Program-made: the position numbers and the translations under genes | Assembly (NCBI GenBank): GCA_038087875.1 | Contig: CM075992.1 | Span: forward strand, 4,528,001 to 4,592,000 | Source of the DNA: Malacoraja senta | Lineage: Eukaryota | DNA length: 64,000 nucleotides | Direction: 5' to 3' | Shown here: positions 1 through 64,000 of the stretch, in pieces | Layout of the letters: every line of letters starts with the position of its first letter | Position numbering within the stretch: position 1 is the first letter of the stretch | The notes under the pieces: model-generated | Databases searched by the model: none | The model's input: the letters and a program-made list of their open reading frames with translations, nothing else | Told to the model about the DNA's origin: nothing

Positions 1-1360
1 GAAAGATGCTGGAGTCAATTATTAAAGAGGTAATAATGGGGCATTTGGATAGCAGTAAAAGGATTAGTCCAAGTCAACATGGATTTATGAAAGGGAAATC
101 ATGCTTAACGAATCTTCTGGAATTTTTTGAGGATGTGACAAGTAAAATAGATGAAGGGGTGCCAGTGGATGTAGTGTATCTAGACTGTCAGAAAGCCTTT
201 GATGAGTTCCCACACGGGAGACTGGTGACTAAAATTAGAGCACATGGTATTGGGGGTAGGGTGTTGACATGGATAGAAAATTGGTTGGCAGACCGGAAGC
301 AAAGAGTAGGAGTGAATGGGTCCTATTCAGAATGGCAGGCAGTGGCGAGTGGAGTGCCGCAAGGCTCGGTGTTGGGGCCGCAACTGTTTACCATATATAT
401 GAATGATTTGGAAGAAGGTATTAGGAGCAACACTAGCAAGTTTGCGGATGACACAAAGCTGGGTGGCAGCGTGAACTGTGAAGAGGATGTTAGGAGGTTG
501 CAGGGTGACCTGGACAGGTTGAGTGAGTGGGCAGATGCGTGGCAGATGCAGTATAATATAGATAAATGTGAGGTTATCCACTTTGGCGGCAAAAACAAGG
601 GGGCAGATTATTATCTCAATGGGGTTAGGTAAGGGGAAGGTGCAGCGAGACCTGGGCGTCCTTGTACACCGGTCACTGAAAGTTGGCTTACAGGTACAGC
701 AGGCAGTAAAGTAAGCTAATGGAATGTTGGCCTTCATAACAAGAGGATTTCAGTATAGGAGTAAAGAGGTTCTTCTGCAGTTGTATGGGGCTCTGGTGAG
801 ACCACATCTGGAGTATTGTGTACAGTTTTGGTCTCCTAATTTGAGGAAGGACATCCTTGTGATTGAGGCAGTGCAGCGTAGGTTCACAAGATTGATCCCT
901 GGGATGGCGGGACTGTCATATGAGGAAAGATTGAAAAGACTAGGCTTGTATTCACTGGAGTTTAGAAGGATGAGGGGGAATCTTATAGAAACATATAAAA
1001 TTATAATAGAACTGGACAAGCTGGATGCAGGAAAAATGTTCCCAATGTTGGGCGAGTCCAGAACCAGGGGCCACAGTCTTAGAATAAAGGGGAGGTCATT
1101 TAAGACTGAGGTGAGAAAAAACTTTTTCACCCATAGAGTTGTGAATTTATGGAATTCCCTGCCACAGAGGGCAGTGGAGGCCAAGTCACTGGATGGATTT
1201 AAGAGAGAGTTAGATAGAGCTCGAGGGACTAGTGGAGTCAAGGGATATGGGGAGAAGGCAGGCATGGGTTATTGTGATCAGCCATGATTACAATGAATGG
1301 CGGTCCTGGCTCGAAGGGCCGAATGGCCTCCTCCTGCACCTATTTTCTATGTTTCTATGT
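1..1360 (+). mobile_element. CR1-clade LINE, 3' part (RT domain, disrupted), truncated by window start
   Basis: [39 protein letters not shown]; (TCTATGTT)-type tail. Confidence 0.95.
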
Positions 1361-3066
1361 TTAAACATTGTGTTTAGTGGGGGAGTGTGAAAGGGGAGAG
1401 GTGAGGGAGAGAGTGACTGAGGGTAGGGAAAAGGAGAGGGAGGGAGAGGTGACAGAGAGACCATGGGATCAGCAGCTTCAAGGGGAGAAAGGAGAGAGTG
1501 AGATTTCCCTCCTTCCCCCCCCCACACGTGGGAAGGATTGAGAGAGACAGTGAAAGAAAGGCAGTTATGACGTCACAATGCCCTACCAGCTACAATGTTG
1601 ATATCCCAGAACAGCAAATATACTTCAGGTAAAGAATCTGCCAGCCTAACCCAGCACAGCAAAGTTGAATGATTATATTTGGATAACAAAAGATGGCCTT
1701 GTCTTATGGCACCTACATCACAATAAATCTTAGTGCAATTGCATTTTTTTAAAGTTTAAAATGAGGGAGGGTGAAAATATTAGCTGACCTGCACTGTTGG
1801 GGGCTATGGGTGAGTGATGGAATATTACATTGGGGGAACGGGTTGCGTAGGGGGAACGGGTGAATGGTGGAATCTTACCTTGCGGAACGGTTTGCGTTGG
1901 GGGACCAGGCCTCCCATGTGACAGGGACCCAACAGGTGAGTGGTGGAATGCTATGTTGTGGAACGGCTTGCATTGGTGGACCTGGCCTCCCGTGGGGGCT
2001 CTGGGTGAGTGGTGTAATATTGCGTTGGGGGAAGGGATTACGTTGGGGGAATGGGTGAGTGGCGGAATAATCTTGTTTGTTTGTATGTATGTGTGCATGC
2101 GTGTGCGCTATATTCCAAAACCCTGCTACCATTTTTGGACCACCTTATTCACTATTATCCTGGAAAGTAAAAGAAACAAGTTTTGTTCGGATTGATGGAA
2201 TATTTTACAAGTTATTGACATTTTAAACTTTCCAGAAATCACTTTTCAAACCACTTTTCCACTTGCCCTGCCCGTCAGCCACGTTACAATGATGTCACAA
2301 TGGGATCCCAAATCTCATTTACATTAAAAAATCGTGATTTTCAAAAAAACAGTTTTAATTCAATTCTTCCGTTTTCATTAACAGCTAACATTGTGTTTAG
2401 GTTATTTTAAAGAAAAAACGCGATTTTCATTGTGGGGGTTGGGATTGGGGGGAGGTTTCATTTAAAAAAACGTGATTTTCATTGTGGGGGAGGTGGAAGA
2501 GGGGGAGGTGACGAGTGAGGGAGCAGGGAGATAGAGGGAGAATAAAGTGGGGGAGCTGAGGATGGAGAGTGGGGGAGGAGGGGGGTAGAGGGAGAGGAGG
2601 GAGGGAGTGGGTGAGATAGGAAATGGGAGAGGAGGGCAGTGGAAGAGGTGAGGAGGGAGAGGGGGTGGGATTGAGGGGAGATAAGGAGTGGGGGAGCAGG
2701 GAGATAGAAGGAGAGGAGGAGGTAGGGAGAGGAGAGCGGTTTTGGACGGAGGGAGTGACTGAGGGTAGCGGAAAGGAGAGGGAGGGAGATTGAGGGAGGG
2801 AGTGGGGGAGGGGAGGAGGAGAGGAAAGAAGAGGGAGGGTGAAACGAGGGAGTGCTGGGTGATGAGGGGGAATGGAAGAGGATAGGGGTAAGGAAGAGGG
2901 ATGGCGAGGCGCAGTTCGGGGAGGGTTGCCGTGACTCACGTCACAACGGGGATCTCTGGCGTCACAACAGGAGCCCCTTGGCCGCACCTGTGCTGTTGGG
3001 GGCTATGGGTGAGTGGTGGAATATCGCGTGGGAGGAACGGGACCCAGCAAGTCCCACTTGGTCTAG
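1360..3066 (+). mobile_element. Non-autonomous Helitron-like element(s); 5' end uncertain
   Basis: Ends gggacccagcaagtccc-acttggt-CTAG|T; internal motifs shared with other copies. Confidence 0.6.
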
Positions 3067-3114
3067 TCCTTTATAATAATTCTTGTAACTATAAAACTCT
3101 GATCTTGGATGTGG

Positions 3115-3159
<45 letters not shown>

Positions 3160-4690
3160 ATTTACCCCCTGGAGTCCAAAATCGGCTTACCTGAAAATGT
3201 TTATTTTTGAGTTATGAATAAAAATCTTCACAAATCCGATCAAAGTTTGAATTCAAAACGCCAGATTTTTTGTTGATGACGTGACAATGGATCTACCTGC
3301 CTGCCGTGCCGTCTGCGCGCGCTGCGACTGACGTCACCCCCCCCCCCCCCCGACCACTCTCCCCGTACTCGGGCCATGCCTACCAAAGATCATAGAGCAA
3401 AGCCTGCAGCCTGGAACGATGTTCGGGAACCAGCCCTCCCCTCTGACGACGTGTACCCCCTCCCCTCACACTCTACCCCACTCCCTCTCTGCCCCCCTCA
3501 CCGTCCTTCTCTGCCTCCCGTGGGGTCAACGGGTAGAGGACGGGTATTTTTTGCAGCTGGGAGCGAGGGATTATTGTGTTCTGGAACCATTCCTCCCCTG
3601 TAACGACGCCCCCCCACCCCTAAAACTCTACCCCCCTCGCTCTCTGCCCGTCTCACACTCCCTTTCACCCACCCCTCCCTCTCTGTGCCTCTGTGTCCCT
3701 CTCTGTGTCTCTGTGTCACTCTGTGTGCCTCTGTGTCGCTCTGTCAGGGCTCAAAATTAACTGTTGCCCGGGTGCCAATGGCCACCTAACGTCCTGCCGG
3801 GCAACCTCAAAGTCGTGTAATTTTGCCCGGCTTGGCAAGCACCCGGGACAGCTGCCGTTCAACGGGCCCCCCTCTCTATCTCTCTGTCTCTCTCCATCTC
3901 CGCCCACCATCCGTATCCGGGTCCGGGCCGCTGGTTCTGCGCTCTCCGTCGCTCCTCATCCGCTGGCATGGCCGGCCGCCTTGACATGCGCACTGCCACG
4001 GCCAGCACATCCTCCCCCTGCACATGCGCACAACCAGGGCCAGCACATCATCAGCCGCCGTGCACATGCGCACTGTCACGGCACCTGGTCGGCGCCGGCC
4101 ACTTTCTCTTTCCCTTTGCATTGTGGGAGATCTGGCCGCCATTGCTGTCCGGTCACCGCCTCACTGCGACCGCTGAAAACCAACGCAGAATCACTCCGTG
4201 GAGCTGGAGTAACTCTCTGGAGTAACTCTTGCTTCTTGGTTTCCTGGTCCTCCAAAAATATTCTGAATGGAATTTAAACTGGAGGTGGTGGAGGGTCCAT
4301 CATCAAACTCCAAACTCTGAACAATAACAGCCTATTGCACTTTATCTGTTTATCCGTTTCGACATTTGATAAATGCCTTATCAAGTGACGTTTTGGTAGA
4401 GACCCTTATTTATACTCCCTCTGGTTTTAATGTTTTTAGTTTAATTTAAAGATACAGCGTGGAAACAGGCCCTTCGGCCCACCGAGTCCACACCGACCAC
4501 CGATCACCCGTACACTAGTTCTATCCCACACATTAGCGGCGTAAGTCAAGAGTGTTTTATTCTCTCACGTACCAGTTAGAACAATGAAATCCTTACTTGC
4601 AGCAGCACAACAGAATATGTAAAGATAGTACTCTGTAAACAATGTTATAAATGAGAAAACAAAATGTATATTTATATATGAATATATCTA

Positions 4691-5896
4691 TCTATATTTA
4701 AAACTCTGTGTGTGTTTCTGCCTGTGTGTGTGTGTTTCTGCCTGTCTTGTGGGTGCCAGCCTTCCTTTGATTCGTTGCTACGCCAACACCACACGCAGAA
4801 ACGCCGAGATTTTTTCCATTTCGGTAGAGATTTCACTTTTCATTCCAAGTATCCACTTCTGATTAAATTTCGTCATGTTTATGTACACATTTTTAATAAA
4901 ATCCTACTCCCCCCCCCCCCAAAAAATGTCAAAATGTTTTTAAAAAAACAGCTCTCACCCATAGAATGTTGGTGAACGTTCCATCGTGTGATGTCACTGC
5001 CCAATGCTCACATATGTCCAATCGGAATGGATCCATTTACATATGCCTTTGCAGCAGCCCCAGCCCCAGCCCTCCCCCCCCACCCCCGCAGCCTGTGTCG
5101 AAGCGCGTCATCACGTTTGTGGGAATAGAGAAAGAGGATTGGGGGTGATAGGGAATGGGGAACAGATGGACTGTCCCTACCCCTCCCCTTCCACTCTCCC
5201 ACCCCCACTATTCCCCTCTCTCCCCCCCACCCCTCTCCCCCTCCCTCCACACACTTCCCCCTCCCTCCCCTACCCCATCTCCCTCCTCCCCTCCCTCCCC
5301 CCCTCTCCCCATCCCTCTCTCCCCCTCCCCATCCCTCTCTCCTCCCCCTCTCCATCTCCCTCTCCTTCCCCCATCCCTCTCACCCCACCCCCCTTCCCTC
5401 TCCCCCCTTCCCTCCCCCACCCCTTCCCTCTCTCCCCACCCCCCCTTCCCTCTCCAACCCCCTTCCCTCTCTCCCCCACCCCCTTCCCCTCTCCAGTCTT
5501 CCCCCTCCATCCACACTCTTCCCCCTCTACCCCCTAACCCTATCTCTGCTCTCTCTCTTTGATCTTTATCTTTTTCTCCGCCCTCTCTCTCTCTTCCACT
5601 CTGTCTGTACACACTCTCTCTGCCCCCCCCTCTAGATGCACCTGAGAGGTGAGGGCTATTCGTCAGTGGATAGGGTGGAGATGGGATAAAAGAAGCCCAT
5701 TAATAAAATTAAGATAATATCAAGGGGTGTGATGAGTGTGTGTGTTTGTGGGTGCCAGATTCCCACCCCGCAACCGTGCTTTGGAGGAACAGACCCAACG
5801 GGGGGGGGGGGGTGGTTAGTGTGATGCCGCAGCCCCCCCCCCCCCCCGCAAACGCGCGTTGGGGAAACAGACCTAACGGGTCTGCACTTAGTCTGG
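4691..5896 (+). mobile_element. Non-autonomous Helitron-like element
   Basis: A|TCTATATTTAAAACTCTG ... cagacctaacgggtctg-cacttagt-CTGG|T. Confidence 0.75.
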
Positions 5897-5946
5897 TAAC
5901 TATATAAATATACATATATATATATGTGTGTGTATATAATATTCAT

Positions 5947-5977
<31 letters not shown>

Positions 5978-6679
5978 CTTTCTTTCTTTCTCTCTTCCCC
6001 CCTCCCCCCCTCTCTTCCTAGGCCTCCTCCATGGCCAGAAAGAACTGTAGATGCTGGTTTAAACTGAACATAGACACAAAAGGCTGGAGTAACTCAACAG
6101 GTCAGATAGAATCTCAGGACAAAAGGAAAATATTACGTTTTGGGTTGGGTCTGAATTAAGTTCCTGCACACCTTTGGAATGTGAAGGAAACAAGAGCACC
6201 TGGAGAAAACCCATGCGTTCAAAGGGAAAAGGAGCAAACTCCATATGGACAGCACCCATATTCAGGATCAATTCTGGGTCTCTGGCACTTTTAGGCAGCA
6301 ACTTTATGGCCAATGTACTGCCCCATAGTCTTGAACTGAATTAAAAATATACAGTAGCTGTGAAGGGGGACATAGCATCGCTTAGAGATTTAAGACTGAA
6401 AATGAATAGTTTCTTGTTTTTAGTAACCAAAGTTATCAACGTATAATTTTGTGTGTGTTGGAAAACAAAATATAGAGGCACAGCTAGCAGACTTGCTGTC
6501 TCACACGCCAGAGATCTGTGTTTGATCCTGTCCTCGGGCACTGTCTTTGTTGAATTTGCACATTCTCCCTGCAAGTGTGTGGGTTTCCTCCCACATCCCA
6601 AAGACACATTGGCTTTGTAGGTTAACTTGTCTCTGTAAAATTGCCCCTAATGTGTAAAACAAAGTGGGATAACAAAACT

Positions 6680-7860
6680 TTGTAAATGGGTAAACAAAAA
6701 TGTTGGAGAAACTCAGCGGGTAGGCAGCATCTATGGAGCGAAGGAAATAGGCGACGTTTCGGGTCGAGACCCTTCTTCACACTGATGTCAGGGTGGGGGG
6801 GTGGGGGATGGAAAAAGAAAGGAAGAGGCGGAGACAGTGGGCTGAGGGAGAGCTGGGAAGGGGAGGAGAAAGCAGGGACTACCTGAAATTGGAGGTCATT
6901 GTTCATACCGCTGGTGTGTAAACTGCCCAAGCGAAATATGAAGTACTGCTCTTCCAATTTATGGTGGGCCTCACTCTGGCCATGGAGGAGGCCCAGTACA
7001 GAAAGGTCGGATTCCGAATGGGAGGGGGAGTTGAAGTGCTGAGCCACTGGGAGATCAGGTTGGTTATTGCGAATTCAACTGAAGTGTTGGGTGAAGCGAT
7101 CGCCAAGCCTGAGCTTGGTCTCACCGACGTAGAGCAGCTGACACCTAGAGCAGCGGATGCAATAGATGAGGTTGGGGGAGGTGCAGGTGAACCTCTGCCG
7201 CACCTGGAAAGACTGCTTGGATCCTTGAATAGAGTCAAGGGGGGATGTAAAGCATCAAGTGTAGCATTTCCTGTGGTTGCAAGGGAAAGTGCCAGGAGAG
7301 GGGGTAGTTTGGGTGGGAAAGGATGAATTGACCAGGGAGTTACAGAGGGAGCGGTCTCTGCAGAAAGCCGAGAGGGGAGGAGATGGAAAGATGTGGCCAG
7401 TGGTGGGATCCCATTGGTAGACAAAAAAGCTGGAGAAAATCAGCGGGTGAGGCAGCATCCATGGAGCGAAGGAATAAGCGACGTTTCGGGTCGAGACCCT
7501 TCTTCAGACTGATGTCGGGGGAGGACGGGAAAAAGAAAGGAAGAGGTGGAGACAGTAGGCTGTGGGAGAGCTGGGAATGGAAGGGGAAGGAGGAAGAAAG
7601 CAAGGACTGCCTGCAATTGGAGAAGCCAATGTTCATACCACTGGGGTGTAAACTACCCAAGTGAAATATGAGGCGCTGTTCCTCCAATTTGCGGTGGGCC
7701 TCACTCTGGCCATGGAGGAGGCCCAGGACAGAAAGGTCAGATTTAGAATGGGAGGGGGAGTTGAAGTGTTGAGCTACCGGGAGAGCAGGTTGGTTATTGC
7801 GAACTGAGTGGAGGTATTGTGCGAAGTGATCGCCAAGGCTGTGCTTGGTCTCACCGAGGT
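6680..7860 (-). mobile_element. Two tandem 5'-truncated Penelope-like retroelement copies (GIY-YIG endonuclease end); duplicated at ~11175-12355
   Basis: GETK..LGD.F.., VAQHFNSPSHS..DLSVLGL, KLEEQ.LIF.LG; repeated tail gaagaagggtctcgacccgaaacgtcgc. Confidence 0.85.
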
Positions 7861-8839
7861 TGATCATATGCTGAATAATCCAACCACATTTTTGTTTGGA
7901 AGTGGAAAGAAATAATAGAACTTGCATTCAATGCAACGTGTAAAAAGAGTTGATATACTGTATTATAATTTTCCTGCATGTCTTTGTGGTATATATCATG
8001 TCTTGTTTGGCACGGACACTATAATAACTGGCACTGGCCACTTCAATAACTGGCACTGGCCACTCAAATCAGCCACCCCGGACATGTTTATGATTGGTCT
8101 TACTGTATTTTAACATTGTTTTTATCTATTTTAACTTTATACTGTTCCATCAGGGACTGGATTGTTTTTAGTGTTGTTATTATGTGTGAAATGTTTTAAA
8201 CTTCATGTGCGATGCTCCGGTATTCCCTGGGAAACGTCTTTTCGTTTTGCACTGCACAACTGTTGCTTGCAAGATGACAATATAGGAATTGAATTGAATT
8301 GAATTGAATTGAATTGAATATGTTTAGTTTGTGATTTCATTTGAAGCAGAAATAATATGTGAATGCTTCATTGACCATCATTCCCTACTGGTAACTACGC
8401 ACTTTGTCCGAGCACATTATCGCACACGTCATGCAAGCTGTCTTAAATGACCACCTAAACTGTCATTTGGCAACCTTAAAAGCTGCCAAGGTTGCCCAGC
8501 TAACAACAACTGTCCATCTCTGTGCCTCCCTGTATCCCTCTCTGTGCATCCCTGTGTCCCTCTCTGTGCATCCCTGTGTCCCTCTCTGTGCATCCCTGTG
8601 TCCCTCTCTCTGTACCCCCCCCTCTCTAGCCACGCCTGTGAGTTGGGAGCTATACGTGAGTGGATAGGGGAGGGGATGGGGTAAAAGGAGTGAATGAATA
8701 ATATTAATATAATATCAATGGGGGTGGTTAGTGCGTGTGTGTGAGGAGTTGGTGTGTGTGTGTGACGCCGCAGGCTGCCTCCTCCCCCCACAACCGTGCG
8801 TTGAGGGGACGAGACCCAACGGATCCCACTTGGTCTAGT

Positions 8840-9535
8840 GACTCTAAAATCAAAAATCTTACCAACCACTGAAGGAAGACTAACCGGCCTATCGTTCTCA
8901 CTATTGCTCCCTTCTTTTACAGAGGGATAATATTGGCAATTTTCCAATCATCTGGAACCACTCCTGACTCTGGTGATTCTTGAAATATCACTTTTAATGC
9001 CTCCACAATCTCTAAAGCCACCTCTTTCAGAACCCCAGGGATTAGTCCATCCGGTCCAGGTGACATCCACCGTCAGCATTTTCAGCTTCCCAAGCACCTT
9101 CTCCTTAGTAATAGCTACTCCACTAACTTCTACCCCCTGACTCTCTTGAATTTCAGGCACTTTGCTCTTACCTCTTTCTTACTCTTTATATAACTGTCAT
9201 TCCTGCTAGGGTCCCTTGCCAGTCAACTTTGGCCAGCTCTTCCCTCATGCCTCTGTACTCCCCTTTGCTCAGCTATACCGATATATTCCATTTCACCTTC
9301 TTCCTCTCCATTTGCAGGTTAAATCTTATCATGTTGTGGTTGTTACCTCCCAGTGGTTCTTTTACCTTGAGTTCTCCTTTCAAATCCAGTTTATTACACC
9401 ATACTAAATCCAGAATTGCCTTTTCCCTGGTTGGTTCCACTACAAGCATCTCGGAGGCACCCTTTCTTCCAGTACTAACCTGATTTTCCCAGTCTACCTG
9501 CATATTGAAATCTTCCATGACCAGCATAGCATTGC
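8840..9535 (-). mobile_element. CR1 ORF2 internal fragments (endonuclease/tether); repeated at ~13335-14030 and ~14587-14860
   Basis: DFNMQVDW, EPTREKAILDLV, DRPVSLPSVVGKI. Confidence 0.85.
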
Positions 9536-10563
9536 CTTTCCATCTGTGAAATGGCGTGGAGATGGGAAAATGTAGCTAGAGGTGGCAAACATATTGGAGG
9601 ATATGATGCCCGGGTATGGAACACCTCATCTTCGGCGCAGATGTGGCGTAGACAGAGAAAATGGGAGTAGGGAATAGAGTCTTTGCAGGAGGCAGGGTGG
9701 GAAGAAGTGTTCTTCCTTATCTCTGTGTCTCCCTCTCCCCTGACTCTCAGTCTGAAGAAGGGTCTTGATGTGAAACGTCACCCATTCGTTCTATCCAGAG
9801 ATGCTGCCTGTCCCGCTAAGTTACTCCAGCATTTTGTGTCTACGGTGTAAACCAACATCTGCAGTTCTTACTAAACTTATAAAGGTGTTTTGAATAAATA
9901 AGGAAATGGGGAATATTTTTAGTTTTATAGTTAGTTTTAGAGATAGAGCATGGAAACATGCCCTTTAGCAGTGACAGCATGTGATGTGCAGCCAAGATGC
10001 TCTTGTATTTTTTCTTAAATCGAAACAGCCAATATATCACAGCCTGGATGTTAGGGTGGGAAATAGTTTTCTGAGATTTAGTTTAGAGATATTGCGTGGA
10101 AACTGGGCTTTTGGCCCACTTGGTCCACATTGATCAACCATTCGCATTAGTTCTGTGTTATCCTACTTTTGGGTGACTATGTTGGTGTTGCTTCTGACAT
10201 TCATCTAGAAGCCAAATTTCTTTAAATTATTGTCAATTTCTGCCGTGCTCTTATGTTTGTATCTGACCCTTCCCTTTTCTGACTTGATTTTTCGAACTTC
10301 ATTTTGAGGGATATGTTAGCAAACTGTATCCACTCTAAAACCACTGACTCCCTCAGTTATCTCAATTGCATATCCAACCCATGTCATTGTGATGCTCCAT
10401 TCCTTGTTTCATTGTATCCACTCTGATGACAAGATTGTTCATGTTTTGCCTTTTAAAATATTGCAGTGAATTTTGGCATTAAAAAAATTGATTATTTGGC
10501 TTTATTTATTGAAAACCGTTGGCCTAAATAATGTTTTACAACTTATTTTAAGCTGCAATGTAA

Positions 10564-10705
10564 TTAGTTATCGCACTCAAAGGTCTGAAGGTCATCGGCA
10601 AACAGCCTCAGGTCGTTACAGAGTTCTCTGAACATCTCCTGTTGGCATTCTGCATTGCTTGGCCACCTTTCTATCCATGTGTTTTCTCCAATCAGATATC
10701 TCACT
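10564..10705 (-). other. C3: Second copy of the C3 terminal exon within a duplicated segment (probable assembly duplicate)
   Basis: Identical translation to 15888-16029; lies next to the N gap. Confidence 0.85.
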
Positions 10706-10929
10706 CTGAAATATTGAAACACCAGTAAAAATGAGGACAAGCATAGGGAACAGATAAGAGACATTTTCTAAATGTATTCTAAATTAACAAGATGTCCATT
10801 AAACTCTTTGACCTTAACAAGGGTTCATATAGGGTTGATACTGAGAAGATATTTCCACCTGCAGTGATTCCTGAAGTTGAAAACCACCAATGTAAAATAA
10901 TCACAATGAAAGATAGTGGAAATTTAGAA

Positions 10930-11129
10930 NNNNNNNNNNNNNNNNNNNNNNNNNNNNNNNNNNNNNNNNNNNNNNNNNNNNNNNNNNNNNNNNNNNNNNN
11001 NNNNNNNNNNNNNNNNNNNNNNNNNNNNNNNNNNNNNNNNNNNNNNNNNNNNNNNNNNNNNNNNNNNNNNNNNNNNNNNNNNNNNNNNNNNNNNNNNNNN
11101 NNNNNNNNNNNNNNNNNNNNNNNNNNNNN
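10930..11129. other. Assembly gap (200 N)
   Basis: Run of N. Confidence 1.
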
Positions 11130-14100
11130 AAAATTGCCCCTAATGTGTAAAACAAAGTGGGATAACAAAACTTTGTAAATGGGTAAACAAAAATGTTGGA
11201 GAAACTCAGCGGGTAGGCAGCATCTATGGAGCGAAGGAAATAGGCGACGTTTCGGGTCGAGACCTTCTTCACACTGATGTCAGGGTGGGGGGGGTGGGGG
11301 ATGGGAAAAAGAAAGGAAGAGGCGGAGACAGTGGGCTGAGGGAGAGCTGGGAAGGGGAGGAGAAAGCAGGGACTACCTGAAATTGGAGGTCATTGTTCAT
11401 ACCGCTGGTGTGGTAAACTGCCCAAGCGAAATATGAAGTACTGCTCTTCCAATTTATGGTGGGCCTCACTCTGGCCATGGAGGAGGCCCAGTACAGAAAG
11501 GTCGGATTCCGAATGGGAGGGGGAGTTGAAGTGCTGAGCCACTGGGAGATCAGGTTGGTTATTGCGAATTCAACTGAAGTGTTGGGTGAAGCGATCGCCA
11601 AGCCTGAGCTTGGTCTCACCGACGTAGAGCAGCTGACACCTAGAGCAGTGGATGCAATAGATGAGGTTGGGGGAGGTGCAGGTGAACCTCTGCCGCACCT
11701 GGAAAGACTGCTTGGATCCTTGAATAGAGTCAAGGGGGGATGTAAAGCATCAAGTGTAGCATTTCCTGTGGTTGCAAGGGAAAGTGCCAGGAGAGGGGGT
11801 AGTTTGGGTGGGAAAGGATGAATTGACCAGGGAGTTACAGAGGGAGCGGTCTCTGCGGAAAGCCGAGAGGGGAGGAGATGGAAAGATGTGGCCAGTGGTG
11901 GGATCCCATTGGTAGACAAAAAAGCTGGAGAAAATCAGCGGGTGAGGCAGCATCCATGGAGCGAAGGAATAAGCGACGTTTCGGGTCGAGACCCTTCTTC
12001 AGACTGATGTCGGGGGAGGACGGGAAAAAGAAAGGAAGAGGTGGAGACAGTAGGCTGTGGGAGAGCTGGGAATGGAAGGGGAAGGAGGAAGAAAGCAAGG
12101 ACTGCCTGCAATTGGAGAAGCCAATGTTCATACCACTGGGGTGTAAACTACCCAAGTGAAATATGAGGCGCTGTTCCTCCAATTTGCGGTGGGCCTCACT
12201 CTGGCCATGGAGGAGGCCCAGGACAGAAAGGTCAGATTTAGAATGGGAGGGGGAGTTGAAGTGTTGAGCTACCGGGAGAGCAGGTTGGTTATTGCGAACT
12301 GAGTGGAGGTATTGTGCGAAGTGATCGCCAAGGCTGTGCTTGGTCTCACCGAGGTTGATCATATGCTGAATAATCCAACCACATTTTGTTTGGAAGTGGA
12401 AAGAAATAATAGAACTTGCATTCAATGCAACGTGTAAAAAGAGTTGATATACTGTATTATAATTTTCCTGCATGTCTTTGTGGTATATATCATGTCTTGT
12501 TTGGCACGGACACTATAATAACTGGCACTGGCCACTTCAATAACTGGCACTGGCCACTCAAATCAGCCACCCCGGACATGTTTATGATTGGTCTTACTGT
12601 ATTTTAACATTGTTTTTATCTATTTTAACTTTATACTGTTCCATCAGGGACTGGATTGTTTTTAGTGTTGTTATTATGTGTGAAATGTTTTAAACTTCAT
12701 GTGCGATGCTCCGGTATTCCCTGGGAAACGTCTTTTCGTTTTGCACTGCACAACTGTTGCTTGCAAGATGACAATATAGGAATTGAATGAATTGAATTGA
12801 ATTGAATTGAATATGTTTAGTTTGTGATTTCATTTGAAGCAGAAATAATATGTGAATGCTTCATTGACCATCATTCCCTACTGGTAACTACGCACTTTGT
12901 CCGAGCACATTATCGCACACGTCATGCAAGCTGTCTTAAATGACCACCTAAACTGTCATTTGGCAACCTTAAAAGCTGCCAAGGTTGCCCAGCTAACAAC
13001 TGTCCATCTCTGTGCCTCCCTGTATCCCTCTCTGTGCATCCCTGTGTCCCTCTCTGTGCATCCCTGTGTCCCTCTCTGTGCATCCTTGTGTCCGTCTCTC
13101 TGTACCCCCCCCCCCCTCTCTAGCCACGCCTGTGAGTTGGGAGCTATACGTGAGTGGATAGGGGAGGGGATGGGGTAAAAGGAGTGAATGAATAATATTA
13201 ATATAATATCAATGGGGGTGGTTAGTGCGTGTGTGTGAGGAGTTGGTGTGTGTGTGTGACGCCGCAGGCTGCCCTCCTCCCCCCACAACCGTGCGTTGAG
13301 GGGACGAGACCCAACGGATCCCACTTGGTCTAGTGACTCTAAAATCAAAAATCTTACCAACCACTGAAGGAAGACTAACCGGCCTATCGTTCTCACTATT
13401 GCTCCCTTCTTTTACAGAGGGATAATATTGGCAATTTTCCAATCATCTGGAACCACTCCTGACTCTGGTGATTCTTGACAATATCACTTTTAATGCCTCC
13501 ACAATCTCTAAAGCCACCTCTTTCAGAACCCCAGGGATTAGTCCATCCGGTCCAGGTGACATCCACCGTCAGCATTTTCAGCTTCCAAGCACCTTCTCCT
13601 TAGTAATAGCTACTCCACTAACTTCTACCCCCTGACTCTCTTGAATTTCAGGCACTTTGCTCTTACCTCTTTCTTACTCTTTATATAACTGTCATTCCTG
13701 CTAGGGTCCCTTGCCAGTCAACTTTGGCCAGCCCTTCCCTCATGCCTCTGTACTCCCCTTTGCTCAGCTATACCGATATATTCCATTTCACCTTCTTCCT
13801 CTCCATTTGCAGGTTAAATCTTATCATGTTGTGGTTGTTACCTCCAGTGGTTCTTTTACCTTGAGTTCTCCTTTCAAATCCAGTTTATTACACCATACTA
13901 AATCCAGAATTGCCTTTTCCCTGGTTGGTTCCACTACAAGCATCTCGGAGGCACCCTTTCTTCCAGTACTAACCTGATTTTCCCAGTCTACCTGCATATT
14001 GAAATCTTCCATGACCAGCATAGCATTGCCTTTCCATCTGTGAAATGGCGTGGAGATGGGAAAATGTAGCTAGAGGTGGCAAACATATTGGAGGATATGA

Positions 14101-15823
14101 TGCCCGGGTATGGAACACCTCATCTTCGGCGCAGATGTGGCGTAGACAGAGAAAATGGGAGTAGGGAATAGAGTCTTTGCAGGAGGCAGGGTGGGAAGAA
14201 GTGTTCTTCCTTATCTCTGTGTCTCCCTCTCCCTGACTCTCAGTCTGAGAAGGGTCTTGATGTGAAACGTCACCCATTCGTTCTATCCAGAGATGCTGCC
14301 TGTCCCGCTAAGTTACTCCAGCATTTTGTGTCTACGGTGTAAACCAACATCTGCAGTTCTTACTAAACTTATAAAGGTGTTTTGAATAAATAAGGAAATG
14401 GGGAATATTTTAGTTTTATAGTTAGTTTTAGAGATAGAGCATGGAAACATGCCCTTTAGCAGTGACAGCATGTGATGTGCAGCCAAGATGCTCTTGTATT
14501 TTTTCTTAAATCGAAACAGCCAATATATCACAGCCTGGATGTTAGGGTGGGAAATAGTTTTCTGAGATTTAGTTTAGAGATATTGCTTTGCTCAGCTATA
14601 CCGATATATTCCATTTCACCTTCTTCCTCTCCATTTGCAGGTTAAATCTTATCATGTTGTGGTTGTTACCTCCCAGTGGTTCTTTTACCTTGAGTTCTCC
14701 TTTCAAATCCAGTTTATTACACCATACTAAATCCAGAATTGCCTTTTCCCTGGTTGGTTCCACTACAAGCATCTCGGAGGCACCCTTTCTTCCAGTACTA
14801 ACCTGATTTTCCCAGTCTACCTGCATATTGAAATCTTCCATGACCAGCATAGAATTGCCTTTCCATCTGTGAAATGGCGTGGAGATGGGAAAATGTGGCT
14901 AGAGGTGGCAAACATATTGGAGGATATGATGTCCGGGTATGGAACACCTCATCTTCGGCGCAGATGTGGCGTAGACAGAGAAAATGGGAGTAGGGAATAG
15001 AGTCTTTGCAGGAGGCAGGGTGGGAAGAAGTGTTCTTCCTTATCTCTGTGTCTCCCTCTCCCCTGACTCTCAGTCTGAAGAAGGGTCTTGATGTGAAACG
15101 TCACCCATTCGTTCTATCCAGAGATGCTGCCTGTCCCGCTAAGTTACTCCAGCATTTTGTGTCTACGGTGTAAACCAACATCTGCAGTTCTTACTAAACT
15201 TATAAAGGTGTTTTGAATAAATAAGGAAATGGGGAATATTTTTAGTTTTATAGTTAGTTTTAGAGATAGAGCATGGAAACATGCCCTTTAGCAATGACAG
15301 CATGTGATGTGCAGCCAAGATGCTCTTGTATTTTTTCTTAAATCGAAACAGCCAATATATCACAGCCTGGATGTTAGGGTGGGAAATAGTTTTCTGAGAT
15401 TTAGTTTAGAGATATTGCGTGGAAACTGGGCTTTTGGCCACTTGGTCCACATTGATCAACCATTCGCATTAGTTCTGTGTTATCCTACTTTTGGGTGACT
15501 ATGTTGGTGTTGCTTCTGACATTCATCTAGAAGCCAAATTTCTTTAAATTATTGTCAATTTCTGCCGTGCTCTTATGTTTGTATCTGACCCTTCCCTTTT
15601 CTGACTTGATTTTTCGAACTTCATTTTGAGGGATATGTTAGCAAACTGTATCCACTCTAAAACCACTGACTCCCTCAGTTATCTCAATTGCATATCCAAC
15701 CCATGTCATTGTGATGCTCCATTCCTTGTTTCATTGTATCCACTCTGATGACAAGATTGTTCATGTTTTGCCTTTTAAAATATTGCAGTGAATTTTGGGC
15801 ATTAAAAAAATTGATTATTTGGC

Positions 15824-15833
15824 TTTATTTATT
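15824..15833 (-). terminator. Overlapping AATAAA polyadenylation signals of C3
   Basis: tttatttatt on + strand, ~55-65 nt downstream of the stop codon. Confidence 0.7.
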
Positions 15834-15887
15834 GAAAACCGTTGGGCCTAAATAATGTTTTACAACTTATTTTAAGCTGCAATGTAA

Positions 15888-16029
15888 TTAGTTATCGCAC
15901 TCAAAGGTCTGAAGGTCATCGGCAAACAGCCTCAGGTCGTTACAGAGTTCTCTGAACATCTCCTGTTGGCATTCTGCATTGCTTGGCCACCTTTCTATCC
16001 ATGTGTTTTCTCCAATCAGATATCTCACT
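15888..16029 (-). CDS. C3: C3 terminal coding exon (41-equivalent): [46 protein letters not shown]
   Basis: tttcAG acceptor, TW.E.WP motif, terminal Cys, TAA stop. Confidence 0.95.
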
Positions 16030-19000
16030 CTGAAATATTGAAACACCAGTAAAAATGAGGACAAGCATAGGGAACAGATAAGAGACATTTTCTAAATGTA
16101 TTCTAAATTAACAAGATGTCCATTAAACTCTTTGACCTTAACAAGGGTTCATATAGGGTTGATACTGAGAAGATATTTCCACCTGCAGTGATTCCTGAAG
16201 TTGAAACCACCAATGTAAAATAATCACAATGAAAGATAGTGGAAATTTAGAACTTTGCCTCGTAGGGAGCAATTGAGGTGAACAGTACAGTACATTTGAA
16301 ATGGAGTGGAAGGAAGCTCATGTGGACTAGTTCAGCTGGATTGCCTATTTCTTGCTCCTTTGTTGCATCCAACAGTTATTCAAAATCCATCTGCAATTGG
16401 TCAGATTATTCATGTTGATGATGCGGGCATTTATGCTTTTCCATCATTCTGATTATTCCACAGATTCACTCATCACTAAAATGGTCAATACTATCTACTG
16501 GAATTTTCATTGGTGTGTCAGCAGTGGATAGAAAGCAACTTCCCAGGCATTAATGGCTGTTCCTAGATCCGGCATATACAGTAGATGTAGCAAAGAAGTC
16601 GTACCAGTTCCTCTATGTTTAAAAAGGTACAGCAATTCACAGAATACTCTAACTAACTTCTGCAGATGGTCTGTAGAAAGTGTCCCTGGACAGATTACAG
16701 CATATTCTTGTACGGCAATTGCAACACACAGGATTGTGAGAGGTTGCAGAGTGTGGTGTGCTCGGCAGCTGCCCCATCACGGGTATAGCACCACCTACTC
16801 ATCAAAAGCAGCTACACGAGGCACAGAATCAAGAAAGCAGCATCAATCATCAAAGATCTCCATCATTTGGGCTATGCCGTCGTCTCACTGTTCAGAGTTT
16901 CTTTCCTATGTCATCAGGTTCTTGAACCCTACCTTTAATACAGACCAGTCTTGTGGTCAGCTGTTGCCAAACCAGTATGATGCAACCCAATAGAATGGTA
17001 TCCTGATCTGGAAGATCATCATCATCGGCGGTCACTCGAAACGAGTATGACTGTCCTCTTTTGGGAGGACGCCTGTGTGTGACTTTGTTTAACAAGGGGA
17101 GACTGGTGCACAAATCCAGATGGTGCATGGGATCCAGTGCGACTTGGTATTTTCCCCATTGAAACTGAAGGCAATGATGGAAGGATTTTATTCTGGTTGG
17201 TGATCAGTGGTGTTGTGCTAGACCTTTTTGTCTGTTATATTTCAATGATTTGGAAGAAAGTGTAGATTGGATTGATGAGTAATTTTGCAGAGGGCACAAA
17301 AATTGGTGAAGTTGCGGACAATGAAGTAGGCTTTCAAAGGATACAGAAGAGAAATTGCAGACGTGCAGTCTGGGAAAGTGTAAGTCGTTGCAATTTTGGA
17401 ATTTGAAATGCATGGAGAAAGTACAGATCATGGCAGGATCCTTAACATTATTGATGTACGGAGGCATTTTGCTGTCCATTAAAGTGACAATACAAATAGA
17501 TGGAGTGGGGAAAAAAGGCATATCATATGCTTGTGGTTGGGACATTGAATATAAAAGTTAGAAAGTCATATTAATGCTTTGGTTGGTCGCATTTGGAATA
17601 TTATGTACAATTCTGTTTGCCTCATAGGAAGGAAGCAACGGTGAGAGTTCAGATGCTTACCCGCATGCTGCCTGGATTAGAGGGTTTATAGCTGTAAGGT
17701 TGGAAAAACTTGGATTCATTTTTCTTTTCTGGAACATTGGTGGTTGAGAGGAGACTTGAAATAAGTGTGTAAAATTATGAGAGGTTTGATTTAGTTTAGA
17801 GAAACAGCGTGGGAACAGGCCCTTCAGCCCGCCGGGTCCATGCTGACCAACAATCACCCAGTACACTAGTTCTGTCCTTCACTCTAGGGACAATTTACAG
17901 GAGCCAATCAACCTTCAAGTCCTTGCAATGTGGCAGGAAACTAGTGCACCCGGAGAAAACCCATGTTGTCACAGGGAAAACGTGCAAATTCCGTAAAGAC
18001 AGCACGTATAGTCAGGATCGAACCAGGGAGCAACTTTAGCGCTGCGCCACTGTGCCGCCCCTTAGAAAGGGGAGACAATCAGAACTTTTTTGCGAGGGTG
18101 GAAATGTCCAATTCAAAAGGACATAGCTCTGTCAGAGGAGGGAAATTTAATGAAGACGTGTGGGGTAAATTTTGATTTACACATGGTGGTTTACATTGCT
18201 ATGGGTACTGGAAAGCAGAATAGATAGTGGCGTTTAAGAATGTTTTGATAAAGACATGAATGGAGGAAGATGGGTCATGTGCAGAGCAAAGGGAATAATC
18301 TAATTCACTATCATGTTCAGCACAGAGATTGTGGGCTGTTTAGCCAACTGCTGTGTCATTCTGTTTTATGTTCCACAGATCTGGTCTCCATATTGAAGAC
18401 TATTCAGAATAGAGGATGTGCAAAAAGATTTAACAGATTTATTGAGTCATTGAGTCATACAGAGTGGAACCAGGCTCTTTGGCCCAACGCACACGCTGAC
18501 CAACATGCCCCATCTATACTAGTGTAACTTGCACGCGCTTGGCCCATAACCCTCTAAACCTATCCTATCCAAGTACCTGTCCAATTCCTTGGATGGCTTT
18601 AAGATGTTGTATAAGAGGAGAGAGTCAAACTAGGTCTATACTCTCCAAAGTTTACAACAATGAAGGGTAATCTCAAGGAAACATTCAAATTCTTATAGAT
18701 TTTGACAAGGTAGATGCAGGACAATTCCCTGGAGGAAGATTTGTTGTAACAGAGAAAGTAAGTAGGTAAGGCCTGCGTCACTTGTCCTTTGAAATATACA
18801 GATACCTTCGGACGCTTGTTAGTGTGGATGGTAAGAAATTAATTCTCAGCCTGGAATACCTAGAAGTCCCAGTCTTAAAACAAAGAATAGCCTTGCATGG
18901 TAAATATAAGAAGAAATGTCTCTTTCAAATGCCATGCCCCAGAGGGGTGTGTGTATATTCAAGGCATAGTGAAAAGATTGTGTTATGAAGTAACTCCAGA

Positions 19001-22000
19001 TGTGGTGTTAGTGCAGGAAGGTAGGGCTGAGGTAAAAGATCAGTCTTTAAGTAGCTGAACGGGTGTGAAGAGACTCGCTGCAGTCAATTGGTTTTATTTC
19101 ACCTCTTGTTAGAAATAACCTTTGGGGTTTCCCTGGGATCCTGTAACATACGATTGGTTTGTTATGAATTTGGACATTGATCCCAGAGAACTCAAATATA
19201 GCATTGACTGAATTTAATTGGTTGGTAAACATTGGGCTATTTTGACTAGGTGAAATTTGTTGCAGGAATGCAACCCCATTCCATTTTTTGTGTCTCAATT
19301 GTCTGTAAATTATTATCTAGGTACTTCATGCCTATTTGTAATCTCTCAGAAATTGTTAAACCTCCACAGATTACAATTTTATCATATTTATAAAAGTAAT
19401 TATTTCATTCTTTAAGTTAGTTTCTCCAGTATTCAAATGTTAATTGTGCCAGAAAGTTGGAGAATGAACATGAGTTACATCGATTCGGATTTTGCAGCTT
19501 ACCTCTCATCATCACTCCACAGGTCTGAGTCCTGTCCCATTATTAGATAATCATGGTTCAGTTCCACATTAAATTTATTGTTGCAGTGGACATGTGTGAT
19601 TAGTGTTCTCACAGTATTTTGAGCAACTGCATCAGTTCCTAAAATGAAAATTCACACAATTACATGATAGACTAATCCCATCCACCGTTGTTCAGTGCCA
19701 TCAAATTTGTTGGTAATGTGCTAAATAGTAACTAATTAACTCTTGATGCCTAATATGTATGTGACTTAAATGGCCAATGTTGTCCTGTAACTCATCACTT
19801 GCAATGAATTGAGAATCTTCATTTTGTTAATTAGAAAATAATTTTTGAGTCATATAGCCTTCTGTTGGGTGTATGATCTCAAAGCTATGAATGTGAACTC
19901 TGCATCTTTGTCATTTTGTGATCATAATGATGAAATGTAAGGCAGTGTATGAGAATGGTCTTGCTGTTTAGAATTTGATTACTTAGTTATTGATTGGTAG
20001 TAGATGTCTGTTCAGTAAGTATGCATGCAAGATACATTCATCTGCATAATGTGAGTATCTATAATATCCTTCTGTTCAAATGAATCTCTGTGACATGACA
20101 ATGCAATTGTAGTAATAAAGAAATTATGTTGTGGGTAACACTTTCACAGCTGTACATTCTGGATCAGAACCAAATTCTTAGTTAAAAATTCAGATCTAGC
20201 CAGAAATGTATGCCTGCAGGTGCTGAAGGAAAGTTTGAAAATAGGATTCTGCTACTTATTCCTTGCCTGAAAAGGAGAAATTGGGGACACTCTTGGCTTT
20301 CCTGGGAATTTGTTTCTGGGAAGTCCTGCTTTGTTCACCTCTGGGCAGACATTTGCCTTTACTGCATGTACTTGTTTCAAACTAATCATACAAATTATAA
20401 AAATGTAGTCAATTAATCGCCAAAGGCATTGGCTGCTATCCTGAGATAATCCCAACAGCCATAAGTAAAGAAATGTCAACACCCCAATGGAATTGTTTAG
20501 TACGGGTACAGGCCCTTTTACCCAACTTGTCCTCTCTTCCTGAGCTAGTCCCATTTGCCTATGTTTAGCCCATATCCCTCGAAACCTTTCCTATCGATGT
20601 ACCTACCCTAATGTCCTTTAATCCTTGTAATTGTCCCCACCTCTACTGCTTCCTCTGGCCATCACTGCTAAATGGGTTATTTCCATGGTCCAGTTTTCTT
20701 AATCTTGCTACTTCCGCTTTTGAACTACTTGCTTTGATCATGCTTTTGCTATAATTCTATGCAAACATTTTAAAAGTTTGCCCAAAAAATCATGCATGTC
20801 AAATAATAGTTTAGACGACTCTAAATCATGCTTTACAAGTGTACATTCTCAGGATAAAATTATCCAGATACTTGTACAAATTTTGTACTCTATTCCAACC
20901 CATGTATGACTAAAAATGTGCACTTCACATGTAGAACTTTGCCCATGGAGGTGTGTATATCCTTATACGTCTGTGCTGCCATGGTCCTCAGGTATAGAAA
21001 TTACTCACCTTGTTTGATAAGAGTCAGAATTTTCATTGCGTAGTATATGTAATTGTCTCTCTTTTCCTTTCCAGTAAATGTCACTTTGTAAACTAAAAAA
21101 TAAAATTGTTTTTAACAACAGTGGAGTGAACAATGGCCAAATCCAATTTGAAATGGCAATAGTATAATAATAATAATAATGGATTTTATTTACGGGCGCC
21201 TTATACCGAGGTCTCAAGGACACCATACAGAGATTTATAGAAAACATATAATCAGAATTTATAGAAACATATAATCAGTATGATCTATATCCAGTTCCAA
21301 AACTGGACACTTATGATTTTTGGGGGAACCTTTCCCATTCTGTATCTCTCTCACCTCTGCAGTAAATCATCCTTCAAAAGACAGATCCAACAGCCTCCGT
21401 GGAGGTGACAAAGACAACGAGAAAGAAAAGGACAGTTCTCGTATTTACATGAAGGAATATGGCAGTTCTGGTCAATGTGATACATGTCAGGAGGGAGACC
21501 AGAAGACCCACAAGGCCCATTGTAAATATCTGGCCATAGAAGACTGTCCTAACCTCCTGTAGAATGTGAACCCCTATACAATTGGGCAATGCTGAAAGAA
21601 ATGTCATTCTCTCTGAAGATGCACCAGGGTGATTTCCATGCCACTGTCTACATGTGAAGAATGGAGATGTTTCCAAAAATATATTTCATGGAAAAATCTC
21701 AGTTCTTTATGACAGATGCAGAAACATCAAAATGTTGTAGCAATCCATTAATGAAAGTGGTATGTAGATTATTTATTCGCTCATGTTGGTTGACTTGGAC
21801 AGTATGATGCAAAGACATCTTAAGTACACCTGTCCCTTCCTGGCTAATTACGGATTTGCCATATGTGTGGACAGGATCATTAGGGATATTTTGGTGACTG
21901 CTTTTGAAAAATCTCTCTGCTTAGGAACACATTATATTGCATGCTCCAAATGTCTGTTGACTGAACACATCTGGAATACAATGCTATTGATGGAGCACAT

Positions 22001-25000
22001 TCTTATGGCCTTTCTGTTCTACCTGTTGCTCTCTGGATAAGAACAGTAGATTATGTGGCCCCTGTTTAAAAAAACATTTTGGTTTACAACAATCCAGTAG
22101 TTTAACAGTTATTATCTCAGAGTATTCTTTTAAATGTCAATTTTATTTAATCCCTCATCTGCATTGATAGGATTTGAAAAGCACAATTTGTGATCGACAG
22201 TTCAGTCGTTTGAAAATGGCTACAGTAACTTAACCACTGTCATCGAAACACTGACAGAAATAAAATGTGTTAATCAACATATTGGCCAAACTTGATTACA
22301 CCAAGAATAATGAAATATGCATAAATCTTTACGATCAATCTGCTAGACACAAAGTGCTGAAGTTACTCAACAGGTCAGGCAGCATCAATGGACAAAAAGG
22401 ATGGATGAAATTTTGGTTCAGGATCCTTTTTCTCCACACTTTGTGTCTATCTTTGATATAAACTAGTATCTGTAGTTATTTGTTTCTAAAGATCATTGAA
22501 AACAGTTGAAAACAGTGTGATTAAAGATAGGTTTACCATAATCACTTCCTGGGGCACATGAAATCTCATCACGTTTTGCAAGATCTCTTTGGTCTGTCTT
22601 TAGTGAAACGCAGCTTCCTGCAGATGCAGAAGAAAGAAAAAAATATTTTCTGAAGTAACTCTGCTTCATTTCTGTTCAATGATTGCCCATTGGTGAACTC
22701 TGACTCCTTTCTTCAATAGGCTATCAATATTACTTGATCCAGTAAGTGCATGACCAGCAAGCACTTTTCTACTTGCACACACAAATAAAATACTAGATTC
22801 TGTCTGCATTTTGCTTGTTGTGAGCAAGTTGCAATGAGAGGTGTGTGACAGCAAATCCAGCAAACATTAAAGTCTTCCCATGGACAACAGCAGCAACAAA
22901 TAATCAAATATTTTGTCTATCACATATCTCCATTAAGCAAAGAAATTGGTCCCTGAAAAAAACTCTGGTTTAATAAATGCTGCAAATTCACAATCTATAT
23001 TACAGCTGGCGTCCTGGTGCCGTAGCAACAACCTAGAGCTCAATGCTCTTAAGACAGTGGAATTGATTGTAGACTTTAGGAGAGCTCCCCCTCCCCTCAT
23101 CCCACTCACCATCAACAACACCACAGTCACATCTGTGGAGTCTTTTAAGTTCCTGGGAACCATCATCTCCAAGGACTTTAAGTGGGGGACTACCATCGAA
23201 TCCACAGTCAAAAAGGCACAACAGAGGATGTACTTCCTGCGGCAGCTGAGGAAGCACAATCTGCCACAGGCAATGATGGTCCAATTCTACACGGCCATCG
23301 TAGAGTCTGTTCTCACCTTCTCCATCATGGTCTGGTTTGGCTCAGCCACCAAGCACGACACCTGGAGGTTGCAGCGAATCGTCCGATCAGCAGAGAAGAT
23401 TATTGGCTGCAACCTTCCCGCCATTGATGAACTGTACACTGCAAGGGCCAGGAAGCGAGCGGGCAAGATCATCTCTGACCCCTCTCAACCTGGCCACAAA
23501 CTCTTTGAATCACTTCCCTCTGGAAGGCGACTCCGGATTGTCAAAGCTGTCACAGCCAGACATAAAAACAGTTTTTATCCACGAGTAGTTGCTCTACTCA
23601 ACAGCCAAAAATCTGTAACCTCCCTTTGATCTGGTATTTTGTTGGTTCACATGCTTGATCAATGGTGTTTTATCATTAATGTCTTATTATTATTAATGTT
23701 TAGTGTTTTCTGAGTCATTCGTAACTGTCACTGTATGTCATGTTACTTGTGGGCGGAGCACCAAGGCAAATTGCTTGTATGTGAATACTTGGCCAATAAA
23801 CTTACTTACTTACTTACTAAAAGTCTGATCTTGATCACTTCCAGTTACATAGATACATAGAAAATAGGTGCAGGAGTAGGCCATTCGGCCCTTCGAGCCT
23901 GCACCGCCATTCAATATGATCATGGCTGATCATCCAACTCAGTATCCCGTACCTGCCTTCTCTCCATACCCCCTGATCCCTTTAGCCACAAGGGCCACAT
24001 CTAACTCCCTCTTAAATATAGCCAATGAACTGGCGTCAACTCCCCTCTGTGGCAGAGAGTTCCAGAGATTCACCACTCTCTGTGTGAAAAAGTTTTTCCT
24101 CATCTCGGTCTTAAAGGATTTCCCCCTTATCCTTAAGCTGTGACCCCTTGTCCTGGACTTCCCCAACATCGGGAACAATCTTCCTGCATCTAGCCTGTCC
24201 AACCCCATAAGAATTTTGTACGTTTCTATAAGATCCCCTCTCAATCTCCTAAATTCTAGTGAGTATAAGCCAAGTCTATCCAGTCTTTCTTCATATGAAA
24301 GTCCTGACATCCCAGGAATCAGTCTGGTGAACCTTCTCTGCACTCCCTCTATGGCTATAATGTCCTTCCTCAGATTTGGAGACCAAAACTGTACGCAATA
24401 CTCCAGGTGTGGTCTCACCAAGACCCTGTACAACTGCAGTAGAACCTCCCTGCTCCTATACTCAAATCCTCTTGCTATGAAGGCCAACATACCATTCGCT
24501 TTCTTCACTGCCTGCTGCACCTGCATGCCTACTTTCAATGACTGGTGTACCATGACACCCAGGTCTCGCTGCACCTCCCCATTTCCTAATCGGCCACCAT
24601 TTAGATAATAGTCTGCCTTCCCGTTTTTGCCACCAAAGTGGATAACCTCACATTTATCCACATTATACTGCATCTGCCAAACATTTGCCCACTCACCCAG
24701 CCTATCCAAGTCACCTTGCAGTCTCCTAGCATCCTCCTCACAGCTAACACTGCCCCCCAGCTTAGTGTCATCCGCAAACTTGGAGATGTTGCTTTCAATT
24801 CCCTCGTCCAGATCATTAATATAAATTGTAAATAGCTGGGGTCCCAGCACTGAGCCTTGCGGTACCCCACTAGTCACTGCCTGCCATTGTGAAAAGGACC
24901 CGTTTACTCCTACTCTTTGCTTCCTGTTTGCCAGCCAGTTCTCTATCCACATCAATACTGAACCCCCAATACCGTGTGATTTAAGTTTGTATCCTAATCT

Positions 25001-28000
25001 CTTATGTGGTACCTTGTCGAAAGCCTTCTGAAAGTCCAGGTACAACACATCCACTGGTTCTCCCCTATCCACTCTACTAGTTACATCCTCGAAAAATTCT
25101 ATAAGATTCGTCAGACACGATTTACCTTTCGTAAATCCATGCTGACTTTGTCCAATGATTTCACCACTTTCCAAATGTGCTGCTATCCCATCTTTAATAA
25201 CTGACTCTAGCAGTTTCCCCACTACCGATGTTAGAATAACTGGTCTGTAATTCCCCGTTTTCTCTCTCCCTCCCTTCTTAAAAAGTGGTTCTGTATATTA
25301 ATTTTACAGTTCTGTATATTAATTTTAGAAAAAACGCTGTCACTTACGGCTCTGATTTTTGGCCATCTTACTCAGAGTCCCCCTCCGCTGCGCAGGACAA
25401 GAGGTTTTTCCCATCGAATGAAAAATAAAAGAGTTATTAGTGTTTAAAAATGTTGAGATTCTCTCTCCTGAAGGCCACGCCCCTTCCGGAGGGACTATAA
25501 AACCCGGAAGTGTTGAGTGCCTCAGTCAGTCTCTGCAAGATGGGGGAAGCAATAGGGTCACGTCTCTCAGTCTGAGCTGTGAATAACACTGAATAACACA
25601 GTCTACTAAACTGAGTGTGGTTTTACTGACCTTGAGTGCCCTTAATGTGGTTTGAAAATGAAAATGTGTTTGGTTTGAAATAAAGCACAGCAAATGGTCG
25701 GTGGTGGTTGGTTTGGACTAAAGCACAGCAAATGGTTGGTGGTGGTTGGTTTGGATTAAAGCACGATTAAAAGTCTAAACTTGACAACTTCCTGTTTGCA
25801 CTGCATATTGATTTTAGATAAAACGCTACCACTTACGGCTGTGATTTTTGGCCATATTACTCAGTCCCCCTCCGCTCATCAGGTGCAGAGGATTCTACCC
25901 ATCAATGAAAAATAAAAGTGTTATTAGTGTTTAAATAATGTTGAGAATCTCTCTCCTGTCAATCACACCATGAAGGACACGCCCCTTCCGGTGGGAGGGA
26001 TTATAAAACCTGGAAATGTGGGTGTGGCTCAGTCTCTGCAAGATGGGGGAGGTAGCGGTCACGACTCTGAGCTGTGAATCAACTGAACACACTGAATGTT
26101 TACTGAACTGTGAGTGTGGTGTTTATGTGGCGTTTTGTGGTGTTTTATGGTGGTTTTACCCTGCATGAAATGGTATGAAATTGCATTTTAATTTGGTGGC
26201 CTTGTACCCTGCTTGAAATGGTATGAATGCACTTGAATTTGGTGGCCTTGGACCCTGCTTGAAGTTGTATGAAACTGCACTTGAATTTGGTGGCTTTGCA
26301 GCCTGCTTGAAGAGGTATGAAACTGCACTTGAATTTGGTGGCCTTGAAACTTGCTTGAAATGGTATGAAACTGCACTTGAATTTGGTTGTCTTGCACCCT
26401 GCTTGAAGTGGTATGAAACTGCACTTGAATTTGGTGGCCTTGCACCCTGCTTGAAGTGGCATTAAACTGCACTTGAATTTGGTGGCCTTGCACCCTGCTT
26501 GGTGGCATGAAACTGCACTTGAATTTGGTGGCCTTGCACCCTGCTTGAAATGGAATTTCAAGGAATAGCCGTGTCAACTGCCAGCCCACCAGCCATGAGT
26601 GAGCTGCCAGCACATCAGGCTTGAGTGACTGAGCTGCCACCCCAAGAATCCATTTGGCCCACAATTTCCATACAAGCCCTCTGGAAAACCAGTCCCTTCA
26701 GCCCACGCCCATACTAGCACTCCAGAAAGCCCCCCCACCCCCACCAATATTGGAATTGGTGGAGAGGTGGAATATTGCGTTGGGGGACCAGCCCTCCTGT
26801 GTGAACATGGGACCCAACGGGTCCCACTTAGTCTAGTATTTAATTATAGTTGTACTAATTGCTAAATCAATACTTTTTTTCTGTTCCTCCCGCCATAACA
26901 CTTGCTCTTTCTGTTATCTGCTTGAATACATCTCTTACCAGTTTCTTCAGTTCTAGGTAAGATCATGTTTAATATACCCAAAAGGTACAATCATGCATTT
27001 TTCGTTAATCTTAATTCATTGGCCTATCTAGTTGAGTATTTTAGTAGCATTTAGAGTAAAAGTGTCATAGTCATATAGCATGGAAATAGGCCTTTCAATC
27101 CAACTTGCCCACACTGATCAATATACCCTACCTACACAAGTCCCACCTGCCTGCTTTTATCTTGTATCCTTCCAAACCTTTCCTATCTATGTCACTGACC
27201 AAATGTCGTAAATGGTGTAAAAGTACCTGCCTCAACTACCATATCTGGCAGCTCGTTCCATTTTCACACACCAATCTTTGTGTGAAAAAGATGCCCCTCA
27301 GGCCCTATTATCTTTCCCCACAATATGTTTTCATAAGAATATTCTGCAGTGGATAAAATATAGGCTAGACATTATAATTTTATGGTATCGGGCAACTGCT
27401 TTCCATGCAGGAAGTCAGTGGAAACCTGCGGGACTATTCTGCAGCTAACATGAAATTCTGTTCTTACAGAGATTAATCACCTGCAGAGACTGACTACCAC
27501 CTTTAAATTCATGATGACACAAACTTATTTAGAACTGAGCTGTCAGACCTGTGGCTGGAACTGTAGATAGTCAAGGAGAGAATAACTATGCCAAAGAGAT
27601 CGATGTACATACAAGAAATGATATTCATCTCATGGTGCTGGCTACCTTAGCAATCAGTATATTGCTGGATATAATTCATATTAAACATTCATGGAACTTT
27701 CAGATTTCACTGATGTTACCTCATGTAACTGCTACCGATCAGCAATCACAGAAATAGGTGCTCTGCTAACATGGAACTGACCATTAGAGCTTGTGGTCAC
27801 AGAATCCTCCTATTCAATGTTATTTTTTGTGATGGTACACGCAAGTATGGTATACCAGTACCTCTAAATGGTTAAAACGAAACAGTTGTATAGCATTCCA
27901 TGGTGTTGCGTGAACAGTTATATGTGTATTGGCATATTTGTCCTCTGAAACGGGCCCTTCAGCCCACCAAGTCCGCGCCGACCAGCGATCCCCACACATT

Positions 28001-31000
28001 AATATAGTCCTACACACACTAGGAACAATTTATTTTTTACATTTACATCAAGCCAATTAACTTACAAACCTGTACATCTTTGGAGTGTGGGAAGAAACTG
28101 AAGATCTTGGAAAAAACCCACACAGGTCACGGAAAGAACGTACAAACTCCGTGCAGACAACACCCATAGTCGGGATCGAACCCGGGTCTCTGCTGCTGCA
28201 ATCGCTATAAGGCAGCAACTCTACCGCTGCGCCACTGTGCCGCCCTGTGTTAACTTGTGTTAAGTCATCTTGTTTTTCAGGTTTATTTTTAATTTAGGTT
28301 TTTAAATTGATTACTAGTAATTCAGATTTTAAGAAAGGTATGGTCTTTGACAACATTGGCAGACAGGATATGAATGAGCCACTTGCCAAGTAGATTTCTC
28401 TTTGTCTGCAGGGTAACTTGCTTTGGTTGCTCCTTCAGGCATTTTGTTTTGCATCTGAAATCCCTTCAACCACAGACCCTTACTGAAAATGATTAGACTG
28501 GCCTTCCAGCAATTTTTTTACAGTAAAGTAATTCTATATTTTCTTTTGAGTGTAGGCAATTCATTGGATCCGAATTTGATTCTGCAATTTGTGAAAGAAT
28601 AGGATAGAGCAGCAAATAAACAGAGAATCTATCTTACCTTCAGCACATCTGCACACATCACCTTCGCATATTTTACTTAGCATACCACTGTGTTCGGGGA
28701 CATTGTAAAATTTAGTGCAATTCTTTGCTGTAAAAAGAGGAAAAACTATGTGACTACAACAAAGTTCTGATTTCATGAAAATATCTTCAGTTTTGTATTA
28801 ACTCAAACATGTGTATAAAAATTCTCTCTTGATCAGAAAAAAAACCCAAAACTAATTTTAGTAATGAATAAATTCAAATCCTTGCTGAGCATTTACTTAT
28901 GTTAGATAGGTTAATGTTAATACATGTGCAATGAGTTGCATTGAAATTTTACCCTTAATTTGAAAATCTTTTGATGTCAGAATAATTTAGCATTTGTTCT
29001 TTTTTGGAAGAAAGCTATTATATACAATATTTTTAAATTTCCCAATCCATTGTTAACAAATCTATTTTGTTTTTTGTTGTTTCTACCCCCTAAAGAAATC
29101 AAACTAAATTAATAAGACATCCTTCTGAGTGCTCACTTGTATCATAATATGAATATATCTTGACAGCAGCTGGTTGAATGAGTCCAACGTTGTAGAATTG
29201 GTGCACTTTAAACGCAACGCAGCTTTCTTCGAGATTTGACACCTGCGAGACAATGTTATGATTCATGTGTCAGAACACGGTTGATCAGTTCCTGATTAGC
29301 TAAGAATTGTTCGGAAATCCATGCAGTATCCTAAATACATATTCCCTCCAGCACTGGTGCGTTATAGCTGTAGTGTTCCATCCACCAAATGAACCTCAGC
29401 ATCCTTGACAGTACATCCTAAACATGTGATTTTAAACATAGGAAAGACAAAGGTAGCAGATGCATGAGGACACCACTGGCTACATGCCTGTATTTCCTTT
29501 CAAGTTGCACATTGTGCTTTCTTGGTACCTATGCCTTGATTGCTATGTCTTGATCCCACTATCATCACTGGAAAATATTCTATTGACCAAAGTGACAATA
29601 CACACACTTGAAGCAGACAAGATTGATTATTTAAACTTTGAATTGAGGGTGTGGTAAAACGTTACACCCCACTCCTGTGCTCCACCACTGCCACAACTTA
29701 AACCCCATCCTGAGCACCAAAATCTCTCACCAGAAATTATTTTTAATCTTTTGAGACCAGGAAATGCAGTAGTGGACCCTCATCTATACAAGAGCAATTA
29801 AGGTTAGGAGGGGATGGGAAACAATTAAGAAGGCATGGTGGCGTAACGATAGCACTATTGTCTTACAGAGCCAGAGACCTGGGTTCGATGCTGACTACGG
29901 GTGCTGTCTGTACGGAGTTAGTACGTTCTCCCCGTGACCTGCGTGAGTTTTTCTCCGAGATCTACGGGTTCCTCCCACACTCCAAAGACGTACAGTTTTG
30001 GCTTGGTATAAATATAAATTGTCCCTAGTGTGTAGGATAACGTTAGAGTGTGGGGATCGCTGGTCTGTGCGGTCCCAGTGGGCCCAAGGGCTTGTTTCTG
30101 CGCTGTAAACTAAACAAAACTAAATCAGATGGTTATAATCACCCCGTTCTTATACTGTGGGTGAGCGAGACATGAAACAAATGCAGTTTACTGGCAGCAG
30201 TAATCTACTAGATATCACCAATCAGAAAATTATATCTGTTGCCATAAAATGACAGACCATAACTTCTTTATGAAGAGTATCTTCAAGAGTACTGAAAATA
30301 AGTATGCAGTTACAGCAGGCAGGGAAGAAAGCCAATGGCATGTTGGCCTTCATTGTGAGGGATTTGAGTTTAGAAGCAAGGAGGTCCTACTGCAGTTGTA
30401 CAGAGCCCTGGTGAGACCGTACCTGGAGTATTGTGTGCAGTTTTGGTCGCTTAATTTGAGAAAGGACATTATTGCTATTGAGGGAGTGAGCGTAGGTTCA
30501 CCAAGTTAATTCCCAGGATGGGGGGACTGACATATGAAAGAATGGGTCGACTGGGCTTGCATTCACTTGAATTTAGAAGGATGAGAGGGAATCTTATAGA
30601 AACATATAAAATTCTTAAGGATTGGATGGGCTAGATGCAGGAAAAATGTTCCCAATGTTGGGAAGTCCAGAACCGGGGCCACAGTGTAAGAATAATGGTT
30701 AGGCCCTTTATGACTTAAACGAGGAAAAACGTTTTCACCCAGAGAGTTGTGTATCTGTGGAATTCTCTGCTACAGAAGGCAGTGGAGGCCAATTCACTGG
30801 ATGTTTTCAGAGAGAGTTAGATTTAGGTCTTGGGACTAATGGAATCAAGGGATATAGGAAAAAGCATGAACGGGGTACTGATTTTGGATTCTGATTCAGC
30901 CATGATCATATTGAATGGCGGTGCTGGCTCGAAGGGCCGAATGACCTACTCCTGCACCTATTTTCTATATTTCTATCAGCTTAATAAACTCTGAGGACCA

Positions 31001-34000
31001 CTCGTGAGGCAGACATCCAAACTTTGAGAGGTTCTGAGTATTATCGATTACAAATGAGCTTTGATTTTGAACTACTCCAGTTATAGGGGTACTGTCTGTG
31101 CAGAGCTACTGATCACAGCACCAAACACCTGAGTTTGATCATCGGGTGCTGTCTGTGTCGATTTTCCTCCCACATCCCAAAACACATGCAGGTTTGTAGG
31201 TTATTTGGTTTCTGTAAATTGCCCTAGTATGTGGGATGAGAAGGTTGGATAACGTAGGTGTAAACGTCACCTACTCCAAAAATGCTGCCGACCTGCCAAG
31301 TTACTCCAGCACTTTATAGCAGCTTCTTGTTTTGCAGCCGTTTCAGCCTTGTGTGGGTGGTGCTGCTGCAGCTTTTAACACATTTACACTATGGGCCGGG
31401 AAAGCATAGCAACAGTTCTTCTTCCTTCGAGTACTAATGAAATTTGGTATGGCTTCAAACTATTCTTACCAATTCCCACAGAGGCACCGATAAAAGCGTT
31501 ATCAGGATGCATGACAACAAGGTTTGGCAACTGCTCTGCCCAAGAAATCGCAGAGAGTTATGTATGTGGCCCATCAGGCAAACCAGCATCCCCTCCATTG
31601 ACTTCATCTACACTTCGTGCTATCTCGGTAAATAATTCAACATAATCAAAGACCACCTGCACTCTGGTCATTCTCTCTTCTCCCTTTTTCCATTGGATAG
31701 ACGGTTAAATAAAAACTTGAAAGCACGTAGCTTTAGGAACAGCTTGTTCACAACTGACCTCTCACAGCTACGTTTTTATTACTGATCTCACAACCTACCT
31801 CATTATGAGTGTCGAGTGGTGGCGCCATAAAGTGTGGCAGCCTTCCCTGCAGCTGTTCGTTCTTCACCCTTTTTTAAATTTTTAGTTTGTTAAAAAGTTT
31901 TGTTCTGGAGGCCTTTTAGTCTTTTTATGTGGGGATGTGGGGGATGGGGTAAGGGGGAAACCGTTTTTTCCAGTTCCTACCTGGGCGAGGATACGTCTGT
32001 CTGCCGAGCCGCATCTTCGCCTGCTCTGCGCAGCCTACCATTCGAATTGGTGCGGCCTTTCCTACCGGAGACCGGCCTGAGCTGCGAGCTGCAGCTTCAG
32101 CACCACAGTGGAGCGGGGCGATGACTTGCCCGGATCGCTCTGTGGAGCCCCGGAGTGCCGACTTCAACATCGTGGAGTTGTGGTCTGCGGAGCTTCCAGC
32201 CGCGGAGGCGCTGACTTTAAACACCACGGAGCCTGGGATCTTTCGCGGAGGTCGCCAGTGTTGGAGCTCCGCCCAGCGCGGCCTACGGACTTCGGGAGCT
32301 GCGGTCTCCGGTAAGAAGTGGCCGTTTCGGAATTCCAAGCCGCCTAGAGCGTTCTTCCGACGCTGGAGTACCATCAACCCGGCGAGAGGGCCTGAAATAT
32401 CGTGTGCCATAGCGGCGACTGTGAAGGCTACAATAGGCCCCACGGGTGAACATGGAGGAAGTGACTGAAGTTTGTTGCCTTCCATCACAGTGCGAAATGT
32501 TGATCCCGCTGTGAGGGGATGTTTTTTATGTTTAATGTTAAATTTTATAATATGTTTATTTTTATCCGTGTTGTAATGGCAACTCAAATTTCACTACACC
32601 AACTGATGTATGTGACAATAAATGTCCTTGTCCTTTGTCCTTTTGTATGACCCTTGTTCCTTTTCTCGGTAGCTGTAACACTATATCTTTCACTTTGATT
32701 ATTTTGAGCTTAATTGCACTCATCTATCATATCATCTAACTATTAAACCTACACCTCCACTCCCCCCTCTCCCCACACCCACACCCTCCCCCACTCTCTC
32801 CTCCCCCCCTCCCCCTCCCCTCCTCTCCCTACCGCTCTCCCCTGTGTGTGTGTGTAGGGGGTCGTTAGTGTGTGTGACACTGCAGACCCCCCCCCCCCCC
32901 ACCCCCCGTTCCCCCTTGGTCTAGTGACTATTAAAACTCTCTTCGTGCATTTGTTGCTTTGTTTGTTTTCAAGTCAGTCATATCTCTTCCAAAACCCGAC
33001 GCCGTAATGGAGAAATTTTTACATATTCCGGTAGAGATTTACCTAATGAATTCAAAAATCTCATCTGAAAATTTGGTTAATTATTTCCCGAGTTTTTAAA
33101 CTAAAATCGTTTAAAAATATAACTGCTACATGACGTCACAATGCCTTTGATTCTCGCGACCAGCAGCGCAGATTTTCAATGCGCAGCCTGTTACGTGGGT
33201 TGAAGCCCGTGATCAGGTCGTCCAGCGCTCTCCGCTTGGCTTCATGAAGTTCATCAACATGGCAGCGGCGGTTGTTATTGCAGCGCCGCCGCAGACAAGC
33301 GCAGTTGAAAAGTCCCCGTCGTGCCCGTTACAGGGGACGACATCCTCTCCGTCTCCCCCACCCGATCGTCTGTCCGGCCTGCTGCGCTATGTTCCACGCA
33401 CAGCGAGTGAAGCCACGCTCCCTGCCCGGCCTACTTCCTCCAGCAGCTAACCGCTCCTCCCCGCTGCGAACCGCTCCTCCCCGCTGCGAACCGCTCCTCC
33501 CCGCTGCTAACTGCTCCTCCCCGCTGCTACCTGCTCCTACCCTGCTCCTCCCCCCCCCCCACCCCACCCCACCGCTTCGGGTTTCCTGAGAGATGCCGAG
33601 AGTTAGGCCCTGTACTAGAGCTCTCTCTCTCTTTTTTCACAGCCCAATCCTTCCTCTTCCTCCCCCCTCCCTCTCCCCTCCCTCTCTCCCCCTCTCCTCC
33701 CTTCTACCTCCCTCCCCTTCCCTACTCCCCCCCTCTCTTCCCACCTCTCCTCCCGCCCTCTCTTCACCCACACCACCCTCCTCCCATTCCCCCTCCCTGT
33801 CCCACCCCCTCCCCCTCTGCCCCCCTCCCCCTCTCCCTCTAACCCCGCTCACCCTCCCTCCTGTGTGTGTGGGGGGCTGTTAATTGTCTGTTTGACACCA
33901 CAGCCCCCCCCCCCTCCGCAACTGCGCGTTGGGGGGACGGGACCCAATGGGTCCCCTTGGTCTAGTATATATTAAAACTCTGGATGTTTACTTGTTTGTG

Positions 34001-37000
34001 ATCTTGCTTTCAAACTTGAACTTTTTGTTTGATTCACATCTCCTCGACGCGGTAACAGTGCCATTTTTACATATTCTGGTAGAGCTTTACCTCGTGATTT
34101 AAAAAATCCCCTCATCTGAAAATTTGGTTAATTATTTCTAGTTTTTTACTAAAATTGTTCACCAATCTGACATTTTCAAATCTAACAGCTGGATGACATC
34201 ACAATGCCTTTGCTCCTTGCAGCTAGCTGCGCATAATTTTCAATGCGCAGTCATGAGCTCCGAGTTACGTGCCCAGTCGCCCTCCCTACCACGCCCCCCC
34301 ACCCCCGGCTCTGGATTTAAGCCTTTGAACACGTGATCTAGTCGTGCTGCACGCTCCGCTGGGCTTCTTGAAGTTCAACAACATGGCGGTGGTGGTCGTT
34401 ATCGCAGCACGGCCGCAGCTAAGCACAGTTGAAAAGTGGCCGTCGGCCCATCACAGAGGACGACCTGCTCTCTGTCTCCCCGCCCGATCGTGTGTAACGC
34501 TGGTGAGTGCGCTTACCCTCGCGGAAGCCACGATCGGCCGGCCCTCCGCTGTTTTCAGCGTCCTCAGAGCGCTCCGGGCCTCGCTCTGGTCCATGACAGC
34601 TGCAGCCTAGCTCAGGCCCGGCGCCTGATGGGGAGGCTTGTGCTCTGTGACTTGGGTAGGTCCTGCCTCTACCCCCTCCCCTCTACCCCCTCCCCGGTGC
34701 AGAGAAAGAGAGAGAGGGGAGTGTGAGAGAGGGGGAAGGAGAAGGAGGAGATGGATGGGGGATGGGGAGGGGGGGTGGGTGGAGAGGGGGGATGGAAAGA
34801 GGGGGAGGAGAGGGGGGGAATGGAGAGGGTGGAGGAGAAGGTGGGGGGATGGAGAGTGGGGCAGAGGGCCCTTCCTCTCTGCCCCCCCACTCTGCCCCCT
34901 CCATCTCTGCCCCCTCCATCTCTGACCCCCTCCATCTCTGCCCCCCTCTTCCTCTCCACCCCCCTTCCTCTCTGCCCCTCCCTACCTCTCGGAACCTCCC
35001 TCCCTCTCTGACCCTCCCTCTCTGACCCCCCTCCCTCTCTAGATAATCCCCCATTTCCCCCCCCTTCCCTCCACCCTCTCCCTCCACCCTCCTCCTCCAC
35101 CTCACCCCTCCCCCTCCCTCCCTTGCCCCCTCTCCCCTACTCACCCCCTCCCACATCCACCTCCCTCCCTCCCTTGCCCCCTCTCCTACTCTCCCCCGTC
35201 CCCTCCTCCAGCCCATCCTTCTCCCCTCCACCTCAACTCGCCCCTCCTCCTCCCCTCCCCCCTCAACTCCCTCCCTCTCCCCTCTCCCCCCACACTGCCC
35301 CATTCCTCCCCTCCCCTCCCTCTCCCCCTCCCCCCTCATCTATCTCCCTCTGCCCCCTCCACCACTCCCCTCCTCGCCCCCCTCCACCACTCCTCTCTCT
35401 TCCCCCTCCCCTTCCCTCTCACTCTCATCCCCCTGTGTGTGTGGGGGGTGGTTAGTGTGTGTGACGCCGCAGGCCCCCCACCGCAACTGCGCGTTGGTCT
35501 AGTGTACAATACAATTTGACTGAATAGCACACAATGTTTTCACTCTTAATACCCGTAACAATAATAAACCAATACCAGGAATTTGTTATTTATTGTGCAA
35601 GACCTTGTGTTTGGCTTTAACCAATCAAGAACCAGCTTTAATTGTGCCTCAGTGGGTAACATTTCATCTTTCACCTTGAAGCCAGAGGCTTAAGAGCCAG
35701 GCTGAAGAGCATCCCTTAAGACTCAAGTTCTGAGGAAGTGCTGTCATCATGGAGTGCGCTGCTTTTTCAGGCAAGGTGTTAAACCGAGCAATGAAAGCTC
35801 TCATGGAAGATCTGATTGAAGAGCTAACGCTATTTCCTGATTATGATCAGGATTCCCCACCACAAAAACAGAAAACGCTCATAATGTTTGTGGGAGCGTT
35901 CTAAGCACAAAGTTTGTCAGCAGAACATTACAATTAAAAAATAAAGCTCGTTGGGAGGTATTTTTCTCATAATTATCAAAATATAAGAATCTCTTACCTT
36001 CTCTAAATAAATGATCAGTGATCCTGCAGTAGACAATGCCTTGTCTACTTCAAATCTTGATATATACGTCTCAATTCCATTTTAAGCTGGAAGGATGATA
36101 GAATATTTGTTTTTAATGCATGGTTTGTAAAAAAAAGTTCAATGTGGAAATAGTAATCTGATGTAAATATAAATCCATTATGTGTTTTAAAAGTCTCAAA
36201 CCCACTTGGTGGTAGTAGCAGAGTTCAGGAGGCAGCTGAGCAAAAGGCTCAGAAGAAGAGGAGTACAATTAGGTTGGATTCAACTTGAATTGGGAGTAGC
36301 AATGGAACTGAAGGGTGGGAAAAGTACCAGTGTGGTGAAAGTGAGGGGGACAAGGTTCGCAGCAGCGGTGAGAATCAGTAGGTAAACATTTTGGTTCACA
36401 TTCTTTGAACATCTCTTCCAAATTAACATTTCAGTGAAAGGTTCTCCCTGACCCGATTAACTGTGTGCATTGTTTGATTTAAACTGAGATGACATTGTTC
36501 AATCAATCAAGTAACCTGGAGTATTAAAAAACAAGGAACTGCAGATGCTGGTTTTACAAAAAATAAACAAAAAGCACTGGAGTAACCCTTCGGGACCCAA
36601 CCCAAAACATCACCTATCCATGTTCACCAGAGATGCTGCCTGACCCGCTGAATTGCTCTAGCACTTTGTGTCTTTTTCTAATCCAGAATAATATGCAGAC
36701 ATGGTTCACAGTTGTTAGGTTATGGTTATTGCCCCATGTCGAATGTCTCAATATCATTAGAACACATCCCTTTTGTATCCTTAGTTGGAGATACAAGAAC
36801 ATTTCCTCAATATAAATTGAAGTCATTCTTAATAAATTAAAACACAACATACTTGATTCAGATCAGGGATATCTGGAGTGAATCCAGTTAACATGGAAAC
36901 ATCTAAAATAACCATTGAGGTGTTTGTTGCACCAAGGTAGCTGTAAAGGACAAATTAAAATAGATTAATAACAAGACAGATCTCGGGACTTAACAACAAG

Positions 37001-38383
37001 AGAAGGCAGTGAGCCAAATGAAGGCGTTTCCAGTATAGATACTCTCAGCAAGAGCACTTCCAGTGATGAGTACTTCTTAATTAGTGGCATACTCAGCAGA
37101 AAACACCAGTGTTGCACAGATTGCTCTGATATATCTTGTGAAATTTAGTTTACAAATTTGTATACAAATTAGATCAATCATTCGGCACTGTTCCATTCTG
37201 TGGATTTACGTGGTGGAGACTACCATATTCTGTAACGTTGACTTCAATTTGTACAATGCGTGGAGGTTCTCAGACTTAGAGAAGACTACAGAAGCATCCT
37301 CCTGCCAATGGGATCAGTGGATACATTGGAGACCCTCGGACTATATTTAATCCAGACTTTACTGGAGTTTATCTTGCACTAAATGCTATTCCCTTTATCC
37401 TGTATCTGTACATATAGCTTGATTGTATTCATGTAGTATCTTTCCGCTGACTGGACAGCACACAATAAAAACATTTTTCACTGTACCTCGGTACACGGGA
37501 CGCTAAACTAAATTAAGTACCATCTTGTTCTCCAACACCAGCGTATAACCCACTGTCCAGGCGTGTGTAGTCTCCCAGAAGTAGTGTAACTTACTGACCC
37601 TGATGACATTTCTCTTTATCTGAAGGTAAAAGCTGAATTCCTTTCCCTTGCCACCTCCATGTAGTTAGAATGTGTGTTGCTGCTGTGTGTCAGGGACATG
37701 CTCACAATGGCTAATGTCATCTGACTGCAGCAGAGCAAAGAGGAGATTGGCACTGAAATGAGAGAGGTTCCATGCACAAGACCTGCTTTCGGCTTTGTGT
37801 CTGGATGTAAACCTTACTGACACTTTTACGGTTGGTATTTTTCTTTGTGGGAAATTCAGTTTGGTGTTCATGGAAAAACACTTGTTTGAACTCGGAAAGA
37901 GACATCTAATGCATTTTCAATTGTTTGGAACTTGCTTCTGCAAATAACAAACAATGTTTAGTCAATAGTTTTAAATTTGTGAATAATTGTTTTTTGTTAA
38001 CTGAGGTCACAGAGAGATTTGAAGAAAAGACAAGGAAATGAAATAAGATCACAAATCAATTATGATCTGACAGTAATGCAACAGGCTTGAGGGGCTAATT
38101 CGACTCTTGAGATAGGCAATGTTTCTAATGGTTTCTCTAAATCAAAATTCCTGCTTGATTACACATCACAAACATTAAGCTCATTATGATCTGAGCTACT
38201 TACCGTGCGCAGATTTTTAGCAGGAGTGTATTTAGAGCACCTTCAGGTCGCTGAACTAGAAATATGCAAAACAAGGTAAATTACTGTAATCCCATATACT
38301 TCGATTCCTAATTGTAACTTTAACATAAATAAGTGTAATTTTTCATGAGATTTAAGTAGTTGTTAAAATTACTTTCTGTGCTC

Positions 38384-38434
<51 letters not shown>

Positions 38435-41400
38435 GGCCCCTGCGCAAGGATGACACGCAAATTCGTGAAGCGTTCCATATTTTTAAAAAAAGAAAAAAAA
38501 AAAAAATATATTACTTTCTGAAGCATTATAGGCAGCACAGTGGCGCAGTGGTAGAGTTGCTGCCTTACAGCGCCAGAGACTCTGGTTCAATCTTGCCTAT
38601 GGGTGCTGTCTGTATGGAGTTTGTACGTTCTCCCGGTGACTGCGTGGGTTTTCTCCGAGTGCTCCTGTTTCCTCCTGCGCTCCAAAGACGTACAGGTTTG
38701 TAGGGTTAATTGGCTTCGGAAAATTGTAATTATCCCCAGTGTGTAGGATAGTGCAAGGTGATCACTGGTCTGCATGGATTCAGTGGACCGATGGGCCCAT
38801 TTCAACTCTGTATCCCTAAAGTCTAAAGACAAAGTAGCTGCTGTAATGTAATAGCCATCTGGACAGAGCAAGACTTCAGCCTATCATAGGTGCAGCTTTT
38901 GAGGGAAAAGTATTGACCATGATACCTAAAGGGCTTGTCCCACTTAGGTGATTTTTCAGCGGACTGCTGGCGACTGTCAATTCGCCGGCAGTCGCCTGAA
39001 AAATCGGGAACTGGAACGGCGACTGTCAGAGTGGAACACACAGACACATCGCAAAGGCATGGGCCAGGGCAAGCGGGGGGGGACGCTGTCTGAAATTCAC
39101 ACGGTGCAAAGCCATGGTAATACAGACACACACCGCGATGAACAGAAAGGTTAAGACAGCTAGCACAGTGTATGGTAAGTCCTTTAAAAGATGGGGAGGG
39201 GGGAGAAAGGGGGAGAAGGAGTGGAGACACTTTTAAGAAGCCAGACAACTTTTAATAAGACAGAGATACACAGCTGTGAAGTTCGGCGGGCATTTAACAT
39301 TATCGGTTGGTTTTCCTTGCTTCGGAAAACTCGTGCTTACGTTTTTTTTCCCCCCAATGAGCCAATGAAAATGACCGGTCAGCAAAGGCGATTAACCCAA
39401 ACTACCTCGAGTACCTATAACTACATGGCGACCCCACTACAACTGCATCTACGACTACAGGATTATCAATTTTCTCCAAGGCGACCAAATATTTGGTCGC
39501 AGAACATTTTTCAACATGTTGAAAAATTTGCGGCGACCATACTGAGGCCGCGACTAGTTCCCCTAATGCGGGAACTCCTCGCGACCATGAAGGAGACTCA
39601 CCAGAGACCACTAGCGAACATGTGGCGATCATGTGGCGAGCGCAGAGTCTCCTGCACTCGCCTACAAAGTCGCCAAAGTGGACAGGCCCAAAAGAATACC
39701 ATTCACCTGAAAGCTCAGACAAAACGTTCATTCATATCTGATTGACAAAATATCACCTCCATTAGTGCAGCATTCTCTCAGTGTTACACTATTGAACGAT
39801 GTGGAACTGGACCATGTGGTTATATATCTGGAGTACAATCTAAATCCATGACTTTTTTGGAAGCTTTATCAACAGAGTCAAGTGGGTTTTTTTTTGCTGT
39901 CAACTTTTAACCTCATACCTTGATCCCACTTCAATGGCTATTTGTCTGATGCCTGTATCAGTGAAAAGAGTCAAATTGCTGTGGAACGATTTCTCTGGTC
40001 AATTCAACTTTTCAACCTAATTCAATATCTGCAAAATTGTTTCAGATGTGGAATTAATACAATGAAAAATGAGACAATTCCTTGAGCTCAGATGCTCATC
40101 ATATCGAGTCTGACACGAGTTCCTTTCCTGATCCTATGCCCTGCTCGAACTATTCCAACTTTAAAAACATCCTGAAGCATCCATTGGCTTGAATAAATGT
40201 ACAACAGAAAGGGGCCATTTGGCCTTTTGCATCCACATTAACCAAAAGCATACAAGATTAATCACATTTTTCAGATGTTTAGGGCTCAAATGCTCGACCA
40301 GCTATTTAAAAAAAAAGTGGCAATAGTTTCTCCATTTACCATCTTTTGAGGCAGCCAATTCCAGACCCCCACCGCTGATGATATCAATATAATTTTTCTC
40401 AACTTCCCTCTCATCTTTATTTCCATTTTTGATAATCTCTATCATTACTCCTGCTTGATATCAACTTTCCTGCAATGTTAATTTCCTTGGAAAAACCTTG
40501 CAGTATTTAAAGTGACATGCATGAAGATAAGCCTTAACTGCTGCAAAGTCTAATAACACAAAGAATCGGAAATAAAAATGACCCTTCGATGGAAGATTGG
40601 CAAATTATTACAGACTCACTGCTGGTACATATTACTGTGTTACTTCATCACACTCCTGAATTAAAAGCAAGGCAGCTATTTCCTGCTGCTAAGTTAACAT
40701 CTTTTTTTTGGGTCATCAAGACCCTGGTTGTCTGACAGACATGTAGAGGGACTGACAGACGAATAGTTATGAAGCTGGGAGAGAGAGAAATGGGGGATTC
40801 ACAAGCAAGATAGAGTAGAGATGGTTCTAGAGTGAAAAGGATATGGTGAGATCTTATTTAACTTTTCTTGACAAAGTACAAGAATTTCAACTATGAATCT
40901 TGTTTTTTTAGCTTGTATTTCAGCGTTTGCTGTGGACCAACTAGTACAGAGTAGCTAATTATTAAGAAATAAAGCTCCCATTGTATTGCTCACCTTTCTC
41001 AATATTTTCAACAGTTATTTTCAAATTGAAATTCTTACATTCCTTTTTATCCTTGGGCAACATTGCATAGTAAGTTCCCAAAACCTATATAATAGAAATA
41101 AAGTTAGAGGTTACCTGTCAGGAGTCAAGAGTCAAGAGTCAAGAATGTTTTATTGTCATATGTCCCAGATAGAACAATGAAATTCTTATTTGCTGCAGAA
41201 CAGAATATGTAAACATAGCACACTGTAAACAATATAATAAACAAGAGTTCAGTGTATATATACACATATACTCACAAGTACACACACACATATATATAAT
41301 ACTAGATTAAGTGGGACCCGTTGGGTCCTATGTTCACATGGGAGGGCTGGTCCCTCGACACAATATTCCACCTCTCCACCAATTCCAATATTGGTGGCCA

Positions 41401-44400
41401 GTGGGGGGTGGGGTTTCTGGAGCGTTGGTATGGGTGTTGTTGGCTGCAGGGACTACTGGTCTCCAGAGGGCAAGTATGGACATTGTGGGCCAAATGGATT
41501 CTTGGGGTGGCAGCTCAGTCCCTCAAGCCTGATGAACTGGCAGCTCACTCACGGCTGGTGGGCTGGCAGTTGACTCACAGCTATTCCTTGAAATTCCATT
41601 TCAAGCAGAGTTCATGGCCACCAAATTCAAATCCATTTTCCTACCATTTCAAGCAGGGTGCAGGGCCACCAAATTCAAGTGCAGTAGCAGGGTGCAAGGC
41701 CACAAAATTCAAGTGCAGTTTCATACCATTTCAAGGAGGGTGCAAGGCCACCAAATTCAAATGCAGTTTCATACCATTTCATGCAGGGTGCAATGACACC
41801 ACATTCAAATGCAGTTTCATACCATTTCATGCAGGATGCAAGGCCACCACATTCAAATGCAGTTTCATACCATTTCAAGCAGGGTGAAACCACCATAAAA
41901 CCACACAAAACACCACTCTCACAGTTCAGTAGACATTCAGTGTGTTCAGTTGATTCACAGCTCAGACAGAGTCACGACCTCTCCCTCCCCCATCATGCAG
42001 AGACTGAGCCACACCCACACTTCTGGGTTTTATATTCCCTCCCCCTCCCACCGGAAAAGGTGTGGCCTTCATGGTGTGATTGACAGGAGAGAGATTCTCA
42101 ACATTTTTTTAAACACTAATAACACTTTTGTTTTTCTTTGATGGGAAGAATCCTCTGCACCTGATGAGCGGAGGGAGACTGAGTAAGATGACCAAAAATG
42201 ACAGCCGTAAGTGGTAGCATTTTATCCAAAATCAATATAGTGCAAACAGGAAGTTGTCAAGTTTAGACAAACAACCATTTGCAGGCAGTGCCTTTTCACT
42301 TCAACCCAAACCCCCCAAACAACCATTTCCAGGCAGTGCCTTTTCACTTCAACCCAAACAACCATTTGCAGGCAGTGCCTTTTCACTTCAACCCAAACCC
42401 CCCAAACAATTATTTGCAGGCAGTGCCTTTTCACGTCAACCCAAACCCCCCAAACAACCATTTGCAGGCAGTGCATTTTCACTTCAACCCAAACCCCCCA
42501 AACAACCATTTGCAGGCAGTGCCTTTTCACTTCAACCCAAACCCCCCAAACAACCATTTGCAGGCAGTGCCTTTTCACTTCAACCCAAACCCCCCAAACA
42601 ACCATTTGCAGGTAGTACCTTTTCACTTCAACCCAAACCCCCCAAACAACCATTTGCAGGCAGTGCCTTTTCACTTCAACCTAAACCCCTCAAACAACCA
42701 TTTGCAGGCAGTGCCTTTTCACTTCAACCCAAACCCCCCCAAACAACCATTTGCAGGCAGTGCCTTTTCACTTTAACCCAAACCCCCTAAACAACTATTT
42801 GCAGGCAGTGCCTTTTCACTTCAACCCAAACCCCCCAAACAACCATCTGCAGGCAGTGCCTTTTCACTTCAACCCAAACCCCTCAAACAACCATTTGCAG
42901 GCAGTGCCTTTTCACTTCAACCCAAACCCCCGAAACAACCATTTGCAGGCAGTGCCTTTTCACTTCAACCCAAACCCCCCAAATAGTAAGATTAAACGAG
43001 AACTTACCAGTTTGAAGTTTGATCTTTATTTTATGAGGAGTTACGTTGGTGATTACGTGAAGAAGACCCGTCAGGGCGCATGCGCGTCAATCTTCAAAGC
43101 AGCGGTGTGAAATCACAAAACACCAATAACGAAGTGACGTAGTAACATAGTAAAAACGAGTAAATTTTAGAACTTCCAGCTGACCTTTATGAAAGAGGGT
43201 TGGGCGTGGTGGGCACGTAATCACCAACGTAACTCCTCATAAAATAAAGATCAAACTTCAAACTGGTAAGTTCCCGTTTAATCTTACTATTTTGCTTCGG
43301 AGTCACGTGACTACATGAAGACTTTAAAGCTTTGTGATTTCATGCCGCAGATTCAAATCCCGGCTTCTCACTGCATTGTTTGACTCGGAACGAGAAATAA
43401 TCAATAATGCATTAATGACATTTGCATGAAAATATGCAGTAATTCATTTATTTGAATAATATAATTAACAGTATCCCCATTAACCCAGGGGAATTTAAGC
43501 AGAACTTAATATAGTATCTGCAAACAGCCCCGTATTGGCAATAGGCCGATGGTAAAAGTGTTGAAACACCAACTTATTAGATCACCCGGCGGCTGCGAGA
43601 ATATGGTCGACGTGACGTCCTTCGCCCTGGCCGCCGATGTTGCTGCTAAATCGAATGGGATGTAAAAACATCACTAACACCTGCAGCAAACCAAGACTTG
43701 TTTTAACCATCTTGAAATAGTCTGAACTGACACTATCTTGTATGGTTTTTCGTGAATGATAAACAATCTTGTTTTCATATTTCATAAGACCTTTGTAGCC
43801 TCAATGTATTGCAATAAATATGTCTTAACACATAGACATGGATCCATGGAATATGCTAATAAAACACTCTTGAATCCTGTCACACCTGACCCTACTTCAT
43901 TTGAGTAGGTCATAAATGTAAAACAACATTATCCTGAGGTACGTCCATCCTGTGTATCTGTAACTTTTGTAATGTCTGCACTCTCTGTGCTTGTTACAAG
44001 TGCCATAAGCATGACTACCTTCATGCTGAATTTGGCCAAAATCAGAATCGTACCAAGTCCATTGATGAAGTAGCTTAAAACCACTCTATATTACAGATTG
44101 CCATACCTAGGTTTAGAAGGTCTGGAATTAAAATTCCTTTCATTAATCTGGAAACGAAAGAACGAGACTCAACAGGATGTCTTTCTGACCCCATCAATAA
44201 AAAACGAGGACAATGTACTTCTGGCTGAATAAATCGCACTATAACTCAACCCCTCATAATAGAGTGTTGAGAAAAGCTAAGACATTTGAGACATCTGCCG
44301 TACAACATTCAATATTCTTTTGTACAGAAAATTTCCCCATTCTTTACATAATGGGAAAGCAGCATTTACAGAGTCACAACCTCAGATTCGCAAATGTACT

Positions 44401-47400
44401 GCTTTTGAGTGCTCTTCCGCCAGACTGCTGTAAGCATGTCCACAGTATGCCCAGACAATCCTCTTTTTAAAACCTGCAAATTAACAGATCCATACAGGCA
44501 TATAACGGATGTTACTCTCCAATTATCGGATACACCAGTAAATCCCTTCTTTTGGGAACGTTTATCAGAAACTGTGTCATTAATTCCAATATCAAAGGGA
44601 ACCATGGCTGCGTAGACCAGTCCGGTACCACCAGTACCCCAGAGGCAGCATCCTGCTTCATTTTAAGCAGACACCGGTTTATGAGACAGAATGATGGAAA
44701 ATGCATATAAAAACATACCACCCTAATGTAGCGAGAAAGCATCAATCGCTACTGTCTCCCGATGTAGTTGCCATAACACATATCTCTGTAACTGGTGATT
44801 GAGTCTGGATGGAAACAAGACGTATCTGGCTTCCCAAATCTGACTACTATATCATTAAAATCTTAAGATTCAACATCCATTCTTTGTTATCATGGAAATT
44901 CCCGTAACCTGGTGTCTGCTACTATATTGAATCTACCTGGTAGATAAATAGCTGAAACCAAATATTTGTCAACACACCAAGTCCAGATTTGATTAGCCAA
45001 TTTGTCACATGACACCGACTTAATTCCACCCATACGATTAATACATGCCATTGCTATAGTATTGTTAATTTGAAGTTGAACATGCAGATTAGTTGTATTA
45101 ACAACAAGCTTGGAGCTCATAAGCCTTCCAACAGCTGTAAAACGTTGATTCTCCATGTCTGCAAAAAATAATGCCTCTTCCATATTACATCTTTCCACAG
45201 ATGGATACTATTTCAGTGGCACCAATCCTAGTGCACTGACATCAGTCTGTAAGGCCATGGAAGACTGTTCAATCAGTATCTTGCTCGAACTACTGGAGAC
45301 ATGTTAAATCCACCACTGCAAATCAGAAGCAGCATTTGTTGTTTAACTGCATGGCTTATCAAAATGGCCACCATGCATCTTGGTGCCTTTTCTTTTTGCC
45401 GTCTGTAGCTGCTGGTAGTGCAATGGCCCATATTGTATTGCTGGAAATAACACTAATTTTCCTAGCAAGCTGGCCACCTGTCTTAATTGAAGATTGTTGC
45501 TTTTTCAACAGCTTAATGCAACCATCAATCAGCTCTACCCTTTACCCAGGGTAAAATTACTACCATGTCAATTGAATCGATTGTGAAATTAAAATAATCA
45601 ATTGTTGTAAGTGGCGTTAACCTTGATTTCTCTGGATGAATTAAACCAAAACTTTCAAAAGTGGATTGAACAATTGAGAGAGATAACTCACTAATTCTCT
45701 TGTTCGTCCAATTTAGGGCATCATCCAGTAAGCTGTCCTTGGACTCTAATTAGCCCCAAAATTGGTTTTACCAATTTAGTGAAATTCTAGGAACTGAAGT
45801 TTACCCATTAGACAGAACTTTGAATTGCCATAATTGTTTCATTCAGATAAATTTCAAATATTTAAATCTTACAAATGAACAGACACCGAGTAATATACAT
45901 CTTTCAGATTTATAGGTGCCATATAACATCTTTTGAAATAAGTTGTTTGACAGTCTCAAAGTCTCCATTTTGAAGTGTCTATACTTCACAAAATTTTAAA
46001 GACGTGTCAGATCTAAAATACTCCTCACCTTTTTAGGTTGAGAAAATCTAAACACAATTTGGTGGTTTTGATAAACCAACCTTTCAATTACTTGTTTATA
46101 GACAAATTTTCAAATTCAGCTTGAACCCCGATCGCTTCTTTTTGTGAAATTGGAGTGTTCTGCTGGGAACATGCTGGATGGCAAATCACTATTTGGATCG
46201 AATCAATTCGAAACCTTTGAATAATAGAATAATGAATCTGAAGTAATTTGCTTCCAATATTGGGCTGTTTTTGCCTTAATATGTTACCATGAGAACCAGG
46301 TCCACCTACCTCCTTTGTCACCTGAGTGACCTGTGGTCCCTGGCTCCTGGCAGGAAAACCCATGCTTTTTTGTGTTCCCACTGCAGGACGCCAACTGCGC
46401 CCCTGCTTCAATGCTCGACTTGTTCCTGGTGTAGGCCCAGGATTCTGTATGATGTCTGAAAGGATACCTCCTCTTCACAGACTTGCCGACCATCGATGTT
46501 TTGATCAACCTTGCTGTTTTTGCCTCATCATCCAACTCTTTCCCACGTTTCGTGAGGTTTTTCTCCGAAGAGTAAGTTGAGTGACTGCACATTGCTGGGC
46601 TTTACAGAGTTGTTGCAACCTGGGGTTGATGGTGGGCCGAATGGCATACTTCCTAAAACAATTCATCTCGAAGTGGGCGCTACATAGCAACCCTAGTGCC
46701 TCTTGGTGCATCTCCATCCCTGGCCTCCATCCATTGTTCTTGCAAAAATGCAGTTGTTCCTCAACCCAGCAGCTTCAATATTCTCTGCAGTTTTATTTCT
46801 TAGGCTCACATGCCCTCGCCCATCTGACCCCTTATATCTTGGTTCACTGCTAGTACTTTCAGCAATACGCAGTTCCTTGGGGTCTCGTGCTTTTTTGGCA
46901 TTTTCATCCATCGTAAGCTACTGGAGCTGATGGAAGACAAAATAGTTGATCGTAGAGGCCACTTCTTCTCCCAGTGGCTCTCCTGACTCTGACGGGGCAG
47001 CGAATCGTACTGCCAGGAGTAGAACATCTGGCAGCTGCCGTCTTCACTTGTATCGGCCTCACCGTCAGAGTCAGGGTCAGAACTCTCACAGAGCAGCGAA
47101 TCGTACTGCCAGAAATAGAACATCTGGCAGCTGCCGTCTTCGCTTGTATCGGAGAACTATGCTGACACTGTGCACGCGCCTCATCAATGAAGGAGCTATC
47201 AAGCAGCCCTTTACTAGGTGCTGCTGACCTGGCTTCCGCAGCATGGCTCTGACATCACTCCTCCTGGAGTATGTCTTGTTGGAGCAACCTGTGTACAGGT
47301 TCTCCATTTGGAATATTCACTCAGAAAGTGGTATCCAGCCTTGGAGGTGAATCCCAAACTGACTCTTGCTCCATGGACCTGACTTGCATGTTGGCTAGCG

Positions 47401-50213
47401 CCCAACTGATGCTGGCTCAGTTCTTTTTCTAAATACACAAGTCCACAAGTCGCCCCACTCCCAGCCGGCGACTGTTACAGGGGTATGAGGCAGCCCTTCA
47501 CCAACCGCATTCCCGCGGCTCTCTATCGGCTTTGCGGCTCGCCTCTTGCCCTTGCCCGTTTTGTTCATGGTGCCTGTGAAAAAATCGCAACAGACCACCA
47601 CAGCAAACGGACCTAAAAAACTCCCCAAAAAGTGTTTTACTTACCTTGGAGTTGTAAAAACTACATTCCACTAGAGGAGCTCTGTTCCTCACTTCCGTGA
47701 GCGCCAATGCGTCTGACGTAATGACGCACATGCGCCCTGACGGGTCTTCTTCACGTAGTCACTCACGTGACTCCGAAGTAAAACAACCATTTGCAGGCAG
47801 TGCCTTTTCACTTCAACCCAAACCCCCCAAACAACCATTTGCAGGCAGTGCCTTTTCACTTCAACCCAAACCCCCCAAACAACCATTTGCAGGCAGTGCC
47901 TTTTCACTTCAATCCAAACCCCCCAAACAACCATTTGCAGGCAGTACTTTTCCACTTCAACCCAAACCCCCCAAACAACCATTTGCAGGCAGTGGCTTTT
48001 CACTTCAACCCAAACACCCTAAACAACCATTTACAGGCAGTGCCTTTTCACTTCAACCCAAACCCCCCAAACAACCATTTGCAGGCAGTGCCTTTTCACT
48101 TCAACCCAAACCCCCCAAACAACCATTTGGAGGCAGTGCCTTTTCACTTCAACCCAAACCCCCCAAACAACCATTTGCAGGAAGTGCCTTTTTCCTTCAA
48201 ACCAACCATATTTTCATTTTCAAACCACATTAAGGGCACTCACAGTTGAGTGGACATGTGTTCAGTGTTATTCAGAGCTCAGAGAGACATGACCCTCTGG
48301 CTTCCTCCATCTTGCAGAGACTGAGTGAGGTACATCACTTCCTGGTTTTATAGTCCCTCCCCCTCCCTCCAGCAGGGGCAGCAGAGAGAATGGTAAATGT
48401 TTAAAAAACAATATCTCTCTGATCTTTCATCGATGGGAAAAATCCTCTGGTCCAGGAAGGCGGAGGGGAGCTCTGAGCGAGGTGGCCAAAAATCACGGCC
48501 GTAGTTGGCGGCGTTCTCTCGGATATCACAGCACAGTGAGCCAAAGACGGTCAAGATCAGACTTTTAGTAATATAGATATAGATAGATATATATCTATAT
48601 ATATATATATATAGATATATATATATATAGATAGATATATAGATAGATATATATATCTATATACTATTAAAACTCTGTGTGTGTGTGTGTCTGCTTGACT
48701 TGTGCCAGCCAGCCCCTTTGATTCCTCGCTATGCCACCACCGCACGCAGAAATGCCGAGATTTTTTCCATTTCGGTAGAGACTTCACTTTTCTTTACGAG
48801 TAGCCACTCCTGATTAAATTTTGTTGTGTTTATGTACACTTTTTAAAATAAAATCCATCCCCCGCCCCCCACACTCACTCATTTTGTCTCCTCCTGCTGG
48901 TCAGACACCATAATGGCTGCTGTCGACCGCCTCTGCTCCGAAAACGATGCCATCTTTTTTTCACCAGCGATTTTCATCCCGGGATCTTGATCACGTTCAG
49001 GCTCTAAAACCCCGGGTTCTGAAGCACGTTCTGTGTCCCGGGGTCTGAAGCACGTTCTGTGTTTTATTCGCAAGCTATTTTCACCCCGGGATCTGCACGT
49101 TCGCGATTTTTTCCGCTAGCGATTTTCACCTCGGGGTCTGACGCACGTTCGGGATCTAAAACCCCGGGGTCTGAAGCACGTTCAGTGTCCAGACCCAACG
49201 GGTCTGCACTTGGTCTAGTATACTTTTAAAACTCTGCATGGGTGTGTGTGTGTGGTTGTGGGTGTCAGATTTGGCCTTTGATTCATTGGTCCGCCAAAAC
49301 CACACGCGAAAACTCAGAGATTTTTTCCATTTCGCTAGACATTGCACTTTTACATACCCTAATACACTCATTAGATTTAGACATTTTTATGTACACATTT
49401 TAAAATAAAATCCATCCCCCCCCCCCCCTCACTCATTTTTTCGCCTCCTGCTGACCAGCCACCATAATGGCTGCTGCCGCCCGGCTCTGCTCCAAAAACG
49501 CCAACATTTTTATTCTTTCGCTGGCGATTTTCGCTGCTGCCGCCCGCCTCTCCTCCACTACACCCCCTCCCCCCGGGCCGGCTCTCTCACGCTGGCTCAA
49601 GCACACAGCTCTCCTCCAAAAACGCCGACATTTTAATTTTTTCGCTCCTGTCGCCCGGCTCTCCTCCACTACCCCCCCCCCTCCGGGCCGGCTCTCTCCC
49701 GCTGGCTCAAGCCAAACATCGGCTCTTCCCCGCTGCTTTTCGCAATCCTCTGTCCGAGGACGCCGAAAAGCAGCGGCGGGACAAATCAACTTTGCCTTCA
49801 GCCAGCGTGACAGAGCCGGCGCGTCAACGGCCTGTCGGCCCGCAGCCCCATTGTGGGCGTACGCAACGTCTCGACGGCCGTAAGCAGCGTCTCGACGTCG
49901 TACGCAGCGTCTTGACGCGTACGCCGCCTACGCCGTCAACACGCGTACGCCGTCAAGACGCTGCGTACGACGTCGAGACGCTGCGTACGGCCGTCCAGAC
50001 GCCGTCTACACTGTCAAGACGCTGAAGCACGTTCGGGAAACAGACCCCGGGGTCTGAAGCACGTTCGGGGACCAGACCCAACGGGTCTGCACTTGGTCTA
50101 GTATATATATATATATAAAATATATATATTATATATAATATATGTATATATATATTTATATATATATATTTATATATATATATTTATATATATATAATAT
50201 ATATGCATATATG

Positions 50214-50244
<31 letters not shown>

Positions 50245-53200
50245 CTGTGTGTGTGTATATACACACACACACATACGTACACACAAAAAACAAACAATAG
50301 TAGTGTAATAAGAAGAAGAATAGTATTGTCGCTCAGAGCTTACTAGCCTGATGGCTGAAGGACCACTGTTAGTTAGACCAGGAGTTAGACCACTGATAAA
50401 ATTGAGAAGTAAAGGTAGCATTATTCTTTAACTACATACATTATTTTTATTAGATAACGCTTGGACTTTCGTCCATTTCTGCATCTTCCATCATTAACCA
50501 TTCTCCAAGGAAGAGGCTTTGTTCTTTAAAGTTTAATCTAAGTTGATACCAACTAGAGTTATTGATTATTTGGGATTTACCTTTAACTATTAATATGTCT
50601 GTGACTCTGCCCTGGGGCAAGAGATTAGAATTAATAGAAGCCTGTAACAACCTTGTTGTTATGAAGCAGCCTTCTATTCGCCAGGTGGCTAGGGTAATTG
50701 GCAATATAGTGAATTTTTTTTTCCAGCTGCGCAATTTGGACCTTTGCATTATCAGAATTTACAACGTGCAAAGGAGCAAGCTCTCAAGTACCTTTTAGGT
50801 CATTTTAAAAGACCTATGCTATTACCAGCTGAAGCTATCAGAATTACAATGGTAGACGACCATATTCAGCATTGCTCAAGTAACATTTTGGTCAGTAAAC
50901 CTTCAGTTATATTACAAACTGATGCTAGTGCTCAAGGATGGGGAACTACTAATACCATCTCTAGTTGCGGAGGCAGATGGGATGTGCATGAGTTACCAAT
51001 TCTTCAGTTATATGGTATCAACTACCTGGAGATACTGGGGGCATTCTGTGGGTTAAAGGCTTATTGTGGGAATATGCATAATCTGCATTTTCAACTACAA
51101 GTTGATAACACTACGGCGGTGGCATATATTAATCACATGGGTGGAATCAAGTCAGATTCCTGTGATAGTTTACCTAACCTCATTTGGTGCTGGTGTATCG
51201 TCACATAAATTTAATGACAACACAGAATGGATGTTGGATCACAAAGTATTTAATGATATTGTTGCTCGGTATGGAACACCGAATTTGTTTGCATCTAGGC
51301 TCAATCACCAGTTGCAAAAATATGTGGCATGGGTGCCAGACCCAGGGGCAGTGGCGATAGATGCATTCTCGCTACACTGGGGAGGAATGTTCTTTTATGC
51401 CTTTCCTCCATTTTGCCTCATCAGTCGGGTCTTGCAAAAAATCCAGCAAGATTCCGCTTCAGGCATTTTCATAGTACCTGACTGGCCTATGCAGACTTGG
51501 TTCCCGCTGATGTTGGGAATGATAATAGAACCTTATATGGTTATTTCTAAACACAAAAATTTGCTGGTTTATCCCGTGACTCAGGAAGCCACCCTCTGCA
51601 TGATAGAATCAATTTATTGATTAGCAGACTCTAAGTAAATCGTTCCTGGGGCTCGGGTTGTCAGACTGAACCGTGGACGTGATCACTGCAGCTCGGAGGG
51701 ATAGCACCAAAAAGCAGTACATTTCCTGATCAGGAGATGGGAAGTGTTGTGTTTAAATGCTAATATAACACATAATACGGCACGGATAACTGATGTCTTG
51801 GAGTTCCTTTCAAATGGTTCTTTGACAAAAAAATAAGTTATAGTGCCATTAACTGTGCCACAAGTACCTTGTCATCATATTTGCTGCTGGGATCGGGACC
51901 CATTCTGTCGGGTCTCACCCTATGATATCCACATTTATGAAGGATATCTTTAACACAAATCCTCCTAGGCCCAGGTACACGGTAGTATGGGATATTAACA
52001 TTGTGTTAACACTATTTCGCCGGTGGGCTCCAGCTACGTCCTTATCTTTGGCCCGGCTCTCATATAAGGTACTTATGCTCATGACGCTGGTTTCAGCGCA
52101 ACGCGTCCAGTCGTTGCATAAGCTACGGCTGAACAGAATGGTTATATCTACCAACAAAATAACGTTCTATGTAAATGAGTTAATTAAACTAAGCAGACCG
52201 TTGGGTCTAAAGCTGGAATTTCTGGCATATCCTATGGACCATAGATTGTGTGTTGTCACACATACTCATCAATATTTTAAGGCTACAAAGAAACTTAGAG
52301 GCACTGAGCTGGCTAAGTGTGTTAGACACAAAAAAACACACAAGAGGGTTTCAGTGCAGACCATCTCCAGATGGTTTAGATATGTATTGGCTTGTGCAGG
52401 AGTGAACACTGATGTTTTAAAATCTCACTCCACCATGGCTGCGATAACATCAGCAGCAAGGTTCATGGAGGTTCCGCTGGACCGCATCCTAGCGACAGTA
52501 GGATGGTCAAATGAGCGGACTTTCCAAACCTTTTATAATAAACTGATTGCCAGGCCGGGTTCGTTTGCTAACTCAATTTTAAGTTCTATTCAATAATTTG
52601 CTTATTATTTGCTTATTAGCATCAGCATGTCTTAAATCTATGTCATGTCTGAATGCATTATCTTTTCAATCATTTCTGGTCAACTAATGCAGTGTGTTGC
52701 ATGGACTCGTGTTCGCGGCATGAAATCACAGAGCTTTAAAATCTTCACGTAGTCACTCACGTGACTCCGAAGTAAAATAGGAAGATTAAATGAAAACTTA
52801 CCAGTTTGAAGTTTGATCTTTATTTTATGAGGAGGTACGATGAGGGATTACGTGCCCTCCGCTCCCAACCTTCTCATCAAGGTCATGTGGTTGTTCTAGT
52901 TTCTCGAATCTTCCTATAATCAGTTCAGCAACTGTTTCTGTGATTTCACACCGCTGCTTTGAAGGTTGACGCGCATGCGGGCTGGCGGGCTTCTTCACGT
53001 AATCCCTCATCGTAACTCCTCATAAAATAAACTTCAAACTGGTAAGTTCTCATTTAATCTTCCTATTTATCTTCTTATCTGGCCATTGTCTATCAGAAGT
53101 AGGGTGCTTTAAAATGAATTGTGATCGCTCTATTATATAAGGTTATCAGGTCTATAAAAAAAGGGCCATTAATAAATCCAGAAGGAATTTAACCAAAGAA

Positions 53201-56200
53201 ACATTAGTGACCAGCACTTACTTTTAGTAATCCTTGTCCATGCCCCTTTACCTGTACAGTAAACTTTCAAAGGCATTAAACTGAAATAAAATATAGGTTA
53301 GACATTAGTCTCATCAAGTAAAAATACAATGAAACAGAACTCAGATAAGATTACTAGGGTTTGTGCACCAATACCTTTACTATATGACATACTAACATTT
53401 TATGCTGTCACATTCTGATAAAGGACAAACAGGCATGGAGGTTCCTTGTTCTCAGAATGTGATTGACAAGATGAGAAAGGGAGGGAGTTCTTGTTGTGCA
53501 GTACTGTTGTCCTTCCAACAGTGGGATTTGCTTTACCTAAACTCCCTGCCAGGATCAAATAATGAATTTCTTCCTGTGGCCAATGCATGGAGCAATAGTG
53601 ATAAAGGTACAGATGCACCTTGATGTTTTGGATGTTTACTACTGGATCTTTTTTAAGGCAGTTAAATAGACTAACAATATGCAAGCTTTTGCAAACTTTG
53701 TCCATTAGCTAACAAGGTTGGACTCCAGATTACACCCATGCTCCCTGTGCCCCAGTAGGGTGCTTAAAAGTGACTGAGCAGGAAATATAATGGACACAGT
53801 TGGAAAATACATCATTAAATATCTCTCAGCAAATTTAGTTTAAAGTTTCAGTCTGTTTTTTTTTACAAACCCCAAAGAGGTTAGTGAAGTAATAGCCAAC
53901 AGCATTTGGAACCAACCACTTTTCCAGACACAGCATCATCAAAAAGCAAGGTTGAAGCTTAGCAGACACTTTGGGCTACTTTTTTCTGTGCTTTCACTCA
54001 GCCCCTTGCAAATCTCCAAATGCCTTCCCCATTCACACCCATCCAAGAGTCTCAATTTCCTCCATGCTGTTCTTGCTTCCAATAAGAGGATGAAATACTT
54101 AAGAATTGTCCTTTGATCACTGACCTGCATATAATTCTCTGATTGTACCACTGAATCTGTGAAATTTTACAGAGTAAAACTTAACCTGAAGCAAATTATC
54201 AACTAAGGGATTCAAGCACTAAAAGTCCTGAAGATGCAAGGAAGTGCTGATGCTGGTTTAATAAAAGGATAAAGTGCTGGAGTAAACACAGTGGGTCTGG
54301 CAGCATCTCTGGAGAACATGGATGGTTGACGTTTCGGGTCAGGACCCTTCCTCAGAGTGATTGTGGTGAGGACGGGGTGGTGGGAGAAAGTTGGGGCACG
54401 ACAAGGCCAGAGATGAAAAGATAAAAGGTGTGAGATTAAGTTAGACGAGGTACAAATTGTGAAGCCAGAGGAAGGAATATAGGTGGAAGGTTGGCAGATG
54501 GGGACAAATGGGTTCAAGTCTAGGTGGGGCACAGGGAATAGTGGGAGAAAGGGGATTTGTTTGTAGGTTAGTTACCTAAAATGAGAGAATCTAATGATCA
54601 TACCATTATATTATATGCCTACAAAAGTGGAATATGAGGTGCTGTTCCTCCAGTTTATGTGTGGCCTCATGTTGGTAATGGAGGAAACCTAGGTCAGTAT
54701 GGGATGGAGAGTTAAAATGCTTAGCATCCAGCAGGCCTAGTTGGAAAGATCATAAATGTTCCGTGAAACAGTCGCCGAGTCTAAAGTCTCACTGATATAA
54801 AGTAGGACACACCGGGTACACCAAAAGTGGTTTCTCATTTGACTCCTCTCACTTTCTGCAAATTACAAAGAAAGCAACAGATGGGACATTCCGGCAAGCA
54901 GGCCTGACGTGCCCGATGCGGTTAGGCAGAGGAGGACTCATCTGCCGTGAACCAATGGAGGATCCGACCGGTAGGCGGCTCACCCGCCGTGGTCTCGGGC
55001 AGGTCTCAGTGTTGCAGTTGAATAAAGGGGACTATGGGGCCATGAGGGAGGAGCTGGCCAAAGTTGACTGGAAAGATACACTAGCTGGATGTCAGTGGAA
55101 CAAAAATGGCAGGTGTTTCTAGGAATAATACAGAAGGTGCAGGATCAGTTCATTCCTAGGAGGAAGAAAGATTCCAAGGGGAGAAAGGGACGACCATGGC
55201 TGACAAGGGACGTCAGGGACAGTATAAAAATTAAAGCGAAGAAGTACAACGTAGCAAAGATGAGCGGAAGCAAGAGGATTGGGTAATGTTTAAAGAACAA
55301 CAGAAGATAACCAAAAAGACAATACGGGGAGAAAAGATGAGGTATGAAGGTAAGCTAGCCAAGAATATAAAGCAGGATAGTAAAAGCTTCTTTAGGTATG
55401 TGAAAGAGGAAAAAATTAGTTAAGACCAAAGTTGGACCCTTGAACACCGAAAAAGGTGAATTTATTATGGGGAACAAGGAAATGGCAGATGAGTTGAACA
55501 GGTACTTTGGATCTGCCTTCACTAAGGAGGACACAAACATTCTTCCTGATATAGCAGTGGCCAGAGGATCTGGGGTGACGGAGGAACTGAAGGAAATCCA
55601 CATTAGGCAGGAATGGTGTTGGATAGACTGATGGGACTGAAGGATGATAAATCCCCAGAGTCTGATGGTCTGCATCCCAGGGTACTTAAGGAAGTGGTTC
55701 TAGAATTCGTGGATGCACTGGTGATAATTTTCCAATGTTCTATTGACTCAGGATCCATTCCTGTGGATTGGAGGGTAGCTAATGTTATCCCACTTTTTAA
55801 GAAAGGCGGGAGAGAGAAAACGGGGAATTATAGATCAGTTAGCCCTGACACGGTGGTGGGGAAGATGCTGGAGTCAATTATAAAAGATGAGATAGCCGAA
55901 CATTTGGATAGCAGTAACAGGATCGGTCCGAGTCAGCATGGATTTATGAAGGGGAAATCATGCTTGACTAATATTCTGGAATTTTTTTGAAGATGTAACA
56001 AGGAAAATGGACAAAGGAGAGCCAGTGGATGTAGTGTACCTGGACTTTCAGAAAGCATTTGATAAGGTCCCACATAGGAGGTTAGTGGGCAAAATTAGGG
56101 CACATGGTATTGGGGTAGAGTGCTGTCATGGATAGAGAAGTGGTTGGCAGACAGGAAACAAAGAGTAGGGATTAACTGGTCCCTTTCAGAATGGCAGGCA

Positions 56201-59200
56201 GTGACTAGTGGGGTACAGCAAGGCTCAGTGCTGAGACAGCAGCTATTTACAATATACATCAATGATTTGGATGAAGGGATTCAAAGTAACATTAGCAAAT
56301 TTGCAGATGACACAAAGCTGGGTGGCAGTGTGAACTGTGAAGAGGATGCTATGAGAGTGCAGGGTGACTTGGATAGGTTGGGGGAGTGGGCAGTTGCATG
56401 GCAGATGAAGTTTAATGCGGATAAATGTGAGGTTATCCAGTTTGGTAACAAAAACAGGATGGCAGATTACTAAATGGCGTCAAGTTGGGAAAAGGGGAAG
56501 TACAACGGGATCTTGGGGTCCTTGTACATCAGTCTATGAAAGTAAGCATGCAAGGTACAGCAGGCAGTGAAGAAAGTGAATGGCATGTTGGCCTTTATAA
56601 CAAGAGGAATCGAATATAGGAGCAAAGAGGTCCTTCTGCAGTTGTACAGAGCCCTAGTGAGACCACACCTGGAGTATTGTGTACAGTTTTAGTCCCCTAA
56701 TTTGAGGAAGGACATTCTTGCTATTGAGGGAGTGCAGCGTAGGTTTACAAGGTTAATTCCGAGACTGTCATATGCTGAGAGAATGGAGCAGCTGGGCTTG
56801 TACACTCTGGAGTTTAGAAGGTTGAGAGGGAGATCTCATTGAAACATATAAGATTGTTAAGGGTTTGGTTACGGCTAGAGGCAGGAAGCATGTTCCCGAT
56901 ATTGGGGGAGACCAGAACTAGGGCCACAGTTTAAGAATAAGGAGAAAGCCATTTAGAACGGAGACGAGGAAACACTTTTCTCACAGAGAGTGGTGAGTCT
57001 GTGGAATTCTCTGCTCAGAGGGCGGTGGAGGCGGTTTTCTGGATGCCTTCAAGAGAGAGCTAGATAGGGCTCTTAAAAAATAGCGGTGTCAGAGGATATG
57101 GGGAGAAGGCAGGAACGGGGTACTGATTGGGGATGATCAGCCATGATCACATTGAATGGCGGCAGAATGGCCTACTCCTGCACCTATTGTCTATTGACTG
57201 CAAACCCATCCAAAGACTGTGTCCACTCGAAGGCTCACAGACGTTGGAAACTCACTCGAAGGCTGTTTGGAGTTTGCCCGAAGGGTCACGGTCGGCGGGA
57301 ACTTGCCTGAAGCCTTGCAGTTGATGGGATCTGAAACCCGCCTGAATGCTTGGCAGACATTGTAACCGAGATGGAGCTGGAGAAGTCGTGTGGAGCAAGG
57401 ACCGATAGGAGAGTGCATGGGGTAATGCCTCCAGTGCTTTCAAGGTCAGCTGCAAGAGGCACCCCCGGGACACAAAGATGGCCGATCAAGGAGAGAAGAG
57501 GAGAGGGATGTCAGTTCGCGGCACTGCTCCAGTACATCGAGTGCACGGACCGACCGGACTTTGAATCATGGCGCCAACCATGGTAACGCCTGCATGTGTA
57601 ATATAAGCAAAATAAAATTCACTGTGCAGTTGCATACGTGACAAATAAAGCACTATGACAATTGGATAAGCTATAGCCAGGGGTACTCGAGTGGTTTCCA
57701 GCTATGGCTGCCTTTTTCTTAGTTACAAAAACAGTCCTTGTTCCAGACATACACTGGCACCATCCCCCATCACTTCCTCTGCTACATTGATGATTGCATC
57801 GAGGCTACTTCCTGCACTTGTGAACATCCCCTTAGAAAATAACGTTATGAAAGGGATGTTATAGAAAAAGACATTACAAATGATCAAGAATGAGTAAATG
57901 GGAATAAACACGTAAATCCTCTGGAGAATATAAACAAACCGTTTTTGATTTTGCGAGATATATATTTTGTGGACGAATTGCCCATTGATGAGTATATTGC
58001 TTGCTGGGAATAGATAGATCAATATCCAATTCAGACTTCTTGATAGGAGGAACATCAGTCAGATACGTGGCCATTGCTTGAAGCGCAACCATCGTTGCCT
58101 GGAAAGCAAAATGTTCTTGTTGAATATATTTGCTGAAAGTTCAGACTAAATATCCATGTTCACTAAAACTTGCGTGGAGTAGCAATATATCGAGAGTCTT
58201 ACTGCATGGAAAAAGCCCTTCAGCCCAATGTGTTAATGTCGACCATGATGCCCATTCATAAAGTCCAATTTGCCTGCTTTTGGATCATATTCCCCTATCC
58301 AAGTGCTGTCCATTTCAATGCTGTTATTGTACATGCCTCAATTACTTCTTCTGGCAGTTTGTTCCATTTACCCACTACCCTGAGTAAAAATATTGCTCCT
58401 CAGGTGTGTATTGAGGTTTGCCTCTATCAACTTAAACATATGTCCTCTTGGGTATAAATAATCTATCCATTCACTATCTATTCCAATACTGATTTTATAC
58501 GCCTCTAAGATTATCACCAATAAAACACAAATTCGTTTTTTTGAGTTTCCACCAAAACACACAAACGAATGAGAGGTTTGAAAAATGTTCCAGAAAGAGC
58601 AGTGACATTCCCAAATTGGGAAAGACTCAAATTAAAATTTTACAAAAATGCTGAGTACAAATCTGGGACCTCAAAAGTAATTATGTTATACTTACTTTGA
58701 ACTTTGACACATCTCCTAGGTTCAGGCATTGTTATATAGACCCTGCTAAGTGCAGTAAACTTCCAATAAATTGTTATTCTACTATTTGGAAATCGCGCTG
58801 GTCTGTCCAGCTCACGGGGTAATATTTCCTATGCTCCACGTCCAATCACGGGCTCTGGATCCTGTTCATTCATCGAGTCTGGGTTCCTGTAATTCCCTTG
58901 AAACTTGCTAGATTCTATTTCTCACACTCCCTTCAAACTTCAGGTACACTGGAAAATGTATTATTCAACCTGTTTAACATTAGTGTACTAAAGGTACGCT
59001 GGAATAAAGTCCAAAGTGCAGAAAATATGCTCATCCACCCCCCAAAGTCAAAGGTATGCTGCATTGAGGGAGTTTTACTATGTTTCTCTAAGAAGACCAA
59101 AAGATGTGTCAAAATGCATTTTAAACAGATGTATTCCTTTTGCAATTGTTATTTTCTAGTTTGTCTGGGCAGGTGCACATTGTACATGAGATGTCCAGAC

Positions 59201-62200
59201 AACTACTATATTAATGATGTGCAAAATACATTTAATGTGCAGTTGTACTACCTGTGTAGAGCTGTAGCCTCCTCCATATTCACTCCGTTTCGACAGCCAT
59301 CTCACTAATTTACCAGCTTCGTCATACTGCTTCAGCTGCAAGAGGAATAAAAGTGCATATCCCGTGGCTTCAATGGTGTATAGAGAGTTAGCATCTCCGC
59401 CTACTGGCCAGTGTGATTGGTCTAAAATGATGCCAGAGAAAAATAGTAATTAGTGAAAAATGTGAAAATTAACTGCAGCATCTATTTCAAAGCAGATATC
59501 ACAGTTTCTTGTAGAAACAAGGAAATGCACATGCTGGTTTACTAAAAGGGCACAAAATGCTGGAGTTACTCAGCGGGTCAGGCAACATCTCTGAAGAGCA
59601 TGGATTGATGATATCTTGGATTGGGACCATTCAGACTGATTGTAAGGAGTATCTGGAAGAGAGGGAGAGGACAAAGCCTGGCAGGTAATAGGGTAAAATA
59701 TACAAAATGCTGAAGTAACTCAGCGGTGGAGACGGGAAAATATGATTAGTGGTGGGATCACATTAGAAGTGCTGGAAATGTCAGAGGATGATGTGTTGGA
59801 TGCGGGGGCTCGTGGGGTTAGAGGCAAGGACGAGGGGAACTCTACCCTTGTTCTGTCTGGGGGTGGGGGAAAGAATGAGAGCAGAATTACGGGACACAGA
59901 GGAGACGTGGGTAAGGGTTCCATCTATGACAGAAGTGGGAGGAGGCACATTTACTAAAGGAGGACATCAGAGTTGGGGCACAAGAACTAATCAGACTTAC
60001 CTGGTGAAGCAAATTTCATCACAATTTTCTTCTTGTCCACACCCTTTAGTGAAAGGGCATAAGCTGAAAGTACTGCACCGTAGGATCCCTGAAGGCCTTC
60101 TATGTTGCTCTCCAGGTAACTTACTGCTTTCTTGATAGTGTTCTCATATCTCTAAAATGATATTTGCATTAAATAGCTCTGGTCATACACTTATCCCAAT
60201 CCCGTATTTAACCACGGAAGTTCTCCACTTGATTTTGCACCTTGATGCACTGTCCAATTCCACCCATATGTCCAAACTTGAACTTTAGAGAATTAACATG
60301 ATCCAGTTAGCGAATTCAGACTTCGTCTTAGATGTTAATGGGACGATCTGTATTTGTGCATATTTGTTGATGGAACTAAATTTGAGTTTTGCCACAAAAC
60401 AAAATAGAAATCCAAATGTAATCTGAAGTAACCAAGTCTCCCAAACACAATTAAACTGTCTTTCACAGCTCATCATTTTGCAACTTTGATTTGCTGTCAT
60501 GCAATGATTAACTTAATACTGGATTTGGTCTTATTAATTGAGAGAAAATCTTGACCAACACTTTCCTGCTCCTCTGAAATAATGAATCCACCAGATACCT
60601 TACATTGTAAAATGAAAATGATTTACCGTAACATGTTGTGAACAAGCACTTTGAGCTTCAATTATTGCAATCAGCACAAATGCAGTTAACGGTGCATGGG
60701 TGGTTTCCTTTCCAAGTCCTCCCTTAAGTAAATGAATACACATGAAAAATACTCATGATTAAAACAATGCCTGAAATATGTCAAATAACAAATTTAATTA
60801 AACCGGTGATTTCATTGTGTTCAACAATCAATGGCCAAAATAAATCTCAAAGAAAACTGTCAATTGTCCCGTCAATGTCTGTTGTTGATGATGATTTTTG
60901 CAAGTAATGAAACTACAAACTGTAAAATGGGTTATAGCATTCAATTTACATTCAATTTTGGATGGACATTAAATGTTCTCATCTTGTGAATGAATAACAG
61001 GAATAAATCACCTTTGTTGCTGAAATTTCCTTTGTAATTCATCAAACCTTTAATTTTGAACGTCTTTCAAAGTTTGTTTACTTTTTCCTTTATCTTTTTT
61101 AAATGTCTTCATGTTGAACCACCTCCTCAATCACATGTTTCCCTCTCACCTATCTATTCCTTTGTCTCTACAAATGTTTATATTCTTGTACTTCTCAGAA
61201 CCCTATTCCCCAAATCCCATCATTTCTAAAATTCTCTCCATATTCCTCTCTCTATTTCCAACCTTCATCTACACATTCTTCACAAGATGTACTTCAGTTC
61301 TGCGCATATATGCATTATATTGCTTCTTATTTAAAATAATTCTGTTAATCCAATGCAAGTGCAAGTTCAATGCAAATTTCGATATTCAATCCCTCAAAAT
61401 ATTGAAATTTCAAATTTGCAAACCACACTTAAATTAAATTCTCATTGTATCTGTAATCTAAGATGGCCACTTCATTAGCTCAAATTGTATTTCATTCATT
61501 CATGAGATGTGGGTGTCTGGAAAGATCTACATTAATTGCCTATTTTGATTGTCCTCAACCGAGTGTCTGGTTCAGTAGTTAAAACTCAATCACATTGTTG
61601 TGGGACTGAAATCACCTTCAGCACATAGGGGGCAGCACAGTTTTTTTATCCTAGGAGGACCAGATATGTTTATAACTATGTGCTCTCATGGTCAGCATTG
61701 TTGCAATTAGCTTTTTATTTTATGTAATTAAATCAAATCTGGATTTTTAAAAAAGATGGGATCTGATCACAAAAAGATGGGATGGCTATTTACAGCCATC
61801 CAACGTGCTAATGTTTTCTGGGGAAGAAAGAATAGCCTCTACCTCTTCTGTCCTGAATGTATCCCCAGATCACAGTGATGTGCTCAACTCATACCCTCTG
61901 AAATGGGCCAGTACCTCATTTGGTTCAAGAGATCTTAACAACTGTCAACAAAGGCAGATGACCTGGGGCTGTCTGCTTTCTGTGAACAAAAAAATGGAAA
62001 ACTGTCCCACTTGTCAATGAATTTCCAGAGTCTTGCTGGTATGAATATCCTCTGCTTGTGTTGTCCTATATGATAATTACATTTTTCTATGCAACCAAAA
62101 CAAATGTTACTTACCATAATGCTTTGGTCATGTACTGCATAGTCTTCCACAAAGTGACCATCAGGTTTCTGTTTGTTTAATATCAGCCACTTCACAGCTC

Positions 62201-62274
62201 CACACAGTACACTTCGGTCAATTGTGATCAGGTTACGTGCCATTGCAAATACCTTAACCACATAGGCAGTCAAC
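15888..62274 (-). CDS. C3: Complement C3 (spliced; 3' part: TED C-terminal half, CUB, MG8, anchor, C345C); 16 exons equivalent to human exons 26-41; 5' part including the thioester GCGEQ exon lies beyond the window end
   Basis: Hand-translated exons give C3 motifs [65 protein letters not shown] and a C-terminal FECDN*. Exon lengths and phases match recalled human C3 structure. No C4-type alpha-gamma insert is seen in the exon 32-33 equivalents. Confidence 0.95.
17130..18290 (+). mobile_element. Old degraded CR1 LINE interrupted by a SINE
   Basis: Residual nucleotide similarity to RT 3' half (aattttgcagagggcacaaaaattggtg; catttggaatattatgtacaattctg). Confidence 0.65.
17785..18060 (-). mobile_element. 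V-SINE/HE1-like SINE; fragments also at ~4440-4540, 6165-6325, 6475-6665 and 31115-31255
   Basis: Reverse complement of the same family. Confidence 0.8.
19503..19638 (-). CDS. C3: C3 exon 40-equivalent (136 nt): (G)[44 protein letters not shown](R)
   Basis: GTD and YLIMG..SDLW motifs, AG/GTAAG flanks. Confidence 0.94.
21009..21092 (-). CDS. C3: C3 exon 39-equivalent (84 nt): (V)[27 protein letters not shown]
   Basis: VYK...Y.M.I...IK.G pattern, AG/GTGAGT flanks. Confidence 0.92.
22537..22617 (-). CDS. C3: C3 exon 38-equivalent (81 nt): (G)[26 protein letters not shown]
   Basis: C.PG.DY motif, AG/GT flanks, phase 1/1. Confidence 0.9.
23004..23817 (+). mobile_element. Rex1/Babar-clade LINE 3' fragment with open C-terminal ORF and (CTTA)n tail
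   Basis: [57 protein letters not shown] followed by (CTTA)n. Confidence 0.92.
23845..25288 (-). mobile_element. CR1-clade LINE, 5'-truncated, uninterrupted 427-aa RT/C-terminal ORF (young copy)
   Basis: ORF 23939-25222 with [21 protein letters not shown] and FADD motifs; 3' tail at ~23850. Confidence 0.96.
26160..26555. repeat. 48-bp minisatellite A (TTGAAATGGTATGAAACTGCACTTGAATTTGGTGGCCTTGCACCCTGC), ~8 units; inverted copy at ~41595-41885
   Basis: Direct tandem repeat. Confidence 0.95.
27943..28245 (-). mobile_element. V-SINE/HE1-like SINE
   Basis: Reverse complement of the same family with A and B boxes. Confidence 0.85.
28638..28727 (-). CDS. C3: C3 exon 37-equivalent (90 nt): (T)[29 protein letters not shown]
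   Basis: CTKFY and CRCAE motifs, AG/GTAAG flanks. Confidence 0.96.
29137..29242 (-). CDS. C3: C3 exon 36-equivalent (106 nt): [35 protein letters not shown]
   Basis: AFKVHQ and LIQPAAV motifs, AG/GTGAG flanks. Confidence 0.96.
29832..30124 (+). mobile_element. V-SINE/HE1-like SINE
   Basis: Same family as 38531-38826; (CTAAA)-type tail. Confidence 0.85.
30305..30976 (+). mobile_element. CR1 LINE 3' fragment
   Basis: [13 protein letters not shown]; same 3' UTR and tail as other copies. Confidence 0.92.
31385..31750 (+). mobile_element. Degraded Rex1-like LINE 3' fragment
   Basis: Residual KA.Q.FFLR and WFGNCSAQ-like segments. Confidence 0.6.
31815..32642 (+). mobile_element. Unclassified GC-rich non-coding retroposon-like insert with AATAAA and (TGTCCT)n tail
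   Basis: Abrupt GC shift and LINE-type tail caataaatgtccttgtcctttgtcc. Confidence 0.45.
32735..35502 (+). mobile_element. Head-to-tail array of three Helitron-like units (32735-32924, 32925-33965, 33966-35502)
   Basis: A|TCTAACTATTAAA start; junctions CTAG|TGACTATTAAAACTC and CTAG|TATATATTAAAACTC; final CTAG|T. Confidence 0.8.
35998..36086 (-). CDS. C3: C3 exon 35-equivalent, 89 nt as assembled (1-nt frameshift): LK-(N)[27 protein letters not shown]
   Basis: ttccAG/GTAAGA flanks; YIS..E.DKA and LIIYL.K motifs; needs 90 nt for phase 0/0. Confidence 0.9.
36853..36940 (-). CDS. C3: C3 exon 34-equivalent (88 nt): [29 protein letters not shown]
   Basis: [10 protein letters not shown] motif, AG/GT flanks, phase 2/0. 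Confidence 0.95.
38204..38255 (-). CDS. C3: C3 exon 33-equivalent (52 nt): (V)[16 protein letters not shown](R)
   Basis: AG/GTAAGT flanks, phase 1/2. Confidence 0.9.
38378..38484 (+). pseudogene. RNU6: Full-length U6 snRNA processed retrocopy with poly(A) tail (38485-38506) and target-site duplication
   Basis: GTGCTCGCTTCGGCAGCAC...ACAGAGAAGATTAGC...GCGTTCCATATTTTT matches canonical vertebrate U6; ATTACTTTCT at both 38368-38377 and 38510-38519. Confidence 0.95.
38531..38826 (+). mobile_element. tRNA-derived SINE (V-SINE/HE1-like)
   Basis: A box (tggcgcagtgg), B box (ggttcaatc), core tgtatggagtttgtacgttctccc..gcgtgggtttt. Confidence 0.85.
38931..39689. mobile_element. Non-autonomous DNA transposon (MITE), PIF/Harbinger-like
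   Basis: TIRs GGGCTTGTCCCACTT / AAGTGGACAGGCCC; flanked by 3-bp AAA on both sides. Confidence 0.75.
40994..41084 (-). CDS. C3: C3 exon 32-equivalent (91 nt): [30 protein letters not shown]
   Basis: AG/GTGAG flanks, phase 0/1, C..F.L.IT motif. Confidence 0.92.
42269..42983. repeat. 48-bp minisatellite B (AAACAACCATTTGCAGGCAGTGCCTTTTCACTTCAACCCAAACCCCCC), ~15 units
   Basis: Direct tandem repeat; 16-aa periodicity in the ORF track. Confidence 0.97.
42981..47783 (-). mobile_element. Full-length but degenerate DIRS1-like tyrosine-recombinase retrotransposon
   Basis: ITR core 43054-43089 is the reverse complement of 47722-47757; ICR at 43214-43320; remnants of gag, RT, RNase H ([17 protein letters not shown]), methyltransferase-like domain ([10 protein letters not shown]) and YR. 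Confidence 0.92.
47781..48200. repeat. Continuation of 48-bp minisatellite B, ~9 units
   Basis: Same unit resumes in register after the DIRS. Confidence 0.97.
48656..50101 (+). mobile_element. Two tandem Helitron-like units (48656-49218, 49219-50101)
   Basis: A|TCTATATACTATTAAAACTCTG; both end cagacccaacgggtctg-cacttggt-CTAG|T. Confidence 0.82.
50102..50285. repeat. (TA)n/(TG)n/(CA)n microsatellite; others at 3116-3157 (GT), 8286-8318 (GAATT), 48572-48660 (TA/GATA) and 63520-63560 (AAT)
   Basis: Simple repeats. Confidence 0.95.
50400..53068 (+). mobile_element. 5'-truncated DIRS1-like retrotransposon (RT end, RNase H, MT, tyrosine recombinase, ICR, 3' ITR)
   Basis: [49 protein letters not shown]...F..FY; ICR 52743-52854; ends in TTT. 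Confidence 0.93.
53222..53280 (-). CDS. C3: C3 exon 31-equivalent, 59 nt as assembled (1-nt frameshift): [20 protein letters not shown]
   Basis: tttcAG acceptor, GTAAGT donor; FTV..KG.GQG matches C3; needs 60 nt to keep phase 0/0. Confidence 0.88.
54230..54810 (-). mobile_element. Degraded Penelope-like 3' fragment; shorter relatives at ~6045-6160, 9560-9870, 22345-22490, 36530-36680 and 59515-59960
   Basis: Shares gatgctgg...gctggagtaa...gcagcatctct...gacgtttcgggtc tail with the 6.7-7.8 kb copies. Confidence 0.7.
55003..57197 (+). mobile_element. CR1 LINE, 5'-truncated, frameshifted ORF2
   Basis: [28 protein letters not shown] and FADDTKL fragments; 3' tail. Confidence 0.95.
57940..58098 (-). 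CDS. C3: C3 exon 30-equivalent (159 nt): [53 protein letters not shown]
   Basis: ttccAG acceptor, GTTTGT donor, phase 0/0. Confidence 0.92.
59252..59421 (-). CDS. C3: C3 exon 29-equivalent (170 nt): (D)[56 protein letters not shown]
   Basis: EATGYALL and YGGGYSSTQ motifs; AG/GT flanks; phase 1/0. Confidence 0.95.
60001..60151 (-). CDS. C3: C3 exon 28-equivalent (151 nt): [50 protein letters not shown]
   Basis: ttttAG acceptor, GTAAGT donor, phase 0/1, AYAL motif. Confidence 0.92.
60627..60722 (-). CDS. C3: C3 exon 27-equivalent (96 nt): [32 protein letters not shown]
   Basis: AG/GT flanks, phase 0/0, LTAFVLI motif. Confidence 0.93.
62115..62274 (-). CDS. C3: C3 exon 26-equivalent (160 nt): (W)[53 protein letters not shown]
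   Basis: AG acceptor 62275-6, GTAAGT donor 62114-62109; strong similarity to C3d. Confidence 0.96.
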
Positions 62275-62679
62275 CTTCACTTAGAGAAATGCAACATACA
62301 TTCATTCCATTAAAAAAAAAACAGGGTAGAAATTAATCTTTCATACACCCTCACATAAGAACTTCTAGCTATGTGTTTTGAAATTTTACACCAGTAGTGG
62401 AACATAATCTGTTACTGCATTGCCTGTCTTTCCCAGGCACAACTAGACCTAATTACAGCAAGGAAGATAGATATTCTGAAATTAATAATTTAAAAAATAA
62501 TCAAATGAAAGAAACGTTACCCACTGAGACCTTATAGAAACTATTGCAATTGTTAATTCATTTGCGCTACCGTTAGGCAACTGACTTATTTTCAATGGAC
62601 TCTTATTTCCATACTTTTATCCAAATGGGAATAGTTCACAATAGTGAATACATATTTCTAAAACAATTCACAGAGCTAT

Positions 62680-63480
62680 AGAGCTGTACAGCATGGAAGC
62701 AGAGACTTCAGACCAACTCATCCAAGCCATAGAAGACATCTGACTGAGCTAGCCACATTTGCCTAAATCTTGACATTATCCCTCCAATGCTATCCTTTTC
62801 AAGTATCTGTCCAAATTACTTTTAAATGTCATAACTGTATCCGTCCCTGCAACTTCGTTTGGCAGCTCATTCCATATGTGCACCACCCTCACTAGGAAGA
62901 GGTTGTCTCACAGATTCCTTATAAATCTTTCCACTCTCACCTTAATTCGAGTTTTAGAATCCTTCACCTTGGCTAAAATAAAATTGCTGTTCATCTTATT
63001 TATGCTCTCATGATTAATATGCCTCCATAAGCCCATTCCTTGGTCTCCTAGATTCCTTGAAAAAAATGACCCAGCTAATTAGGCCTTTCCTTATAATTAA
63101 ACCGTCCAAACTCATTAACATCCTCGTAAGTAATTGTAAACCCTTTCCGGTTTAATAACATCCTTCATACTCCTAACATGGCCTCGCTAATTTTGAACAG
63201 TTATAACATGGTTTTCCAACATGTGCACTCCGTGCCCTGACCGATGAAGGCAAACTTGTCGAATCTCTTCTTTGCCACCGTCTACCTATGTGGCCACTTT
63301 CAGGGAACAATGTACCTGTGCCCCTCAGTCTCTGTTCTGTAACACTACCCAGTCCCATGCTGTTTACTGCCCTGGTTTGTCTTTGTAAAATGCAATACCT
63401 CATATTTAACTGAGTTAACTACATCTGCCATTCCTCTGTCCATTGACCCAGTTGATCAAGGTCCCATTGTAATCAGAGAT
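62680..63480 (-). mobile_element. Old degraded CR1 LINE 3' fragment
   Basis: Diverged reverse-complement similarity to CR1 3' region. Confidence 0.6.
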
Positions 63481-63579
63481 AACTTTCACTGTTCACATTT
63501 TCTTATTTGAAAATATATAAATAAATAAATATAAATAATAATAATAATAATAATAATAACTAGAAAAAACAAAAAACAA

Positions 63580-64000
63580 ACTGAAAGTAAGCATGCAGGT
63601 ACAACAGGCAGTGAAGAAAGCAAATGGCATGTTGGCCTGCATAGCAAGAGGATTTGAGTATAGGAGCAAGAAGGCCCTACTGCAGTTGTACAGGGCCCTG
63701 GTGAGACCACACTTGGATAATTGTGAGCAGTTTTGGTCTCCTAATTTGAGGAAGTACATTCTTGCTATTGAAGGAGTGCAGCATAATTCCCAGGATGGCG
63801 GGACTGACATATGATGAAAGAATGGATCGACTGGGCTTGTACTCACTAAAATTTAGAAGGATGAGAGGGAAATCTTGTAGAAACATATAAAATTCTTATG
63901 GAATTGGACGGGCTAGGTGCAGGAAAAATGTTCCCGATGTTGGGGAAGTCCAGAACCAGGGGGCCACAGTGTAAGAATAAGGGGTAGGCTCTTCAGAACT
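63580..64000 (+). mobile_element. CR1 LINE fragment running off the window end
   Basis: [27 protein letters not shown]. Confidence 0.92.

What the first reader, a model, noticed from the sequence alone, without database searches (positions are those of the whole stretch)
3040..50101. Pervasive non-autonomous Helitron-like family with covarying terminal hairpin
Seen: eleven stretches end in ...(G/A)(G/A)T-CT(A/G)G|T, at 3066, 5896, 8838, 13333 (duplicate), 26836, 32924, 33965, 35502, 41302 (minus), 49218 and 50101. Most have a GC hairpin ~7-8 nt upstream, in two compensatory forms: GGGACCC-aac-GGGTCCC and CAGACCC-aac-GGGTCTG. Their 5' ends read A|TCTA..T(A/T)AAA(C/G)TCTG, with no TSD and very different interiors. 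Established: 5'-TC, a 3' hairpin plus CTRR, and A|T insertion without TSD define Helitrons. Inference: much of the ORF-less low-complexity DNA here is a diverse rolling-circle family that a protein-based annotation would miss. No RepHel gene is in the window.
Basis: partly seen in the sequence, partly recalled or inferred. Interest (0 to 1): 0.8.

Follow-up and report, generated by a model that had tools for sequence, protein, structure and literature searches.

The report
Abundant canonical Helitron family in a skate
The repeated ends in this window belong to an ordinary but very abundant family of Helitron (rolling-circle) transposons of a skate genome, whose protein-coding master copies lie elsewhere in the same genome and are predicted to move the non-coding copies seen here.

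Summary
All eleven listed 3' ends are present; 13333 is an assembly-level duplicate of 8838, and six of the ten distinct ends still fold into the hairpin.

- **Abundance:** strict patterns for the two hairpin forms match 5,060 and 4,870 times in the 1.94-Gb genome; reversed controls match 0 times.
- **Flanking bases:** T follows the 3' end in 197 of 200 listed copies. A precedes the 5' end TCTATATTAC... in 97 of 100.
- **Hairpin:** the two forms keep their base pairing (92 of 100 and 97 of 100). Cross forms are nearly absent.
- **Insertion site:** for one full copy, 18 of 29 paralogous empty sites run straight across the insertion point, 16 of them as A|T. There is no target duplication.
- **Coding partner:** the window has no RepHel gene. 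The genome has 112 Rep-domain matches and intact ORFs up to 1,766 aa (Helitron_like_N plus PIF1, full-length match to Helraiser). The same hairpin plus CTAG lies behind 8 of 10 fetched copies.

This is a new member of a known kind. Three things are worth noting:

- The RepHel copies are intact and 93-98% alike.
- Many elements stand in head-to-tail arrays.
- The nearest RepHel outside skates is from a freshwater snail.

The parts
3027..3066 (+). 3' terminus of element a. Hairpin decayed (GGGAC..GTCCC), ends CTAG|T. Its 5' end was not located.
3086..3110 (+). 5' end of element b (TAACTATAAAACTCTGATCTTGG), 19 nt after the end of element a. Its 3' end was not found.
   Evidence: The same 5' end is seen in L033.
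4687..5896 (+). Complete non-autonomous element c, 1,210 bp: A|TCTATCTATATTTAAAACTCTG ... CT-rich interior ... CAGACCTAACGGGTCTGCACTTAGTCTGG|T.
   Evidence: Its positions 479-1209 match the stretch behind the RepHel unit of L041.
8602..8838 (+). 3' part of element d, hairpin decayed. It recurs at 13092-13333 inside the 99.3% duplication.
23818..26836 (+). Element e of the GGG type. Its 5' end is clipped next to the tail of a retrotransposon. It is interrupted by a 5'-truncated non-LTR retrotransposon at 23848-25287, and its 3' end has an intact 8-bp stem.
   Evidence: It is 86-93% identical to the bounded copy L038:239-1529.
32737..32924 (+). Very short element f, 188 bp: 5' TAACTATTAAAC, CT-rich interior, hairpin replaced by poly-C, ends CTAG|T.
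32925..33965 (+). Element g, 1,041 bp. It abuts f head to tail and carries the hairpin GGGACCCAATGGGTCCC.
33966..35502 (+). Element h, 1,537 bp. It abuts g and its 3' end lacks the hairpin (GCGCGTTGGTCTAG|T).
41302..48577 (-). Element k of the GGG type on the minus strand. The 5' end TCTATATTACTAAAAGTCTG is at 48577 and the 3' end at 41302. The Helitron parts are 48216-48577 and 41302-42983. The middle holds a 48-bp minisatellite and about 4.8 kb of unassigned DNA, and the link between the two halves is inferred.
48656..49218 (+). Element i, 563 bp, CAG type: A|TCTATATACTATTAAAACTCTG ... CAGACCCAACGGGTCTGCACTTGGTCTAG.
49219..50101 (+). Element j, 883 bp, CAG type. It abuts i, and its 5' end lacks the TCTA that solitary copies have.
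   Evidence: At least 14 end-to-end copies (query 1-883 or 1-881) on other chromosomes at 85-89% identity. Their flanks differ.

Best explanation
The eleven ends belong to non-autonomous members of a canonical Helitron family that has about ten thousand recognisable copies in this genome, and they are predicted to be moved in trans by the RepHel protein encoded by intact master copies elsewhere in the genome.

Shown here:
- The elements start with TC after a host A and end with CTAG before a host T.
- They carry a 7-bp GC stem 7-8 nt before the CTAG.
- They have no terminal inverted repeats and make no target duplication.
- The genome holds RepHel genes with an HUH motif, a tyrosine pair and a Pif1-type helicase. 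These genes are followed by the same hairpin and CTAG.

Inferred from what is established for Helitrons (recalled, mainly from work on Helraiser):
1. RepHel nicks the top strand at the 5' A|TC.
2. It unwinds 5' to 3'.
3. It uses the 3' hairpin plus CTAG as its stop signal.
4. It releases a single-stranded circle.
5. It pastes the circle between an A and a T.

The two hairpin versions are two subfamilies that changed both arms together. This fits selection on the stem rather than on its sequence.
For: (1) Abundance and specificity.
- The CAG-type 3' pattern has 5,060 matches.
- The GGG-type 3' pattern has 4,870.
- The GGG-type 5' pattern has 1,929.
- Reversed-pattern controls give 0 in each search.

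(2) Sharp boundaries.
- T follows CTRG in 99 of 100 and 98 of 100 listed copies, with varied bases after it.
- A precedes TCTATATTAC in 97 of 100, with varied bases before it.

(3) Empty sites. The copy L038:239-1529 sits in a dispersed repeat. Of 29 paralogs, 18 run across the insertion point, and 16 of them read A|T there. Nothing is duplicated or lost.

(4) Hairpin pairing.
- In a sample where the 3' arm was left free, 92 of 100 have 5' arm CA with 3' arm TG.
- With 3' arm CC, 97 of 100 have 5' arm GG.
- Cross forms occur in 1 of 100 and 0 of 100.

(5) Coding partner.
- PF14214 has 112 matches in the genome, with open frames up to 1,766 aa.
- L041:2575-7755 is 1,727 aa with Helitron_like_N and PIF1 and no endonuclease.
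- It matches Helraiser (7LCC) over residues 271-1721 at E 4e-222.
- It keeps PHFH, KYVIKY and GGTGKT.
- The CAG hairpin plus CTAG lies about 740 bp after the stop codon in 8 of 10 fetched copies.
- A family-type 5' end lies upstream in contig C4719.

(6) Discrete units. Window element j has at least 14 end-to-end copies with unrelated flanks.

(7) No terminal inverted repeats: 5-7 of 15 terminal positions match, against a random mean of 6.0.
Against: - Only one insertion was checked against empty sites. Those sites are paralogous, not orthologous or allelic.
- At head-to-tail junctions the downstream element starts TATAC... and not TC. The 5' TC rule therefore holds for solitary copies only.
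- In the RepHel copies the nearest hairpin plus CTAG is followed by A and by more family sequence. A second terminus lies about 1.05 kb further on. Most of these copies also share flanks beyond the fetched 10 kb. The exact ends of the autonomous unit are therefore not settled, and part of its copy number may come from segmental or array duplication.
- The window's own copies are old: 85-89% identity for type j and 86-93% for the GGG type.
- Nothing here shows present activity or transcription.
- The samples of 100 are the first 100 matches on one contig, and each pattern carried one restricting letter at either end.
Confidence: 0.93

Rival explanations
1. The motif marks a satellite or tandem repeat that spreads by unequal exchange or array duplication, not by transposition. 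On this reading the 'ends' are arbitrary points in a repeating unit.
For: - Runs of 3' ends spaced about 470 bp apart on contig C1.
- Adjacent units of 401 and 474 bp that agree at 390 of the 401 positions of the shorter unit.
- About half of the listed CAG-type 3' ends are followed by another element's 5' end (counted by eye).
- RepHel copies share long flanks.
Against: - Thousands of solitary copies have unrelated flanks that begin exactly after CTAG and before TC.
- A precise A|T empty site was found.
- Neighbouring elements in the window (f, g, h; i, j) differ from each other in length and interior.

Arrays are better read as a secondary feature of a mobile family.
Confidence: 0.04
2. The family belongs to the Helentron or Helitron2 branch and not to canonical Helitrons.
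For: Head-to-tail arrays are best known from Helentron-related elements of insects (recalled). One search showed only the listing of such papers.
Against: - No endonuclease domain in the 1,727-aa protein.
- The target is A|T, not T|T.
- The hairpin lies before the terminal CTAG, not after an inverted-repeat arm.
- No asymmetric terminal inverted repeat was found.
- The protein matches Helraiser, a canonical Helitron, over its full length.
Confidence: 0.02
3. The motif is an internal or tail part of another class of element, such as a LINE, a SINE or a TIR transposon.
For: Retrotransposon tails and SINE-like units lie next to or inside several copies.
Against: - Those elements have their own boundaries and interrupt the Helitrons: the retrotransposon at 23848-25287 splits element e.
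- There is no poly-A, no target duplication and no TIR at the family's ends.
- End-to-end copies stop exactly at the two termini.
Confidence: 0.01

Closest known systems
Helibat / Helraiser, the canonical Helitrons of vespertilionid bats
   Same: - RepHel architecture, matched at E 4e-222 over nearly the whole chain of PDB 7LCC, with the HUH motif and tyrosine pair in place.
- 5' TC, 3' CTAG and a subterminal hairpin.
- A|T insertion without a target duplication.
- Many non-autonomous copies per coding copy.

The features of the bat family itself are recalled, not read here.
   Different: - The host is a cartilaginous fish.
- The terminal sequences are different.
- Two hairpin subfamilies exist side by side.
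- Natural open reading frames are still intact, whereas Helraiser had to be reconstructed (recalled).
- There is extensive head-to-tail stacking.
RepHel proteins of the freshwater snail Physella acuta, as named by NCBI
   Same: These are the nearest named proteins outside skates, at 65-66% identity over 1,101 aa. They fall in one clade with the skate proteins, with SH-aLRT support of 100.
   Different: Their DNA termini could not be read with these tools. It is therefore unknown whether they share the family's ends.
Helitron-derived tandem arrays and satellites of Drosophila and bivalves
   Same: Head-to-tail arrays of short non-autonomous units.
   Different: Those arrays are mostly linked to Helentron-type elements (recalled). 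The papers were seen only as a search listing. Here the arrays mix unlike elements, and the junctions lack the downstream element's TCTA.
Helitron2 / Helentron
   Same: Rolling-circle Rep plus Pif1 helicase.
   Different: This family has none of their features: no endonuclease, no asymmetric inverted repeat, no T|T target.

Membership tests
Canonical Helitron (Helitron1) | 5' terminus begins with TC | tested here: met
   Solitary copies begin TCTATATTAC... (1,929 exact genome matches) or TCTATATAC.... The rule is not met at head-to-tail junctions, where the element starts TATAC.
Canonical Helitron (Helitron1) | 3' terminus CTRR | tested here: met
   CTAG in 10 of the 11 window ends and CTGG at 5896. 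The genome patterns required CTRG; nearly all listed matches are CTAG.
Canonical Helitron (Helitron1) | Palindromic hairpin about 10-12 nt before the 3' end | tested here: met
   A 7-bp stem with a 3-nt loop ends 11-12 nt before the terminus. It folds in 6 of the 10 distinct window ends. Pairing is kept in two forms: 92 of 100 and 97 of 100.
Canonical Helitron (Helitron1) | Insertion between host A and T without target-site duplication | tested here: met
   A at -1 in 97 of 100. T at +1 in 197 of 200. For L038, 18 of 29 paralogs are contiguous across the site, 16 of them as A|T. Only one insertion was tested in this way.
Canonical Helitron (Helitron1) | No terminal inverted repeats | tested here: met
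   5-7 matches in 15 terminal positions in 4 elements, against a random mean of 6.0.
Canonical Helitron (Helitron1) | Autonomous partner encodes RepHel (HUH Rep plus Pif1 helicase) and carries the same ends | tested here: met
   - Domains.
- Match to Helraiser.
- Catalytic motifs.
- Same 3' hairpin plus CTAG behind 8 of 10 copies.
- Family-type 5' end upstream in C4719.

The exact outer ends of the autonomous unit remain unsettled.
Canonical Helitron (Helitron1) | Mobilisation of the non-autonomous copies by this RepHel | not testable with these tools
   Needs a transposition assay.
Helentron | C-terminal AP-endonuclease domain in the Rep-helicase protein | tested here: not met
   Pfam finds only Helitron_like_N, REP_ORF2-G2P, PIF1, the Pif1 2B domain and weak helicase families. 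The helicase runs to residue ~1706 of 1,727.
Helitron2 | Asymmetric terminal inverted repeats and a T|T target | tested here: not met
   No inverted repeat. The target is A|T.

The most novel reading that the evidence does not exclude
A skate carries a natural, still intact and recently active canonical Helitron. It reached the skate lineage by horizontal transfer from, or together with, a mollusc-associated lineage. It builds head-to-tail arrays because new copies land in the A|T inside the TCTA|TATAC of a resident element's 5' end. If so, this would be a living vertebrate Helitron with defined ends and a self-targeting insertion habit.
Probability: 0.2. Interest if true: 0.6.

Novelty: new member of a known kind. 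Interest (0 to 1): 0.4.

Why it matters
**Annotation.** About ten thousand copies with very unlike, low-complexity interiors are easy to miss or to label 'unknown'. NCBI names the RepHel genes of two skates 'uncharacterized protein'.

**Transposon biology.** The family offers natural RepHel reading frames that are open and have all catalytic motifs, next to well-defined ends. This is rare in vertebrates.

**Hairpin function.** The two hairpin subfamilies are a natural test of what the 3' stop signal needs.

**Evolution.** The snail-skate grouping of the protein adds a candidate case to the known pattern of Helitron horizontal transfer.

None of this changes what is known about how Helitrons work.

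Tried and rejected
- **Reads over 47000-53000.** I laid public runs there to look for an allelic empty site. All runs are Logan contigs of about 130 nt and the stretch is repeat throughout, so no contig bridges an element. No RNA holder was listed.
- **L036 empty site.** The one local paralog (L039) is broken by a SINE-like insertion a few bases after the site. The L036 copy is followed by C, not T. The result is inconclusive.
- **3' flanks against all fetched DNA.** Only L038 had repeated flanks. Its local hits start 24-40 nt after the junction, so the genome search was needed.
- **Earlier notes of this scan.** Nothing on Helitrons in this genome.
- **Literature.**
  - No paper in the held library has both 'Helitron' and 'Leucoraja', or both 'Helitron' and 'skate' as whole words.
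  - The search was too loose to be useful.
  - Of the papers with 'Helitron' and 'elasmobranch' or 'cartilaginous', I read passages of four. They mention Helitrons in cartilaginous fish only at superfamily level (whale shark) or not at all.
  - Passages of the little skate genome paper do not mention Helitrons.
  - Dfam and Repbase could not be consulted, so the family may already sit in an automatic library.
- **5' end of the autonomous unit.** Comparing ten copies did not give a clean boundary, because most copies share flanks beyond the fetched 10 kb.
Full report
**Observation**

The eleven listed positions all end in ...TCT(A/G)G followed by T. A 12-mer for the last bases, with up to one mismatch, finds ten of them against 1.4 expected. 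The eleventh, 35502, has kept only the last ten bases.

The end at 13333 is not independent. It lies in a 99.3% identical 3.5-kb copy of 6637-10095 next to a run of N.

The hairpin core is also far above chance, with 11 matches against 0.9 expected. Folded as DNA, six of the ten distinct ends form the stem. Two are decayed and two have lost it.

The 5' motif occurs seven times against 0.8 expected. The window has no RepHel gene.

**The family in the genome**

The window is part of a 1.94-Gb assembly.

| Pattern | Matches | Reversed control |
|---|---|---|
| 3' end, CAG form | 5,060 | 0 |
| 3' end, GGG form | 4,870 | 0 |
| 5' end, GGG form | 1,929 | 0 |

In the first 100 matches listed for each 3' pattern, T follows the end in 99 and in 98. 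The next bases vary. In the first 100 5' ends, A precedes TCTATATTAC in 97, and the bases before it vary.

Window element j (49219-50101) has at least 14 end-to-end copies on other chromosomes at 85-89% identity. Seven of them were inspected and have unrelated flanks. Four of those seven are solitary copies that start A|TCTATATAC.

**Insertion site**

One complete GGG-type copy (L038:239-1529) lies in a dispersed repeat. I searched the genome with its left flank and read 29 paralogs.
- 18 continue straight into sequence matching the right flank.
- 16 of those read A|T at the point of insertion.
- Nothing is duplicated and nothing is missing.

This is a paralogous test, not an orthologous one, and it was done for a single insertion. 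It agrees with the A at -1 and T at +1 seen in the samples.

The ends are not inverted repeats.

**Hairpin**

Where the 3' arm was left free, 92 of 100 listed copies pair CA with TG. Three of the eight exceptions keep a wobble pair. Where the 3' arm was fixed as CC, 97 of 100 have GG in the 5' arm. The cross forms occur in 1 of 100 and 0 of 100.

These are two lineages, so the change happened perhaps once. It touched both arms at two positions, and both forms are about equally abundant. The GGG form is also one base shorter between stem and CTAG.

**Coding partner**

The Helitron Rep domain matches 112 places in the genome, with open frames up to 1,766 aa. One frame of 1,727 aa was examined in detail:
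- It has Helitron_like_N and PIF1 and no endonuclease.
- It aligns with Helraiser from residue 271 to 1721 at E 4e-222.
- It keeps the HUH motif (PHFH), the tyrosine pair (KYVIKY) and Walker A (GGTGKT).

Ten copies were fetched. Nine of them are 93.5-98% identical to the tenth (L041) over 4.7-7.2 kb. In eight of the ten the CAG hairpin and CTAG lie about 740 bp behind the stop codon.

That end is followed by A and by sequence that matches the interior of window element c from its position 479. A second terminus follows about 1.05 kb later and is visible in three copies. Upstream, the C4719 copy begins with a family-type 5' end and a module whose own hairpin is missing.

The master copies are therefore composite, and most share flanks beyond 10 kb. 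Which ends they move with is open.

**Head-to-tail stacking**

Many 3' ends are followed at once by another 5' end. In the window these are f|g|h and i|j. In the first loci fetched it was 7 of 8 distinct CAG-type ends. About half of the listed CAG-type ends are followed by TATA(C/T/A), against 14 of 100 GGG-type ends (counted by eye).

At such junctions the downstream element lacks the TCTA that solitary copies have. The left ends of arrays carry (TCTA)n.

One reading would give exactly this: new copies land in the A|T inside TCTA|TATAC of a resident 5' end. It is an untested idea. Rolling-circle concatemers or array duplication may contribute as well, since adjacent units of 401 and 474 bp agree at 390 of the 401 positions of the shorter unit.

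**Host and relatives**

| Nearest proteins to the RepHel | Identity |
|---|---|
| Leucoraja erinacea (skate) | 96% |
| Rhinoraja longicauda (skate) | 74% |
| Physella acuta (snail) | 65-66% |
| Three unnamed sequences | 59-61% |
| All others listed | at most 46% |
| — of these, Myxine | 43% |
| — of these, Anolis | 41% |

NCBI names both skate proteins 'uncharacterized'. A quick tree of 22 rows puts the skates, the snail and the three unnamed rows in one clade with support 100. The sampling is thin and the root arbitrary. It is a lead for horizontal transfer and no more.

**What is known**

Helitrons are textbook elements, and every defining feature tested was met, so this is a new member of a known kind.

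In the held library no paper pairs 'Helitron' with 'Leucoraja' or with 'skate'. The passages I read mention Helitrons in cartilaginous fish only as a superfamily in the whale shark. Dfam and Repbase could not be checked.

**Share of the window**

Hand-delimited elements come to roughly 10-11 kb of 64 kb. A small library of bounded copies from other loci hits 6.5 kb.

The rest of the window includes:
- 5'-truncated non-LTR retrotransposons with a reverse-transcriptase frame;
- SINE-like units;
- a U6 gene.

Noticed in passing
window 6637-16252: Near-identical repeats surround the N gap at 10930-11129: 6637-10095 = 11130-14586 (99.3%) and 9263-10929 = 14586-16252 (99.5%). This is either an assembly artefact or a very young tandem duplication. 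It makes the 13333 end a copy of 8838.
   Followed up: partly
window 38378-38484 (+): Full-length U6 snRNA (Rfam RF00026, 118.8 bits) followed by an A-rich run. Whether it is a working gene or a retro-copy was not examined.
   Followed up: no
window 7-1360, 23848-25287, 30293-30976, 55790-57162, 63580-63993: Copies of one 5'-truncated non-LTR retrotransposon, 79-85% alike. They carry a reverse-transcriptase frame (RVT_1, E 1e-31, at 23939-25297 on the minus strand). One copy is nested in Helitron e.
   Followed up: partly
window 6689-6790, 7415-7532, 9719-9843, 54276-54360: SINE-like units of about 120 bp (gctggagtaactcagcgggtcaggcagcatc...gacgtttcgggtcgagaccc). They also interrupt paralogs of the repeats used for the empty-site test. 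Their family name is only recalled, not tested.
   Followed up: no
window 26148-26557, 41593-41886, 42268-42983, 47781-48205: A 46-48-bp minisatellite inside GGG-type Helitrons. Its copy number differs strongly between copies.
   Followed up: no
L041:2575-7755 (RepHel), residues about 100-330: The N-terminus is an E/R/Q-rich tandem repeat. The number of repeat units differs between genomic copies (DNA 2848-3577 of L041 matches other copies at several offsets).
   Followed up: no
L041:8493 and 9549; also L042, L044-L049: RepHel copies carry two 3' termini about 1.05 kb apart. The inner one is followed by A and by the 3' half of a non-autonomous element.
   Followed up: partly
proteins P0001, P0002 and their clusters: The RepHel of two skate species is annotated by NCBI as 'uncharacterized protein LOC...' or 'PIF1-like helicase'. 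Transposon genes are therefore counted among host genes.
   Followed up: no

Follow-up and report, generated by a model that had tools for sequence, protein, structure and literature searches.

A tandem skate C3 duplicate with an intact thioester motif and aspartate in the register of the catalytic histidine

C3 is the hub of complement, and a single residue decides whether it becomes attached to sugars or to proteins. The amino-group preference of C4A, which has Asp at this site, is reportedly the subject of Carroll 1990, to go by its title. In C3 and C4B, a His attacks the exposed thioester to give a short-lived acyl-imidazole that reacts with hydroxyls (PMC7864068, PMC9156758), whereas C4A, with the motif PCPVLD, prefers amino groups and C4B, with LSPVIH, hydroxyls (PMC7927756), in agreement with the premise of an initial annotation of the locus described here that His steers the thioester of C3 and C4B to hydroxyls and that C4A, with Asp, prefers amines. 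The H1084N change in A2ML1 abolishes conjugation to glycerol and leaves that to glycine, and the N1088H change in A2M brings little hydroxyl reactivity, so that more than the His is needed (PMC7864068). The site in C3 consists of His1126 and Glu1128, and trout C3-4 has Thr at the His position (PMC6983669). Both an H-type and a D-type C4 have been described across the jawed vertebrates (PMC7768046). Human C4A (PCPVLD, Asp1106) and D-type C4 (C4.2) resemble the skate gene considered below in having Asp in the His register, V-x-D, an intact thioester and a His-type sister gene (PMC7927756, PMC7768046), and ratite D-type C4 reads HPVLD; they differ from it in that the skate gene is a C3 by its phylogeny and has no tetrabasic alpha-gamma match in its 3' half.

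His-less C3 has so far been treated as a teleost trait. Nakao 2000 is said, by its title, to concern a His-less C3 in carp, in keeping with the initial annotation, which took non-His C3 isotypes to be known there; carp C3-S, as its name suggests, has Ser at the site. Carp C3-S and trout C3-4 (Thr; PMC6983669) are, like the skate gene, C3 paralogues without the catalytic His that exist beside a His-type C3, yet the skate gene has a separate origin, in cartilaginous fish, and carries Asp where these teleosts have Thr or Ser. The Labeo protein P0021 (EDHPVRDSEM) is a cyprinid Asp-type C3. For cartilaginous fish, a recent survey gives few C3 duplicates (PMC7768046), and two C3 variants are reported from nurse shark and catshark, with no comment on the catalytic residue in the accessible part of that paper (PMC6795676). 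In the open-access literature, no paper on a His-less C3 in cartilaginous fish was found, and the accessible parts of PMC3356312, PMC3274692, PMC9207270, PMC8960428, PMC13255059, PMC8577214 and bioRxiv 10.64898/2025.12.13.694092 hold nothing decisive; the primary shark literature may already record a loss of His, because nurse-shark P0035 lacks it. Already known, then, are His-less C3 in carp and trout and D-type C4; added here are the recurrence of His loss in cartilaginous fish and an Asp loop shared by skate and catshark.

The window, that is, the whole 64,000-nt stretch of Malacoraja senta DNA analysed (G000:C16:4528001-4592000), includes the exon that encodes the specificity loop of a C3 thioester domain. 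It is compared below with its best protein match and orthologue, Amblyraja radiata P0001 ('complement C3-like'; 85% identical over the exon), with P0028 ('complement C3-like') of the catshark Scyliorhinus canicula, and with contigs from runs X1, X2 and X4. Positions are counted from the catalytic residue.

62115..62274, minus strand: C3 thioester-domain exon with the specificity loop; 160 nt, AG..GT-bounded, stop-free translation
62127..62129, minus strand: GAC, Asp aligned without gaps to His1126 of human C3
62130..62132, minus strand: CAT, His at -1, where His-type C3 has Ile; the residue is also His in P0001, P0028 and run X4, Arg in run X1 and Leu in run X2
62121..62123, minus strand: AGC, Ser at +2, in register with Glu1128; P0001 and run X1 have Arg
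62139..62141, minus strand: TAT, Tyr at -4, where His is found in run X2, run X4, catshark P0028, Labeo P0021 and ratite D-type C4

Human C3d (DGVFQEDAPVIHQ) aligns with the skate exon without gaps, Asp falling on the His of APVIHQ and the skate His on the preceding Ile, which bears out the original reading of Asp at the His1126 site, Ser at +2 and a His one residue earlier. The coordinates first given for it (62115-62144) lie inside the right exon but cover only the last 10 codons of the peptide then quoted, which begins at 62153. The 160-nt length, described at the time as conserved, is that of two genes, the Asp gene and the His-type C3 of the same genome, 225 kb away, whose orthologous exon reads FEEIGPVIHGEMI and aligns ungapped with the Asp exon. 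A search of solved-structure sequences with the Asp exon returned 27 matches at E<=0.01, namely 26 C3 chains and cobra venom factor, and no C4. When the chondrichthyan C3 paralogues are aligned, as had been proposed, Asp stays in the catalytic register, while the Ser at +2 is not fixed.

The Asp is not a sequencing error, since P0001 has it (EDYPVHDQRIM) and GAC also stands at this site in the X1 and X4 contigs. The X1 contig, with Arg at both -1 and +2, departs from the window in the exon at four non-synonymous sites and one synonymous site, and is identical to it over 75 nt of intron; run X2 has Leu at -1 and, at the catalytic position, an incompletely read codon that is not a His codon; the X4 contig reads EDHPVHDKSIM, all 6 differences over 62095-62174 being accounted for. 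Intron similarity suggests that the source organisms of the three runs are skates. Asp is thus kept in P0001, X1 and X4, whereas -1 and +2 vary. Between the Asp and His genes of the skate, residue changes in this exon number 9 in the last 12 codons but 4 in the first 41, and along the gene the identity of the exons ranges from 70% to 98%, a pattern that would fit a loop under diversifying selection combined with patchy gene conversion. A canonical C3 or C4B has His in the 1126 register, with Glu at +2 in C3; the window gene has Asp and Ser in these places and is therefore classed as a non-His C3 isotype and not as a canonical C3, having an intact thioester motif, no catalytic His, and a His-type paralogue in the same genome.

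The -1 His is common to the window gene, P0001, run X4 and catshark P0028, and if it (or the -4 His of other species) took the catalytic role, the protein would stay hydroxyl-reactive. A one-codon deletion plus a one-codon insertion aligns its CAT with the His codon CAC at the price of fewer substitutions (by eye), and the DNA may be compatible with such a history; the loop, however, is as long as that of the His-type exon. Along the same line, 7 of the 9 Asp-type rows, and none of the 99 His-type rows, have a -4 His (129 proteins, 7 unmatched by the pattern and 1 mis-matched), five of the seven being related ratite C4s, so that about three lineages are concerned, yet this position is Tyr in both P0001 and the window gene. 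Asp is moreover kept with Arg at -1 in run X1 and Labeo P0021 (VRD) and with Leu at -1 in ratite D-type C4 and human C4A (VLD). Because related contigs have Arg or Leu there, the -1 His is probably no substitute for the catalytic one, and a take-over of catalysis by a shifted His is quite improbable. A structural check on this point failed to overturn the ungapped register: in the predicted domains of P0001 (Asp) and P0019 (His), the same short helix, 144-147, comes directly after residue 143, an agreement that is weak and not independent because the models follow the alignment. The loop of the P0001 model (pLDDT 72-77) is among its less certain parts, and the fold search with this domain yields whole-fold matches, without residue-level register.

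That the gene is a C3 follows from several lines of evidence. G000:C16:4609098-4608895 (window-equivalent 81098-80895) holds the thioester exon, GCGEQNMAS, 19 kb upstream of the Asp exon and with no gap between, so the motif, whose presence upstream was to be checked, is intact on the same gap-free stretch. Trees were built from the 3' half with the loop columns dropped (LG+G4 without mixture; a quick tree of 48 rows and a careful tree of 35 of those), with C4 rows as outgroup and no C5 rows included. In the careful tree, the Asp gene is sister to P0001 inside a six-row skate C3 clade (100/100) and does not group with C4. Its 3' half is 88% identical to P0001, which also has GCGEQ, 78.5% to the His-type neighbour and 30-31% to the C4 rows. 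The initial claim of a C3 paralogue in a cartilaginous fish is thus upheld by the grouping with skate C3 instead of C4 and by the thioester motif. A C4 identity is ruled out by the 30-31% identity, the trees and the absence of C4 from the structure matches, and a C5 identity by the presence of GCGEQ, whereas C5 is without thioester (PMC7768046). The predicted thioester domain of P0001 has a pLDDT of 87.7, and all 50 listed fold matches are C3, C3b or C3d (best TM 0.90). The beta-alpha tetrabasic site, RKRR, is present in both candidate 5' halves (across scaffold gaps from the 3' half), while a pattern search of the 3' half for the alpha-gamma tetrabasic site gave no match; 6 of 7 C4 rows match the same pattern. 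Anaphylatoxin, macroglobulin and C345C/NTR domains figure in the Pfam list of P0001, whose exons map across the skate locus. In other words, the gene has the Asp of C4A and D-type C4 at the catalytic position, but neither C4 ancestry nor three-chain processing was found for it.

The C4 genes of this genome sit on contig C18, the C3 cluster on C16. These C4 genes themselves vary at the site, with Met and a -4 His (FEDPHPLLMKAMQ) or with His (PMWHKDVK) at C18:8055248-8055403 (L029) and C18:8654190-8654345 (L093), and two Amblyraja C4 proteins have Ser.

Mapping of C3 proteins over 664 kb of contig C16 gave four minus-strand C3 pieces parted by N gaps, which, with the further exons of the window, are as follows.

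15888..64000, minus strand: Asp-type C3 gene, 3' part; 16 of its exons fall inside the window, beyond which it continues
60722-60627, 60151-60001 and 59421-59252, minus strand: three thioester-domain exons after the Asp exon, open, with canonical splice sites
15888..16029, minus strand: last coding exon with stop codon (second assembled copy at ~10567-10707)
15888..64000 and beyond the window, minus strand: the same piece as the Asp-exon 3' half, residues 945-1651, with the Asp exon and its thioester exon on one gap-free stretch
C16:4.43-4.335 Mb, minus strand: His-type C3 gene, which carries FEEIGPVIHGEMI
G000:C16:4509462-4446782 (L064-L071), minus strand: C3 5' half 'B', residues 1-859, with at least one frameshift, in exon 2
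G000:C16:4697378-4626946 (L034-L041), minus strand: C3 5' part 'A', residues 1-1067, with its own thioester exon, GCGEQNMAR

A and B are 92% identical as proteins. P0001 sides with B at 39 of the 65 sites that differ between them and with A at 13, and it sides with the Asp half at 8 of 15 differing sites versus 4; for these reasons B and the Asp half are likely one gene, their contigs mis-ordered in the scaffold so that B sits downstream of its partner. Residues about 860-944 of this likely 5' half were not found in a search of the genome and are missing from the assembly. Copy A is likely a third C3 whose specificity exon is missing from the assembly; the 8 kb before the gap were searched for this exon and did not yield it. 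Genome searches gave two C3 copies each of the exon in which the Asp lies (8 candidates scored; one copy is the His-type one), of a later exon (9 scored, 3 of them weaker matches of 42%) and of the exon from residue 855 on (7 scored). All in all, this genome has at least three C3 copies. Because three exons recur upstream at ~95% DNA identity, one gene carrying a pair of thioester exons was weighed as well, but it is less likely than separate paralogues, given another near-complete 5' half at C16:4.51-4.45 Mb that P0001 favours (39 versus 13 of the 65 sites).

Two further observations concern the assembly. A GC-rich block at 32001-36000 of the window (55% against ~42% around it), within a C3 intron, is probably a mobile element. 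Several near-identical alpha-2-macroglobulin-like thioester exons (GCGEQNMVKF) are found on the unplaced contigs C5373, C5273, C4314, C4530 and C2927, and represent a family that has either expanded or not been collapsed.

Downstream of the thioester domain, two exons of the Asp gene each lack one base.

53222..53280, minus strand: exon one nt shorter than its His-type counterpart (59 versus 60 nt); 1 base missing near 53264, beside a short homopolymer
35998..36086, minus strand: exon one nt shorter than its His-type counterpart (89 versus 90 nt); 1 base missing near 36079, in an A run

Two single-base deletions within 2.1 kb of coding sequence could mean that the Asp copy is a decaying pseudogene and that its loop changes reflect relaxed constraint, all the more as the locus is in fragments with an extra partial copy and the thioester Cys is lost in some elasmobranch paralogues, 4 of 36 C3 rows. 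With both breaks read as X, however, the assembled 3' half has no in-frame stops, and 18 of its 18 introns are GT..AG. The noise of the assembly can be gauged from 5.1 kb, including the last C3 exon, that were assembled twice about a 200-N gap at 10930-11129 of the window (6637-10929 and 11130-16252): the overlap is 99.3-99.5% identical, with 19 indel events versus 9 substitutions, mostly single-base homopolymer indels, and is likely a false duplication. At that rate, ~3.9 indel errors are expected in the 2.1 kb of coding sequence, some of the duplicate differences possibly being allelic, and 2 are seen. The His-type gene of the same genome also has a frameshift, and the orthologue P0001, with Arg at +2 and Pro at -3, has an intact frame and is an intact protein of 1651 aa. 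Given the indel rate of the duplicate, the frameshift in the His-type gene and the intact P0001, assembly error is likelier than true frameshifts, and decay of the Asp copy is unlikely.

The loss of His is not confined to skates. The chondrichthyan C3 set comprises 36 rows from 22 species, namely 34 database proteins and 2 from this genome; three further His-type rows, P0016, P0038 and P0040, were dropped because they are partial or redundant. The database rows come from the best 120 of 2457 matches in a protein database clustered at 90%, and the counts are for this reason not genome-wide. Among the matches listed, the catalytic His is absent in 16 of the 36 rows, and it is absent with GCGEQ kept in 14 rows from 12 of the 22 species; three of the His-less rows have a one-residue insertion that leaves the register uncertain, and no His in the loop. 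The state of the catalytic site changes 12 times on the chondrichthyan C3 tree.

A C3 paralogue clade of carpet sharks (P0035, P0037 and P0042, of nurse, zebra and bamboo shark) has a one-residue insertion and a loop devoid of His (PVLYLKTM), with its thioester motif intact. The thioester Cys is lost in P0018, P0024, P0025 and P0036 (GSGEQ, GDGEE, GSGEG and GHGEQ), the first being the apparent orthologue of the His-type gene of this genome. Elsewhere among vertebrates, His-less C3 paralogues with intact GCGEQ were noticed in turtles (P0072, P0120), a newt (P0118), a frog (P0122), Labeo (P0021) and Coilia (P0107); the turtle PVMAKSM resembles the sawfish PVMAGSM.

A case in point concerns the catshark. 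The loop of P0028, EDHPVHDKSIT, is identical over 10 contiguous residues (EDHPVHDKSI) to the run X4 contig, and shares His at -1, Asp at 0, Ser at +2 and Ile at +3 with the window gene, yet the two proteins are 53% identical overall and P0028 groups among sharks, its sister being Mustelus P0033, with a different His-less loop. P0028 and the window protein share five residues that are absent from 12 His-type elasmobranch rows, four of them in the 10-residue loop and one in the ~690 other positions; among the other shark rows, 15 of 16 share none of those in the loop and 1 of 16 shares one (corrected binomial ~1e-6, post hoc). An AU test of the 3' half, from which the loop was excluded so that it stands outside the test, rejects a clade of the skate and catshark Asp-type genes (p=0.0009). 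The likeness is hence either strong convergence or an old loop patch kept via gene conversion. Convergence is plausible from the sequences, because the -4 His goes with Asp and not with His in the counts given above. The motif H-P-V-x-D is found in skate, catshark and cyprinid C3 as well as in ratite C4. It is conceivable, though somewhat doubtful, that a C4A/C4B-like dichotomy in C3 predates the shark-ray split, the EDHPVHDKSI patch surviving amid gene conversion, and that H-P-V-x-D with its His(-4)/Asp pair is a distinct thioester-tuning module, not mere loss of His.

Ichiki et al. 2012 reportedly found, according to the title, that the C3 isotypes of carp have spectra of binding to natural targets that are independent of thioester specificity, and for this reason the chemistry may not set the target range. 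One might accordingly regard the loop change as mainly one of surface, for receptors, regulators or microbial inhibitors, with the chemistry shift a side effect of little influence on the targets opsonised. The two skate genes have diverged over the entire loop and into the beginning of the following exon (two 10-residue windows have identities of 0.1 and 0.4), and across sharks and rays His is replaced by many residues (A, S, T, Q, R, Y, D). Against this, Asp arises five times on the tree at exactly the catalytic position, and Asp there defines C4A and D-type C4, so that thioester chemistry is indicated and a mainly surface role is very unlikely.

The gene is a tandem skate C3 duplicate with GCGEQ and with Asp for His, the activated form of which probably binds amines in the manner of C4A, as the initial annotation had proposed. 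Since Asp replaces His, the acyl-imidazole is likely not formed, and binding would occur mainly through amide bonds to amines; by analogy with the chemistry of C4A and A2ML1, the Asp-type skate C3 may favour the tagging of amines (protein) over that of sugar. The steps envisaged are that the protein is expressed and forms its thioester, that convertase cleaves it, that the activated form, without an acyl-imidazole, makes amide bonds to target amines, and that it may thereby serve, next to a sugar-directed His-type C3, as an opsonin aimed at amines. As to expression, run X20 (presumed RNA) gave one contig, His-type and apparently spliced, which says nothing on the Asp gene because a contig can attest that a sequence is present but never that one is absent; in run X2, contigs confined to exons have a far greater depth than those that include intron, an RNA-like picture, yet the run is recorded as 'DNA?', and depth cannot rank the genes.

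To sum up, the 14 His-less rows with GCGEQ in 12 of the 22 species, among the matches listed, together with the three or more skate copies, suggest a recurring division of labour in the oldest antibody-bearing jawed lineage. The near-identical Asp loop of skate and catshark offers a natural test of whether C4A-like C3 chemistry is ancient or has been re-invented repeatedly, and the natural loop variants form a set with which the roles of Asp and the adjacent residues at the site can be probed.
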